A stretch of DNA of 58,838 nt from an uncultured Acidimicrobiia bacterium (GTDB taxonomy: Bacteria; Actinomycetota; Acidimicrobiia; Spongiisociales; Spongiisociaceae): positions 1 through 58,838 of the forward strand of contig CAZEZF010000006.1 in the NCBI GenBank assembly GCA_964516495.1. Direction: 5' to 3'. The number at the start of each line of letters is the position of its first letter. Positions within the stretch are counted from its first letter, which is position 1. The position numbers were made by a program, and so were the translations under genes. Under the pieces are notes generated by a model that made no database searches, was not told the origin of the DNA, and was given only the letters and a program-made list of their open reading frames with translations. This document shows, in pieces, positions 1 through 58,838 of the stretch.

Positions 1-55
1 GCGCTTGACGTGGCCTTTTCGAGGTCGGTGTGTCTGGGGCATGAAGAATTGGGGT
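1..55 (+). mobile_element. MITE-like element family 1, copy C1 (3-prime part only, cut by window start)
   Basis: Aligns with the last ~55 nt of the full-length copies at 29583-29785 and 38852-39054 (CTTGACGTGGCCTTTTCGAGGTCGGTGTGTCTGGGGCATGAAGAATTGGGG). Ends in the family terminal repeat, followed by TA. Confidence 0.8.
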
Positions 56-277
56 AAAACCGGGGATAATAGTTTGTTCGGGGGTGAGCGATCATGTTTA
101 CGCCGGCGACGAACCGCGCAACCCTCCGTTATGTCACCCCCAAGTGATATGTTCGCCATCAGATGAGTCACATAATCAAGGAAATCCGGGACCCGAGTCC
201 GGCTGCATGGGAGCGCTCGGCAGTGTCGATAACCGAAGCCAAATGAATAGCGTGAGACCCTCGTTGACAGATACTCC

Positions 278-3200
278 ATGTCTCTGGTGATCAATGTCGG
301 GTCGCATCCCGACCAGCTGGTGTCCGAGCTATGTGCGAAACTGGCTATGCCGCCGGACGATCCGTTTGTCCGGGAGGTGGTGGCGGTTCCGACGAAGGGG
401 ATCGAGCGCTGGCTAACCCAGCGGATCGCATCCCGAACGGGTCGGTCGGCCACCGGTGACGGTATCTGCGCCAACGTAGCCTTCCCTTCCCCGCGCCGAT
501 TGGTACGCCAGGCGATGGGCGCGGTTCCCGACCTGGCCGCCGCCTTGGACGCCTGGCACGGACCGCCTCTTATAGCCACTGTCTTATCGGTGGTGGATGA
601 CCACCTCGACGAAGAGTGGATGTGGTTGCTTGCCCGCTTCATCGAAGGCCCTGATGGGGCCGGTCCCGCCATTGTCGGCAACGGGCGGCGACTCCGGGCG
701 GCCCGCAAGATCGCCCGGCTATTCGGACGCTATGAACGGCGCCGCCCCGAGATGGTGCGCTCCTGGCTGGACGGTCGTGATCTCGCTCCCCACGGTCATG
801 TCCTGTCCGAGGCCAACGCATGGCAGCCACGTCTATGGAGGTTGGTCCGGGAACGTATCGGGGCGCCGGGATTGGTGGAGTTGATGCCGGAGGCCTTGCT
901 TCCCATCCGGGACGGCTCGGTCGATGTCAACCTGCCTGACCGGTTATTCGTGTACGGTCTGACCGCGGTCGATCCCCTTGATATTTCGGTGATCGAGGCG
1001 GTTGCCGCAAGACGTGACGTTGAGCTTTACCTGTTGCACGCATCGCCCGTTCTGTGGCGACAGACGCAGGCATTCTTGGCCGACCGACCTGTTAACAAGG
1101 AGATCCCGGCGAGGGCTGACGACCCGACCGCCGACCTGCCGGTCCATCCGCTGCTGCGTTCGTGGGCGCGGGAGAGTCGCGAACTCCAGTTCGTCATAGT
1201 CGGACGGAGCGCAACTTCGGGGACCTCGCCGGCCGCGCCGGAAGAATCGGCGCCCACCGGTCTGCTCGGCCTGCTTCAGCACGATATCCGTACCAACCGG
1301 GCCCCCGTCAGGGTCGAGGACCCATCCGGAGTGGGCGGCGTGACGGCCGACCGGTCCATACAGATACATGTGTGTTACGGTCCGAGGCGGCAGGTAGAGG
1401 TGCTTCGTGACGCCATCCTTCATGTGCTGGCCGCTGACCCCTCGTTGGAACCTCGTGACATCGTTATCATGACGCCGGACCTGGCCACCTTCGCTCCGCT
1501 CTTGGAGGCGGTGTTTCTCGGCCGACCTGATGACGCTACCCCGGACCTATCCGACGGCGCGACCGGCGCCATGCTCGCCCTTCCCGACCTACGCCTCCGG
1601 ATTGCGGATCGGGCGCCCGCCGTCACCAACCCGCTGGTCCGTTTCACGGCCACCGTGTTCGATCTTGTCGGGTCGAAACTGGAGGCGGGCGCGATTCGGG
1701 AGTTGGTTGCCATGCCGGTGGTAAGGCGACTGTTCGGGATAGACGAGGAGACGGCTGACGAACTCGCCCGTCTGATCGATGACATCAACGTCCGCTGGGG
1801 TCTTGACGCCGGCCACCGCGACGACTGGAGCGCGGGACCGATCAGCGATCACACCTGGATGAGAGGCCTGGATCGGGCATTGGCCGGCGTCTTCTACGCG
1901 GATAGTGAGGTCCGGGTGGTCGGCGACATCGCTCCACTTTCCGGTGTCGAAGGTACCGAGACGGAGGTAGCCGGGCTGCTCGCCCAGATTATCGACCGGA
2001 TCTCCACTGTGCGGTCGATCCTGGGCGAACCGCGACCGTTGTCGGAGTGGTCGTCGGCGGTTGCTGATGCGGTCCGCCTGCTGGCTGCTCCTGATCGGGA
2101 CAAACCGTGGCAGTGGAGTGAGCTGGAGCGTTTGCTGGCTCGAAGCTTTCCGCCCGGCGGGACGGACACCCCGGATCCCTTGATAGGGGTGGACGAGGCG
2201 CGCCTGATAGTCGATGACTGGTCGCGGGACGTTCCGAGCCCCCTGCATTTCCGGACCGGCGACATCACCGTCTGCACGCCGGCCCCCATGCGTTCGGTTC
2301 CATACCGGGTGGTGTGCCTGCTCGGAATGGATGACCAACGGTTTCCCCGCAGTAGCAGAACCGACGGTGACGATCTCTTGATCGACCATGAACTGATCGG
2401 GGATTCTGATCCGGGCGCCCAGGATCGCCAGCTTCTGCTGGATGCCCTGATGGCCGCCGGTGAATACCTGATCGTTACATACTCGGGCCGGGACGAGTTG
2501 ACCAACGCCGAGTTCCCTCCGTCTACACCGGTCGCCGAACTCCGGGATGTTGTCCACGAAATGGTAGGAGGCGAGCACTCCGACCGCTTCGTTACCTACC
2601 ATCCCCTCCAACCGTTCAGCGAGAGCAATTTCCGGCCCGGGGCGCTCAACCTTCCCGGTTCGTGGGGCTTCGATCCTGCGCAGTTTGACGGAGCGGCGGC
2701 AATCCAGCTACGCGGTTCACGGAGACCGGCCGCCCAAGTCTCTCTTCCACCTCCCGACGGTGAGATGTTCTCCGAGATCCGGCTGGACGATCTGCGGAGG
2801 TTCCTGGAGAATCCGGCCCGCGAGTTTCTCCGCCGACGGCTCGGATTCGTTATTCCGCCTCGCGGTGAGATTCCCGACGACAGCGTTCCCACGGTCCTCG
2901 ACCCCCTGAGTGAGTGGAAGGTCACCGACCGTCTCCTCTCGGGTTTGCTGAACGGACACTCCATCGAAACACTGGAAGCTCACGAAAGAGCCGACGATAC
3001 TCTCCCGTCCGGCTTCCTCGGCGCCGAGGCCCTGGCCAAGGCCAGACAGAGGGCGAGCGACCTGAGTGAGGCGGCTTCAGCGGAAGGCCATGACCCCAAC
3101 GGATTCCGGCAATATACCGCCACCGTCCGGATCGGCGGTCACAAGATCGACGGAACGGTAAGCGCTGATCCCGCCACCTCTCGGCTCGACATCGTCACAC

Positions 3201-3685
3201 CGTCTCGCCTCAAGGGGAAGCAGCGGCTCCGCGCGTTTGTGCAGGTAGTTTTCCTGTCGGCGGTCGAACCCGAAATCCCGTGGCAAGGTTTGTTGCTCGG
3301 CCGCCACGTCAGCGGCGATAAGCTCCGTCGGGTGACGATCGGGCCTATCCGAGGTAAAGGGTCGTATCGTCGAACGGAGGCGGAACGGCTTCTGTCCGGT
3401 CTGGTCGATCTCTACATCGAAGGCCTGGTAACCCCTATCCCCATGCCGTGCGAGACCTCGTACACCTGGCAGAGGAATATCGGAAGCAGTCGCAGCCGCG
3501 CGGCGGGCTTGGCCCGAGGGAAATGGGAGACCGACCGGTTCTCGCCTGAAGGGAAGGAACCGGCTCATGAGTTCCTGTTCCCTGACCTGGCCACGATGTC
3601 CGCGTTGCAGCAGAGCCCGTTTCCTGCATACGCCGAGCGGCTGTGGAGACCGGTCCTCCCGCTGTTAGGGGAAAAGTCGTTATGA
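278..3685 (+). CDS. recC: Exodeoxyribonuclease V gamma subunit (RecC-like)
   Basis: 1135-aa ORF of RecC size. Its stop overlaps the start of a RecB-type gene (ATGA at 3682-3685), which is followed by a RecD-type gene. It lacks a Walker A motif, as expected for RecC. The call rests mainly on size and operon context. Confidence 0.8.
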   Translation: MSLVINVGSHPDQLVSELCAKLAMPPDDPFVREVVAVPTKGIERWLTQRIASRTGRSATGDGICANVAFPSPRRLVRQAMGAVPDLAAALDAWHGPPLIATVLSVVDDHLDEEWMWLLARFIEGPDGAGPAIVGNGRRLRAARKIARLFGRYERRRPEMVRSWLDGRDLAPHGHVLSEANAWQPRLWRLVRERIGAPGLVELMPEALLPIRDGSVDVNLPDRLFVYGLTAVDPLDISVIEAVAARRDVELYLLHASPVLWRQTQAFLADRPVNKEIPARADDPTADLPVHPLLRSWARESRELQFVIVGRSATSGTSPAAPEESAPTGLLGLLQHDIRTNRAPVRVEDPSGVGGVTADRSIQIHVCYGPRRQVEVLRDAILHVLAADPSLEPRDIVIMTPDLATFAPLLEAVFLGRPDDATPDLSDGATGAMLALPDLRLRIADRAPAVTNPLVRFTATVFDLVGSKLEAGAIRELVAMPVVRRLFGIDEETADELARLIDDINVRWGLDAGHRDDWSAGPISDHTWMRGLDRALAGVFYADSEVRVVGDIAPLSGVEGTETEVAGLLAQIIDRISTVRSILGEPRPLSEWSSAVADAVRLLAAPDRDKPWQWSELERLLARSFPPGGTDTPDPLIGVDEARLIVDDWSRDVPSPLHFRTGDITVCTPAPMRSVPYRVVCLLGMDDQRFPRSSRTDGDDLLIDHELIGDSDPGAQDRQLLLDALMAAGEYLIVTYSGRDELTNAEFPPSTPVAELRDVVHEMVGGEHSDRFVTYHPLQPFSESNFRPGALNLPGSWGFDPAQFDGAAAIQLRGSRRPAAQVSLPPPDGEMFSEIRLDDLRRFLENPAREFLRRRLGFVIPPRGEIPDDSVPTVLDPLSEWKVTDRLLSGLLNGHSIETLEAHERADDTLPSGFLGAEALAKARQRASDLSEAASAEGHDPNGFRQYTATVRIGGHKIDGTVSADPATSRLDIVTPSRLKGKQRLRAFVQVVFLSAVEPEIPWQGLLLGRHVSGDKLRRVTIGPIRGKGSYRRTEAERLLSGLVDLYIEGLVTPIPMPCETSYTWQRNIGSSRSRAAGLARGKWETDRFSPEGKEPAHEFLFPDLATMSALQQSPFPAYAERLWRPVLPLLGEKSL

Positions 3686-6600
3686 CCGCTATCAACGCAT
3701 ACGATCCCTTCGAGCCCTTGGGTGACGGCGCCGCCATCATCGAGGCCAGCGCCGGAACCGGGAAGACCTTCACCATCGCCGCGCTGGTGACCCGCCTGGT
3801 GGCGGAGGAGGGGATTCCCCTGGATCGCATCCTGGTGGTCACCTTCACCCGCGCGGCTACGGCGGAGCTCAAGGACCGGATCAGGCGCCGGCTGGTCTCA
3901 TCCCTCCGAATGCTCCGCGATGACCCCGGGGACCGTCCCGATGATGACCACATGAAGGTGTTACAGCAGGTCGCGGGGGACAGCAAAGCCCGTTACGTCG
4001 ATCGGCTGGACAAGGCTCTCACCCACTTTGATCAGGCCCAGATATTCACCATCCACGGCTTCACCAGCCGCCTGCTGAGCAAACTCGGATTCAGATCTCG
4101 CATATCTGAGGACGTTGAACCGGGGGAGATCGATGAGATGATCTTGAGGAGTACCGCGGCCGACTTGGTGGTTCGTCACTTCGGGGTGACTCAGCCGGAT
4201 CATCCGGGGGGCGCCGTCAATCTGGAGGATCTGATCGAAATAGGCAAGACCATCGTGGCCACTCCTGACGCCCGGCTCGTCCCGGCCCCGACCGGGGCGG
4301 ATGATGCTGTCAAGCAGCGGGTGGAGTTGGCGCAGGAGTTGGATGCGCTGCTGGCTCGGCGCCGGCGGGCGCGGGGAATGGTCACCTTCGACGATACCCT
4401 TGTGGAGGCCCGCGACACGTTGACCGACCCACGGGTGGGAGACGCCGCCCGAGAACTGCTGGAGCGTCGATACTCCATTGCCCTGATCGACGAAGCCCAG
4501 GACACCGATCCGATCCAGTGGCAGATTCTGCGAGCGGTGTTCGATCGGTCCAGGCTGGTCGTTATCGGTGATCCGAAACAGTCTATCTACGCATTTAGAG
4601 GCGCCGATATCGAGTCCTACCTGTCGGCGGTACAGCGGGCCGTCGCCCAACGTACCCTGGAGACCAACTGGCGAAGTGACGGCCCTTTGGTCGCCGCTCT
4701 CGACACCTTGCTCGCCGGCGCTACGTTCGGCGATCACCGCATCGGTTATCGCCCTGTCCGTGCAGCCCACGGGAATCAGGGCAGTTGTCTATCCGGAGTG
4801 GGCGCTCCGCTCGAAATCCGTCGTTTCTCCGACGCGTTTCCACTGCCCCGCAGGCGATGGGATCGTTTCTTCTACATCCAGCCCGCGAGGGAGGCGGTCG
4901 CACGCGACCTGGTTTCCGAGATTGTGCGACTTCTGACCTCCGAGGCCCGCCTGATCGAAAATACCGGCGCTCGACCCGTCGGACCCGGTGATATAGCCGT
5001 ACTCTGCCGCACCGGAAGGCAGGTGGAAACGGTCAGGGAGGCTCTTCGAGCCGGTGGTGTGCCGTCCGTCGTAGCGCGAACCGGGAGTGTCTTCGCGACT
5101 GCGGCGGCCGAGCAGTGGCGGCGTTTCCTACTGGCGGCGGAAAGACCGAGCCGCCCCGGGTACCTGCGTCTAGCCGCCACCTCCGTGCTGGTCGGTATGA
5201 CCCCCCGCCGGATAGCGGACTTGGAGGACGACGCGATCCTGGCTCTCCAGCAACGCTTTATCGGATGGCAGTCCCTCATGCACAACCATGGAGTGCCTGC
5301 CATGTTCGCCGAGGTCGTCCGAACCACATCCCTCACCTCTCGGGTGCTGGCGGGGGAGGGGGGTGAGCGGATGCTGACCGATCTCAATCACATCGCCGAG
5401 GAGTTGCACTCGGCTTGGCGAAGGGGACGGATCGGTTCCCTGGTGGTGTGGATTGAACGGGCGATGGAGGATGCGGTCCGGAAAGCCGAATCCGGGGTCG
5501 AGGACGTCGAGTCTCGGCAGCGGCGCCTCGACACGGACGCCGCCGCGGTCCAGGTATTGACTATCCATGCGGCCAAGGGTCTGGAGTTTCCGATCGTGAT
5601 GGTTCCCTACCTTTGGGACATGCCCCGGATCACGCCCCGCGTTCCGGTGTTCCACGACCCGGCGCCGGCGCCCCTCGGCGAGCCGAAGGGACGCCTTATC
5701 GATGTAGGCGGTCGTGACTCGCCCCACTTCGATACCCACAAGGAGTTGGCTATGGAGGAGGAAACGGCGGAGGAGGGCCGCTTGCTATATGTGGCCCTGA
5801 CCCGGGCCAAGCATCGGTTGGTCGCCTGGTGGATCGAGAATACGGAACATGCGAAAAGGAGCAAGTTCAGTTACCTACTAACCGAAGCCGGCGAGCCCGG
5901 ACGTGAGGTCGAGCGGCTTATCGAGAGGTCTCGCGGGACGATCAGCCAGACGATCCTCGACACGCCTCAACCTGTCGTTCCCTACAATCCGGACGACCGG
6001 ACCGAACACAGCTTGCTACGAGCGGGCTTCGACCGCACCCTCGACTACGAATGGCGAAGGGTCTCCTTCTCGTCTTTGTCGCCCGACCGTCCCTTGGAAG
6101 GCGGAATCGATACGGCGGAGGAACCCGACCGGATAGACGAGGTAGATGATGGTCCGGCGGCGACCGGTACCGGCGGCGTATCCTTGATGGCGGACCTCCC
6201 CAGAGGCCCGCGTTTCGGGTCCTTCGTGCATCGGGTTCTTCAGGAGGTTCCCTTTGACGCGCCCGATCTCCCGGGGACCCTTGCGTCCGAGCTAGACCGC
6301 CTCACCGGACAATCGTCCTGGAACTTCGATGCAGACGCTTTCGTGAGGGCGATGATTGCCGTTCTGGAGACGCCGCTGGGCGCCCGCGACGACGATCCCT
6401 CTCTGCGTGATCTGGATGGTCGTAAGATTCTCAAGGAGTTGGAATTCGAGCTACCTCTGCGCGCCCGCGACTCTGCTATATCGTTGCCGGACCTCGCGGA
6501 GGTCGCCCTGGAGTATTTGAACGATGACGACCCGCACCGCCCCTACTTCTCTCGCCTCGGTTCTATTGACCCGTACCGATTCCGGGGGTTCATGGCCGGC

Positions 6601-6984
6601 GCCATCGACATCGTAACCGTCCTGCCCGGTCCGAAGTGTGAACGCTATGTGGTGATGGACTTCAAGTCGAACACCCTTCCGTCACCGGGTGACCAACCTG
6701 ACGCGACCGACTACGGACCGACCGCCCTTGTAGACGCCATGCATCACGGCAACTATGTACTTCAGGCGTTGCTGTATCAGGTGGCGCTTCATCGTTATCT
6801 CCGACTCAGGCTTGCCGGATACGATCCGAACCTTCACATGGGTGGATCCGACTATCTGTTCATGCGAGGCATGATCGGGTCCGGAACACCCGTTGTAGAA
6901 GGTGAACGATGTGGGGTGTCCCGGTGGCGCCCGCCGGTGGATCTGATCGTAGCCGTGAGCGATCTATTCGCAGGTCACCGATGA
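3682..6984 (+). CDS. recB: Exodeoxyribonuclease V beta subunit (RecB; UvrD-type helicase plus PD-(D/E)XK nuclease)
   Basis: Walker A IEASAGTGKTFTIAALV and motif II ALIDEAQDTDP. C-terminal RecB-family nuclease motifs GAIDIV, VVMDFKSN and LQALLYQVALHRYL. Start placed at ATG 3682, which overlaps the recC stop; the ORF track allows 3643. Confidence 0.9.
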   Translation: MTAINAYDPFEPLGDGAAIIEASAGTGKTFTIAALVTRLVAEEGIPLDRILVVTFTRAATAELKDRIRRRLVSSLRMLRDDPGDRPDDDHMKVLQQVAGDSKARYVDRLDKALTHFDQAQIFTIHGFTSRLLSKLGFRSRISEDVEPGEIDEMILRSTAADLVVRHFGVTQPDHPGGAVNLEDLIEIGKTIVATPDARLVPAPTGADDAVKQRVELAQELDALLARRRRARGMVTFDDTLVEARDTLTDPRVGDAARELLERRYSIALIDEAQDTDPIQWQILRAVFDRSRLVVIGDPKQSIYAFRGADIESYLSAVQRAVAQRTLETNWRSDGPLVAALDTLLAGATFGDHRIGYRPVRAAHGNQGSCLSGVGAPLEIRRFSDAFPLPRRRWDRFFYIQPAREAVARDLVSEIVRLLTSEARLIENTGARPVGPGDIAVLCRTGRQVETVREALRAGGVPSVVARTGSVFATAAAEQWRRFLLAAERPSRPGYLRLAATSVLVGMTPRRIADLEDDAILALQQRFIGWQSLMHNHGVPAMFAEVVRTTSLTSRVLAGEGGERMLTDLNHIAEELHSAWRRGRIGSLVVWIERAMEDAVRKAESGVEDVESRQRRLDTDAAAVQVLTIHAAKGLEFPIVMVPYLWDMPRITPRVPVFHDPAPAPLGEPKGRLIDVGGRDSPHFDTHKELAMEEETAEEGRLLYVALTRAKHRLVAWWIENTEHAKRSKFSYLLTEAGEPGREVERLIERSRGTISQTILDTPQPVVPYNPDDRTEHSLLRAGFDRTLDYEWRRVSFSSLSPDRPLEGGIDTAEEPDRIDEVDDGPAATGTGGVSLMADLPRGPRFGSFVHRVLQEVPFDAPDLPGTLASELDRLTGQSSWNFDADAFVRAMIAVLETPLGARDDDPSLRDLDGRKILKELEFELPLRARDSAISLPDLAEVALEYLNDDDPHRPYFSRLGSIDPYRFRGFMAGAIDIVTVLPGPKCERYVVMDFKSNTLPSPGDQPDATDYGPTALVDAMHHGNYVLQALLYQVALHRYLRLRLAGYDPNLHMGGSDYLFMRGMIGSGTPVVEGERCGVSRWRPPVDLIVAVSDLFAGHR

Positions 6985-8858
6985 CCCTGACCGACCGGAT
7001 CAAGGCGGCAACCGCCCATCCGGGGGTGGTGGTCGGCGTTTCCGGTCTGGCCGCATCATTCAACGACGAAGGCGTGCTGTCTCCTCTCGACGTTCACGCC
7101 GCGACCACGATGGCGCGGGTTATGGGAGAGACCGATGAATCAGTGGTACTGGCGGCTGCCTTGGCGGTGCGAGGCGCCAGGTTCGGGCATGTGTGCATCG
7201 ACCTCGAAAGCATGCGGGAATCAATGGTGGTCGAGGGACAGCCGCCCGAGGTGCTGGAGGGTTTGCCATGGCCGGATCCTCACGACTGGCCGGCGCGGGT
7301 CGCCGCCGGACCGATGGTTGGAGACGGCCGGGGTGAGGAACCGTTGGTGATGGTGGAGGGTCGTCTCTATATGGAACGTTACTACCGGTACGAGAACCGG
7401 CTGGTAGAGCTGCTTGGTGCCAGGGTCGCCACTCCGGAGATTCTTCTCGCTCCCGGGGTTCGAACGGCGCTGGACACCCTGTTTCCTCCGACGCCGGACA
7501 ACAGCCCGAATCGCCAGCTGACCGCGGCGGAGACCGCTCTACGAAGTCGGTTGACGGTGATAGCCGGTGGTCCCGGTACGGGTAAGACCTACACGGTGGT
7601 CAGGATGCTCGCGGCCCTGGCCCACCACCCGGATAGTTTTCCTCGGGTGGCTCTGTGCGCGCCGACCGGCAAGGCCGCGGCCCGCCTGAATGAAGTGGTC
7701 GAGGAATACGCCTCCGAAGCCTCCGATCCTCTGGTCCGGCGCCGGATGGAGAACCTGCAGATCAGCACCATCCATCGGCTTCTGGGGTGGGCGCGAGGGC
7801 GAGGTAGATTTCTTCATAACGAAGGCAACCTCCTCCCCCACGATATGGTGATAATCGACGAGTTGTCGATGGTGTCGCTACCGCTGGCCGTCAAGTTGAT
7901 CACCGCGATACGCTCCGACGCCAAGTTGGTGTTGGCGGGTGATCCCTTCCAACTCAAGTCCATCGAGGCGGGCACCGTTCTCGGCGATATTGTGGGTCCG
8001 GCGCAGGGAACCCCGTATCCGAGTCGACCGGCGGATGAACCAGGAACCGCGCCCCTGGCTAAGCGGGTGGTGACTTTGCAACGGGTGCATCGTTTTGACG
8101 AGCAGGGGCCGATAGCGGACTTCGCCGACGCGGTACGGACCGGCGAAGCCGACCAGGCGGTTCGACTGCTGCGAAGCGGCGCCCGATCGGTAGGTTGGGT
8201 CGAGGACCGGACCGGAGCGTCCTTCCGCCGATTGACGGAGCGGTTGACGGCGCACCGGGTTCGGTTGGTTGAGCTTGCATCCGAACCGGGAAACGAGGGA
8301 GCGGCGCTCGCCGCCTTGAACGAGTTGGCGGTGTTGTGCGCCCATCGGGAAGGTCCGGGGAGCGCCGACCAGTGGCGCCGGGACATCGAGACGGCTCTTG
8401 ACGAGAGGTTCCCAGGGCTTCGTTACGGGGGGGAGTGGTATCCGGGGCGGCCTCTTATGATCACGGCCAACGACTACACCCTTGATCTCTACAACGGGGA
8501 TATGGGTGTGGTAGTGCGCACCGCGGAAGGGCTAAGGGCGGTCTTCGAGCGGGGGGGATTACGCAGTTATCCGCCCGGTTACCTGGGGGATCATTCCACC
8601 GTCCACGCCCTGACCATCCATAAGAGCCAAGGGTCCCAGTTTGCCGAAGTGGTGGTCTCGCTTCCTTCCGAGGAATCCAGGTTGCTCACCCGGGAACTTC
8701 TGTATACGGCGGTCACCAGAGCCTCCCGCCGGGTCACGATCGTGGGGGAGTCGTCCGTGATCCGGGTGGCGGTGGATCGCTCGGTCCAGCGCGCCTCCGG
8801 GTTACGAGCGACGTTATGGGGTGAGGCCGCCGATCCGGTGATCGAGCGTCGGAAGTGA
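6981..8858 (+). CDS. recD: Exodeoxyribonuclease V alpha subunit (RecD, SF1B helicase)
   Basis: Walker A IAGGPGTGKTYTV, motif II VIIDELSMV, and C-terminal LTIHKSQGSQF and LLYTAVTRA. Start placed at ATG 6981, which overlaps the recB stop (ATGA); the ORF track allows 6909. Confidence 0.9.
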   Translation: MTLTDRIKAATAHPGVVVGVSGLAASFNDEGVLSPLDVHAATTMARVMGETDESVVLAAALAVRGARFGHVCIDLESMRESMVVEGQPPEVLEGLPWPDPHDWPARVAAGPMVGDGRGEEPLVMVEGRLYMERYYRYENRLVELLGARVATPEILLAPGVRTALDTLFPPTPDNSPNRQLTAAETALRSRLTVIAGGPGTGKTYTVVRMLAALAHHPDSFPRVALCAPTGKAAARLNEVVEEYASEASDPLVRRRMENLQISTIHRLLGWARGRGRFLHNEGNLLPHDMVIIDELSMVSLPLAVKLITAIRSDAKLVLAGDPFQLKSIEAGTVLGDIVGPAQGTPYPSRPADEPGTAPLAKRVVTLQRVHRFDEQGPIADFADAVRTGEADQAVRLLRSGARSVGWVEDRTGASFRRLTERLTAHRVRLVELASEPGNEGAALAALNELAVLCAHREGPGSADQWRRDIETALDERFPGLRYGGEWYPGRPLMITANDYTLDLYNGDMGVVVRTAEGLRAVFERGGLRSYPPGYLGDHSTVHALTIHKSQGSQFAEVVVSLPSEESRLLTRELLYTAVTRASRRVTIVGESSVIRVAVDRSVQRASGLRATLWGEAADPVIERRK

Positions 8859-10444
8859 TAGAACCGGAGAATCCGACGACCACCGCCCTCGCCAAGGCCA
8901 ACCGTCGGCGTTCTGACCTCGATGCCCTGCGGGGATTCGCGATGTTGTTGGGGATCGGACTCCATACGGCGCTGAGCTTCTTTCCGTCAGCGTGGTGGGT
9001 GCGGGACCGCACGGCCGACTTCGGGGGATTGTTCGACGAGTTCCTGTGGGCGGTTCATGGGTTCCGTATGCCGGTGTTCTTCTTGATGAGCGGCTTCTTC
9101 ACTGCTCTGTTGTGGCGCCGCCGCGGCCTGCCTGCCCTTCTGAGGCATCGGCTGCGAAGGGTTGGATTGCCATTGCTCATCGGGATGATCACGATCGTTC
9201 CGTTGACAGGTTTGGTAGGTAGCTGGGCCACCCGGTCTGCTTCGTCGCCTCAGGCAGCGGACGACGATGTTTTCGCCCACGTATTTCTCGGCGATGTTCA
9301 TGCGGTCGAGGAGATGCTCATCGAAGGGATCGATGTAAACCTGCGCAGCGAGCCGGGTGGTTGGACACTTCTTCATGCGGCGGCTCTGGTCGGCGACACC
9401 GAGATGATGGAGTTGCTGCTCTCCAATGGAGCTGAACCGGCGCCGGTCGCCGCCGCTTCGGAAGGGGAGACGCCGCTGGGCGTAGCCTTCCACTACGGTA
9501 ACGAAGAGGCCGCCGACCTGCTGGTGGCGTATCGGGGCGGAGATCCTTTGCCTGACGGCGTGGTCTGGTCGGACATTCCGGGCTGGGGTGACGGGGCCGC
9601 CGACATCGACGAAACCGATGAGCCTGCTATCGGCTCAGACGTCATGGACCTGGTAGCCCGATTCCATCACCTGTGGTTCCTGTGGTTCCTACTGTGGCTG
9701 GTAGCCGGGTTCGCGCTGGTGGCCCTGATAGTCGACCGCAGACCTCCTCGGGGCGGCGGGCCGGGCGCCGTGCAATCCGGGCTCAGGATGCGACCGGCGA
9801 CACCCGGTCGGATAATGTGGTCGATGGTTCCGCTGACCCTCGTCCCTCAGCTCTTTATGGGTCGGTTCGGTACATACCCGGTATTCGGGCCGGACACGTC
9901 CGACGGGTTCATCCCGGTTCCTCATATCCTCGCCTACTACGCCGCCTTCTTTACGTTCGGCGTTCTGATGTTCCGCCGGAAAGGTAGTAGCGGCGCCCTC
10001 CTGTCCGACACTATCGGAGGACGGTGGTGGCTGTATCTGCCGATAACAATGCTGGTGGTGTTTCCGGCGGGCCTCAGCTTCACCTTCGATCCGATCTGGT
10101 TTTCCTGGCCCGTGGCTTCGATGCTGCAGGTCGCCTACGCGTGGGGAATGTGCTTCGGGTTGATCGGGCTGTTCCGGGCGCTGCTTCGGAAGGAACGGCG
10201 GGGAGTCCGTTACTTATCCGATTCCTCTTACTGGCTGTACCTGATCCATCTACCGGTGGTGATAGCAGCACAGGTGATCGTCCGGGATTGGGACCTACCC
10301 GCAGAGGTCAAGTTCGTGGTTATATGCGTAGGCGTAACCGCCCTGCTGCTCGCCGGTTATCAGCTGTTCGTGCGGTACACCCCTATCGGGACGTTGCTGA
10401 ACGGCAAGAAGGTACGCTCCGGTCGGCCTGGATCAGACAGATGA
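8855..10444 (+). CDS. Acyltransferase-3 family membrane protein with an inserted ankyrin-repeat module
   Basis: N-terminus DALRGFAMLLGIGLHTALSF plus multiple hydrophobic helices is typical of the acyltransferase_3/OpgC-OafA family. A soluble insert carries about 3 ankyrin-like repeats (GWTLLHAAALVGDTEMMELLLSNGAEP; GETPLGVAFHYGNEEAADLLV). The GTG start overlaps the recD stop (GTGA at 8855-8858). Confidence 0.75.
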   Translation: MIEPENPTTTALAKANRRRSDLDALRGFAMLLGIGLHTALSFFPSAWWVRDRTADFGGLFDEFLWAVHGFRMPVFFLMSGFFTALLWRRRGLPALLRHRLRRVGLPLLIGMITIVPLTGLVGSWATRSASSPQAADDDVFAHVFLGDVHAVEEMLIEGIDVNLRSEPGGWTLLHAAALVGDTEMMELLLSNGAEPAPVAAASEGETPLGVAFHYGNEEAADLLVAYRGGDPLPDGVVWSDIPGWGDGAADIDETDEPAIGSDVMDLVARFHHLWFLWFLLWLVAGFALVALIVDRRPPRGGGPGAVQSGLRMRPATPGRIMWSMVPLTLVPQLFMGRFGTYPVFGPDTSDGFIPVPHILAYYAAFFTFGVLMFRRKGSSGALLSDTIGGRWWLYLPITMLVVFPAGLSFTFDPIWFSWPVASMLQVAYAWGMCFGLIGLFRALLRKERRGVRYLSDSSYWLYLIHLPVVIAAQVIVRDWDLPAEVKFVVICVGVTALLLAGYQLFVRYTPIGTLLNGKKVRSGRPGSDR

Positions 10445-10567
10445 CGATAGGTTGCAGCCACCCCACGGAAGGCCGGCAGTCGGTTTCCATCGTCCTGTGA
10501 AGGACGTATCTACCTGGTAGGCCGGGGCGGCGCGATGACCTTGCACCTCGGTCCCGGCGATCTACTA

Positions 10568-10752
10568 ACCCCAATTTTTCATGCAGGGGTTTTGGATGGG
10601 TCCGAGAGAGATGAGATGAACCACATGACCTGGGAAGATAGCTGCGTGGTGGCCTCGCCTGGCCGGGGCGCCCCCATCACCCTGGGGTGAACGCCGGGAC
10701 GCCTCGTGAAAGTGGGCTTGACGGCTTCTTGTCAGCTACTTGAAGAAGAATT
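10568..10752 (+). mobile_element. MITE-like element family 1, copy C2 (3-prime end degenerate)
   Basis: Begins TA|ACCCCAATTTTTCATGCAGGGG and is colinear with the full-length copies up to GTGAAAGTGGGCTTGACGG. The 3-prime terminal repeat is reduced to GAAGAATT, without the GGGG end. Confidence 0.8.
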
Positions 10753-10784
10753 ACATCGCCGACAACATCGCGTAATCCTCATTG

Positions 10785-10978
10785 GTGAGGAGGCTGGCAG
10801 GCAAGAGCGCGTTGATCACCGGTGCGGGATCCGGAACAGGCGCGCCGCGACGGTCCGGGAGTTCGGACGGCTCGACATCGTCTATAACAACGCCGGGGTG
10901 GGTTCGGCCGGATCGGTCGCGGACGCCACCGAGGAGAACTGGGACCGGTGCTTCGATGTCAACGTAAAAGGGACCTGG
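10785..10978 (+). pseudogene. Short-chain dehydrogenase/reductase remnant (internal deletion, frame change, C-terminal truncation)
   Basis: One frame reads LAGKSALITGAGSGTG (Rossmann TGxxxGxG). A different frame, only about 15 codons later, reads FGRLDIVYNNAGV...FDVNVKGTW (NNAG motif). No catalytic YxxxK segment follows. In intact SDRs these motifs are in one frame and about 70 residues apart. Confidence 0.75.
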
Positions 10979-11082
10979 TCTCGCCGGGTCAGGAGATTGA
11001 AGCGCCGGGGAAGACCAGGAGGCGTGGGGGGCGATCCGTATGATCGTACGATCAAGAAGCCTATCAAGGAGTGAGGGCAGAC

Positions 11083-11460
11083 ATGAAACAAGAGATTCGG
11101 ACAGGAGGAGCGCCGGCGCCGGCGGGCGCCTACTCCCAGGGTATCCGCGTAGGTGACCTAGTGTTTACGGCGGGCATGGGTCCGATCGACGTATCAACCG
11201 GCAAGGTGGTGGGCGACACGATCGAGGCGCAAACGGAATTGACCATCGACAACCTGGCTGCGGTTCTGGAGGAAGCCGGTACCAGCCTCAACCACGCGGT
11301 GAAAGCGACCGTTCATCTCCAGAACCTTGGCGATTTTGCGGCTTTCAACCAGGTATACGAGCGTAGGTTCAGTGATCCCAAACCGGCGCGCACGACTGTG
11401 GGAAGTGACCTCATGGGGATTCTGGTCGAGATCGATCTGGTGGCTGTCATCCCTGCCTGA
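11083..11460 (+). CDS. RidA/YjgF/TdcF family protein (reactive intermediate deaminase-like)
   Basis: GAPAPAGAYSQGIRVGDLVFTAGMGPID ... ARTTVGSDLMGILVEIDLVAV is a typical YjgF/RidA signature. AAGGAG lies 11 nt upstream of ATG 11083; the ORF track allows 11071. Confidence 0.85.
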   Translation: MKQEIRTGGAPAPAGAYSQGIRVGDLVFTAGMGPIDVSTGKVVGDTIEAQTELTIDNLAAVLEEAGTSLNHAVKATVHLQNLGDFAAFNQVYERRFSDPKPARTTVGSDLMGILVEIDLVAVIPA

Positions 11461-11624
11461 GCCCGTCAGTGCTCAGACTAACTGGTCGCCAGGTCAGGTC
11501 CACCGTCTCCGAAGGTAGCTTTACCTGGTTCTTCCGGCCATCCGGAATGCGATCATCGGGTGTGGTCCGACGTGATCCGGCCGTCTGCATTCATCGGGTT
11601 GACTACCGGCTCTATCCACCCGAC

Positions 11625-12518
11625 TCAAATAGTGTTCCGTAGCCTGACCAGGTCGGGGACCGCTTCCATCATGCGGTCGTGGTATTCGAGTTCTCGGCGC
11701 CACCGGACCGGTATCGCCTCGGCCCCGTGTAGGACGCCGGCCAGACCTCCGGCGATAGCCCCGGTGGTGTCGGTGTCCCGGCCACGATTGACCAGACTTA
11801 CAATCACCTCCTCGAAAGTGTCGTCCTGCTGGATGGCCCATACGGCGCAACGCAGGGAATCGATTACATAACCGGAGGTGCCGAGGTCTTCCACCGACAG
11901 AGTAGGGTCCACATCCAGAGCTTGTCGCACATCCGAGTGCAGATCCAGGGATCGGGCGGCGCCGAGGGCGTGCCGCACTTCCGCTCCGTCCAGAAGGACG
12001 TTGACGATCTCGCCGTAGGCCAGGCAGCTATCGGTGCATCGGACGTGGGCGTGGGTTATCGCGGAGATCTCGACCAGCTCTCGGCGGCGGGTATGGTCGT
12101 TGGCCCGTACCAACGCGGTCGGAATGCACCTCATCAAAGATCCGTTCCCGCACGAGTACTCGCCTCGCCCGCCGCTTCGTCGTGGATCTCCGCCCCGTCG
12201 CACCTTGTCGAGTGCCCGCGCGGTGGCTCCACCGATGTCCAGCGGTCCTTTGCGGTACCAGTCGACCATGTTGGCGGCCACCTTCTCTAGTGTGTAGCGG
12301 CCGTCGAGGTAAGCGGACAGGACCGCCCAGGTCAGGTCGGTGTCGTCGGTTCCCTGTCCCGGTCGCCAGCCGAATGGCCCTCCACCGATGATTTCCCGGT
12401 GGACTCCGTACCGGTCGCGTATCTCGGCGGCGTTCATGAATTCCAACGTGGCGCCGAGGGCGTCACCGGCTGCTACTCCCAGCAGACCTCCGGCTATGCG
12501 CTCGTGGATATCGATCAT
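11625..12518 (-). CDS. ADP-ribosylglycohydrolase family protein
   Basis: N-terminal GGLLGVAAGDALGATLEF and C-terminal RGRDTDTTGAIAGGLAG are the two metal-binding signature segments of the DraG/ARH family. Confidence 0.85.
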   Translation of the reverse strand: MIDIHERIAGGLLGVAAGDALGATLEFMNAAEIRDRYGVHREIIGGGPFGWRPGQGTDDTDLTWAVLSAYLDGRYTLEKVAANMVDWYRKGPLDIGGATARALDKVRRGGDPRRSGGRGEYSCGNGSLMRCIPTALVRANDHTRRRELVEISAITHAHVRCTDSCLAYGEIVNVLLDGAEVRHALGAARSLDLHSDVRQALDVDPTLSVEDLGTSGYVIDSLRCAVWAIQQDDTFEEVIVSLVNRGRDTDTTGAIAGGLAGVLHGAEAIPVRWRRELEYHDRMMEAVPDLVRLRNTI

Positions 12519-12621
12519 GTGGCTCTCATTATCGTCTTCGTGCGGCTACCCTACCCGCCTCTCCGGGAGTGGTGTCTGCCAAAACAGGGGGGTTCACAGG
12601 AAGTACTATTGTGGATAGGAT

Positions 12622-12903
12622 ATGGCTATGGACTCTCTTGCATTCTGGATTAATCCCGCGATATTAGTAGCGCTCGGGACATTGCTCTGGCGCGCCCAGA
12701 TCAGGCGGTTCAATCAGGTTGATGCCCGGTTTGATCGGGTTGACGCCCGGTTTGATCGGGTTGATGATCAGATGAGAGAGTTGGCTGCGGGGGTAGCGAC
12801 GAACGGTAGGAGCATTGCGCGACTTGAGGGTCGTCATGAGGGTCATCCTCAGCCTTCTCTTCGCCGGTCTGGGGCAGGGACTCCGGCGTCTCGGGACGCC
12901 TAG
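12622..12903 (+). CDS. Hypothetical small protein (one predicted TM helix plus a heptad-repeat segment)
   Basis: Hydrophobic AFWINPAILVALGTLLW is followed by RFNQVDARFDRVDARFDRVDDQMRELA. No family was recognised, so coding status is uncertain. Confidence 0.35.
   Translation: MAMDSLAFWINPAILVALGTLLWRAQIRRFNQVDARFDRVDARFDRVDDQMRELAAGVATNGRSIARLEGRHEGHPQPSLRRSGAGTPASRDA
12718..12766 (+). repeat. 21-bp tandem repeat, about 2.3 units
   Basis: GTTGATGCCCGGTTTGATCGG / GTTGACGCCCGGTTTGATCGG / GTTGATG. Encodes the repeated heptad VDARFDR. Confidence 0.9.
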
Positions 12904-12999
12904 CCTCGCGCCGCTCCAACCCTATTTAGACACCGTTCATGTGGCCCGGTCTTGTGGCCCCGTTGAGCCGCTTGACTATCCCGAGAACCTTGCCGGCGG

Positions 13000-14025
13000 C
13001 TACCCGGTCTCGTTTACGATCACGTTCCTGCCCAGAACCCGGCGGTTTCTCAAGCCGTGGATGGCCGCTTCGAGTCCGTCGAGGTCCGTCCGGTCGGCGA
13101 TTATCACCTGCAGTCGACCCTGAGCTGCCAGGGAGATAGCTGTCTCCAGGTCGTTCTTGGATCCGGCCGCAGATGTGAGAATCCTCAGTTCGTTCTTGAT
13201 CAAGGCCCCTGGATGGATGTCGAGGGGTTGTCGGGTGTATCCGATCTGTACAAAGGCGCCTCCCGGAGCAAGGCACGCGAATCCCGCTCGCATGGTGTCG
13301 GCGGTTCCTACCGTCTCGAAGAAAACGTCCGGGGCTCGTCCCAGAAGCCCGGCCGCCTGTCGGGGGAGGGTTGCGTAGCCTTCCGCCTTCTCGATCAACA
13401 GGCCTGTCCGGGCGCCGAGGGAGTGGGCCAACTCCAGCTTGGCGGGATCGTCGGCCACCGCCAGAACCGTAGCGCCGACCAGGCTCGCCACTTGGGTGAG
13501 CATAAGTCCGACCCCTCCGATCCCGTTAACCACCACCGGATCACCGATACCGATGCCGGCTAGCCGGGTCGCATGAACCGCAGTCATCCCACTACAGGAA
13601 AGCACCGCCCCGGCTTCGAACGATACGGACTCCGGAAGCGAGACGAGGTTGGCCTCCGGTACCACCGTGTACTCGGCAAAACCGCCATCCACCGTGAACC
13701 CGATCATGCCGGCCGAACCTTCACACAGCCGGTCCCTGCCCGATCGACAATACCGGCAGGCGCCACAGTTGAGGACGTTGTACACGGCTACCCTCCGGGG
13801 CGCCCCTCCGGAACCTGACGCAGGGTCGATGGCGAAGCCGGCTACCTCATGTCCCAGGATCCTCCGCTCGCCGAGAGGATCGATGAGGCCTTCCAGGAAG
13901 TGGAGTTCCGTACCGCACACTCCGGCGGAGACAACCTGAACCAGCACCGATCCGGCCGATACGGCGGGTATTGATCGTCGGGCCGATCGAATATGGCCTT
14001 CGGTAAGTTCCATCGCCTTCATCAT
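13000..14025 (-). CDS. Zinc-dependent alcohol dehydrogenase family (MDR) oxidoreductase
   Basis: GVCGTELH, GHEVAG, structural-zinc cysteines CGACRYCRSGRDRLC, and nucleotide-binding VNGIGGVGL. Start placed at the ATG preceded by GGAGG; the ORF track allows 14049. Confidence 0.85.
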   Translation of the reverse strand: MMKAMELTEGHIRSARRSIPAVSAGSVLVQVVSAGVCGTELHFLEGLIDPLGERRILGHEVAGFAIDPASGSGGAPRRVAVYNVLNCGACRYCRSGRDRLCEGSAGMIGFTVDGGFAEYTVVPEANLVSLPESVSFEAGAVLSCSGMTAVHATRLAGIGIGDPVVVNGIGGVGLMLTQVASLVGATVLAVADDPAKLELAHSLGARTGLLIEKAEGYATLPRQAAGLLGRAPDVFFETVGTADTMRAGFACLAPGGAFVQIGYTRQPLDIHPGALIKNELRILTSAAGSKNDLETAISLAAQGRLQVIIADRTDLDGLEAAIHGLRNRRVLGRNVIVNETG

Positions 14026-14239
14026 GCCGACAACCTCCATCACTACCATTAGCCATCAATCTGATCGTAGTTGGCTCACCAGGCGCGGGACGGCCCGTCC
14101 GTTCCCGCCGGACTGCAAGAGTTCGGAAACCTATGGAGGCGTCCGCCGAGGAGGGGTCCTTTTCGCGGGGACGATCGCAGCGTGTACGATGAGGTCTTGC
14201 AAAAGCCGAAACCCGTGGATACTTGGGAGGTAACTTAGA

Positions 14240-15037
14240 GTGTCGACATCTCACCGCAGCAGTACTCGTCGTCGGGTGGGTGGCTCGTCGCTGACTCTTG
14301 AACGCTTGACTCAGGTATTCGAGAAGAACGGTGAACCGTTGGTGGCCGTAAAAGACGTTTCACTCAAGGTGAATCAGGGCGAGTTCCTGACTCTCGTGGG
14401 GCCTTCGGGTTGTGGGAAGTCTACGCTCCTCAAAATTGTCGCCGGGCTGCTGACGCCGACATCAGGTCGAGCCTTTCTGGGCGCCGACCAGGTAGTCGAA
14501 CCACGGGAGGAGATAGGTCTGATGTTCCAGACCTCGACCCTCTTTCCATGGCGTAACGTGATCCGCAACATCGCTCTTCCACTCGAGATCACCGGGACGA
14601 TGGAACCGGATGGTGAGCAGCGAATAGCAGATGCGATCGAGCTGGTCCGTCTGCAAGGGTTTGAACACCACTATCCGCGTGAACTGTCCGGAGGAATGCA
14701 GCAGCGGGTGGCCTTGTGCCGTCTTCTCGTTTCCGAACCCGAACTCATGTTGCTCGACGAGCCGTTCGGTTCTCTGGATGAGTTCACAAGAGAGCACCTC
14801 AACAGCGAGTTGGCCCGGATCACCGAGCACGAGAATAAGACTACCCTATTCGTGACCCATAACATCCGTGAAGCGGTGTTCCTCTCCGACCGGGTGGCGG
14901 TGATGGGTACCAAACCGGGTCGCCTTCTGGATGTGGTCGAGATCGGCCTTCCACGGCCGAGAGTAGCGACCACCAGGCGGTCGGATGAGTTCAACGGACT
15001 CGTCAACCATATCCGTGAAGTGCTCGGTCTTTACTAA
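14240..15037 (+). CDS. ABC transporter ATP-binding protein (NitT/TauT-type)
   Basis: Walker A GPSGCGKST, signature LSGGMQQRVAL, Walker B LMLLDEPF. GGGAGG lies 9 nt upstream of the GTG start. Confidence 0.9.
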   Translation: MSTSHRSSTRRRVGGSSLTLERLTQVFEKNGEPLVAVKDVSLKVNQGEFLTLVGPSGCGKSTLLKIVAGLLTPTSGRAFLGADQVVEPREEIGLMFQTSTLFPWRNVIRNIALPLEITGTMEPDGEQRIADAIELVRLQGFEHHYPRELSGGMQQRVALCRLLVSEPELMLLDEPFGSLDEFTREHLNSELARITEHENKTTLFVTHNIREAVFLSDRVAVMGTKPGRLLDVVEIGLPRPRVATTRRSDEFNGLVNHIREVLGLY

Positions 15038-15058
15038 CCAGGAACGGAAAGGAACTCC

Positions 15059-15916
15059 TTGATGGATACCGATAGCATTGCCGAATCCGGTAGCTTGGAG
15101 ACCGACTCCTGGCGCCTTTCCGACAAGGATTCACGGTTCAGGGGGATCTGGACCCAGATACTTCTGACCGGATCCGTCGTAGTGGCCTTCTGCCTCATCT
15201 GGGAGGTGCTCAGCCGCCTTGATCCGAGTTTCTGGCCCGAGATAGTGTTGTCCAAACCATCTGAGATTTTCCCGGCGTTTCTTCAGGCTATTACCACCCC
15301 ATTCGTTCTGTGGCATTTCTGGGTGACCTTCCAGGAGACGGCTATCGGGTTCGTGCTCGGCGCAGGAGGAGGGTTCCTACTGGGTACCTATGTGGCTTTG
15401 GTTCCCACCTTCAGAAAGGCCTTCTATCCGGTGATCATCTTGTTCCAGTCGACGCCGCGGGTGGCGCTGGCGCCGGTGTTCATCGCCTGGTTCGCCTTCG
15501 GAATCACGTCCAAGATCGCTCTGGCTGCAACCATCTGCTTCTTCCCGGTGCTTATCAACACCATTACCGGTCTTACGCTCATCGATGAGAACGCCGGTCT
15601 TCTGATGAGGTCGCTGAGGGCGTCTAGATGGCAGACGTTTCGTCATCTACGGCTGCCGAGTTCGATACCGACCGTGTTCGCCGGGCTCAAGGCTGCGCTC
15701 ACCTTTGCCCTGATCGGCGCCATTGTGGGTGAGCTCACCGCCACCAACGAAGGGGCCGGTCACCTGATCGAGACCGCGGCATTCCAGTTCCGTAGCGATG
15801 ACGTATTCGCCTATCTACTGATGCTGTCCCTTATCGGCCTAGGACTGTTCCTTATAGCATCCCGGCTGGAACGGAAGCTACTTTTCTGGCATGTGGATAT
15901 CGAACATCGTACATAG
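15059..15916 (+). CDS. ABC transporter permease (NitT/TauT-type)
   Basis: Multi-helix hydrophobic protein with the binding-protein-dependent transport EAA-like loop (LMRSLRASRWQTFRHLRLP). Adjacent to an ATPase and a binding protein. ATG 15062 is an alternative start. Confidence 0.85.
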   Translation: MMDTDSIAESGSLETDSWRLSDKDSRFRGIWTQILLTGSVVVAFCLIWEVLSRLDPSFWPEIVLSKPSEIFPAFLQAITTPFVLWHFWVTFQETAIGFVLGAGGGFLLGTYVALVPTFRKAFYPVIILFQSTPRVALAPVFIAWFAFGITSKIALAATICFFPVLINTITGLTLIDENAGLLMRSLRASRWQTFRHLRLPSSIPTVFAGLKAALTFALIGAIVGELTATNEGAGHLIETAAFQFRSDDVFAYLLMLSLIGLGLFLIASRLERKLLFWHVDIEHRT

Positions 15917-16088
15917 GCGGGAGCGCGACGGGTTATTGCCCGGGGTCAGGCTCACCGGATCCACCGGAGAAAGTCCCTGATGTCGCCGGGTTTGTCTCTA
16001 TCGATGACCTAACCGGCCCCGCAGAACGGTACTTACAGGTAGAATCATCATCGTGAGCGGACTGCTCACCCGAGACAAGGAGGAACAT

Positions 16089-17162
16089 ATGAAACGAACC
16101 ACCCGCTTGACCCGGCCTTGGTCGGTCATGTTGGCGCTGGCCGTCGTGTTGGGAATGATCGGGGCGGCATGCGCCGAGGAGGAGGAACTCAGAGATGTGG
16201 ACCTTGCTCTGTCCACAACCAGTTCGTTCGGCTATGGCTACTGGATCGCCGTAGGTCTCGGATACTATGAGGAAGAGGGTCTTAATGTGAGCCTGCAAGG
16301 AACGGGCGGGTCGTCGGACGTCGCCCAGATCCTCGCCGCCAACAACGCCGAGGCCGGGATGGGTGTGCCGGGGGCCATGCTCCCTGCGATTGAGCAGGGC
16401 GCCGGGTTGTACCCCTTCTTTACATACGCCTACGGAGAGGTTTTCGACGTGGTCGTGCCCGAAGGATCCTCCATCAACAATATCGCCGGTTTGGCGGGAA
16501 TGACGATCGGCATTTCGGAGTTGGCCGGTGGAGAGGTTCCGCTGGTTCGAGCGCTACTGGTCGAGGCGGGGCTGGATCCCGATGCCGATGTGCAGATCAT
16601 CGAGGTAGGAACCAATGCGCCCAGCGTCAAGGCGTCGATGGACGACGGCCGGATTGATGCCTATTCGTCGGCCAAGTCTGATATCGCTTCGATGAACGCG
16701 GCCGGTCTCGGCACCGTATCGATCGCTCCGTCGTCACTAAATACTCTTCCCGCCGAAGGGCTGCTTGCCGCTGAGGACTTTAGGGATGATGACGAGTTGT
16801 TGGTCGGCCTAGGCCGGGCTACAGCCAAGGGCCAGCTGGTGGCCTACACCAACCTGGACGGCGCGGTATGCGTTCTGAAGGACCTCATTCCTGAGGAGTT
16901 CACCGATGACGCGGAAGGTCGAGCCGGTTTGGCCGCGGTTATCGATATCACCACCGCCCCGCAGCAAGGCGGTGAGTATGTCTTCGGATTCCTGGATGCG
17001 GCGGGTTGGAATACCTATGTGAACATCTTTATCCAGGGTGGAGTGATCAGCGAGCAGATCGACATGGGTCAGTATGTAATCGATGACCTCCTTGATCAGA
17101 TCAACGATTTCGACCAGCAGGCGATCATCGATGACGCCAACGATCTGGAGACCGACTGCTGA
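16089..17162 (+). CDS. ABC transporter substrate-binding lipoprotein (NMT1/THI5-like)
   Basis: Signal peptide with lipobox (LALAVVLGMIGAAC), then a periplasmic-binding fold resembling the SBP at 37531-38619. AAGGAGG precedes ATG 16089; the ORF track allows 16053. Confidence 0.8.
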   Translation: MKRTTRLTRPWSVMLALAVVLGMIGAACAEEEELRDVDLALSTTSSFGYGYWIAVGLGYYEEEGLNVSLQGTGGSSDVAQILAANNAEAGMGVPGAMLPAIEQGAGLYPFFTYAYGEVFDVVVPEGSSINNIAGLAGMTIGISELAGGEVPLVRALLVEAGLDPDADVQIIEVGTNAPSVKASMDDGRIDAYSSAKSDIASMNAAGLGTVSIAPSSLNTLPAEGLLAAEDFRDDDELLVGLGRATAKGQLVAYTNLDGAVCVLKDLIPEEFTDDAEGRAGLAAVIDITTAPQQGGEYVFGFLDAAGWNTYVNIFIQGGVISEQIDMGQYVIDDLLDQINDFDQQAIIDDANDLETDC

Positions 17163-17165
17163 TCG

Positions 17166-18764
17166 GTGCCTGATCGGATACTGACCAACGCATCCTTCGT
17201 AACTGACGGCGACCGTCCTATCGAGGCGGTCGCCGTCAGCGGTCAGAGGGTTCGTTGGATGGGCGCCGTCGATGATGTACAGGCAACGGCGCCACCGAAC
17301 GCGGAGGTGGTTGACCTAGGGGGTGGAGTCGCTTTCCCCGGCTTTGCCGACTCCCATGTGCATGCGGTCAACTACGGCCGATCGCGGTTAGGGGTTCCGT
17401 GCTGGCCAACGGACGTCAATTCAGTCGCGGACATAGTGGAACGGGTGAGAGAAGCCGATCGGCGCCTTGAACCCGGTCGCTGGATCAAGGGTCGTGGATA
17501 CGACCCGGCGAGGCTGGCCGAGGGAAGAGCGCCCACGGCTTCGGAACTCGACCTTGACGGCGGACGCTGCGTCGTTATAGACAGCTTCGACTTCCACCGC
17601 CGGGTAGCCAACCACGCCGTGCTGGAGAAAGCGGGAATCCGGGTGGACACACCCGATCCTCCGGACGGCGTGATAGTTCGTGACGAGCATGGCATCCCGA
17701 CCGGTGAGTTCCTGGACGGCGCCCGCAGTCTGCTTGACCCGGTCATACCCCCATGGACCGATAATGAGGACGAGCAGGCCATCGACCTGGCCACCGACTA
17801 CTTCCTGTCGTCGGGGTTCACCTACGTGACGAACGCGGCGCCCTTGACCATGTCCCGGCTTGGTGAGGAGGTGGGTGCGTTCCTGCGGGTCAACGAACGC
17901 CGGGGTCTCCGGCTTCGTTTCACCTCGATGATCCGGGCCGAGTTGCTGGGCGCAGCAGGGAACCTGGGTCTTCGGCCCGGGGCGGGGGACACCGGCTTCC
18001 GGATCGGAGGCGCCAAGGTGTTCGTGGATGGGGCTTTCGGGCCCCGTACCGCGCTCCTCTCGACGCCCTACATCGACTCTTCATCGTGCGGGTCGATGCA
18101 TCTTGACCACTCGGAGTTGGAAGCAATGGTTCGTGAGGGCGCCGGCATCGGTTGGCAGATGTGCGTGCACGCCATAGGAGACGCCGCGGTGAACGCAGTG
18201 GCCCGCGTGCTTGCCGAGTACCCTACTGTGGGAGGGTCCCGCCCGCATCGTATCGAGCACTGCTGCCTCACATCGGACCACACGATCGGAGTCATGAGCC
18301 GTGCCGGGATCATTCCGGTACCGCAACTTGCCTTCCTCCGGTATCGGTCCGCCGATTTTGTTGCGGCGCTCGGTGAGCGACGAGTGGGGAAACTATATCC
18401 GCTGCGGAGTTGGTTGGATGCCGGTCTCAAGCCGATTCACAGCTCCGATACGCCGGTGATATCCGACGCCTCTCCGATGGCCGCGGTGGCGACCGCCACC
18501 GCCCGGGTTGATTCCCGAGGCGAAAAATGGGGACCGGAGGAGGGAATCACGTTCGATGAGGCGATCGCGATGATGACGGTTTGGGCCGCGGAGGCCGACG
18601 GACTCGGTCATGAACGGGGACGCATCGCTCCCGGTTACCTGGCGGACTTCACAGTGTTTCCCCGTGACCCGAGAGACCTTCCTCCCGACGAGTTGGGTGA
18701 CCTGAAACCATCTATGACGATCGTGGGTGGAAGGACGGCCTGGCGATCAGCAGCGACCGGTTGA
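17166..18764 (+). CDS. Amidohydrolase (Amidohydro_3-type metal-dependent hydrolase)
   Basis: GFADSHVHAVNYG (HxH metal motif), mid-protein GAKVFVDGA, and C-terminal APGYLADFTVF. About 530 aa, typical for this subfamily. Confidence 0.85.
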   Translation: MPDRILTNASFVTDGDRPIEAVAVSGQRVRWMGAVDDVQATAPPNAEVVDLGGGVAFPGFADSHVHAVNYGRSRLGVPCWPTDVNSVADIVERVREADRRLEPGRWIKGRGYDPARLAEGRAPTASELDLDGGRCVVIDSFDFHRRVANHAVLEKAGIRVDTPDPPDGVIVRDEHGIPTGEFLDGARSLLDPVIPPWTDNEDEQAIDLATDYFLSSGFTYVTNAAPLTMSRLGEEVGAFLRVNERRGLRLRFTSMIRAELLGAAGNLGLRPGAGDTGFRIGGAKVFVDGAFGPRTALLSTPYIDSSSCGSMHLDHSELEAMVREGAGIGWQMCVHAIGDAAVNAVARVLAEYPTVGGSRPHRIEHCCLTSDHTIGVMSRAGIIPVPQLAFLRYRSADFVAALGERRVGKLYPLRSWLDAGLKPIHSSDTPVISDASPMAAVATATARVDSRGEKWGPEEGITFDEAIAMMTVWAAEADGLGHERGRIAPGYLADFTVFPRDPRDLPPDELGDLKPSMTIVGGRTAWRSAATG

Positions 18765-18774
18765 GCAGGTTTAC

Positions 18775-19338
18775 GAACCTGTGATCGACGTTCACGCTCA
18801 CTACCTTCCTCCATCGGCGACTCGCTTCAGTTGCCCGGGGACACCTTCCGGTTGCCTTTGACGCGGGCGACCGGGTGATGGGCGGTAACCGTATGAGGCG
18901 CACTTTCTCGGCAACGTGTGTGGCAATCCGTTCGAGACCACCCTGGCGGCCTTGAGGCTTTACTTCGCGGGAGTCTTCGACAGGTGGCCGAGGCTCAAGG
19001 TTCTCCTTGCCCACGGGGGCGGCGCTCTTCCCTACATAGCCGGCCGCGCCGCGCATGCCTCCCGTCACGGGCCTGGATTCCGCCGGTCGGTGGACCATCC
19101 CGACACCATCCTGGAATGTTTCTACTACGACACACTGTTGCACGATCCGCGGTCCCTGACCTTCATGATCAACTCCGTCGGACCGGAACGGATCGCCGCG
19201 GGGACCGACGCGCCGTTTCCCATGAGCATCGACAGTCCTCTGGACTACCTGGGCAAGGTATGCCGGACCGCCGGGTTGGACACCGAAGGCCGTAGGCGGA
19301 TACTGAGCGGAACGGCAAACGTACTGCTACGGACTTAG
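18775..19338 (+). pseudogene. Amidohydrolase-2 (ACMSD-like decarboxylase/hydrolase) remnant
   Basis: EPVIDVHAHYLP (N-terminal HxH motif) at about 18775 runs into a stop after about 25 codons. A different frame resumes with FLGNVCGNPFETTLAALRLYFAGVFDRWPRLKVLLAHGGGALPY...GTDAPFP. The two parts lie about 45 codons apart, against roughly 150 in intact members. Confidence 0.7.
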
Positions 19339-19430
19339 GCCGGGGGAAAGCAACCTCGTTCCACACCAAGCCCTACGAATGCTGACGCTTATCTTCGTAC
19401 CCATACTCCATGTGGTAGCAGCATTCCCTA

Positions 19431-21749
19431 CTACCGGCGGGCAGGTCGGCGAATCAGGTCTTCGGGGTGGATGGGGACTTTCGTCACCGAGGCCGGTTGG
19501 CCGAGGGCTTGTTCTACGGCGGAGGCGATGGCAGCCGCGACGCCGGGCAGTCCTCCTTCGCCGGCGCCTTTGATACCGAGTGGGTTGGTGCCGGTGGGGG
19601 CGGTTTCCCCCACGATGGTTTCGATTTGCGGCGTTTCGGAGAGGGTTGGCATCAGGTAGTCCATGAAGGAGGTTGACATAGGGTTGCCCTCCTCGTCATA
19701 CGCGAACTCTTCATACAGGGCGCCTCCGATCGCTTGGACGGCCCCACCCTCCATCTGCCCTGCGACCAGCCCGGGGTTGATGGCCCGACCTACGTCGTAG
19801 AGAAGAACGATCTTCTCGATCGTCAGCTCTCCGGTTTCCGGGCACACCCGCACTACCGCCAGATTGGCGCCGCACGGGTACACGACCCGTTCCACATCGA
19901 ACACCGACTCGGCTAACAGGCCCGGCCGGTCCCGACCGTAGCGAGGAGCGGTGATTGGGTGCAGGCGGGAGGCGGTTTCGAAGATCGACATCCTGAACTC
20001 GGGCGAACCTTGGACCCTGACAGCGCCTGCGGCGTACTCCAGGTCATTGCGTGACACTTCGAACTCTATGGCGGCCACCTGTTTTGCTATGTCGATGATC
20101 TCATCAACAGCCTGGCTCAGGGCGCTCCCGGCGGTGACAGTGGAGCGGCTAGCGTAACTGCCGGTCCCGAACGGGGTTCGGTCGGTGTCCAGCAATTCAA
20201 CCCGAACCAGCGAATGGTCGATCTGTAGTCGGTCCGCGACGATCTGGGCCAGCACGGTTCTTATCCCCTGTCCAACGGAGGAACAGCCTGATCGAACCCT
20301 GACCAGCCCGTCCGGGTCTACCTCCACCGCCCCGGTCTCCCACGGACCCAGCCCGGATTTTTCCAGGAACATGGCCACACCCACCCCGACCATCTCGTTT
20401 TCGGACCGCCGCCTTACCTCCTCCCAGTCGAAGGAGTCGACCAGCCGGTTCAGGATCGCCGGAAAGTCACCGTCGCTGAACACCATCGGTTCACCGGTGG
20501 AGGACAACGGCCGGGTATAGGGTATCTGGTCCGGTTTGATGAGGTTCCGCCTCCGCACCGCCACCGGATCCATGCCGATCTCGGCGGCGAACAGATCCAC
20601 CAGCCGCTCCCTGACAAAGCTGGATTCGAACCTACCCGGCGCCCGGTAGGTTCCGGTGGGCGTCTTGCTGGTTATGACGCAGCGGGCCGATCCCCGATAC
20701 GCCTCGAGGTCGTAAGGTCCAGGGATCATGGACAGTGTCAGGTCCGCCACCCGGATGCTGTGGGTTCGGACGTAGGCGCCCATGTCCACATCGAAATCGG
20801 AGGTAATGGCAGCGATTCTGCCATTCCGGTTACCGGCGATACGGGCCCGGTGTCGTTGTTGGCGGGAGTGATTGGCGGCTACCAGATGTTCCCGGCGGTC
20901 CTCGATCCAGGACACCGTTCTACGGACCCGATCCGCCGCCCAGACCGCCAGGACGTCTTCGGGATACAGTTCTCCCCGTACCCCGAAACCCCCTCCCACG
21001 GCGGTTTCGCGCATCCTGATCCTGCTGGGCGCAATGTCCAGCAACTCGGCCGTGGCCCGGAGGTTCCAGTGCGGTACCTTGGTGGCGCCGTGAACGATGA
21101 AGCGTTCGGTGGCGGGATCGAACTCCACCACCACCCCTCTGGTTTCCATGGGAACCCCACTGTGCCTACCCACGGTCAATTCGATCTCTATCATCGCCTC
21201 GGCGTCACGGAAAGCCTCCTCCACATCGCCGAACTCGGCGTGAAGAGTGGTGATCAGGTTGCCGTCGGTGAACAACTGTTCACCCTGTTCGGCCTCGGAA
21301 CCGGCGCTGATGACCGCCTGTTCCTGGTCGATGTCCGCGAAGACCAGATCGGCGGCGTCCTCGGCGACGTAGCGGTCCTCGGCAAGCACTACGGCCAGAG
21401 GTTCGCCCACATAGCGAACCCGATCAGTCGCCAGGAGCGGCTGGAGGTAGGGAAGTACGGTTTCGTCATACGACACCCGGGGCGGAATGCGGGGCATGTG
21501 ACCGAAAGTGTGGATCACATCCTCGGCGGTGAAGACCGCTTCAACCCCGGACAACGCCCGCGCTTCGTCGGCGTCAACCTTTCGTAGCCGACCGGCGGCG
21601 ACAGGTGACCGAACCACGACCATGGCTAGTTGGTGGGCCACGTTTACATCGGCGACATACCGAGCCTGGCCGGTAAGCAGCGGCGGGTCTTCATGCCGTA
21701 GCACGGAAGCGCCGATGCCGCCGCCCGCGGCAGGGTCATATCGTGTCAT
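19431..21749 (-). CDS. Xanthine dehydrogenase family molybdopterin-binding large subunit (L1)
   Basis: SVLRHEDPPLLTG N-terminus, AVGGGFGVRGE, TGTYRAPGRFE, and C-terminal GIKGAGEGG carrying the catalytic Glu. Paralogue of 25829-28123. Confidence 0.9.
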   Translation of the reverse strand: MTRYDPAAGGGIGASVLRHEDPPLLTGQARYVADVNVAHQLAMVVVRSPVAAGRLRKVDADEARALSGVEAVFTAEDVIHTFGHMPRIPPRVSYDETVLPYLQPLLATDRVRYVGEPLAVVLAEDRYVAEDAADLVFADIDQEQAVISAGSEAEQGEQLFTDGNLITTLHAEFGDVEEAFRDAEAMIEIELTVGRHSGVPMETRGVVVEFDPATERFIVHGATKVPHWNLRATAELLDIAPSRIRMRETAVGGGFGVRGELYPEDVLAVWAADRVRRTVSWIEDRREHLVAANHSRQQRHRARIAGNRNGRIAAITSDFDVDMGAYVRTHSIRVADLTLSMIPGPYDLEAYRGSARCVITSKTPTGTYRAPGRFESSFVRERLVDLFAAEIGMDPVAVRRRNLIKPDQIPYTRPLSSTGEPMVFSDGDFPAILNRLVDSFDWEEVRRRSENEMVGVGVAMFLEKSGLGPWETGAVEVDPDGLVRVRSGCSSVGQGIRTVLAQIVADRLQIDHSLVRVELLDTDRTPFGTGSYASRSTVTAGSALSQAVDEIIDIAKQVAAIEFEVSRNDLEYAAGAVRVQGSPEFRMSIFETASRLHPITAPRYGRDRPGLLAESVFDVERVVYPCGANLAVVRVCPETGELTIEKIVLLYDVGRAINPGLVAGQMEGGAVQAIGGALYEEFAYDEEGNPMSTSFMDYLMPTLSETPQIETIVGETAPTGTNPLGIKGAGEGGLPGVAAAIASAVEQALGQPASVTKVPIHPEDLIRRPARR

Positions 21750-21972
21750 TGCGCCGGTCCTGGAGCGGGGTCTACATATGTGATGATAAGCCGCCCGGTC
21801 CGCGACGTCGGATTGCGCCCGATCGGCGTTTCGGTGAATGCGATCATCCTAAACGATTGTAAATGGCGCGGACGCCGGCCAATCCCGTCTACCAGGTCTT
21901 GAAGCGGGCGGGAGTCGATGAGAATTGTAGTCGGCGGACGACATGCTGATGAGGGGCTAGACTCCTGTCTGT

Positions 21973-22830
21973 ATGAAACCGGCCCGATTCGATTACCACC
22001 AGGTACGGTCCGTCGCCGAGGCTGTCGCCGTTCTCGACCGTTACGGCTACGACGCGAAGATCCTGGCAGGCGGCCAGAGCCTGGTCCCCGCTATGAACTT
22101 CCGTCTTGCTCGGCCGGAAGTCCTGGTCGATATCAACTTCGTCACCGAACTCGATCATGTAACCGATGACGGCGACGCTATCAGGATCGGGTCGCTGACC
22201 CGCCATGTGGCTTTCGAGAATCAGATCGTCGACGGACCTCTCGGACGCATTCTCACAATGGCCGCCCATCATGTGGGTCACCTTCCGATACGGATCCGGG
22301 GAACCTTCGGCGGGAGCCTGGCCCATGCCGATCCGGCTGCCGAATGGTGCGTGATAGCGGCGCTGGTGGATGCCGAGATGGTGATCCGCAGCATGTCCGG
22401 TTCCCGCACGGTAGCGGCCTCGCAGTTCTTCCATACCGTATTCACCACCGATCTGGGTCCTGATGAGATGTTGGTGGAAGCCCGTCTTCCCAAGTTGAGC
22501 GCCGACACCCGCGTGGGTTTCCAACAGTTCAGCCGTCGGGCAGGTGACTTTGCCCTGGCCATGACCGCGGTTGCGCTCGAGGTCCGGCAAGGCCTGATCA
22601 CCGACGCGCGGATTGCCTTGGGAGGCGTGAGTGATCGTCCGGTCAGGGCCGAGGCAGCCGAAGACCGTCTCAGAGACCAGCCGGCGGATCAGGAGGTCTT
22701 TGATGAAGCGGCGCGTCTCGCCGCAGGCGATTTCGAGGCGATCGGTGATATACACGGTTCCGCCGAGTACCGCAGAGACCTGGCGAGGGTACTTACTCGA
22801 AGAGCCCTAGAGCAGGCAACCGCGTCGTGA
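21973..22830 (+). CDS. Xanthine dehydrogenase family FAD-binding (medium, CoxM-like) subunit
   Basis: MKPARFDYHQVRSVAEA...ILAGGQSLVPAMNFRLARP is the FAD_binding_5 signature. About 285 aa. Confidence 0.9.
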   Translation: MKPARFDYHQVRSVAEAVAVLDRYGYDAKILAGGQSLVPAMNFRLARPEVLVDINFVTELDHVTDDGDAIRIGSLTRHVAFENQIVDGPLGRILTMAAHHVGHLPIRIRGTFGGSLAHADPAAEWCVIAALVDAEMVIRSMSGSRTVAASQFFHTVFTTDLGPDEMLVEARLPKLSADTRVGFQQFSRRAGDFALAMTAVALEVRQGLITDARIALGGVSDRPVRAEAAEDRLRDQPADQEVFDEAARLAAGDFEAIGDIHGSAEYRRDLARVLTRRALEQATAS

Positions 22831-25154
22831 CCCGGTGGGTCGGCCGATCTCTCCTACGTTTCGAGGATCCGCCGCTCCTGATCGGCGAAGGACGGTTCGT
22901 AGCGGACATGGCCCACCGTGTGGCATATCTGCGGTTCCTGCGTAGTCCCGTACCCCGAGGCAGGATAGTCTCGATCGAAGCTCCGGGAGATGTAACGGTG
23001 TTTACCGGGAAGGACTTGGAGAAGGTGCATCCTATCCGTCCGCTCCTGCATCGTGAGGACTACCGACCGGTGGATCAGCCGGTGCTGGCTCGCGACGAGG
23101 TTCGTTTCGTTGGTGAGCCGGTAGCGGTAGTGGTGGCGGGATCTCCGGAGGAAGCGGAGGACGCGTCCGAGCAGGTCTTCTTGAACATCGATCCGCTTGA
23201 CCATGTTACCTCTGGGTCGGACGCCCTCCGGCCCGGCGCCCCCGCAGTTCATGACCATATTCCTGACAACGTGGTGGTGGACGCCGGGCTGGCCACTCCC
23301 GGGGTGGATGAGGCATTCGCGGCAGCCGAGGAGGTGGTCGAGTTCGATCTCTGTTCCCGGAGGGAAAGCGCCCTGCCCCTGGAAGCGCGGGGTTCGGTGG
23401 CCTCATATGATCGACGATCAGGCCGGGTGACCCTGACGGCATCCGTCCAGTCGCCTCATGTGGTGAGGACCGTAATCGCCGATCTGCTCGATATGCCCGA
23501 ATCGGATCTCAGGGTTGTGGCGCCTGACGTGGGGGGCGCCTTCGGGCAGAAGTTCTGTCTGGCGGTCGAAGATGTAGTGGCGGTGTGGGTGGCCCGCCGT
23601 ATCCGCGCCGCGGTAGCGTGGATCGAGGACCGCCGGGAGAACCTGCTCTCGTCGTTTCACAGCAGAGATCACCGCTACCGGATCAGGGGCGCCTTCGGTG
23701 CGGGCGGGCGTTTGGCCGCGATCGACGCCGACCTGGTCTGCAACATCGGCGCCTACTCCTGCTATCCGGTGACCTGTGGCGTGGAGCCTTTGATGGCGAT
23801 GGTCGAGTTGCCCGGTCCGTATGACTTCCGGACCTACCGGGTTCGGTCCAGAGGAGTGACCACCAATACCTGCCCGATGGCCCCATATCGAGGGGTGTCC
23901 CGCCCGGTAATCACCTTGGCGATGGAGCGGCTTATGGATCTGGCCGCAGACCGGTTCGGGCTCGAAGGGGCCGAGATCCGGCGACGGAACCTGATCAGTA
24001 GTTTCCCGTATACCTCGGCGACCGGACTCGTATACGACGAAGGCTCCTACCTGGAATCTCTGGAACGAGCAACGGAAGAGTTCGACTTGGCCGCTTTCCG
24101 GGAGCGCCAGGACACCGCCCGCCAGGATGGTCGTTATCTGGGGGTCGGCTTCTCGGTCTTCTCGGAACGCACCGGTTACGGGACCGCGGCCTTCGCGGCG
24201 AGAAGCATGGATGTCACCCCGGGTTACGAAACGGTGGATCTGACGATGGATCCATCGGGATACGTCGAAGCCCGGATAGGCGCTTCCCCTCACGGTCAGG
24301 GTTTGGGAACCAGTCTGGCGCAGCTGATAGGGGACGAACTCGGGGTGGATCCCGACACGGTGCGTATCGTTCATGGAGACACCGATCGCTCACCCTACGG
24401 TTGGGGGACGTTCGCCAGCCGATCGCTGGTGATCGCGGGCGGGGCCGCCAAACTTGCCGCCTCCGAACTCCGCTCCAAACTAGCCGCTATCGCCGCCGAC
24501 GAATTGGAGGCGGCGCCTGAGGACATAGAAATCAGCGGAGGGGTTGCCCGCGTGCTGGGGACGGATTCGGGAATAGGGATTCCTGAATTGGCTCGCCTGG
24601 CGTATCACGCCAGCCACCGGCTCGGACAGGGCTTGGAACCTGGGCTCGCTTCGGGCGCCACCTACGATCCGACCGGTACGTTCTCCAATGCCTGCCATGT
24701 AGCCGAGGTGGAGGTGGATCCCGAAACCGGCGGGGTTCGTATTGATCGGTTCATCGTGGTAGAGGATGCCGGGGTGCTGATCAACCCCATGATCGTCGAC
24801 GGTCAACTACACGGGGGGGTGACTCAAGGAATAGCGGGGGCGCTCTATGAGGAAATCGTCTACGATACCGAGGGCAACATCCTCACCACATCGCTGCAGG
24901 ACTACCTTCCCCCTACAATGGCCGAGGTGCCGGACATCGAGATTCACCATCTGGAGACCGTGTCCGACGCCTCCCTGACCGGCGCCAAGGGTTTGGGCGA
25001 GGGTGGAACTATCGGCGCCCCGGCCGCAGTAGTCAACGCCATCTCCGACGCCCTTCGGCCGCTGGGTATTGAAGTCAACGAGACTCCTGCCACACCGTCG
25101 CGATTGAGGGGTCTGGTCAGGCGACAGCAGAATCAAGAAAGGACTTCCGCATGA
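22827..25154 (+). CDS. Xanthine dehydrogenase family molybdopterin-binding large subunit (L2)
   Basis: SLLRFEDPPLLIG, DVGGAFGQK, APYRGVSRP, GAKGLGEGG. GTGA overlap with the FAD subunit and ATGA overlap with the 2Fe-2S subunit. Confidence 0.9.
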   Translation: MTRWVGRSLLRFEDPPLLIGEGRFVADMAHRVAYLRFLRSPVPRGRIVSIEAPGDVTVFTGKDLEKVHPIRPLLHREDYRPVDQPVLARDEVRFVGEPVAVVVAGSPEEAEDASEQVFLNIDPLDHVTSGSDALRPGAPAVHDHIPDNVVVDAGLATPGVDEAFAAAEEVVEFDLCSRRESALPLEARGSVASYDRRSGRVTLTASVQSPHVVRTVIADLLDMPESDLRVVAPDVGGAFGQKFCLAVEDVVAVWVARRIRAAVAWIEDRRENLLSSFHSRDHRYRIRGAFGAGGRLAAIDADLVCNIGAYSCYPVTCGVEPLMAMVELPGPYDFRTYRVRSRGVTTNTCPMAPYRGVSRPVITLAMERLMDLAADRFGLEGAEIRRRNLISSFPYTSATGLVYDEGSYLESLERATEEFDLAAFRERQDTARQDGRYLGVGFSVFSERTGYGTAAFAARSMDVTPGYETVDLTMDPSGYVEARIGASPHGQGLGTSLAQLIGDELGVDPDTVRIVHGDTDRSPYGWGTFASRSLVIAGGAAKLAASELRSKLAAIAADELEAAPEDIEISGGVARVLGTDSGIGIPELARLAYHASHRLGQGLEPGLASGATYDPTGTFSNACHVAEVEVDPETGGVRIDRFIVVEDAGVLINPMIVDGQLHGGVTQGIAGALYEEIVYDTEGNILTTSLQDYLPPTMAEVPDIEIHHLETVSDASLTGAKGLGEGGTIGAPAAVVNAISDALRPLGIEVNETPATPSRLRGLVRRQQNQERTSA

Positions 25155-25639
25155 CCGAGCGCACCATGGTCGACGTTACTCTCAAAGTGAACGGACGCTC
25201 GTACCGGGTGCAGGTCGAACCCAGGCGTACCTTGGCTGATGCGCTCCGGGATGACTGCGGCCTCACCGGCACCCATCTAGGATGCGAGCACGGTGTTTGC
25301 GGCGCCTGCACCGTCCTCCTCGATGGCCAACCGGTCCGCTCCTGTCTGATGTTCGCAGTGCAATGTGATGGGATGGAACTCCGAACCGTGGAAGGCCTGG
25401 CGGACGGGGATCGCTTGCATCCTATCCAGCAGGCCTTCTGGGAAAACCACGGCCTGCAATGCGGTTTCTGCACCCCCGGCTTTCTGATGCTGGCGGTGGG
25501 CTATCTGGAACAGAACCCGGCGCCCGATGACGACGAACTGCGGTCGGTCCTGTCATCGAACCTATGCCGCTGTACCGGCTACCAGAACATTCTCGCCTCG
25601 GTTCGCCAAGCCGCCGAAGTCATGGGCTCGGAGTCTTGA
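25151..25639 (+). CDS. (2Fe-2S)-binding small (CoxS-like) subunit
   Basis: Two cysteine clusters, CEHGVCGACTV and CGFCTPG...CRCTGY. 162 aa. Confidence 0.92.
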   Translation: MTERTMVDVTLKVNGRSYRVQVEPRRTLADALRDDCGLTGTHLGCEHGVCGACTVLLDGQPVRSCLMFAVQCDGMELRTVEGLADGDRLHPIQQAFWENHGLQCGFCTPGFLMLAVGYLEQNPAPDDDELRSVLSSNLCRCTGYQNILASVRQAAEVMGSES

Positions 25640-25828
25640 TCTTCGCCACCGGACCGGCCGCAACGACCTTGCCAGGCCCATATTCGATGCTTCGCCTGCA
25701 TGCTCCGGGCGGGTGAAGCGGGCTCACGGGTCACATCTGTTGTGGAGTTGGCCAGGTACCTCCATATCAAGGAGTATTGGAAAGGTCTGATCCTCTCCGG
25801 CAACCTTGTGCGTGGAGACCGGTAGGCG

Positions 25829-28123
25829 ATGACGTACCTCGGGGCCTCGGTATTACGAATCGAAGATCTGCCTCTGCTGACCGGATCGGCCCGTTTCGCC
25901 GCCGATCTCTCCCTTCGGCATCAACTGCACATGCGGGTCGTACGTTCGCCGGTCGCCTACGGGAAGATCAGTGGTATCGATGTTTCCGGGGCATTTTCCC
26001 TGCCCGGCGTGGAGGCCGTTTGGACTGCGGCCGACGCCCTTGACATTCCGGTGATCGACTTTCGGATGCCGATGATCTCCGGCGTGGATAGCTATCGCCA
26101 GCCGGTGCTCGCCCGGGAATTCGTCCACTACGTCGGGGAGCCGGTGGCGGTGGTGTTGGCGGAGGACCCCTATCTCGCCGAAGACGCCGCGGAAAGGGTA
26201 TTCATCGACATCGACGAGTTTACCCCGGTGGTCGATCCCTATCGGGACGGCGAGAACGCCACCGAGGTGGGGGTTGTCGAGAAGAACTACGGGGATATCG
26301 ACGACGCCTTCGCCGATGCCCCGCTGGTGGTGGAACTGGACCTGTCGGTGGGTCGCCATTCCGCCATACCGATGGAGGCTCGCGGCGCCTTGGCTCGTTA
26401 TGACGATACCGCCGCCACCCTGGAGATGTTCGGAGCGGCCAAGGTCCCCCACTACAACAGGATGGCCATAGCTAGGATGCTCGGCCTCCCGGTGTCGTCG
26501 GTCGTGTTGCGTGAAGGGCATGTAGGGGGTGGTTTCGGGGTCCGGGGAGAGCTCTACCCCGAGGATGTTCTGGTGTGTTGGGCGGCCCGGCGTACCGGCC
26601 GTCCGGTCCGCTGGGTGGAGGATCGACGGGAACACATGGTAGCCGCCAACCACTCCCGCGATCAGGTTCACCGCATCCGCGCCGCGGTCGATACGGACGG
26701 TTGGGTGCGGGGTGTCGATGCGGAGTTCTGGGTCGACCAAGGGGCCTATCTGAGAACCCACGAGACGACGGTAAGCGAACTCGCCTCCTCTATGCTGCCC
26801 GGACCCTACGTTTGGCCTGCATACCGTTGTATCGGGCATGTGCGGCTCAGCAACAAGACCCCGTGCGGGACCTACCGGGCGCCGGGAAGGTACGAGAGCA
26901 GCTTCGTTCGTGAGCGCCTGATGGATGTGATCGCTAACCGGCTCGATATGGATCCGGCGGAGATACGCCGGCGGAACCTGATTCCACGGGAGAAGATGCC
27001 GTTTGATCGCGGTATTACCGCTATAGGTACCGAGGTGACGTATGACTCGGGAGATTACGAGCTCCTTCTGGACCGGATGATCAACTACCTGGATTACCAA
27101 CATCTTCTCGGACGGTTGGCCGAACGTCGGGCGCAGGGCGAGAAGGTGGGAATCGGCTGGGGCTTCTTTGTGGAGAAGAGCGGTCTGGGCCCGTTCGACG
27201 GGGTGAGGATCACGGTCGATGAGTCTGGTCATGTGACGGTGGTTACAGGCGTGGCCTCCGTCGGCCAAGGGGTGGAAACCTCTCTCGCCCAGGTATGCGC
27301 CGACACGTTAGGGGTTGGGATAGAGATGGTTCGGGTTCGCCACGGCCAGACGGACGACATGGCGTGGGGGATGGGCGCCTTCGCCAGCCGGGTGACGGTT
27401 ATGGCGGGTTCCGCGACGCTGCTAGCGGCCCGCCGGGTGCGGGAGAAGGCCCTGGACGTGGCGGCGCAGGTCTTGGAGGCGCGTAGAGAAGACCTCACCG
27501 TTGTGGATGGGCGGGTGTTCGTGTACGGATCGCCTGACGGTCCGTCGGTGGGGCTCGGTGAAGTAGCCCGGCGTCTTCGGCCCGGTGACACCGACGGTGA
27601 ACCGGGCTTGGTAGCCGAGGGGTGGTTCGAGGTCGATCACATGGCGTACCCGTACGGGATCCATGTGGCGGTTGTACGGGTCGACCCTGACACGGGCGCG
27701 GTGGATCCGGAACGACTCGTGGTTGCCTACGATGTGGGTAGGGCGGTGAACCCCTTGCTGGTGGACGGCCAGATCCATGGTGGCGCAGCCCAAGGGCTGG
27801 GAGGGGCGTTGCTGGAAGAGTTCCTATACGACGAAACCGGCCAACCGCTGGCTGCCACCTTTATGGACTATCTGATGCCGACCGTGGCCGAGATGCCTCC
27901 GGTGGAGACACTGGTCACCGAGGACGCTCCGAGTCCGCTCAACCCATTGGGTGTCAAGGGGGCGGGTGAGGGAGGGATCACCGCGGTGGGGGCGGCCATC
28001 GCCAATGCAGTAGCCGACGCCTTGGGCGCTCCGGAGGATGTGACCAGGCTTCCTCTCGGTCCCGAGTGGGTACGACGAATCGCCCAGAGCCAAGCCGGTC
28101 GGGAACCGCGAATCTCGGGCTAG
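25829..28123 (+). CDS. Xanthine dehydrogenase family molybdopterin-binding large subunit (L3)
   Basis: SVLRIEDLPLLTG, HVGGGFGVRGE, CGTYRAPGRYE, GVKGAGEGG. Its TAG stop (28121-28123) is formed at the junction with the family-2 repeat. Confidence 0.9.
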   Translation: MTYLGASVLRIEDLPLLTGSARFAADLSLRHQLHMRVVRSPVAYGKISGIDVSGAFSLPGVEAVWTAADALDIPVIDFRMPMISGVDSYRQPVLAREFVHYVGEPVAVVLAEDPYLAEDAAERVFIDIDEFTPVVDPYRDGENATEVGVVEKNYGDIDDAFADAPLVVELDLSVGRHSAIPMEARGALARYDDTAATLEMFGAAKVPHYNRMAIARMLGLPVSSVVLREGHVGGGFGVRGELYPEDVLVCWAARRTGRPVRWVEDRREHMVAANHSRDQVHRIRAAVDTDGWVRGVDAEFWVDQGAYLRTHETTVSELASSMLPGPYVWPAYRCIGHVRLSNKTPCGTYRAPGRYESSFVRERLMDVIANRLDMDPAEIRRRNLIPREKMPFDRGITAIGTEVTYDSGDYELLLDRMINYLDYQHLLGRLAERRAQGEKVGIGWGFFVEKSGLGPFDGVRITVDESGHVTVVTGVASVGQGVETSLAQVCADTLGVGIEMVRVRHGQTDDMAWGMGAFASRVTVMAGSATLLAARRVREKALDVAAQVLEARREDLTVVDGRVFVYGSPDGPSVGLGEVARRLRPGDTDGEPGLVAEGWFEVDHMAYPYGIHVAVVRVDPDTGAVDPERLVVAYDVGRAVNPLLVDGQIHGGAAQGLGGALLEEFLYDETGQPLAATFMDYLMPTVAEMPPVETLVTEDAPSPLNPLGVKGAGEGGITAVGAAIANAVADALGAPEDVTRLPLGPEWVRRIAQSQAGREPRISG

Positions 28124-28222
28124 GAGGGTGCTGAGAAACCCCGGCCTGGCCCGATATCCGATGGTAAACTCCCTGGTCAGCGGACGGAGGGCCAATCCGA
28201 TCACCTGTTTTCAGCACCGTCC
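28123..28222. repeat. Short inverted-repeat element family 2, copy A (100 bp)
   Basis: Termini GGAGGGTGCTGAGAAA ... TTTTCAGCACCGTCC are inverted repeats flanked by TA on both sides (28121-22 and 28223-24). The interior matches the reverse complement of 39057-39130, apart from an extra segment of about 25 bp. Confidence 0.75.
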
Positions 28223-28239
28223 TAGTGTCCTAGTCTTTA

Positions 28240-28378
28240 CCCCCGATTTTTCATGCAGGGGTTCGGATGGGTAACCGAGAGAGATGAAATGAACTCTCTT
28301 ACCTGGGAAAATAGCCGCTTGACGGGCTTGACGTGGTCTTTTCGAGGTCGGTGTGACGGGGGCATGAAGAATTGGGGT
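28240..28378 (+). mobile_element. MITE-like element family 1, copy C3 (139-bp internal-deletion derivative)
   Basis: TA|CCCCCGATTTTTCATGCAGGGG ... GGGGCATGAAGAATTGGGGT|TA. Both termini are intact. The central ~64 bp present in the 203-bp copies is missing. Confidence 0.85.
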
Positions 28379-28701
28379 TAGTTCGTTTGGTTGCATCTCC
28401 TCAAAGGCCGCTTTGGCGCGATGGGGATCCGTCTTCATTTCTCAGCTGACGCCGCTGTCGGCGGGGATTCGGGGATAGTTTCTGTCCTACCCCTCCTGTA
28501 TGTTGTTGTTAACCGTAATTACCGGCGGTCCGCTTCCGACGTCGACCCGGACCGCGTGAAGGGATCAAAGTTCGTTCGGGACCACCCCGCCAGGGGTATG
28601 GGAGGACGCGTCTCGGCCAAGGTGGCGGCGGTGGGGGAGGAACCCGTCGGGGAAGGGGTCTACCCGCAGCGATTTTCGCGGTCTTGTTCTGACTCAGGAT
28701 A

Positions 28702-29112
28702 CTAGCCGTCGTCACCGGAATGATGCCGCAGGAACCAGGCGTTGACCTCGTCCACGAACGACCGCGCCCGGCGGATGGCCTCAGCAGCGTCCTGGTCGGT
28801 CCATCTGTCCATCGTTTCATGGTCGTAGTCGGCCTTGATACGACTCTTGCCCAGAGAACCTAACACCCGGGAAACGTCGGCCGGGAAATCGGACTCCTTG
28901 ACCGCAAGCCGGTGAAACAGGGTACGGACGCCTTGGTGGGTCTTGGGACCATGCCGGTGGTACGCGACGACCGCTTGAGCAGCGTAGAACGCCGCGTAAT
29001 AGGCTAACGAGACTGCCGGACCATATATCTCGGATCGGCGAGTGGTCTCGGCGTAACGAAGATAGTCGTCGGCGTGTGACAGCAGCAGGTATGCTTCGTC
29101 GGTGGAGGTCAT
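28702..29112 (-). CDS. HEPN domain protein (toxin-like partner of an MNT-HEPN pair)
   Basis: All-helical ~136-aa protein ending in ...LGSLGKSRIKADYD, similar to UPF0332/HEPN proteins. ATG 29112 overlaps the stop of the upstream nucleotidyltransferase gene (ATGA); the ORF track allows 29163. Confidence 0.7.
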   Translation of the reverse strand: MTSTDEAYLLLSHADDYLRYAETTRRSEIYGPAVSLAYYAAFYAAQAVVAYHRHGPKTHQGVRTLFHRLAVKESDFPADVSRVLGSLGKSRIKADYDHETMDRWTDQDAAEAIRRARSFVDEVNAWFLRHHSGDDG

Positions 29113-29531
29113 GGGACGGGGATGGCGTCGGCGCGCACGTTGCGATAGAACATCGTGTCCCACTTCTCGAATTTCTCGGTGTCGGCCACATGGACGTACA
29201 AGGTCGACGTGGCCAGTTGGTCGAAGTACTCCGGCATCAAGGCCTCTTCCAGTTCCCGCTGTAGCTGGTCGCGCGGATCGAAGTCCTTCGATTTCTTGAC
29301 CAGCAGCACATCGAGATCGGAGTCCGGCTGGTGGTCGCCCCTGGCTCGCGATCCGTAGAGCCAGACGCCGTCCAGTTCGTCACCGTAGATATTCCGGGCG
29401 TGTTCGGCGATGGTTGAAACCGCCTCTAACGCATCCGCCTTGGTAGGCCAGGGATCAGCGAACTCGTAGTCTTCGGGCATGTCGGGGCCGATGATAATTG
29501 GAGGAGAGTCGAAAGTGCTCCCGTTCGACAA
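29109..29531 (-). CDS. Minimal nucleotidyltransferase (MNT, antitoxin-like partner)
   Basis: Pol-beta-type NTase motif LYGSRARGDHQPDSDLDVLLV. 140 aa, translationally coupled to the HEPN gene. Confidence 0.8.
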   Translation of the reverse strand: MSNGSTFDSPPIIIGPDMPEDYEFADPWPTKADALEAVSTIAEHARNIYGDELDGVWLYGSRARGDHQPDSDLDVLLVKKSKDFDPRDQLQRELEEALMPEYFDQLATSTLYVHVADTEKFEKWDTMFYRNVRADAIPVP

Positions 29532-29582
29532 CTCTCGGGCTTCGTTCTATCGCTTTGTCCCTGTCATGGTCATGGCGTGTTC

Positions 29583-29785
29583 AGCCCCGATTTTTAATGC
29601 AGGGGTTTAGATGGGTAACCGAGAGAGATGAAATGAACTCTCTTACCTGGGACGATGGCTGTTTGACGGCCTCTACTGGCCGGGTATCACCTTTCACCCG
29701 AAGGTGAACGCCGGGACGCCCCATGAAAATGGACTTGACATGGCCTTTTCGGGTTCGGTGTGTCCGGGGCATGAAGAATCCGGGC
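29583..29785 (+). mobile_element. MITE-like element family 1, copy C4 (full length, 203 bp)
   Basis: GCCCCGATTTTTAATGCAGGGG ... CCGGGGCATGAAGAATCCGGGC|TA. Near-identical to 38852-39054 and to the reverse complement of 58695-58838. Confidence 0.9.
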
Positions 29786-29830
29786 TAGTGACATCCGACG
29801 TGAAACCTCAACTTGACGAATCCCGGGCGC

Positions 29831-31030
29831 TCAAGACGCGGAGGACGTGCAGTGACCGAGAGCCACCGCAGCATGCAATGCCGCGCCGGCCGCCATCGCC
29901 TCTTCGTCGAATAGGGCGCGGTTGGAATGGAGTCCGGCCGCCTCGCCGGGCGTGTATCCGGGCGGGCAGGCCCCGAGAAAAGACAAGCTCCCCGGGACTT
30001 CCTGCAACACAAAACCCCAGTCCTCGCTACCCATGAAGGGAGCATCCATCCACCCCACCCGGCTGTCGCCCAGGGTCCGGCGAGCAATACTGTCGACCAT
30101 GTCGGTGTGCTGAGGGTCGTTGAATGTTACCGGGTAGCCGATTTCGATATCGACCTCGGCTCTCATGGCATGGGCGGCGGCGATCTGCGGCGCCACCCGG
30201 TTCAGGAGGGCGTGGAGTTCCTTGCGGGTACCCTCGGAAAGTGATCGGACAGTCCCTACCAGCAGGGCTTGTTCCGGTATCACGTTGTGGGTGTTTCCGG
30301 CATTGATGGTTGCGAAGGTGATCACGCCGGGGTCGAACACGTTGATCCTTCGGGTAATCGCGGTCTGAACCGCCAGCACTATCTCGGCCGCAACCGGAAT
30401 GGGATCGTAGGAGAGATGGGGGCTGGAGGCATGCCCTCCTTTTCCGGTGACGGTTACCTTGACCAGGTCGTCGGAGGCGAGTTGAGCGCCGGCGCGGTGG
30501 TGGACGGTACCCGATTCGAACCACGGGTTGACGTGCAGCGCAAACGCTCCGGTCGGTCGTTCGCCTACCGTGTCCAGCAGTCCCTCCTCGATCATGAACC
30601 GGGCGCCGGCGAAGCCTTCCTCACCGGGCTGGAACATGAGCAGCACGGTCCCGGCCAGTTCCGCTTGCATCGAGGAAAGCATCCGGGCCGCCCCTACCAG
30701 CATGGCGGTGTGGAGGTCATGGCCGCAGGCGTGCATGTAACCGGGATGTTCGCTTGCGAACTCCAGACCGGTGTCCTCCTCGACCGGGAGCGCATCCATG
30801 TCGGCTCGTAGAAGCATGACCGGTCCCGGACGGTTTCCTTGCAGCACTGCCACCACTCCGCTGGTCGAGTCGTGCAGCTTGATGTCGAGCGGTAATCCCG
30901 CCAGCGCGTCCAGCACGATGCGGCGTGTCCGGGGGACATGGTTGCCCCGCTCGGGACACTTATGGAGTAACCGGCGTAATTCGATCATCCGGGGGAGCAT
31001 GTTTCGTGAAGTCTTGAGTAGATCCTGCAT
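29831..31030 (-). CDS. M20D family amidohydrolase (aminoacylase/hippurate hydrolase-like)
   Basis: LRADMDALPV and HACGHDLHTAML are M20D metal-binding signatures. About 399 aa. Confidence 0.85.
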   Translation of the reverse strand: MQDLLKTSRNMLPRMIELRRLLHKCPERGNHVPRTRRIVLDALAGLPLDIKLHDSTSGVVAVLQGNRPGPVMLLRADMDALPVEEDTGLEFASEHPGYMHACGHDLHTAMLVGAARMLSSMQAELAGTVLLMFQPGEEGFAGARFMIEEGLLDTVGERPTGAFALHVNPWFESGTVHHRAGAQLASDDLVKVTVTGKGGHASSPHLSYDPIPVAAEIVLAVQTAITRRINVFDPGVITFATINAGNTHNVIPEQALLVGTVRSLSEGTRKELHALLNRVAPQIAAAHAMRAEVDIEIGYPVTFNDPQHTDMVDSIARRTLGDSRVGWMDAPFMGSEDWGFVLQEVPGSLSFLGACPPGYTPGEAAGLHSNRALFDEEAMAAGAALHAAVALGHCTSSAS

Positions 31031-31163
31031 CGGGATCGGATGTTACCTGTTCCCGGATCGGGCAGGGCGCCTGATCGGTATCCTCGATACGGCGCGGTTG
31101 CCGTCGAGTAGGCATTCGATCCGGTAGCGTGTCCTGACAACGTCCAACCAGGGAGAGTCCAAG

Positions 31164-32235
31164 GTGTCTAATAATCCTCGTTTCGGTGTACGGGTTACCT
31201 GTGCGGGTCCCTTATCAGGGGTGGACGCATTGCATCGTTCGTCGGTGGAGGCCGACCGGCTGGGATTCGACACCCTGTGGGTGCATGACTATTTCGTATG
31301 GAACCAACTGCTCGACTCGGTTCATATCTCGTGCGGCTCCAGAGAAACCTATTGGGAAGCGTCGGCCCGTGACGACTACCGACCCCTGTTCATGGAGTCG
31401 CTCACCAACCTGGCGTATGTGGCTGGGATCACCGAGAACATCCGGCTCGGCCTGGCGGTCCTGTGTCTGCCGTACCGCGAGCCGCTTGCCACCGCCAAGC
31501 AGATCGCCAACATCGATGTGTTGAGCAACGGGCGACTCGAGTTGGGTATCGGTCAAGGTGCCCCCAAGAGCACTCATAACGTGGAGTTCGAGGTCATGGG
31601 AATCTCCCGCGGTACCAAGGTGAGGCATACGCGCGAGGTCTTTGAGGCGATGCGCGAGGTGTGGACCAAGGACAAGGCCACCTGGCACAGCGAGTTCTGC
31701 AATTTCGACGACGCCGAAGTATACCCGAAGCCGGTACAGAAGCCGTATCCCCCCATTTGGATCGGAGGCTCGGCGGAGAAGTCTCTCGAGATGATCGCCG
31801 ACTACGCGGACGGGTGGCTGTCCTTCTGGATCACACCGGACGAGTTTCCTCCGGCTATCGCCGACATCCACCGGCGGATGAGCGAACGGGGCCCGCGACC
31901 CGGAGAAGTTCACCGTGGGGACCGAGATCCAGGTGTACCTGGCCGACACCATGGAACAGGCGCGAGCCGAGGCGGAACCCACGATGCTGGCTTTTGAGGA
32001 GGGCTACGCGGGGACCACTGGAATCCACATTTCGGCGCAGGAACGCACCGACACCCTTGAGGCGATCTGGGCGTCGTCGTTGATCGGCTCGCCCGACGAT
32101 GTGGCTCACCAGATCCGGAACTACCTGGATTCGGGATGTACGGCCTTCGAGATGAAGTTCATCTACCACTCGGTTGACCATCTGATCGAGCAGTGGACCC
32201 GCTTCCAGGAGGAGGTGGCTCCTAACTTCCCCTGA
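31164..32235 (+). pseudogene. Luciferase-like (LLM class) flavin/F420-dependent oxidoreductase, frameshifted
   Basis: The N-terminal 240 codons (FDTLWVHDYF, GRLELGIGQG) are in one frame. The C-terminal part (EKFTVGTEIQVYLADT...SPDDVAHQIRNYLDSGCTAFEMKF) continues in another frame. The switch point lies in the run GGGGCCC at 31888-31894. This could be an assembly error rather than a true pseudogene. Confidence 0.7.
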
Positions 32236-32610
32236 AGGCGCCTCTCACGATCAGGTGAGAGCCTCGAACGCCTTCGACCGACGACCGGAGTGGTAGTTTG
32301 ACGGTTGATCCGCTGCGTTGGGAGCAAATACGCGAGCAGGCCAGGATCATTGCAGGCGCCCGGTCGGTTGATGACCGCGCCGTAGTAGATGCGCTTGTCG
32401 AGGTCTCATCCTCCCTTTACGAGATGCAGTCTATGGAGAGGTCGTCGTCGCTCGGTCCACGAGCCGGCGATGCCCTGGGTTAGGTGATCGACGCTGTCAC
32501 CACCATCAGCGGGATGCTTGTGGAGCGGTTCGCAGCGCCTGCCGTAGACATGGCCACGGCGGCATGTCCGCCGGTTCGTCGGATAGGGGAAACGCAGTTG
32601 TCGTTGTAGA

Positions 32611-32692
32611 AACCTATCTTTCCAGGTCATGTAGTTCATTTCATCTCTCTCAGTTACCCATTCAAACAAACCCCTGCGTTCAAAATCGGGGT
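32611..32692 (-). mobile_element. MITE-like element family 1, copy C7 (5-prime fragment of about 82 bp)
   Basis: The reverse complement reads TA|ACCCCGATTTTGAACGCAGGGGTTTG...GGGTAACTGAGAGAGATGAAATGAACTACATGACCTGGAAAGATAGG. Similarity to the family then stops. Confidence 0.75.
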
Positions 32693-32706
32693 TAAAGGAC
32701 GGGCGC

Positions 32707-34095
32707 TTACCGTGAAACCGGACCGACGAACTCTCCGTAACCGGGTTCCGCGGTCACAACCCCATTCCGCGCCACCACTTTGCCTCGCACCGTAGTCAAT
32801 ACAGGGACACCTTTGAGAGTCCGGCCTTCATAAGGGGAGTAGCCGGCCTTGGACAACACCTCGTCCCTGGTAACGGTGTGCTCCGCCTCATAGTCGATGA
32901 CCACCAGATCGGCGTCCGATCCGGCTTCGATGGCGCCTTTCCTCGGATACAGGCCGAACCTTCGGGCCGGATTGTGCGCCCCGATTCGCACCACATCGTC
33001 GAGAGAAATCAGGCCGTTATGTGACGCGTCGAGCAGTTTCATCAGATAATGCTGCAGCTGGGGGGTCCCGGTGGGTGTCGCCCACATGTTCTCCCATCCC
33101 GGCAGCTTCTCCTCCAGCGTGTGGGGGGCGTGGTCGGTACCGAGAATATCGATAGTACCGTCGGCGATGCCTTCCCACAGGGCCTCCCGCCACTCCGGCT
33201 TGAGGCACCTTCCGATCGCCAACGGTCCCATGTGGGCGATCTCGTCCCAGTCGCTCAGGAACAACCCGAACGCGTTCACCTCGGATGTCACATCCTGTCC
33301 ATCCGCCTTGGCCCGGCGGATCAACTCCACCGTCCGATCCGACATCATGTGCAGAACATGGAGAGGTCCACCGACTCCCCGGTTCAGTTCGATCAAGGTT
33401 GCCACCCCGCTGTTCCACACGGTTCCGTCATACATCCATTCGGCTTTCGAATAGGACTCCGGGTCCATCCGGGACGACTCGAAGTGGGCGTGTTCGATCA
33501 CACCCAGTACCGCCTGATCGTTGGGGTGGACCATGAGCGGCCGGCCGGTGTCCGACACGGCTTCCATGATGCGGAGAAGCTCGTCGTGCTTATGGACACC
33601 GAGACCGGGCATATGCGGATAGCTGCGCGCGGCGTCTACCACCATGAACACCTTGAAGCCCAGCGCGCCCATCTCCGCCAGTTCGGCCACCGCCTCGATG
33701 TTGGTAGGCGCCGGGTTATGGTTGAAGTCGACTACGGCGCGCCGGGATTGACTCTCGATGATCTCCCGGTAGTGGTCGGGATGGGTGGTCGGAGGGTTCA
33801 CGTTGGGCATACCGATGGTCATGGTCACCCCACCCACCGCGGCGCCGCGGGTGGCGCTGGTGATGTCTTCCTTGTGGGTGAAACCCGGATCCCTATGGTG
33901 GGAGTGGGTATCGATCAACCCGGGAATGACCAGCTTCCCCGCAGCGTCGATTATCTCTCCTTCCCGGATCGGCTCATCGGTTGTCGCCTCTATCCCGACT
34001 ATCCGCTCGCCGGCGATGAAAATGTCGGTTGCCGGGATGAATCCGTCTTCTGTCCATACCGCGCCTCCACGGATGGTGAGATCAATACCCGGCAT
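32707..34095 (-). CDS. Cyclic amidohydrolase (dihydropyrimidinase/hydantoinase/allantoinase-like)
   Basis: VIPGLIDTHSHHRDPGFTHKEDITSATRGAAVGGVTM (HxH plus downstream signature) and ILGTDHAPH. ATG 34095 is preceded by GGAG; the ORF track allows a TTG at 34107. Confidence 0.85.
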   Translation of the reverse strand: MPGIDLTIRGGAVWTEDGFIPATDIFIAGERIVGIEATTDEPIREGEIIDAAGKLVIPGLIDTHSHHRDPGFTHKEDITSATRGAAVGGVTMTIGMPNVNPPTTHPDHYREIIESQSRRAVVDFNHNPAPTNIEAVAELAEMGALGFKVFMVVDAARSYPHMPGLGVHKHDELLRIMEAVSDTGRPLMVHPNDQAVLGVIEHAHFESSRMDPESYSKAEWMYDGTVWNSGVATLIELNRGVGGPLHVLHMMSDRTVELIRRAKADGQDVTSEVNAFGLFLSDWDEIAHMGPLAIGRCLKPEWREALWEGIADGTIDILGTDHAPHTLEEKLPGWENMWATPTGTPQLQHYLMKLLDASHNGLISLDDVVRIGAHNPARRFGLYPRKGAIEAGSDADLVVIDYEAEHTVTRDEVLSKAGYSPYEGRTLKGVPVLTTVRGKVVARNGVVTAEPGYGEFVGPVSR

Positions 34096-34131
34096 AGGAG
34101 TCTCCAAGCACTCGCTTGGCGGAGAAGTCTA

Positions 34132-34330
34132 GCCCTGATTCTTCATTCCCCAGACACCCGATGTAGAAAAGGCCACGTCAAGCCCACTTTTGTGGGGCGT
34201 CTCGCCCTTCATTTCTGGGTGATGGGCGCCCCGCCCAGGCGAGGCCGCCAAGCAACTATTTTCCAGGTCAGAGAGTTCATTTGCATTTCTCTCGGTTACC
34301 CATACAAACCCCTGCATTAAAAATTGGGGC
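34132..34330 (-). mobile_element. MITE-like element family 1, copy C5 (full length, 199 bp)
   Basis: The reverse complement reads TA|GCCCCAATTTTTAATGCAGGGG ... TGGGGAATGAAGAATCAGGGC|TA. Its first nucleotide plus the flanking TA form the TAG stop of the gene at 34330-36702. Confidence 0.88.
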
Positions 34331-36702
34331 TAATCCGAGGTCTTTCGATCACCCGGTTCCCCGGAATCGAGGTAATGCTCGGCTTGGCGGATCAAATCGA
34401 GCAGCCGGTGGGGGGTAATCGGGATCTCGTTGATCTCGATAGGCAACGGGCGGAGTGCGTCGACGATGGCGTTGGCGATCGCGCCGGGCGCCGAGGCGGT
34501 CGAGCCTTCGCCGGCGCCCTTGATACCGGGCGGATTCAGCGGAGTCGGATGGGGCCGATGTATGACGGTGATGTCCGGTGTCTCGGCGAGGGTAGGGAGG
34601 AGGTAATCCAGGAAGGTGCCCGATAACAGCTGGCCCTCCCGGTCGTGATGTACTTCTTCGAGGAGCGCGTTGCCGATCCCATGGACGACGCCTCCGTGCT
34701 GCTGCCCATCCACCACGACCGGGTTGAGGATCGTACCGCAATCGTCGACCACCAGGTAGTCGGTTACCCGGACCATTCCCGTTTCCCGATCAACCAGGAC
34801 CGAGGCGATGTGGGTTCCGGACCCGAAGGTGACCGACGGTGGTGTGTATCTATCTTCGGCCGACAGTTTCGATCCGGTTTCCTCGAGTGCGGAATCACCT
34901 TGAGCGGCGCCCGCCAACTCGCGATAGGTCAAAGCCAGTCCGGGAACGCCCTTCGGATGGACCTTTCCTCCGGATAGGACCAGATCGGCCGGGTGGCACT
35001 CCAGCAGATCGGCCGCGATTTTCTTCAACATGTCCCGCATCCTGGTGGAGGCCTTCCAGACGGCGGTCCCCGCGGTCACCGCGCTCCGGCTCCCGAACGT
35101 TCCGCCGCCCTCAGGCAGGAGGATGGTGTCCCCGAATCTGGTCTCGATACGGTCATAGGGCAGGTCGAGGACCTCCCCGGCCACCTGGGCCAGGGTCGTT
35201 GCGTGGCTCTGGCCGTGGGGATTCGACCCGCAGGTGAGGGTCACGCTCCCGTCATGGTCGATCTCGATGCGGGCTACCTCGTGCGGTCCGAGTCCGGTGG
35301 CTTCGACATGGGCCGAGATTCCGATTCCGGGAAGCAAACCGTCGGGACGCGGCTTTTGAGCGGTTCGCCGTTTCTCCTTGTAACCGAATGAGTCCAGGGC
35401 GCAACGAAGCTGTTCCGGATAGTCTCCCGAATCGTAGACCATCGGGTTACCGTCCCGGTACAGCATGCCCATGTCACGGGGCATCTCCTCGGCGGGAATC
35501 AGGTTGATCATGCGAAGGCCGGCCGGGTCCATCCCCAGGTCACGGGCCGCCATGTCCACCAGTCGGTCCAGTACGAAGGTCGCCTCGGGCCGTCCCGCGC
35601 CGCGTACCGGAGTGACCCGGTTCTTGTTGGTGAGCACGCAAAGACCCTCGACATCGAAGTGGTCGAGGGCGAACTGTCCCCTGGCATGCGATGCGACGTT
35701 GAACGGTAAGGTGAGCCCGAAGGGATTGGTGGAACCACAATCCTGAACGATCCGCATTTTCATGGCGCGAAACCGGCCGGATCGGTCGTAGGCCAGGACG
35801 GCGTCGATCACCTGGTCGCGGGAGTGCCGGGCATTTCCCAGGTTCTCCCGCCGATCCTCCAGCCATCGGACCGGTCGCCGCAGGCGTAAGGCAGCCAGAG
35901 CGGTTAGCAGTTCCTCCGGGTAGATACCGCCTCCGAAGCTTCCTCCCATGTCGGGCGCAACGACCCGTATGGCCCGCTCGTCGTAATGCAGGAATTCGGC
36001 CAGATAGGACCTGAGGACGTGAGGGATCTGGGTGGTGGACCATACGGTCAATAGTTCGGCGCCGGTGGGGGGGATAGCGATCACTCCACGGGTTTCGATG
36101 GGCGACCCGACCGAACGGGCGATCCGGAAGCGGCCCCCGACCGAACGTTGCGAAAGGCCGATCTCCTTCTCCGGTTCACCGATAGTGATGCGGAACGATG
36201 ACTGGACGTTGTTCGGGTGGTCGGCCAAGACCGGTTCAGAGTCGATATCCATCGCTTCGAAGGGATCGACTATCGGGACGAGGTTTTCGTACTCCACATC
36301 GACCAACTCGGCGGCGTCCTCGGCGGCCTCCCGGCTTGACGCTATGACCATGGCGACCGGTTCACCGACGCGGTTCACTCGTTTTCCGGCGAGAATAGGC
36401 TCCTGGTATCGACCCAGGTCTACCTCGTGGCGGGCTACGAAAGCGGGCGTCAGCGTGTAGAACTGGCGGGTAATGGCGTTTTGCGCCCCGTCGAGATCGG
36501 ATGCGGTCAACACGGCGACGACGCCGTCTGCCCGCTGCGCTGCTCGGGTATTCACCGCAGTGATACGAGCCCGGGCAAAGGGACTCCGGATGGCGACCGC
36601 GTCATGAAGATCGGGAACCCGGAGATCGGCGATGAACCGGGCCTCTCCGCGGAGTAGACGATGGTCCTCCCGACGGGGGAGAGGGTGGCCGATCAGCTTC
36701 AT
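34330..36702 (-). CDS. Xanthine dehydrogenase family molybdopterin-binding large subunit (L4)
   Basis: HPLPRREDHRLLRGEARF, DMGGSFGGG, VTPVRGAGRPE, GIKGAGEGS. No adjacent FAD or Fe-S subunit genes. Confidence 0.88.
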   Translation of the reverse strand: MKLIGHPLPRREDHRLLRGEARFIADLRVPDLHDAVAIRSPFARARITAVNTRAAQRADGVVAVLTASDLDGAQNAITRQFYTLTPAFVARHEVDLGRYQEPILAGKRVNRVGEPVAMVIASSREAAEDAAELVDVEYENLVPIVDPFEAMDIDSEPVLADHPNNVQSSFRITIGEPEKEIGLSQRSVGGRFRIARSVGSPIETRGVIAIPPTGAELLTVWSTTQIPHVLRSYLAEFLHYDERAIRVVAPDMGGSFGGGIYPEELLTALAALRLRRPVRWLEDRRENLGNARHSRDQVIDAVLAYDRSGRFRAMKMRIVQDCGSTNPFGLTLPFNVASHARGQFALDHFDVEGLCVLTNKNRVTPVRGAGRPEATFVLDRLVDMAARDLGMDPAGLRMINLIPAEEMPRDMGMLYRDGNPMVYDSGDYPEQLRCALDSFGYKEKRRTAQKPRPDGLLPGIGISAHVEATGLGPHEVARIEIDHDGSVTLTCGSNPHGQSHATTLAQVAGEVLDLPYDRIETRFGDTILLPEGGGTFGSRSAVTAGTAVWKASTRMRDMLKKIAADLLECHPADLVLSGGKVHPKGVPGLALTYRELAGAAQGDSALEETGSKLSAEDRYTPPSVTFGSGTHIASVLVDRETGMVRVTDYLVVDDCGTILNPVVVDGQQHGGVVHGIGNALLEEVHHDREGQLLSGTFLDYLLPTLAETPDITVIHRPHPTPLNPPGIKGAGEGSTASAPGAIANAIVDALRPLPIEINEIPITPHRLLDLIRQAEHYLDSGEPGDRKTSD

Positions 36703-36857
36703 GTCGGGAGGGACGGCACCACGAACTCGGGGATGTCAGGGTCGACACGGGACCCGGACGCAGGAGGGTGCTGAAGGATGTCCAGCGGGTCAGACAGTCG
36801 CCAAGACCACCCTGGTCGATGCGTTGGTAGCCAACACATCTTCGTCTTCATCTTCGC

Positions 36858-36879
36858 TCGTCTAATATTAAATAGACGA
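36858..36879. promoter_or_regulatory. Palindrome inside an AT-rich intergenic island (candidate operator/promoter region)
   Basis: TCGTCTA-atattaaa-TAGACGA (7-bp arms, 8-nt spacer). It lies within the only strongly AT-rich stretch of the window (about 36855-36925), 155-220 bp upstream of the L4 start codon. Confidence 0.35.
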
Positions 36880-36936
36880 CGCTTACACATCGAAATATTT
36901 TTCTATTACATAAATCGGTGAGGTAGCCGGACGGCT

Positions 36937-37335
36937 TCATCTATCGTCGATCCGGGCTACGGCTTCCATCTCGATCATCTGCCGACGGTCGAAGAGCCGT
37001 TCGATCTGCACCAGCGTGGAGGCGGGCCATACGTCACCCCACCGCTCGCGCCATACCGGCTCGATCTCTGCCCAACGGGATATGTCGGTTACATAGGTTC
37101 GGATCTGGACGACATCGTTGAGGGTGGCGTCGGAAGCCGCCAGGATCAGGCTCATGTTGTCCAGGACCTGGCGCGCCTGGGCGGCCATATCGCCTATCCC
37201 CACGATCGTTCCGTCTGCGGTTCGTGAGGTCAGGCCGCTCACATAGAGAGTACGAGCCGACGACTCGGCCACGATTACCTGGGAGAAACCATCTATCGGA
37301 ACGTGATAATCCGAGCTGTTGATCGCCTTTCTCAC
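36937..37335 (-). CDS. RidA/YjgF family protein
   Basis: YVSGLTSRTADGTIVGIGDMAAQARQVLDNMSLIL...VQIRTYVTD...PASTLVQIERL has YjgF/RidA-type architecture. 132 aa, GTG start. Confidence 0.8.
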   Translation of the reverse strand: MRKAINSSDYHVPIDGFSQVIVAESSARTLYVSGLTSRTADGTIVGIGDMAAQARQVLDNMSLILAASDATLNDVVQIRTYVTDISRWAEIEPVWRERWGDVWPASTLVQIERLFDRRQMIEMEAVARIDDR

Positions 37336-37530
37336 GAGTTCGACTCCTCGATCCGATTGCTTGTCTTTTGCGGGACGCGCCTACCTCGAATCATCGGTGG
37401 TCCGGGCCGAGGGAGTCGCACGTCCTATCGCAGGGTAGCGTGGTCAGTCCGCCACCCTCATTCCCGGTTTGTTAGATTGAGCGGCACAGCCTGACAAACG
37501 ACAGGCCCTACACCCAGGGAGGCGCACATT

Positions 37531-38619
37531 ATGAACCGATTATCCACCAAGACGACTTTGATCGGCGCATTGCTGACGTTGGCGCTCGTGGCGTCCGCAT
37601 GCCAGGGGGACGAGTCCCCCGATGTTGCATCCGGCGGCTGTGCTGTTGATGGAGGTCTCAGGGAGACTACCTTCCTGCTGCCGTTCCCATTCGCAACCCC
37701 GTTCTATTCGATCTTCGTTGCCGAATCCCTCGGCTATTACGAAGCGGAAGGCCTTCAGGTCAATATCGAGTTTGCCGACGGCAGCGCGTCGGTTGTGCAG
37801 CAGGTGGTGGCCAACAATGTGGAGTTCGGTCTTTCCGATCCGGGCCCGATCGTTGACGCCGAAGCGCTTGGTGAGGATCTGGCGGTGGTCTTTGTTCTGC
37901 AGAACCGCCTGATCTACGCGCTCGTGACCCCGGCTGGTTCTCCTTATACCACCATCGAGTCCTTGGCCGGCCACACTTTGGGTGTATCCGAGGCGACCGC
38001 CGGTGAGGTTCCCTTCTTCGAGAGCCTCCTGGCGTCCAGGGGTATCGACCCGGAGACCGACGTTGAGATCATCGAGACCGGCGCCGGCGGTACTACTGCG
38101 GCGGCCTTCCAGAGCGACCGTATCTCCGCCTACTTCTCCGACTACTTCAACGTCATCGAACTCGGTTTCGAGATCGAATTGAACGAGTTCGACCTCGGGG
38201 AGTTCGGACTGCTCAACGGGGCCAGCATCGTGGTCCAGCAATCGTTGATCGACGAGGATCCGGACCTCATCGTCTGTCTCCTGAGGCCGATAGCCCGGGC
38301 AGCCGAGTACACGCACGCCGATCCGAGGGCCGGTATAGATGCGATAGCCGCTTCCCGACCCGACCAGATATCGGATCCGGATGGCTTTGACAGGCTCGCG
38401 GTCGACGAGAGCATCAAGCGCCAACTGCCTTACGAAGACTCTGGGAACATGATCGGGTGGAACCGCCCTGCTTCATGGGAGGCCTACATCGACCTCCTGG
38501 CTTCGAGAGGGACTCTGGGCGGGGATTTCGATCCCGAATCCGTATACACCAACGAGTTCATCGAGGTAATAAACGACTTCGACAAACAGGCGGAGCGCGA
38601 CGCCGCTACCTCCGCGTAG
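37531..38619 (+). CDS. ABC transporter substrate-binding lipoprotein (NMT1/THI5-like)
   Basis: Signal peptide with lipobox LTLALVASAC. Similar to the SBP at 16089-17162 (for example GLGYYEEEGL vs SLGYYEAEGL). AGGGAGG lies upstream of the ATG. Confidence 0.8.
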   Translation: MNRLSTKTTLIGALLTLALVASACQGDESPDVASGGCAVDGGLRETTFLLPFPFATPFYSIFVAESLGYYEAEGLQVNIEFADGSASVVQQVVANNVEFGLSDPGPIVDAEALGEDLAVVFVLQNRLIYALVTPAGSPYTTIESLAGHTLGVSEATAGEVPFFESLLASRGIDPETDVEIIETGAGGTTAAAFQSDRISAYFSDYFNVIELGFEIELNEFDLGEFGLLNGASIVVQQSLIDEDPDLIVCLLRPIARAAEYTHADPRAGIDAIAASRPDQISDPDGFDRLAVDESIKRQLPYEDSGNMIGWNRPASWEAYIDLLASRGTLGGDFDPESVYTNEFIEVINDFDKQAERDAATSA

Positions 38620-38646
38620 CAAGGTCAAACTTCGCCAGTCCCCAGG

Positions 38647-38675
38647 AAGGGGGCCGCCGGATCGGTGGCCCCCTT
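38647..38675 (+). terminator. GC-rich hairpin downstream of the SBP gene (terminator-like, no clear U tract)
   Basis: AAGGGGGCC-gccggatcggt-GGCCCCCTT gives 9 perfect base pairs, extendable with inner pairs. It starts 28 nt after the stop codon and is followed by CGTATTG. Confidence 0.45.
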
Positions 38676-38851
38676 CGTATTGAACTGGTCGTGGTGACGG
38701 AGCGGGGGATTCACTGTGTCCGGTTCAACTCGGGTCTTTGATGTAATTGCCGGCTTCGTTCAATGACCAATCGTGGTCGGCGCTGATTACCTGTCCCGAG
38801 GCCCGCGAAAAAATCGCGAAAACAACCCTCCCGGTTTTGTTGACTCCCTTA

Positions 38852-39054
38852 GCCCCAATTTTTAACGCAGGGGTTTGAATCGGTAACCGAGCGAGATGCA
38901 AAGAACTCTCTGACCTGGGACGATAGCTGTTTGGTGGCCTCTACTGGCCGGGGTATTACCTTTCATCCGAAGGTGAACGCCGGGGACGCCCCATGAAAGT
39001 GGACTTGACGCGCCCTTTCAAGGTTCGGTGTGTCTGGGGCAAGTGAATCCGGGC
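38852..39054 (+). mobile_element. MITE-like element family 1, copy C6 (full length, 203 bp)
   Basis: TA|GCCCCAATTTTTAACGCAGGGG ... TCTGGGGCAAGTGAATCCGGGC|TA. Confidence 0.9.
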
Positions 39055-39056
39055 TA

Positions 39057-39130
39057 GGAGGGTGCTGAAAAGGACACCAGGGAGTTCACCATCGGACATC
39101 GGCCATGCCGGGGGTTTCTCAGCACCCTCC
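39057..39130. repeat. Short inverted-repeat element family 2, copy B (74 bp)
   Basis: GGAGGGTGCTGAAAA ... TTTCTCAGCACCCTCC. Its reverse complement aligns with 28123-28222. Its left TA (39055-56) is the same TA that flanks MITE copy C6. Confidence 0.75.
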
Positions 39131-39168
39131 TGGAGAAAACCGAACAGAGACTCAAAGATACTGATGGC

Positions 39169-39963
39169 TTACTGGAGGCGTTGCATCCTCGTGGTGGCCG
39201 ACCAGAACACGATCTTACGTTCCGCATAGGCGATCAAGGAGTACAACATAAAGGCCAGGGCCGAGACGACCACCAGAAATGCGAACAGCCGGGCGGTTTC
39301 CAAGCGGGCCGCCGCGAACTCGATCTGGAACCCCAGGCCGTCTTGCGCGCCTGCGAACTCGCCGATCACGGCCCCGATGGCCGCGAATGCCATGGCGGTC
39401 CGGAGGGAGGCGAAGACGTAGGGAGCGGAACGAGGAAGCTTCAGCCTCCTGAAGGTCTGCCAGCGGGAAGCCCGGATCGACGACATCAGCTCGAGTTCCT
39501 CCTCCTCCATCGAACCGAGCCCGGTCACGGTGTTGACGAACACCGGGAAGAAACAGATCACCGCGGCGATCAGGATCTTGGGCATGGCTCCGAACCCGAA
39601 CCAGATCACGAACAGCGGGGCGATTGCGATCTTAGGTGTCGAGTTGAGGGCGATGGTATAGGGGATCACTATTCGCCGTACGGTGATGAACTCCGCTACC
39701 AGCGAGCCGATTATTACCGCCATCCCCGACCCCAGCAGGAAGCCGAAGATGATCTCGTAGAAGGTGATCCAGGTGTCCTGCCAGTACGCCAGATCACCGA
39801 AGAGGTTGGTCAGTACAAACCAGAGGGAAGCAAGGATCGACGTAGGCGCCGGAAGGACGAGCGGGTTCACTCCGCCGCTGCGCGATACATACTCCCACAC
39901 GCCCATTATGAGGATGAGCGAGGCCAGGAAGGTGACGGCTGCCTTGACGCTGTCGTTCATCAT
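39169..39963 (-). CDS. ABC transporter permease (NitT/TauT-type)
   Basis: Six-helix hydrophobic protein with SIRASRWQTFRRLKLP, matching the loop of the permease at 15059-15916. ATGA overlap with the upstream ATPase gene. Confidence 0.85.
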   Translation of the reverse strand: MMNDSVKAAVTFLASLILIMGVWEYVSRSGGVNPLVLPAPTSILASLWFVLTNLFGDLAYWQDTWITFYEIIFGFLLGSGMAVIIGSLVAEFITVRRIVIPYTIALNSTPKIAIAPLFVIWFGFGAMPKILIAAVICFFPVFVNTVTGLGSMEEEELELMSSIRASRWQTFRRLKLPRSAPYVFASLRTAMAFAAIGAVIGEFAGAQDGLGFQIEFAAARLETARLFAFLVVVSALAFMLYSLIAYAERKIVFWSATTRMQRLQ

Positions 39964-40826
39964 TGACGTCCGACCGGATCCCGGTTCACTTCCAGCAAGG
40001 CCCTCGCTTCCCTGATGTAGATGTTGAGTTCGTCTGATGCGAACAACTCCTCGGGTCGGTCTTTGCCGAGAGGAATATCAACGCTGCCGGCGATCCTGCC
40101 CGGACGTGGGGTCATCACGATGACCCGGTCTCCGATGAAAGCCGCCTCCTGGGGGTTATGGGTGACCAGAATGGCGCTGCGGTTCTGCTGGATGATGATG
40201 CGGCGTAGTTCGAGGTCCATGTACTCTCTGGTCATCTCGTCCAGGGCGCCGAACGGTTCATCGAGTAACAGGACCCGCGGTTCTCCCATGAGCATGCGGC
40301 AGATGGCGACCCTCTGTTGCATCCCACCCGACAATTCCCACGGGTAACGCTCCTCGAAACCTTCCAATCCCGCCAGTGCGATCAGTTCGTAGGCTCGGTC
40401 CAGATGATCGGATCGTTTGCCGCCATGGGTACGGACGGGGAGCAGAACGTTGTCCACCACCTTGAGCCATGGGAACAGGACCGGCTTCTGGAACATCATG
40501 CCGGTCAACTCGCTCGGCTCGGTGACCCGAACGCCGTCCACGTATATCCTTCCGTCGGTGGGTGGATAGAGCCCGCCGATCATCTTCAATAGGGTGCTCT
40601 TTCCGCATCCGCTGGGACCGAGGAGGGCAACCACTTCCCCTTGAGCGACCTGCATCGTGATGTCGTCGATGGCGGTCAGGGCTTGGGGCGTGTTCTCGTT
40701 GTATATCTTGGTGGCCCGGTCGACGCGAACCGCCGGGTGGGCGGTCGCGTCCGGAACCTTCGGTCCGGAATCGTTCAGGGCGGTTGAACGCCTACGCAGG
40801 GGTGATCGAGCCATCTTGATGGTCAT
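39960..40826 (-). CDS. ABC transporter ATP-binding protein (NitT/TauT-type)
   Basis: Walker A GPSGCGKST, signature LSGGMQQRVAI, Walker B VLLLDEPF. Confidence 0.9.
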   Translation of the reverse strand: MTIKMARSPLRRRSTALNDSGPKVPDATAHPAVRVDRATKIYNENTPQALTAIDDITMQVAQGEVVALLGPSGCGKSTLLKMIGGLYPPTDGRIYVDGVRVTEPSELTGMMFQKPVLFPWLKVVDNVLLPVRTHGGKRSDHLDRAYELIALAGLEGFEERYPWELSGGMQQRVAICRMLMGEPRVLLLDEPFGALDEMTREYMDLELRRIIIQQNRSAILVTHNPQEAAFIGDRVIVMTPRPGRIAGSVDIPLGKDRPEELFASDELNIYIREARALLEVNRDPVGRQ

Positions 40827-40898
40827 ACAGGGTAATACAACCGTGACGCTCCCCTCTCGTTTCGGCAGGGAACGTGTTGCTTACGGCTGAGAAGATGT

Positions 40899-41729
40899 TC
40901 AGAAAGCCTCGACGATTTCCTCCACCGAGAGGTGGTCGCCCACGTCAAAGAAGGCAATGATCCGGCACGGGCAGGCCTCTCCTCCTTCGAATTTCCACGG
41001 GAAGGCGCCGATGATGCAGCGTTTGTTCAGGGCCTTGTCGATGTTCCCTCCCACGTTCTCGGCATGGATGCACCCGTCCGGAAAGGCCAGGTAGTGCATC
41101 GGGAAAAGGTCTTCGGTTATGGTCCGTCCGCTCTTGTGATGGGTGTAGGTGTACTCCCCGAAGTATTCGAGAACCGACATCCCCACATGATCCTCGAAAC
41201 GCTTGGTGAGGTCGGGCCGCATATGCCTGATCGTGGTATTCATGGGGTGGTCACCGGATCCGGCGTCGACCCCCCACCAGCGGATCTCCATGTCGAGCAT
41301 CCAATAGGCCAGTTCCTGGGTACCGCCCGGATGCATGCAGAAGTAGCGGGTCAGGTCCTGTTCCGGCTTGCCCTCGTAGTACCGGTGGTAACCGGTATGG
41401 ATGATCAGGATATCGCCCTTCTTGACCTCTACCTTGGAGGTAATGTGGTCGGGAGTGATGATGCTCCAGTCGCTGACCTCGTCGGAAACATCCACGATGA
41501 CACCCTCGTGTACCAGTTTGTCCAGCGGCAGGGAAGCCATGTCTCCGGCGCCGTCCGCCATGTGCATGGGACCGTCGAGGTGGGTTCCCACATGGAGCGA
41601 CGTTTCGAATCGTTGTGACACCACCCGGTTGGTCTGGAGCGTCTGGGTGTAATACATCTTGGAGCCGGGATACCCTACCCATCCCGGCGTATGGAGGTTG
41701 ATGGGGTGAGATAGGTCGACGATCTTCAT
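40899..41729 (-). CDS. Cyclase family protein (arylformamidase/kynurenine formamidase-like fold)
   Basis: SLHVGTHLDGPMH fits the HxGTHxDxPxH motif of the putative cyclase family. About 276 aa. Confidence 0.75.
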   Translation of the reverse strand: MKIVDLSHPINLHTPGWVGYPGSKMYYTQTLQTNRVVSQRFETSLHVGTHLDGPMHMADGAGDMASLPLDKLVHEGVIVDVSDEVSDWSIITPDHITSKVEVKKGDILIIHTGYHRYYEGKPEQDLTRYFCMHPGGTQELAYWMLDMEIRWWGVDAGSGDHPMNTTIRHMRPDLTKRFEDHVGMSVLEYFGEYTYTHHKSGRTITEDLFPMHYLAFPDGCIHAENVGGNIDKALNKRCIIGAFPWKFEGGEACPCRIIAFFDVGDHLSVEEIVEAF

Positions 41730-41796
41730 CCTGGATACCTCCGTTAGTTCTGGACGATGGAATGGTAGAGGGTCGAGTCCGATCTGTCAGAAGGAC

Positions 41797-42651
41797 TCAA
41801 TAGCTTTGTCCATCCGACCAGATACCGTAGACATCGGTGCGCCGGTCGGCCCGGGGAGCGATCAACTCACCCCGCACCTGAGCTCGCTTGGCGGCGCCGA
41901 TGTCAACCTCGGTGACGGTGATCTTGTCGGTGGAGCCCGGCAACGGTCCCGACAGCAGCTTCCCGTAAGGATCCACGAGGATCGATGAACCCAGGAAGTC
42001 GAGTCCACCATGCAATCCTGCCTGCGATGCGCAGGCGATATATACCTGGTTGAGGTTTGCCTGCAAGACCGCACCCCGGCCTTGGGGACACATTCCGTCC
42101 TTATCCCAACGTTCCTGATCGAAACCGGGCAACCAGGCGGTGGGAACGCAGATCAGGTCGGCGCCCTTCAGGGCCAGCAACCGCGCCACTTCTATGAAGC
42201 GCAGGTCATAGCACACACAAAGACCGATAGTTCCGAACCGGGTATGCGCCACCGGGAAGCCGAGGTCACCGTTGCGGAACACCACTTTCTCGTCGGCGAA
42301 TAGATGGGTCTTGCGATAGTGCAGGATTACCCCATCCGGGCCGACCGCCACGGCCGAGTTATACATGGCCTCCCCGTCCCGCTCGCAGAACCCGCCCACG
42401 ATGTAACCGTCGGATTCCTTCGCCAGCGCGGTCCACTGCTCTACGGTCGGCCCCTCCAGTGACTCCGATGTATCCCACAACGCCCGCCAGTCGGAGGTGT
42501 AGCCATGAATGATCATCTCGGGCAGGATGACGATATCGGCGCCCTGATCGAATGCCTCGGCGGCCGAACGCCGGCAGAGATCTCGGTTCTCCTCGACTTG
42601 GAAAGGCTCGCCGCTGATCTGCGCCAGCCCTATAGAGACGGTGTTAGCCAC
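41797..42651 (-). CDS. Carbon-nitrogen hydrolase (nitrilase superfamily amidase)
   Basis: Glu-Lys-Cys triad contexts ILPEM, YRKTHLF and GLCVCYDLRF. 284 aa, GTG start. Confidence 0.85.
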   Translation of the reverse strand: MANTVSIGLAQISGEPFQVEENRDLCRRSAAEAFDQGADIVILPEMIIHGYTSDWRALWDTSESLEGPTVEQWTALAKESDGYIVGGFCERDGEAMYNSAVAVGPDGVILHYRKTHLFADEKVVFRNGDLGFPVAHTRFGTIGLCVCYDLRFIEVARLLALKGADLICVPTAWLPGFDQERWDKDGMCPQGRGAVLQANLNQVYIACASQAGLHGGLDFLGSSILVDPYGKLLSGPLPGSTDKITVTEVDIGAAKRAQVRGELIAPRADRRTDVYGIWSDGQSY

Positions 42652-42656
42652 GGTTA

Positions 42657-43481
42657 CTACCCTCCGTTGTCGCTATCTGGTATCAGGCCGGCCACGCGCA
42701 GCATATTCCAATCCGCCGGGCAGGGTCCGCCGACGCTCTCGATGTGGTCATTGCGGTCACCCGAAACCGCATGCCACACCCCGACCGGCACATGAATGAC
42801 CTCACCGGCCTGGAACTCCAGCCGTAGTCCGTTGGTTATGTCATCGATACTGCCCTTGCCGTCGAGAACATAGATCGTGTCCTCGGACTCCACATGCACA
42901 TGCTCGATGTTGCGTTCACCCGGTTGCATATCCACATAGTTCATGTTGGCGCTGTAAGCCTCCACACCAGGCCAGACGACCAGACGGGCGTCCTCGGCGA
43001 TCATGGGAACGATGGCGGTGGGGCGATCACGATGGAACGAACGGATTCCTCCCGGTGGCTGCCTGTCAGGCCGGGAGTCCGGCTCGGGGACTTCGAAGCT
43101 TCCCAGATGGGTGTACATCGTCGGGTCGGCCGGGCATGGACCGCCCACTATCTCGGCGCCGGTCTCCCCGGTTTCCAACCAATAGGGCGTCCCCGGGCTG
43201 ATGTGGGTCATGGCGCCGGTGGTGAGGATTTGTTGATCGTCGGATGTACCGCGCACCGTCGCGGTACCCGACATTATGTAGTACACCGCCTCGGTAGGAT
43301 GCTCCAGAGTGACGGTACGGCCTCCCGGCAAGAGCGATATGCGGTGCATCGACCTCAGGTAGGCGTCTACACCGGGCCATACCACGGCCCACGCCCGGCC
43401 GCCTTTTTCTTTGACTATCGGAAGCTCCGGACAGTTCTCGTCGTCTGCCAGAATACGGATTCGGTCGGGTTCAGATTGCAT
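42657..43481 (-). CDS. Bicupin domain protein
   Basis: Two cupin beta-barrel modules (PGGRTVTLEHPTEAVYYIMSGTATV and PGERNIEHVHVESEDTIYVLDGKGSI). Start placed at the internal ATG (MQSEPD), because the 43628 start would abut the divergent gene start and add a low-complexity N-terminus. Confidence 0.7.
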   Translation of the reverse strand: MQSEPDRIRILADDENCPELPIVKEKGGRAWAVVWPGVDAYLRSMHRISLLPGGRTVTLEHPTEAVYYIMSGTATVRGTSDDQQILTTGAMTHISPGTPYWLETGETGAEIVGGPCPADPTMYTHLGSFEVPEPDSRPDRQPPGGIRSFHRDRPTAIVPMIAEDARLVVWPGVEAYSANMNYVDMQPGERNIEHVHVESEDTIYVLDGKGSIDDITNGLRLEFQAGEVIHVPVGVWHAVSGDRNDHIESVGGPCPADWNMLRVAGLIPDSDNGG

Positions 43482-43626
43482 TTGCTCGCTTTGGTCCGTG
43501 CATCTGCGCAAGTCTACACCCGGAGGCGTCGCCTGTGTCCTGATCCCGCTGTGACTGATCCCGATACCGGGTCCGCTACGGTGCGGTGTCGAAACACGAA
43601 TTGCTGCGGTACCTGGAGGTCTCGAC

Positions 43627-44148
43627 ATGGCGAGGATTGAACTGATTTCCGGTCGGGAGGGGCTCTCACCCGACCAGGAGGGACTATACGATTGGATAAT
43701 CGAGAGCCGCGGTTCCCTTGTCCGGCCCTTCCAAGTGCTGCTGCATGCACCAGGTCAGGCGGATCACCTGGCTCGGCTCGGCCACCAGGTGAGGTTCGAG
43801 TCGGTGCTGGACGGCGCCGACCGCGAGTTTGCCATCCTGACGACCGGCCTTGCGCACGGTTGTCGGTACGTTTGGGATACCCATTTCGACATAGCAGTCC
43901 GAGAAGGAGTCAGAGCAGAGGCGCTCGCCTTCCTGGAAGGGGGGGAAGGGGATGCGGAAGCACTACAAGAACGGGAGGCGGCCATCCTGGAGATGGTTCG
44001 CGAGTTGTGTTTCCGGTCTTCGGTGTCCACGCCGGTATTTGACCGTGTGGTATCCGAACTAGGTACTGACGGGGTAGTGGAGCTAGCCGTACTGGTCGGC
44101 TACTACACCCTGCTGGGGTTTACCATGGCAACCTTCGACGTTTGTTGA
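43627..44148 (+). CDS. Carboxymuconolactone decarboxylase/AhpD-like family protein
   Basis: 173-aa all-helical protein whose size and pattern (FAILTTGLAHGCRYVWDTH) are typical of the CMD family. Assignment is by eye only. Confidence 0.6.
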   Translation: MARIELISGREGLSPDQEGLYDWIIESRGSLVRPFQVLLHAPGQADHLARLGHQVRFESVLDGADREFAILTTGLAHGCRYVWDTHFDIAVREGVRAEALAFLEGGEGDAEALQEREAAILEMVRELCFRSSVSTPVFDRVVSELGTDGVVELAVLVGYYTLLGFTMATFDVC

Positions 44149-44216
44149 CGTATGCCCATGGGCGAGCCGACAGGACCCGGTCAACTGCTGTGGAGGCTTG
44201 AAAAGCCTATCCATGT

Positions 44217-45206
44217 ATGCTTCACAATATGAGCACGCCCAAGACGGCGCCCCCGACTGTGATCGATGCCAGAACGGCCGCCGGCGCGGTAGCGGCGACC
44301 GGCGGAGTGTCGGAGATACTCGTTTTCGGGTCCGTTGCGAGAGGGGAAGCAGGACCGGACAGCGACATAGACCTGGTGGCCATCCATGACGACCTCGACT
44401 ACTCGGCCCGCAGCGCCCGATCGGCGCGATTGGGAAGCATCGCCGCCGAAGCGACCGGCCATCGGGTGTTCGTGTATGTGACCGATTGGCCGGAGTGGAT
44501 CCATCGCAGCAGTGAAGTAACCAGTTCGCTCGAACGGGCCATCAGCGCCGAGGCGGTGAGTCTCTACCATCGGGATGCGAGCGGGGTGCGCTGGAGGAAG
44601 GAGATCGGGATGCCCGCCACCGACCGCGACGAAGGCCTCGTCCGCCTTGACAACGCCCTGCGCTCCCTGCTCGCGGTCCAGGGCCACTTGGAAATGAGTC
44701 CCGGGGAAAGGAACGCCTTGGTGGACCGCGATCCCGGTTACTACCTCTTTGCATTGAGGGGTCGGATGGGTACGCTGTGCGCCCATGCTCACATGGCGAT
44801 GGAGACCAGCCTCAAGGCACTCATCCACATAGGGGGAACGCACCCTGCCCGTACCCACGACCTCGGCCGGCTGCTGGGGTCCCTTCCGGTCGGTGAGAGG
44901 GACAGCCTCAGGGAGCATTTCATGGATGTGACTCCCGCAACGGCATCGAGGTGGAGAGAGGCCGGGGCTTACGAGTCTTCGGAGCGGCCTCTCGATGAGA
45001 TGGTGATCCACGCCTACCACATGGTCCGAACCTGCATCAAGCTATCGCGTCATGCAGCCAACCGGTTTGCCGACTCCGAGGCAGCTCGTGTGATGGGAAA
45101 GGTATCCGCCGAAATCGAACGCAAGGTTGATAGTTGGAACCTGGAAGGCGAGGATCCGTACAAGGTGCTCGGTCAATCCCCTCCGCCCGAACTCGGCCCG
45201 CGTTAG
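44217..45206 (+). CDS. Fused nucleotidyltransferase-HEPN domain protein
   Basis: N-terminal NTase motif LVFGSVARGEAGPDSDIDLVAI. C-terminal helical HEPN-like region with METSLKALIHIGGTHPARTHDLGRLL. Confidence 0.75.
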   Translation: MLHNMSTPKTAPPTVIDARTAAGAVAATGGVSEILVFGSVARGEAGPDSDIDLVAIHDDLDYSARSARSARLGSIAAEATGHRVFVYVTDWPEWIHRSSEVTSSLERAISAEAVSLYHRDASGVRWRKEIGMPATDRDEGLVRLDNALRSLLAVQGHLEMSPGERNALVDRDPGYYLFALRGRMGTLCAHAHMAMETSLKALIHIGGTHPARTHDLGRLLGSLPVGERDSLREHFMDVTPATASRWREAGAYESSERPLDEMVIHAYHMVRTCIKLSRHAANRFADSEAARVMGKVSAEIERKVDSWNLEGEDPYKVLGQSPPPELGPR

Positions 45207-45425
45207 GACTCGTTCCCAGCTTGCAAAGTGGATTGGGGACGCGGTACCGATGCCCCTCTGGGTTACGCGGCGTCCCTGGCTGCTCTCGGTCCGGAGATCG
45301 TTTCCGATTGCTCATCATCAGGCTGAGGTGACAGTGAGCGTTACATTTTTCCGAATCCACGACCGAGCGTTCCTACCAACTAGTATCGGGCTGCAAGCTC
45401 AAGCCTGGAGATAGGAGCCCCGCAT

Positions 45426-46589
45426 ATGACCCATGTTCCGGTAACCCACATAACCTCGGACGCCGAGCGCGCCCGACGGTATGCCGCCCTCCGCGAGGCT
45501 ATGGCCGGGGCAGGCATGGACGCGTTCGTCATCTGTAGCCGGGGTGACGAGTTCGTCCGGGGGCGCGTGCAGTATGTGAGCGACATATTCCAGTGGGCAG
45601 GTCGGGGATTCGTGGTCCTTCCCATGGAAGGCGAAGCCACGTTCGTGACCGATCCGTTGTGGGGTACCGGGTATGCGATGCAGGGCAGGTGGCTCAACGA
45701 CTACCGCCAGCCTGACGACGCCGGAACCGAGATAGGCGCCATCCTGTCGGATCACGGACAGGCGTCCGGAACCATCGGCATCGTCGGCTTGGCCGATATC
45801 ACTTCGGTAGCCGACTACAACAGCATGAAGGCGGCGCTACCCGACGCCGATCTCGTCGACGCGACCGACCTGTTCGACGACGTGAGGGCTATCAAGAGCC
45901 AGGAAGAGATAGACGCCACCATCGAAACGGGCAACATTATGCGCCGGGTGTTCAAAGCATTGGAGGCCGAGATCCGGCCCGGTGTGCAGGAGGTCGACGT
46001 GCTGTCCGAAGCGCACCGCCTGTCCCGCCAACTGGGATGCATGGAAGGTATCGCACTCATGGGTCGGGCCCCGTTCCAGTGTTTCGGACCCGGAACCAGG
46101 GGAGTTATCGAGAAGGACGACATCATGGTGATCGACCTCGAGTGGGGCGGTCCGTCGGGCTACTGGGTAGAGGTCCGAAGGGTATACAGCTTCAAACCGC
46201 CGACCGCCGAGCAGAAGGCGTTCTGGGAGATGCGGGTAGAGAGCTTCGAAGCCTGCGTACAGGCGATGAAGGCGGGGGAGTCATCCGATACGGTTCTCGA
46301 CGCCCGCGATCGCGTCTATGACGACTACGGCTACTCGGCGATGGGCGCCAACTCCTATACCGCCCACGGGATCGGAGTCGACTCGTTGGAGCCGCCCTGG
46401 GTGCCGGGGAAAGAGCGAGTCATGGAGGAGAACATGATGATCAACCTCCATCCGGCCATCGGATTCTCCGACCCCGAAGTGGGCGCCGCCCTGGGAGGTA
46501 TCAGCATCGCCGACAACGTGCTGGTAGGACCCGACGGCGGGACCCGGATGGTCGACCAGTCCGACGAATGGATCGTGCTGGACTGCTGA
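45426..46589 (+). CDS. M24 family (creatinase/Xaa-Pro peptidase fold) hydrolase, non-canonical metal site
   Basis: Creatinase_N-like N-terminus plus a pita-bread C-terminal domain (MVIDLEWGGPSGYWVEVRR, AHGIGVDSLEPP, MMINLHPA, GISIADN). Close paralogue of 56388-57554. Confidence 0.8.
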   Translation: MTHVPVTHITSDAERARRYAALREAMAGAGMDAFVICSRGDEFVRGRVQYVSDIFQWAGRGFVVLPMEGEATFVTDPLWGTGYAMQGRWLNDYRQPDDAGTEIGAILSDHGQASGTIGIVGLADITSVADYNSMKAALPDADLVDATDLFDDVRAIKSQEEIDATIETGNIMRRVFKALEAEIRPGVQEVDVLSEAHRLSRQLGCMEGIALMGRAPFQCFGPGTRGVIEKDDIMVIDLEWGGPSGYWVEVRRVYSFKPPTAEQKAFWEMRVESFEACVQAMKAGESSDTVLDARDRVYDDYGYSAMGANSYTAHGIGVDSLEPPWVPGKERVMEENMMINLHPAIGFSDPEVGAALGGISIADNVLVGPDGGTRMVDQSDEWIVLDC

Positions 46590-46618
46590 TCTCAGGAGCT
46601 TCGGACCGCAACGAGATA

Positions 46619-46651
46619 GGGGAGAGCCGGTTTCGGTGTCCGGTTCTCCCC
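46619..46651 (+). terminator. Strong hairpin downstream of the M24 gene (terminator-like)
   Basis: GGGGAGAGCCGG-tttcggtgt-CCGGTTCTCCCC gives 12 bp with one G-U pair, followed by TTGAT. It starts 30 nt after the stop and ends just before MITE copy C8. Confidence 0.5.
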
Positions 46652-46655
46652 TTGA

Positions 46656-46852
46656 TCCCGGATTCCCATGTACGGGGTTCGCGCGGGCGACGGAGGAGTC
46701 AGAGGAACTTCCGGACCTGGGAAACGGCTGCTCGGTTGTCCCGTCTAGGCGGTGCGCCTATCACCCGAAGGTGAACGTCAAGACGCCCCACGATGCTGCG
46801 CTTGGCGTGGCTTTTGCTACATCGGTGGGTCCGGGGCATGAAGAATCAGAGT
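46656..46852 (+). mobile_element. MITE-like element family 1, copy C8 (divergent, 197 bp)
   Basis: TCCCGGATTCCCATGTACGGGG ... CCGGGGCATGAAGAATCAGAGT|TA. Colinear with the family (GACCTGGGA, CACCCGAAGGTGAACG, GACGCCCCAC) but heavily substituted. Confidence 0.75.
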
Positions 46853-46957
46853 TAACTATATTGGGCAGGGTGTCCGGCCGACGAGGCCGAAAGGCCCCGA
46901 TACTTGGATGATCGATTCCTGTTGTATATGCACAGGAGAAAGGAAGGGCGAGGCGAA

Positions 46958-47890
46958 ATGAGAGTACTGATAACGGGTGCCGCAGGGTTCTTCGGTAGGG
47001 CCTTGGTGAGAGCGTTTGCCCTGGGGGGAGAGCACGTCGTAGCCGCTGACATCCTTCCGCCGGAGGACTTCCATCCCCGTTCGGACACCCCTGACGATAT
47101 GGTCGATTACACGGTCCTGGATGTAGGGGACCCCGATGCCTGGTCAACCGATGTGACCGGTCCCGTGGATGGGATCGTCCATGCCGCCGCGTTGACTCCC
47201 AGCATCCAGCAGACCCGTGAGGATCCGGCCGGTCTGGTGCAGGTCAACCTGACCGGCACGCTCCATGCCCTCGAGTTCGCCCGTCTGAACGACTTGGGCA
47301 AGTTCTTGTTTATCTCGTCAGCCGGTGTCTACAACCAGTTTGACGAGGTGGTGCTTTCGGAGGCGGATGCCGATGGGGGCTTCTCGTTATACGGGTCGGC
47401 CAAGTTGGCCGCCGAGATAATGCTGTTCCGTTACTCCAACATGTTCGGTTTCGACGCCGGCGCCATCCGACCCACTTCGATGTACGGTCCAGCCGAGGAG
47501 TTCCGCAACACCCGTCCCTTTGTCACCCAGGCCAAACAGTTGGCCGACGCCGCCCTCGACGGGGTACCGGTTCGGGTCATCGGACTGGAGGACAGGTGCG
47601 ATTGGGTGTTCGTAGACGATGTGGCCGAAGGCGCCCATCGGTTCTTCTCGGACGAGATGGGTAGGCGCGCCTTCGCCTTCTCATCCGGCGATCCGATACC
47701 GTTCAGCGATGTCTTGGACGCGGCCGTCGCATCCTTCGGGGTGGTGGTGGATGAGAATGCCGAGATGCTCATCGACGCCACCCCCGACCGGGCCACCACC
47801 ATCTCCTGCGATAAGGCCCGCGCCGAACTGGGTTGGAACCCCGTCGGCATCGCCGAGGGTATGCAGCGCTACGCCGACCTGGGTGGCTGA
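46958..47890 (+). CDS. NAD-dependent epimerase/dehydratase family protein
   Basis: VLITGAAGFFG Rossmann motif and YGSAKLAAE (YxxxK). ATG 46958 follows AGGAGAAAGGAAGGG; the ORF track allows 46904. Confidence 0.85.
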   Translation: MRVLITGAAGFFGRALVRAFALGGEHVVAADILPPEDFHPRSDTPDDMVDYTVLDVGDPDAWSTDVTGPVDGIVHAAALTPSIQQTREDPAGLVQVNLTGTLHALEFARLNDLGKFLFISSAGVYNQFDEVVLSEADADGGFSLYGSAKLAAEIMLFRYSNMFGFDAGAIRPTSMYGPAEEFRNTRPFVTQAKQLADAALDGVPVRVIGLEDRCDWVFVDDVAEGAHRFFSDEMGRRAFAFSSGDPIPFSDVLDAAVASFGVVVDENAEMLIDATPDRATTISCDKARAELGWNPVGIAEGMQRYADLGG

Positions 47891-47953
47891 CAAGCCGCCT
47901 CGCCGATCCGGATCAGATACGAGGAATGTGACAACCCGAGACATGGAGCCTAA

Positions 47954-49150
47954 ATGAGCCAGAGCAAACTGAGATCGGCCCTCGCGGAACGCACCCTGCG
48001 AATCCGCGGTGGCCACGAGTCGCCCTACTTTCGGATAATGCGGAGAGTGCAGGGACGAGACGACATCATCCGCCTCGTGCGAGGTGAACCCGACATTCCC
48101 ACTCCTACCCACATTATCGAAGCCGCCAAGCGATGCCTGGACACCGGTCACATCGGCTACACGCCGCCGGGTGGCATGATCGAACTCCGGGAAGCCATCT
48201 CCCGCAAGTTCAAGCAGGATAACAACCTGGAATACGACGCCGAGTCGGAGATCCTGGTTACGGCGGGGGCTCAGGAGTCGATGGCGGTCAGCCTACAGAC
48301 CCTGCTCGATCCGGGCGACGAGGTGCTGCTCGCCACTCCCCATTACATGGCCTACCCGGCCAACATCACCATGGCCGGAGGGACGATCGTCTACGTGCCC
48401 ACCGTGGAGGAGGAGGACTTCGAGCTCAAGCCGGAGGCCATTGAAGCGGCGATCACCGACCGCACCAAACTTCTGATCCTGGTTACCCCCAACAACCCCA
48501 CCGCCGGTGTAATCAATGCCGAAACCCTGACGGCGATTGCGGACATAGTGCGCTCCCATCCCGATCTGGTGGTGATCTCCGATGAGCTGTATGAGAAGGT
48601 GGTCTACGACGGATTCGAGCACCTCAGCTTCGCCACCCTCCCGGACATGTGGGAACGGACCATAACCATCAACGGATTCTCTAAGGCCTACAGCATGACC
48701 GGGTTCCGGGTGGGTTATATGGCCGGTCCCGCCGACTATATCCTGGCCGCCACCGAGCCGCGCCATTCTCTCAGTATCTCCACCAACCTCCCGTCCCAGC
48801 ACGCCGCCCTGGCGGCGCTTGAAGGCCCGCAGGACTTCATGGACGATATGATGGAGGAGTATCACCATCGCCGAGCGGTGATGCGGGCTGCTTTCGACAA
48901 GCTGGGCGTCACCTACGGAGAACCCAAGGGAGGGTTCTATTTCTTCGCCAATGTGTCGGGATCAGGGCTGGACGCGGTGGCTTTGGCGGATCGGGCTGTT
49001 GATTACGGGCTGCTCTTCTCTCCCGGCAACATCTTCGCCGAGGGTGCGGCCGAGTATATCCGCATCTCCTATCTGGCGCCCCGGGAAGAACTCCACGAGG
49101 CTATGAACCGCTTTGAGCGGCTATGGAACGACTGCCGGAGCGGCAAGTGA
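47954..49150 (+). CDS. Pyridoxal-phosphate-dependent aminotransferase (class I/II)
   Basis: INGFSKAYSMTGFRVGY (PLP-lysine motif), LVTPNNPTG-like segment (LVTPNNPTAG), about 398 aa. Confidence 0.88.
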   Translation: MSQSKLRSALAERTLRIRGGHESPYFRIMRRVQGRDDIIRLVRGEPDIPTPTHIIEAAKRCLDTGHIGYTPPGGMIELREAISRKFKQDNNLEYDAESEILVTAGAQESMAVSLQTLLDPGDEVLLATPHYMAYPANITMAGGTIVYVPTVEEEDFELKPEAIEAAITDRTKLLILVTPNNPTAGVINAETLTAIADIVRSHPDLVVISDELYEKVVYDGFEHLSFATLPDMWERTITINGFSKAYSMTGFRVGYMAGPADYILAATEPRHSLSISTNLPSQHAALAALEGPQDFMDDMMEEYHHRRAVMRAAFDKLGVTYGEPKGGFYFFANVSGSGLDAVALADRAVDYGLLFSPGNIFAEGAAEYIRISYLAPREELHEAMNRFERLWNDCRSGK

Positions 49151-50118
49151 GCGGCCCGAAGGTAGCGCTGATCGAGGAGTTTTCCTCGGCTCAGATAGCA
49201 GCTCTTTCGGAGGCGCTCCCCGCCGGCGCGACGGTGGTGGAGGACGCCCTGGCGTCGGGCGCCATCGCGGAGGCGGACTACCTGGTCCTCTGGCGGCGGG
49301 GGATCGACGATGACCGACTCCGCACACTCCGGTCCCTGCGGGGAGTGGTGACCCTGGATTCGGGGGGCGCCACGCCGTCGCCGGAAATATGTGCGGCTCA
49401 AGGGACCTGGACCGACAAGGTACTGTCCCCCTCGCTGATAAGCGTGGCCGAACACGCGGTGATGATGGTGTTGGCTCTCTTCAAGCGCCTTCCCACGGCT
49501 CACCGGCGTCTCATGGAGGGCGTAATAGTGGACGGCATGGCGCCGTTCGTCACCGATCAGGAGAACTATTCCTATAACTGGGTCGGCTTGGACCTGTTTG
49601 AAGCGTTGGTGGGCAAACGGGTCGGCCTGATAGGTGTCGGTAAGATCGGGCGTGAAGCGGCAACCCGTCTGACCGCCTTCGGAATGGACGTTATCTACTA
49701 CAAGCGGAACCGGTTCACCCCGGAGGAGGAGCAGGAGCTGGGAATTCGCTACCTGCCGTTCGACGAGTTGCTGGCCGCCTCCCACTGCGTGTCGTTACAC
49801 AACCGGTTCACGCCGGAGACCGAGAAGATGATGGGCGCTCGAGAGTTCGCGCTGATGCCCGAGGGATCGTTCTTCGTGAACACTGCGCGAGGTCGATTGG
49901 TGGACGAGGATGCATTGATGGCCGCACTGCACAGCGGACACCTGGCCGGAGCGGCCCTGGACGTTTTCTGGTGGGAGCCGATCCTCCCGGACAGCCCGTT
50001 GCGGTCGACCCCCAACCTCCTGATGACTCCCCACACGGGTGGTATTCCGAGCGCTGTTTCGGTAGCTCACGAACTGGCCGGGGCGGGTAAGGTCATCACC
50101 GGACGACTGGAGGAATGA
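49147..50118 (+). CDS. D-isomer-specific 2-hydroxyacid dehydrogenase family protein
   Basis: VGLIGVGKIGREAA (GxGxxG), NTARGRLVDEDAL, and TPHTGG (catalytic His). GTG 49147 overlaps the aminotransferase stop (GTGA); the ORF track allows 49123. Confidence 0.85.
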   Translation: MSGPKVALIEEFSSAQIAALSEALPAGATVVEDALASGAIAEADYLVLWRRGIDDDRLRTLRSLRGVVTLDSGGATPSPEICAAQGTWTDKVLSPSLISVAEHAVMMVLALFKRLPTAHRRLMEGVIVDGMAPFVTDQENYSYNWVGLDLFEALVGKRVGLIGVGKIGREAATRLTAFGMDVIYYKRNRFTPEEEQELGIRYLPFDELLAASHCVSLHNRFTPETEKMMGAREFALMPEGSFFVNTARGRLVDEDALMAALHSGHLAGAALDVFWWEPILPDSPLRSTPNLLMTPHTGGIPSAVSVAHELAGAGKVITGRLEE

Positions 50119-50119
50119 G

Positions 50120-51502
50120 ATGGGCGACCAGACCTTCGTGGGAATGCAGGTCGGCGGGATCAGCTTCATAGACGAAGGTATCGAAGAGACGCTTGACATC
50201 TTCCAAGAACTGGCCGGTGTCAACGCTATCTTTATCTCCGCTCTTTCTTGGGCGAGGGGCAACGCCGGACGTTCCGGGAGCAACGACTTCCCCGATCATG
50301 GAGGCCAGGAACCGGACGACCTGCAAGGTGGGGCCTTCTTTCCCCCCGACTCCCGCTACTACCACGGCACTTCCATCAAGGACTTCACCGCCCCCGATCC
50401 CCTTTACGAGGGATGGGACATCCTAGGTGATGTGATCCCTGCCGCCCGGGAACGGGGCATAGAGGTGTTCCCGTATTACTGCGAGACGTCGCACAAGAAC
50501 CCTAAGCCTCTGTGGCAACCGGGGTTCGCCCAGGTGCTGGAGGTCGATCCGTGGGGTCGCAAGGCCACCCGACCCTGCCTGTACAACCCGAACTACCGGA
50601 ACTGGTGGTTCGGCGTGATCGACAACTGGCTCAACGAGTATGACCTGGCCGGAGTCCTCTGGGGTATCGAACGGGAGGATCCCCTCTCGTCGATGATCGT
50701 CAGCGACGAGGTTCCCACCTGCTTCTGCATCCACTGCCGGTCCGAAGCCCACCGGCGTGGAATCGACGCCGGACGGGCCGCCGAGGGTTACCGGAAGATA
50801 CATGACTATCTCGCCGCGGTGCGGGCCGGGCATCAACCGAGGGATGGGAAGCTGATCACCTTCCTGCGCCATCTTTTCGAATATCCGGAAGTCTCCCAAT
50901 GGCAGAAGCTCTGGTGGGATGGCCACAAGGACCTGTATCGGGAGATATCCGGGCTGGTACGGTTCTTCGGAGATGATTATCAGGTCGGATTCGGTATCTG
51001 GCAGATGATCAACACCTTCAACCCGCTACTGCGGGCGGCCCACGATCCGGCCGAGTACAAGTTGTACGCCGATTGGCTCAAGCCGGTGTTCTACAACGCC
51101 CCGGGCGGGGCGCGGTTCGCCAAGTTCGTCACCAACCTGTGCAAGACCATACTGGGCGACGCCGGCCCTGCGGAATGGACACCGCTCCTCTACAAGATCC
51201 TCGGTTTGGATGAGGCGCCCTTCGAGGACCTTCCCCCTACCGGTTTCAGCCCACAGTATGTCGCCGATTTCACCCGCCGGTATGTTGACGCGGTGGGCCC
51301 CGAGGTGGAGGTCTATCCGGGTATCGGTCTAGGAGTGGAGACGGTGGCTCGCGATATCACGCCGGCCGACTGTGAAGCCATGGTGGAGGCCTCATTCGAC
51401 GGTGGAGCAGGCGGAGTGATGATCTCCCGCAACTACTCGGAGTTGACCCTTCCGAACCTAGCCGCGGTGGGAACCGCCCTCCGTCGACTCGGAAAGATCT
51501 GA
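50120..51502 (+). CDS. Conserved-looking hypothetical protein (no family recognised)
   Basis: 460-aa ORF with normal codon and composition behaviour. It starts 1 nt after the upstream stop and ends 25 nt before the next start. It contains a CFCIHC cysteine cluster and no Walker, Rossmann or HxH motif that I can see. Confidence 0.6.
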   Translation: MGDQTFVGMQVGGISFIDEGIEETLDIFQELAGVNAIFISALSWARGNAGRSGSNDFPDHGGQEPDDLQGGAFFPPDSRYYHGTSIKDFTAPDPLYEGWDILGDVIPAARERGIEVFPYYCETSHKNPKPLWQPGFAQVLEVDPWGRKATRPCLYNPNYRNWWFGVIDNWLNEYDLAGVLWGIEREDPLSSMIVSDEVPTCFCIHCRSEAHRRGIDAGRAAEGYRKIHDYLAAVRAGHQPRDGKLITFLRHLFEYPEVSQWQKLWWDGHKDLYREISGLVRFFGDDYQVGFGIWQMINTFNPLLRAAHDPAEYKLYADWLKPVFYNAPGGARFAKFVTNLCKTILGDAGPAEWTPLLYKILGLDEAPFEDLPPTGFSPQYVADFTRRYVDAVGPEVEVYPGIGLGVETVARDITPADCEAMVEASFDGGAGGVMISRNYSELTLPNLAAVGTALRRLGKI

Positions 51503-51527
51503 CCTGCGACAGAAAGGACATTGAATC

Positions 51528-52772
51528 GTGCGAACAATCCTCAAAGGCGGAGTTGTCGTCAATCTCGACGGTGGTCCATCTCTCCAACAGGACCTTGTCA
51601 TCGATGGCGAGCAGATCGCCTCGGTGGGGGAGTCCAACGGCGCCTCCGGCGACAATGTGGTGGACGTATCCGGCATGTACCTGCTTCCCGGACTGGTGAA
51701 CTGTCATGTTCACCTGGGGTGGGACGGTACCCACGATCTCGAGATGCAGGCCAACGAGTCCCCTGCCATCAATGCCATCAAGGCCGTTATGAATATCCAT
51801 CGTCAGCTTTCGGCAGGCGTCACGACTATTCGTGACCTTGGTATGAACAATGCCAACATCGATGCGATGACCGCGGTCGAAAACGGTTGGGCGCCCTGGA
51901 TCCGCTTGTTCCCCAACGGGCGCGCCATTTGCACCACCGGCGGGCATACATGGTGGTGTTGCCGGGAGGCGGACGGCATCTACGGAGTTCGCAAGGCGAT
52001 CAGGGAGCAGTTCAAGGCCGGCGCCAGTTGGATCAAGATCATGGGCTCGCATGAGGAAGTGCAGTTCACCATGGATGAACTGCGGGCCATGGTCGAGGAG
52101 GCCCATCAGAACGGCATGAAGGTAACGGCCCACGCCACCTTTGATGAGGCGATCTCGCGCGTTGTGGACGCCGGGGTCGATTGCGTGGAGCACGGCGGGT
52201 CGATGACTCCGGCAACAATCGAGAAGATGGTCGAGAAGGGTGTCCCCATCGTTACCACCTTCTCACCCTTGGTACAGCAGGTGAAGTTCGGATTGGACTT
52301 CGGGATGACAGTCTCCGATGTGGAGCGCCGCAAGGATCAGATGGCCGAAAAAAATCGCTTCGCGGGCAATGTGGCCGCGGCGCGGGCCGGAATCCCGATC
52401 GTGTTCGGTACCGACGCCGGCAGCCCGGTCGTGCCTCACTACGCCATCGCCGAGGAACTCAAGTTCATGGTCGAGGTCGGGGTGTGTCCTGATAATCTGG
52501 ACGCCCTCAACTCGATCACGCGTCGCGGTATGAAGTTGTTGGGCCTCGAGGACGAGCTGGGCAGCCTGGAAGCAGGCAAGACAGCCGACGTGGTGGCGGT
52601 GGGTGGCGACCCGCTGGATTCGTTGGATCATATGAAAGACGTCAAGAGGGTCTTCGTCAGAGGCCGGATGGCCTTCTCCTCCGAGGGTGGCTACACCCAG
52701 GTAGGGCGTGATCTCGAAGGTATCGGTACTCGTTGGGGGCCCGGCGCCCAGATCGGATACCGCCGCGCCTAG
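51528..52772 (+). CDS. Amidohydrolase family protein (imidazolonepropionase/prolidase-like subgroup)
   Basis: LLPGLVNCHVHLGWDG (HxH), VTAHA, VEHG, FGTDAG, and GKTADVVAVGGDPL are typical for this metal-dependent hydrolase subgroup. Confidence 0.85.
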   Translation: MRTILKGGVVVNLDGGPSLQQDLVIDGEQIASVGESNGASGDNVVDVSGMYLLPGLVNCHVHLGWDGTHDLEMQANESPAINAIKAVMNIHRQLSAGVTTIRDLGMNNANIDAMTAVENGWAPWIRLFPNGRAICTTGGHTWWCCREADGIYGVRKAIREQFKAGASWIKIMGSHEEVQFTMDELRAMVEEAHQNGMKVTAHATFDEAISRVVDAGVDCVEHGGSMTPATIEKMVEKGVPIVTTFSPLVQQVKFGLDFGMTVSDVERRKDQMAEKNRFAGNVAAARAGIPIVFGTDAGSPVVPHYAIAEELKFMVEVGVCPDNLDALNSITRRGMKLLGLEDELGSLEAGKTADVVAVGGDPLDSLDHMKDVKRVFVRGRMAFSSEGGYTQVGRDLEGIGTRWGPGAQIGYRRA

Positions 52773-52927
52773 ACATCGCGTTCGACGTATCCAAGTCTTA
52801 GGAAGGTATTCAGGTATGGATCCAGCGGGGTTCACATGTCGGCGAACTCTCCGGCCACAGCATCGGCAAGCGCGATGCGGACCTTTCGGTAAGGGATTGT
52901 TCGGTAGCCTCCTCGAGGAGATCCACG

Positions 52928-54352
52928 ATGCTTGATCTGAAGATCGTCGGAGGGACCGTGGTTACCGACGGTTCCTCCCGCCCGGCCGATGTCGGTGTGG
53001 AACTAGGGGTGATCACCGAGGTTTCTTCTCAAGGGGGCCTCGGCGCCGCCCGTCGAGAGATAGACGCCACGGGGCTACTGGTAATACCCGGCGCGGTGGA
53101 CGCTCACTTCCACTGCCGGGCGCCCAGCCACCCTGAACGGGCGACCTTCGCCTCAGAGTCGAGGGCAGCGGCCTCGTCAGGGATTACGACCTTCTTCGAG
53201 ATGCCGATATCCAACCCTCCGTGTAGCACCCCTGAGGCGTTCTTGGAGCGGCGGGAGTTGGGAGAGGCCGAGAGCCTGATCGATTTCGCCCTCTACTCGG
53301 GGGCCGGATTTTCTGATCCTGTCCGGGTGGAGGCGATGGCGGAATGCGGCGCGATCGGTTTCAAACTCTTCACTCACGATCCGCCTCCCGAACGGATTGT
53401 GGAGTTCGAAGGGCTCTATGCGTCCGGACCCGACGAGATATACGAATGCTTGGCGGCTGTCGCCGAGGTAGGTTTGCGCTGCGCGGTTCACGCCGAGAAC
53501 CAGGCCTTCATCGAGCACTTCCGCAAGACCTCCAACGAATTAGGACACCCGAACCGTCCCGCAATGGTTGAAGCAGCGGCGGTGGCGTTGGTGGCCACCA
53601 TCGCTCGGGAGGTCGATCTACCCGCCCACATCGTCCACATCACTTCCCGGCTCGCTACCGAGGAGGTGCGAGCGGCACAGTCCCTAGGGGCGGACCTGTC
53701 AGCCGAGTCTTGCCCTCACTACCTCCTGTTGGATGAGTCCTACATTGCGAAGTTCGGGAACTTCGTGAAGGTGGCGCCGCCTTTGCGTACTGTCGAGGAC
53801 GTGGCTTACCTCTGGAAGTCCCTTCTGGACGGCGCGTTGTCGGTCGTGGCTTCCGATCATGCTCCGTTTACCTACGAGGAGAAGGCCGCCGCCGACTTCG
53901 CTAGCTCGGGCCAGGGTATTCCTTCCTTGGAAATGTTGGTTCCGACGATGCTGGACGCAGGTCTGAGTGGCAGCTTCCCTCTGGAGAGAGCCGTAGAGGT
54001 AATGACCGCCAACCCGGCGAAACTGTTCGGAATCTATCCACGCAAAGGTACCGTCTCGCCCGGCGGCGACGCCGATCTGGTTCTCGTCGATCCGGAGGGT
54101 TCGCTCACGGTGGATTCGGAACGCTTTCTAGCCCGATCCGGTAGAAGCGGCAAGGTCTATGACGGTATGAACCTGCGCGGCCGAGTATTGACAACCCTCT
54201 CTCACGGACGGGTGATCTTCACCGACGGGAGAGTGGTAGGAGAGGGGGGCGGTCGTCTGGTCGTTCCGGACGAACCTCCCGGTCATGTGAGCGCCACCCA
54301 GACTCACACGAAGGATGATGGAAGGTCAATGCCAGGAGACCGGAGCGGGTGA
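52928..54352 (+). CDS. Cyclic amidohydrolase (dihydroorotase/allantoinase/hydantoinase-like)
   Basis: VIPGAVDAHFHCRAPSHPERATFASESRAAASSGITTFFEMP, VVASDHAPF, and GGDADLVLVD. Confidence 0.85.
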   Translation: MLDLKIVGGTVVTDGSSRPADVGVELGVITEVSSQGGLGAARREIDATGLLVIPGAVDAHFHCRAPSHPERATFASESRAAASSGITTFFEMPISNPPCSTPEAFLERRELGEAESLIDFALYSGAGFSDPVRVEAMAECGAIGFKLFTHDPPPERIVEFEGLYASGPDEIYECLAAVAEVGLRCAVHAENQAFIEHFRKTSNELGHPNRPAMVEAAAVALVATIAREVDLPAHIVHITSRLATEEVRAAQSLGADLSAESCPHYLLLDESYIAKFGNFVKVAPPLRTVEDVAYLWKSLLDGALSVVASDHAPFTYEEKAAADFASSGQGIPSLEMLVPTMLDAGLSGSFPLERAVEVMTANPAKLFGIYPRKGTVSPGGDADLVLVDPEGSLTVDSERFLARSGRSGKVYDGMNLRGRVLTTLSHGRVIFTDGRVVGEGGGRLVVPDEPPGHVSATQTHTKDDGRSMPGDRSG

Positions 54353-55461
54353 GCGGTCATAGTCCGGTTAGGGTCGGCGTTGTCGGGGCTAGCCCTCCCG
54401 GATTCGGCGACCGCGCCCACCTACCGGCGGTGCAAGCTGACCCCGGTTTAGTCCTGGAGGCGGTGTGTACCACCCGTGAGCAGACCGCTCGGGCGGCGGC
54501 GAAAAAGTGGCAGGCCCGGAAATCCTATGTGGGGATAGACGACCTGTGCGGTGATCCGGATGTTGATCTGATCTCGGTGGCGGTTCGTCCCCGGCTTCAT
54601 CACCCTTTGGTCATGTCCGCCCTGCAGGCCGGCAAACCGGTCTACTGCGAGTGGCCGCTGGCGCTCACCAGCGCGGAGGCCCAGGAAATGGCGGCGCTGG
54701 CCGAGACGGAGGGCATACCGACCGCCATCGGACTCCAAGGTCGATTCGCTCCCGCGATCGCCTGGGCCCGGCACTTGCTGGAGGAAGGTGTGGTGGGTCG
54801 TCCTCTGTCGTTCGTGGTATCGCAGATGCTCTCCAAGTTCGATGTCGATCCTGATCGATCGTGGCTGGTGCGTCACGAGGAGGCCAGCGGCGCCCTGTTC
54901 GTGGCGTTTGCCCATGTGATGGATTCGGTTCGCTTCCTCCTAGGTGAAGTCGAGAGCATCGCCGCTCGCCAGATGACCCTGTCGCCGGACGGTCTGTACA
55001 CCGACGGTGGGGCGTTTCGGTGGAAGACCGCCGATACGGTGATGGCGACCGCCGAGTTGGTGGGAGGAGTAGCCGGTACCGCCTACGTTTCCAACGCGGT
55101 GACGCCTCCCCAAGGATACTCCCTCCGTATCCTGGGAGAGGAGGGTCAGATACTCCTGGCAGCCCCTTCGTACTACCAGTTCAGTCCGGTCAAGGTTTCG
55201 GTCGGACCGATGACGGTGTCCGTGGGTGGGAGAAACTCCGACCTATTGGAAGAAACGACCATCCCGGCGCGGTTCTTCTCGGACATGCCGGTAACGGAGG
55301 GTCATTCGGCCTATAACGTGGCCAGAGCGCTGTCCCGGTTCGCCGATTCGATCCGGGACGGGGAGCGGTTCCGTCCGGACTTCCGAGACGGGGTGGTCAT
55401 GCATCGACTGCTCGACGCGGTGATGACCTCCAGTCGAGAAGGCCGCACGGTGAGGGTTTAG
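54349..55461 (+). CDS. Gfo/Idh/MocA family oxidoreductase
   Basis: VRVGVVGAS N-terminal Rossmann segment, GKPVYCEWPLA (EKP-like motif), about 370 aa. GTGA overlap with the upstream gene. Confidence 0.8.
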   Translation: MSGHSPVRVGVVGASPPGFGDRAHLPAVQADPGLVLEAVCTTREQTARAAAKKWQARKSYVGIDDLCGDPDVDLISVAVRPRLHHPLVMSALQAGKPVYCEWPLALTSAEAQEMAALAETEGIPTAIGLQGRFAPAIAWARHLLEEGVVGRPLSFVVSQMLSKFDVDPDRSWLVRHEEASGALFVAFAHVMDSVRFLLGEVESIAARQMTLSPDGLYTDGGAFRWKTADTVMATAELVGGVAGTAYVSNAVTPPQGYSLRILGEEGQILLAAPSYYQFSPVKVSVGPMTVSVGGRNSDLLEETTIPARFFSDMPVTEGHSAYNVARALSRFADSIRDGERFRPDFRDGVVMHRLLDAVMTSSREGRTVRV

Positions 55462-55611
55462 GAGGTAGTTTGAAACCCCTTTACGGACCGTCGAAACGTG
55501 ACTCCCGGATGGTTGCATGCCCTGTGTCGGTGAGCCCGGCGTCGTTGCCGCCATTCAATATAATTCCTCTAACGGTTATGGCCCCTTCCCGTAAGGAGGT
55601 CACCGATCAGT

Positions 55612-56373
55612 GTGAATCCACCACCAACGAAAGGAAATAAACCCTTGGACCTGCATGACCCCTTCTACGATCTGTTCCCTCGACCCTCCTTCCCTTCTAT
55701 CGCACCGGGAAAGTCGGCGATTCTAACCATTGATCTACAGTATCTCGATGCACACGCCGACGGGTGGATCGGGCGTATCGCCAAGGCGGCCGGCCAACCT
55801 GAGATCATGCAGGAAAGATGGGACAACATCAACGGTATCCTTCCCAATGTCCGTCGCTGCCAGGACGCCTTCCGGGCGGCGGGGGAGGAGGTCATCCATG
55901 TTCGGGTCGCCTATCGAACCTCGAACGGGCGGGATGCGGGTAAAGCCTTCATGCCGGCTGCTGAACTCGAACCGGTCCCCCGTGAGCCTTTCGACGATGA
56001 ACTTCTCCCCGAGGTGGCGGTACAGGGAGACGAGATGATCTTCTCCAAGACCTCGTCCAGCGTTTTCAACTCCAGCGCCATCGACAACGTTCTAAAGCGG
56101 ATGGGTATCACCCATCTGGTCTTCACCGGCATCGTCACCGAGGGTTGTGTGGAGTTATCGGCCCGCGACGCCGCTGATCGTGGCTATACGGTGTCACTGG
56201 TGTCTGACGCCTGCACCTCCTCGACCAGGGAACTACACGAGAACGCCCTGGTCAGAATGACCGACGGGGGTTTTATCGCCTCCCGCACCACCGAAGAAAT
56301 CTGCGCCGAAGTGGCGAACCCGGGCGACCCGACCGGAAGTAGACCCGCTTCCATACCCACTCCGACTAGCTAA
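55612..56373 (+). CDS. Isochorismatase-family cysteine hydrolase
   Basis: SAILTIDLQ, KTSSSVFNSS, and LVFTGIVTEGCVELSARDAADRGY (nucleophile Cys context). AAGGAGG lies 12 nt upstream of the GTG start. Confidence 0.85.
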   Translation: MNPPPTKGNKPLDLHDPFYDLFPRPSFPSIAPGKSAILTIDLQYLDAHADGWIGRIAKAAGQPEIMQERWDNINGILPNVRRCQDAFRAAGEEVIHVRVAYRTSNGRDAGKAFMPAAELEPVPREPFDDELLPEVAVQGDEMIFSKTSSSVFNSSAIDNVLKRMGITHLVFTGIVTEGCVELSARDAADRGYTVSLVSDACTSSTRELHENALVRMTDGGFIASRTTEEICAEVANPGDPTGSRPASIPTPTS

Positions 56374-56387
56374 GGGAGTCTATAGAG

Positions 56388-57554
56388 ATGGCTGAAGGCA
56401 AACTAACCCACATTTCCTCCCCCGAGGAGCGAGAAAGACGTCACCGGGTCTTGCGCGAGGCTATGGCCGGCGCCGGTATTGATGCGTTGGTCATCTGTAG
56501 CCGAGGCGACGAGTTCGTACGGGGTCGGGTCCAGTATGTGAGCGACATCTTCCAGTGGGCCGGGTGGGGCATGGTCGTCCTGCCGCAGACAGGTGAGCCC
56601 ACCTTCATCGGTGATCCTCTCTGGGGCCTGTCACGGGTGGCTCTGGTCAACTGGATCCAGGATTATCGCGCCACCCAGACCCCGGATGTGGAGATCGCCG
56701 GCATCCTCTCCGATCACGGTATCTCCAACGGGACGATCGGTATCGTGGGCTTGGCGGACATCACTTCCGCCGCTCACTACATGGGCTTCCAGAACACATT
56801 CGGGAAGACCGCCACCCTCGTGGACGCCACCGACCTGTTCGACGACATCAAGTCCATCAAGAGCCCTGAGGAGTTGGACAACCTGCGCGAGACATCACGG
56901 ATTATGCGGGTGGTTTTCGATGCGCTGGAAGGCCATATCAGGCCGGGGGCGATCGAGCGGGATGTGCTAGCCGAGGCGCACCGACTGGTTCGCCAGCACG
57001 GGTGTCTTGACGGCATCGCCCAGATGAGCCGCCAGCCGTACCGCGCCTACACGTTCGGAATGGACGCGGAGATAGAACGAGACGACGTTCTGTGTATCGA
57101 TCTCGAATGGGGCGGCCCTTCCGGTTACTGGGTTGAGGTGCGTCGCACCTATTGTTTCGGCAGGCCTTCCGACCAGATACTCAAGTACTGGGATACGAGG
57201 ATCGAAACCTTGGATGCTTGCATCGAGGCGATGAAGACCGGCCAGTCTTCCGAGGATGTGATCGCCGCCCGAAACCGGGTGCATCGTAAGTACGGGCAGG
57301 GTGGCGAGGAATCGGTCGCCTATACCGCCCACGGCATCGGCTTGGATTCGCACGAGCCGCCTTGGGTTCCGGGCAAGGAGCGGATCATGCAGACCGATAT
57401 GGTTATCAACCTGCATCCTCAGATCACCTTCGAGGACCCTGCCGAGGCTCTGGCGGTAGGAGGAATCTGCGTTTCCGACAACATCCGGGTTACTCCCGAC
57501 GGCGGAGAACGACTCACCTACGAAGAAGACATCCTGGTAGATCTGGATGCATAG
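56388..57554 (+). CDS. M24 family (creatinase/Xaa-Pro peptidase fold) hydrolase, non-canonical metal site
   Basis: Paralogue of 45426-46589; the block LREAMAGAG-D-A-VICSRGDEFVRGRVQYVSDIFQWAG is near-identical. Also CIDLEWGGPSGYWVEVRR, AHGIGLDSHEPP, MVINLHPQ, GICVSDN. Confidence 0.8.
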   Translation: MAEGKLTHISSPEERERRHRVLREAMAGAGIDALVICSRGDEFVRGRVQYVSDIFQWAGWGMVVLPQTGEPTFIGDPLWGLSRVALVNWIQDYRATQTPDVEIAGILSDHGISNGTIGIVGLADITSAAHYMGFQNTFGKTATLVDATDLFDDIKSIKSPEELDNLRETSRIMRVVFDALEGHIRPGAIERDVLAEAHRLVRQHGCLDGIAQMSRQPYRAYTFGMDAEIERDDVLCIDLEWGGPSGYWVEVRRTYCFGRPSDQILKYWDTRIETLDACIEAMKTGQSSEDVIAARNRVHRKYGQGGEESVAYTAHGIGLDSHEPPWVPGKERIMQTDMVINLHPQITFEDPAEALAVGGICVSDNIRVTPDGGERLTYEEDILVDLDA

Positions 57555-58638
57555 CCGCGCCGCGCTGGTGATGGCGCCGGGGAGGGTTGAGGTCACCGAC
57601 ATCGACATCAGCCCTCCCCGGGAGGGCGAGGTGCTGCTGAGAATGGAAGCGGCCGGGGTCTGCCGCACCGACTACAAGGTTTCCAAGGGGCTGCAATCCA
57701 CGAGGACGCCTAGATATCCCATGCTGCTGGGTCATGAAGGCGCCGGGGTGGTGGAGCAGGTGGGTCGCGGAGTGAACCATCTCAAGGAAGGGGACCGGGT
57801 GGCGGTAGGTTGCCGTGTCCCGTGCGGCGCCTGCGTGATGTGCCGGCGCAACGATCCCCGGCGGTGTAACTCCTCTGCGCCACGCGCTCCGATCGTCTCG
57901 ATTTCGTCCGACGGTTCCCAGGTTGAGGTACCGATCGGCTTGGGGATGTACGCGGAGCGAATCGGAGTCGACGCCGGGGCCGTTTTCAAAGTCAGCGACG
58001 CCATGCCCATGACATCCGCCGCGCTTCTAGGCTGTGCGGTCATGACCGGAACCGGCGCCGTGTTCTACACCGCCAAGGTCTGGCCGGGCGCTACCACCGC
58101 GGTAATCGGTTGCGGTGGAATCGGTCTCTCGACGGTGCAGGGCGCTCGTATGGCCAACGCTTCCAAGGTCATTGCGGTTGATATTTCCGACCGCAAACTC
58201 CGATGGGCGATGGAGATGGGCGCCACCCATACGGTCAACTCGTCGGAGCAGAACCCGGTGGAGGCGGTGCGAGCCATAACCGGCGGCTACGGGGTGGATT
58301 TCTCGTTCGAAGCGGTCGGGATGGGCGCCACCGTAGAACAGGCCCTCCGGATGCTGTCATACGGCGGCGTGGCGACCATGATCGGGGTGCCCCCTGCCGG
58401 GTCGGTAGCCGACCTCGATCCTGTAGCGTTTTTCCGCAACACGTCGACTTTGATGACGACCCACGGAGGGGAGGGAATACCGGCCCAGGACTTTCCGGTG
58501 CTGGATTCCCTCTACCAATCGGGCAGCCTCGACCTCGACTCCATGGTCACCCATACCATCCCGCTTTCCGACATGGAGAAAGGCTTTGAGAACCTGGAGA
58601 CCGGTTCGGCTCTCCGAACGGTTGTCGTACCCGACTGA
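57547..58638 (+). CDS. Zinc-dependent alcohol dehydrogenase family protein
   Basis: GVCRTDY, GHEGAGVVEQVG, CGACVMCRRNDPRRC, and VIGCGGIGLS. Overlaps the M24 gene by 8 nt. Confidence 0.88.
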   Translation: MHSRAALVMAPGRVEVTDIDISPPREGEVLLRMEAAGVCRTDYKVSKGLQSTRTPRYPMLLGHEGAGVVEQVGRGVNHLKEGDRVAVGCRVPCGACVMCRRNDPRRCNSSAPRAPIVSISSDGSQVEVPIGLGMYAERIGVDAGAVFKVSDAMPMTSAALLGCAVMTGTGAVFYTAKVWPGATTAVIGCGGIGLSTVQGARMANASKVIAVDISDRKLRWAMEMGATHTVNSSEQNPVEAVRAITGGYGVDFSFEAVGMGATVEQALRMLSYGGVATMIGVPPAGSVADLDPVAFFRNTSTLMTTHGGEGIPAQDFPVLDSLYQSGSLDLDSMVTHTIPLSDMEKGFENLETGSALRTVVVPD

Positions 58639-58694
58639 CCTCGCTGATCTGCTAGCCGGCGCCGGTCATCTGAACTCAAGGTCGAGTCGCTTTA

Positions 58695-58838
58695 ACCCGG
58701 ATTCTTCATGCCCCGGACACACCGAACCTGAAAAGGCCATGTCAAGTCCACTTTCACGGGGCGTCCCGGCGTTCACCTTCGGGTGAAAGGTAATACCCCG
58801 GCCAGTAGAGGCCACCAAACAGCTATCGTCCCAGGTCA
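58695..58838 (-). mobile_element. MITE-like element family 1, copy C9 (3-prime about 144 nt, cut by window end)
   Basis: The reverse complement is near-identical to positions ~60-203 of the copies at 29583 and 38852 (TGACCTGGGACGATAGCTGTTTGGTGGCCTCTACTGG...GGGGCATGAAGAATCCGGGT|TA). Confidence 0.88.

Follow-up and report, generated by a model that had tools for sequence, protein, structure and literature searches.

Insertion sequences of the IS630/Tc1-mariner type carry short terminal inverted repeats (TIRs) and enter a TA target, which they duplicate as 2 bp; they are at least 1.1-1.3 kb in length and encode a DDE/D transposase. A smaller relation of this kind is the RUP element of Streptococcus pneumoniae, which is non-coding, ends in TIRs, inserts with duplication of TA, lies mostly in intergenic DNA and occurs in many diverged copies whose mobilization in trans has been proposed, with IS630-Spn1 thought to be the source of the activity (PMC2229807). 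The Correia/NEMIS elements of Neisseria have TIRs with a terminal TA, duplicate TA, and include length variants formed by internal deletion, and their ends were defined by comparing filled and empty sites between strains (PMC2229807). The nine ~200-bp repeats found here in a window of 58,838 bp, the whole of one contig from an uncultured member of the Acidimicrobiia, are genuine copies of a short non-coding mobile element (MITE) that shares these properties. Its likeness to RUP is one of features, and relatedness in sequence is not expected; RUP is 107 bp long, belongs to a Firmicute and has TIRs like those of a known IS, whereas the unit in the window is about twice that size and comes from uncultured Acidimicrobiia. 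Correia elements, also of another phylum, are 107-155 bp long and possess an IHF site as well as promoter or RNase III features, none of which was detected here, and unlike an IS630/Tc1-mariner insertion sequence the window has no transposase gene of that type. A literature search found no paper describing MITEs in Acidimicrobiia, sponge Acidimicrobiia included. The family has not been described before and is of an ordinary bacterial mobile-element kind, leaving existing knowledge of how such elements work unchanged; what the Acidimicrobiia gain is a well-documented MITE family whose ends are exactly defined, whose TA duplication is proven and whose insertions are polymorphic within a species.

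An nhmmer profile built from five full copies and searched across the window recovered nine copies and none besides (E-values 1e-63 to 1e-9), and a repeat search of the window independently found the same nine, so that every copy listed in a preliminary description of this DNA is present at its position and on its strand. Two details of that description required correction. The copy it began at 29583 stands, but its first base does not, the most likely start being the G at 29584; and the copies it called near-identical are 87-93% identical overall, with 95-99% reached in local stretches only. Elements are 197-204 bp in length, and the window copies, which constitute subfamily A, are 52-93% identical to one another.

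Table. Copies of the element in the window, with their extent and profile match.
Feature	Position	Strand	Extent	nhmmer match
Copy	1-55	+	3' terminal 55 bp, cut by contig start	model 149-199, E=1e-9
Copy	10568-10752	+	5' end intact, 3' terminus missing	model 2-196, E=3.5e-50
Copy	28240-28378	+	both termini, ~60 bp internal deletion	model 2-88 + 148-198
Copy	29584-29785	+	full length, 202 bp	best match, E=1.3e-63
Copy	32611-32692	-	5' half only, truncated after ~80 bp	model 2-76, E=4e-15
Copy	34132-34330	-	full length, 199 bp	E=2e-59
Copy	38852-39054	+	full length, 203 bp	E=2.3e-60
Copy	46656-46852	+	full length, 197 bp; most diverged	E=3.5e-50
Copy	58695-58838	-	3' 144 bp, cut by contig end	model 60-201, E=5e-44

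The element is bounded at both ends by TA|RCCCYRATTYTTMA, giving symmetric TIRs of 14-16 nt. With one mismatch at most, TA followed by RCCCYRATTYTTMA is found at all visible termini, both in the window (13/13) and in relatives (8/8); in subfamily B, the form carried by the relatives, the two TIRs match at 15/16 positions (GCCCCGATTATTCATGG versus GCCCTGATTATTCAGG). TA adjoins 5 of the 7 visible 5' ends, the exceptions being CA at 29582 and GA at 46654, and 6 of the 7 visible 3' ends, or all 7 if copy 1-55, which ends ...CATGAAGAATTGGGG(T)|TA, has lost one T of GGGGT|TA. Inspection of the flanks thus reproduces the counts first reported (5/7 and at least 6/7), and with a TA dinucleotide frequency of 0.026 in the window the chance of finding at least 5/7 is 2e-7. 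Beyond the TA the 5' flank varies (e.g., cTA, tTA, and gTA), as seen in the junctions of copies 10568-10752 (cTA|ACCCCAATTTTTCA), 28240-28378 (tTA|CCCCCGATT ... TTGGGGT|TAg), 32611-32692(-) (tTA|ACCCCGATTTTGAA...) and 38852-39054 (tTA|GCCCCAATT...CCGGGC|TA). The CA of copy 29584-29785 is a degenerate TA and is paired with an intact TA on the 3' side, copy 46656-46852 lies between GA and TA, and the flank of copy 58695-58838(-) is the TA at 58693-58694. The termini are under constraint and better conserved than the interior, with 6 of 54 alignment columns variable at the ends versus 59 of 151 inside (p=8e-5).

Comparison with relatives shows what these sites look like without the element. Three complete genomes with ~80-84% protein identity to the window were used (ENA ERZ21861969 ctg21620c, 4.14 Mb; ERZ25084387 ctg36569l, 4.08 Mb; ERZ25069711 ctg17310_46x_c, 4.02 Mb), the comparisons covering ~190 kb of the relevant genomes, and they yielded four pairs of filled and empty sites, each empty site having a single TA. 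In the window, copy 34132-34330(-) interrupts the stop-codon TA of a xanthine-dehydrogenase-family gene (34330-36702, minus strand), whose stop now consists of TA and the first G of the element, with the second TA at 34130-34131; at this site L003, L009 and L010 have a single TAA or TAG, then ACTT, and 34 nt to the next gene. For each of three 204-bp copies, one relative has the insertion where others show just a single TA. L009 is filled (...GAACCG-TA-[204 bp]-TA-AGTGAAACC) where L003 and L010 are empty (...GAACCGTAAGTGAAACC); L011 is filled (...GGGGGT-TA-[204 bp]-TA-ACAGGAG) where L004 and L006 have the single TA; and L004 is filled (...GCTGT-TA-[G...C]-TA-AGCGG) where L011 is empty (GCTGTTAAGCGG). 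Because the bases beside the TA are not duplicated in the L004/L011 pair, the duplication is 2 bp; a duplication of 3 bp (TAR) or 4 bp would suit some sites but is contradicted by this pair and by that of L009. The empty sites also show that the TA is part of the target rather than of the unit. The target-site duplication proposed from the window alone is therefore confirmed in 4/4 pairs, one of them showing TA alone duplicated, and the pairs together with the TIRs at both ends bear out the original reading of the repeats as TIR-bounded insertion elements. At other sites, the relatives' intergenic DNA is too diverged for alignment (copies 38852 and 32692), or a different gene junction leaves no clean empty site (the L006 copy at recD/acyltransferase). 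At the site of copy 46656 the relatives have 47 nt weakly similar to both termini, which may tentatively be regarded as a same-site remnant of this oldest window copy.

We consider it very probable that the repeats form a family of MITEs of ~200 bp that are non-coding, insert into and duplicate TA, are mobilized in trans, and are old yet active. [quoted passage not shown] In six-frame translation almost every frame is interrupted by stop codons and none stays open across all copies, a chimera of the open stretches from all six frames has no match among 5.8 billion proteins, and none of the 50 non-overlapping window ORFs of at least 80 aa has a transposase domain in Pfam, in agreement with the earlier statements that the window lacks a transposase and that the elements are non-autonomous.

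Strict 2-bp TA duplication combined with TIRs is the classical signature of IS630/Tc1-mariner elements, and the mobilizing enzyme is presumably a DDE transposase of this type acting in trans. TA duplication is not exclusive to that group, as some IS5-family subgroups make TA-containing duplications of 2-4 bp. It is conceivable, if unlikely, that the same kind of MITE is moved by a different transposase, from an IS5-family subgroup or a still undescribed enzyme family: the TA duplication is the only feature that links the family to IS630/Tc1-mariner, and neither the TIR nor the element as a whole has a counterpart in collections of plasmid or phage-derived sequence (no blastn match in plasmids to subfamily A or B; 39 single TIR matches on viral contigs, with 0 real copies by nhmmer). 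Set against this, the L004/L011 pair duplicates TA only, where 3-4 bp are typical of most IS5-like elements, and it was on TIRs together with a 2-bp TA duplication that the assignment of RUP to IS630-Spn1, the precedent for such a link, was based (PMC2229807).

Subfamily B of the relatives is 204 bp in length and ~60% identical to the window copies, a distance that sustains the earlier claim of long residence, and identity at the third codon positions of orthologues is 63%. Each lineage carries its own subfamily, which places the origin of the family before the split of the window organism from its sister species, and it has probably been active ever since. Between the 4.14-Mb and 4.02-Mb relatives, gene identity is 97.5-98%, yet three insertions within 44 kb set the two apart, which indicates recent movement; continued activity is seen both in these within-species differences and in the range of ages among the window copies. 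The subfamily B copies in the relatives are all exactly 204 bp (4/4) and differ from one another by 12-19%. For recently inserted copies to be this far apart, either many diverged copies stay mobilizable, or the insertion polymorphisms are partly due to allele exchange or precise loss.

The two subfamilies have several short internal blocks in common (GACCWGG, GGTGAAC, and GTTGA; also given as GGTGAACG and GGTTGA). These blocks, and the fixed length of 204 bp despite 12-19% substitutions, could be taken as constraint beyond the TIRs and hence as a sign that the element is more than a parasite, which we think improbable. Such constraint might come from sites, subterminal or internal, at which an unusual transposase binds, or possibly from a host-level role as a protein-binding or small-RNA module between the genes of symbiont-like Acidimicrobiia.

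The shared blocks and the uniform 204-bp length would also suit a structured non-coding RNA gene or cis-regulatory RNA multiplied in the genome, with the TA flanks belonging to the unit, and single copies do fold somewhat more stably than their shuffled versions (plus strand, z=-2.5; minus strand, z=-2.0). This folding is not retained in alignments: for subfamilies A and B taken jointly, the RNAalifold consensus shrinks to 11 pairs (-3.3 kcal/mol, covariation term +0.22), and subfamily B alone has 3 of 69 pairs compensated and a covariation term that is again positive (+0.56). Rfam, which the preliminary description had proposed as a check, matched nothing in the whole window at gathering threshold and nothing on copies at E<=1 within 28000-39300; nor does the repeat have a conserved RNA structure. 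Copies lie in either orientation to neighboring genes and contain no promoter-like or terminator-like signals above shuffle expectation, and the TA is assigned to the target by the empty sites, all of which makes an RNA unit highly improbable. An outward promoter from a conserved TTGAC block is likewise unsupported, as no -10 partner was found for it. Two further classes of bacterial repeat differ in basic construction. REP/BIME repeats are palindromes 20-40 bp long that neither insert as TIR-bounded units nor duplicate a target, and palindromes derived from IS200/IS605 have no TIRs, duplicate no target and insert 3' of a fixed tetra- or pentanucleotide. The unit here is ~200 bp, TIR-bounded and flanked by duplicated TA, contrary to the first, and its 14-16 nt TIRs, TA duplication and varied 5' flanks contradict the second.

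Copies are present at both ends of the contig, and short-read Logan contigs begin or end inside copies (window positions 34252 and 38882; L005:1-25). Such breaks imply many copies genome-wide, and we infer a high density of the element in this genome; in practical terms, it breaks short-read assemblies of these genomes, whose contigs stop in copies. Among the matches listed from a scan of a genome collection with the 5' TIR pattern there was one chance match, in a Bacteroidia MAG, and JGI metagenomes gave no match for the 5' TIR or the conserved internal block. Five of the nine copies are crowded into the stretch from 28 to 39 kb. Even so, it is practically out of the question that the copies are an assembly artefact or a segmental or tandem-type duplication restricted to this contig (a local segmental repeat being one of the alternatives that, by the preliminary description, could overturn it), since repetition in the window is limited to the 200-bp unit while the flanks of copies are unrelated, an independent Logan read assembly reproduces the copy junctions, and, decisively, three related genomes, each from an independent assembly, have related copies at four further loci.

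Older copies of the MITE would decay as they are truncated, suffer internal deletions and recombine with one another. Copy 1-55 shares 93% identity with the 3' portion of copy 28240, and copy 58695-58838(-) is a mosaic that agrees with copy 38852 at 99% over 74 nt and with the copy first listed from 29583 at 95% over 106 nt. Copy 10568-10752 adjoins a 5'-truncated short-chain dehydrogenase fragment (adh_short, profile positions 65-112 only), and synteny with the relatives stops at this copy; in the relatives it is PIN/FitA genes that come after the acyltransferase. The element marks rearrangement and deletion junctions, and the sites at which it is present or absent could serve as strain markers. 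Copy 46656-46852, which is 52-80% identical to the other copies, is located between M24 peptidase and epimerase genes. At 39054-39133 lies an unrelated small TIR element, which uses the same TA as the 3' flank of copy 38852-39054.

The element is real, and the first interpretation of it, a non-autonomous element with terminal inverted repeats that duplicates TA, holds. An nhmmer profile of five full copies, searched against the whole window (G+C 61.7%), matched exactly nine places (E-values between 1e-63 and 1e-9) and no copy beyond the nine listed in the preliminary description, all of which were also recovered by an independent repeat search (see table). These copies share 52–93% pairwise identity, and the trio described as near-identical (29583, 38852, and 58695) is really 87–93% identical, reaching 95–99% in local stretches only. 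The copy at 58695–58838 is a mosaic, 99% identical to the 38852 copy over 74 nt (38911–38984) and 95% identical to the 29583 copy over 106 nt (29682–29787), which suggests that copies have exchanged sequence by recombination or gene conversion.

Copies of the main family in the window and of its diverged subfamily B in related genomes
Feature	Position	Strand	Length	Basis
Full-length copy	29584-29785	+		nhmmer/alignment
Full-length copy	38852-39054	+		nhmmer/alignment
Full-length copy	34132-34330	minus		nhmmer/alignment
Full-length copy	46656-46852	+		nhmmer/alignment
Copy without 3' terminus	10568-10752	+		nhmmer/alignment
Copy with internal deletion of ~60 bp	28240-28378	+		nhmmer/alignment
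5' half of copy	32611-32692	minus		nhmmer/alignment
Copy cut by contig start	1-55	+		nhmmer/alignment
Copy cut by contig end	58695-58838	minus		nhmmer/alignment
Subfamily-B copy	L004:370-573		204 bp	
Subfamily-B copy	L006:11872-12075		204 bp	
Subfamily-B copy	L009:9753-9956		204 bp	
Subfamily-B copy	L011:14959-15162		204 bp	

All visible termini in the window, at both ends, read TA and then RCCCYRATTYTTMA with at most 1 mismatch, so the termini are true inverted repeats adjoined by TA. The TA counts given earlier (5 of 7 visible 5' ends, at least 6 of 7 visible 3' ends) were reproduced as 5/7 and 6–7/7; with a TA frequency of 0.026 in the window, the chance of 5 or more of 7 is 2e-7. No reading frame is open throughout all copies, and a transposase domain occurs in none of the 50 non-overlapping ORFs of the window, in agreement with the preliminary description.

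Two syntenic 22-kb loci were taken from each of three complete or near-complete related genomes (contigs of 4.08, 4.14, and 4.02 Mb; protein identity to the window 78–84%). They contain four copies of subfamily B, all TA-flanked, with 81–88% identity to one another, ~60% to the window copies, and inverted repeats of their own (GCCCCGATTATTCATGG paired with GCCCTGATTATTCAGG) that are cleaner. All four are 204 bp long despite 12–19% substitutions, with essentially no indels, a constancy that hints at a length constraint. Two further relatives (74–75% RecD identity) have no copy in 35 kb.

Four filled/empty pairs bear on the expectation that an empty orthologous site should keep a single TA, and each does. 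In one pair, the filled site in L009 reads ...GGATCGAACCG-TA-[204 bp]-TA-AGTGAAACC and the empty site in L003 and L010 ...GGATCGAACCGTAAGTGAAACC. In two others, L011 carries ...GGGGGT-TA-[204 bp]-TA-ACAGGAG where just one TA stands in L004 and L006, and L004 carries ...GCTGT-TA-[G...C]-TA-AGCGGACC where L011 is empty (GCTGTTAAGCGGACC); in the latter pair the bases adjoining TA are unrepeated, which fixes the duplication at exactly 2 bp. The window copy at 34132–34330 sits in the stop codon of a xanthine-dehydrogenase-family gene (TA-[G...C]-TAGACTT), and the relatives have TAAACTT or TAGACTT there, with the same spacer of 34 nt leading to the ATG of the next gene.

The best-supported reading is that the family is a MITE moved by a cut-and-paste transposase acting in trans, which would excise the element and insert it at a TA, duplicating that dinucleotide. 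Other transposase families can also duplicate TA, so the type of this enzyme is inferred; the duplication points to IS630/Tc1-mariner. Such reasoning from a TA duplication has been applied to RUP with IS630-Spn1 and, less strictly, to Correia elements (PMC2229807). The element belongs to a well-known kind but forms a new family. That the unit is instead a structured RNA has little support: single copies fold modestly better than shuffles (z = −2.5 and −2.0), but the Rfam scan proposed earlier gave no match, the joint consensus fold of the two subfamilies shrinks to 11 pairs that covariation does not support, in subfamily B alone 3 of 69 pairs are compensated and the covariation term is positive, and promoter-like and terminator-like scans show no excess over shuffles. 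Local duplication is ruled out by copies in other genomes, and an IS200/IS605-type origin by the inverted repeats and target duplication.

The window appears to be an entire contig, since one of its own products is listed on a longest contig of 58,838 bp. Evidence on copy number is indirect: this contig ends in copies on both sides, and independently assembled short-read (Logan) contigs have an end within a copy at window positions 34252 and 38882 and in the first 25 nt of L005, a further stretch. Density is 9 copies in the 59-kb window versus 4 in ~110 kb of the relatives, from which extrapolation to whole genomes would be speculative. A second TIR element, unrelated to the MITE, has two copies of ~104 bp (28120–28225) and ~76 bp (39054–39133) with termini TA-GGAGGGTGCTGAGAAAC (3 TIR matches versus 0.03 expected); the first lies 14 bp upstream of the main-family copy at 28240, the second has its TA in common with the 3' end of copy 38852–39054, and a Logan contig ends inside the element at 28186.

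The 4.14-Mb and 4.02-Mb genomes are 97.5–98% identical in the two genes compared, yet three insertions set them apart within 44 kb, so the family moved on a within-species timescale. Variable columns of subfamily B number 6/54 in the terminal 27 nt of each end versus 59/151 in the interior (p = 8e-5), as expected if only intact-ended copies are still mobilized. The long residence proposed earlier is borne out by the divergence between subfamilies (~60% identity), similar to that of orthologous third codon positions (63%); this fits a family that arose before these species separated, an event that the younger window copies (87–93% identity) postdate. The most diverged copy is 46656, and at its site the relatives have 47 nt weakly like both termini (TCCGGG..., ...GTGACTCCGGGG...AGT-TA), which may be a remnant of a copy, tentatively so because nhmmer gave these 47 nt no support. 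Directly upstream of this old copy and 3' of an M24 peptidase gene, a GC-rich hairpin (AGGGGAGAGCCGG...CCGGTTCTCCCCT, 46625–46655), probably a terminator, is conserved in the window and all relatives (same site in L003, L009, and L010).

The window genes are ordinary chromosomal ones, including recC, recB, recD, ABC transporters, amidohydrolases, four xanthine-dehydrogenase-family large subunits, two nucleotidyltransferase/HEPN modules, and an acyltransferase with inserted ankyrin repeats; the nearest named proteins (~69% identity) belong to Acidimicrobiia MAGs and Candidatus Spongiisocius. Every copy is intergenic, as first described, save 10568–10752, which adjoins a 5'-truncated dehydrogenase fragment. 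There (10568–11074), the 3'-truncated copy meets a short-chain dehydrogenase without its N-terminal third (Pfam profile positions 65–112 only), and synteny stops exactly, since in the relatives the acyltransferase is followed by PIN/FitA genes; the site has the look of a junction made by deletion or rearrangement at a copy. The two nucleotidyltransferase/HEPN modules (28702–29531, minus strand; 44217–45206, plus strand), one divided between two genes and the other a fusion, both adjoin element copies and are missing where the three relatives are syntenic. A luciferase-like monooxygenase (31164–32235) is split between two ORFs that overlap (277 and 106 aa), whereas the relatives' orthologues are intact (357–384 aa); the split probably reflects a sequencing error or a frameshifted pseudogene. 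Between amidohydrolase and luciferase-like genes, the 4.08-Mb relative has ~515 bp extra (L003:13800–14330) versus a 16-bp gap in the other two relatives. The Acyl_transf_3 acyltransferase (8855–10444) carries its ankyrin repeats, a feature often remarked on in bacteria that live with hosts, sponge symbionts among them, in mid-protein, an arrangement kept in all relatives read.
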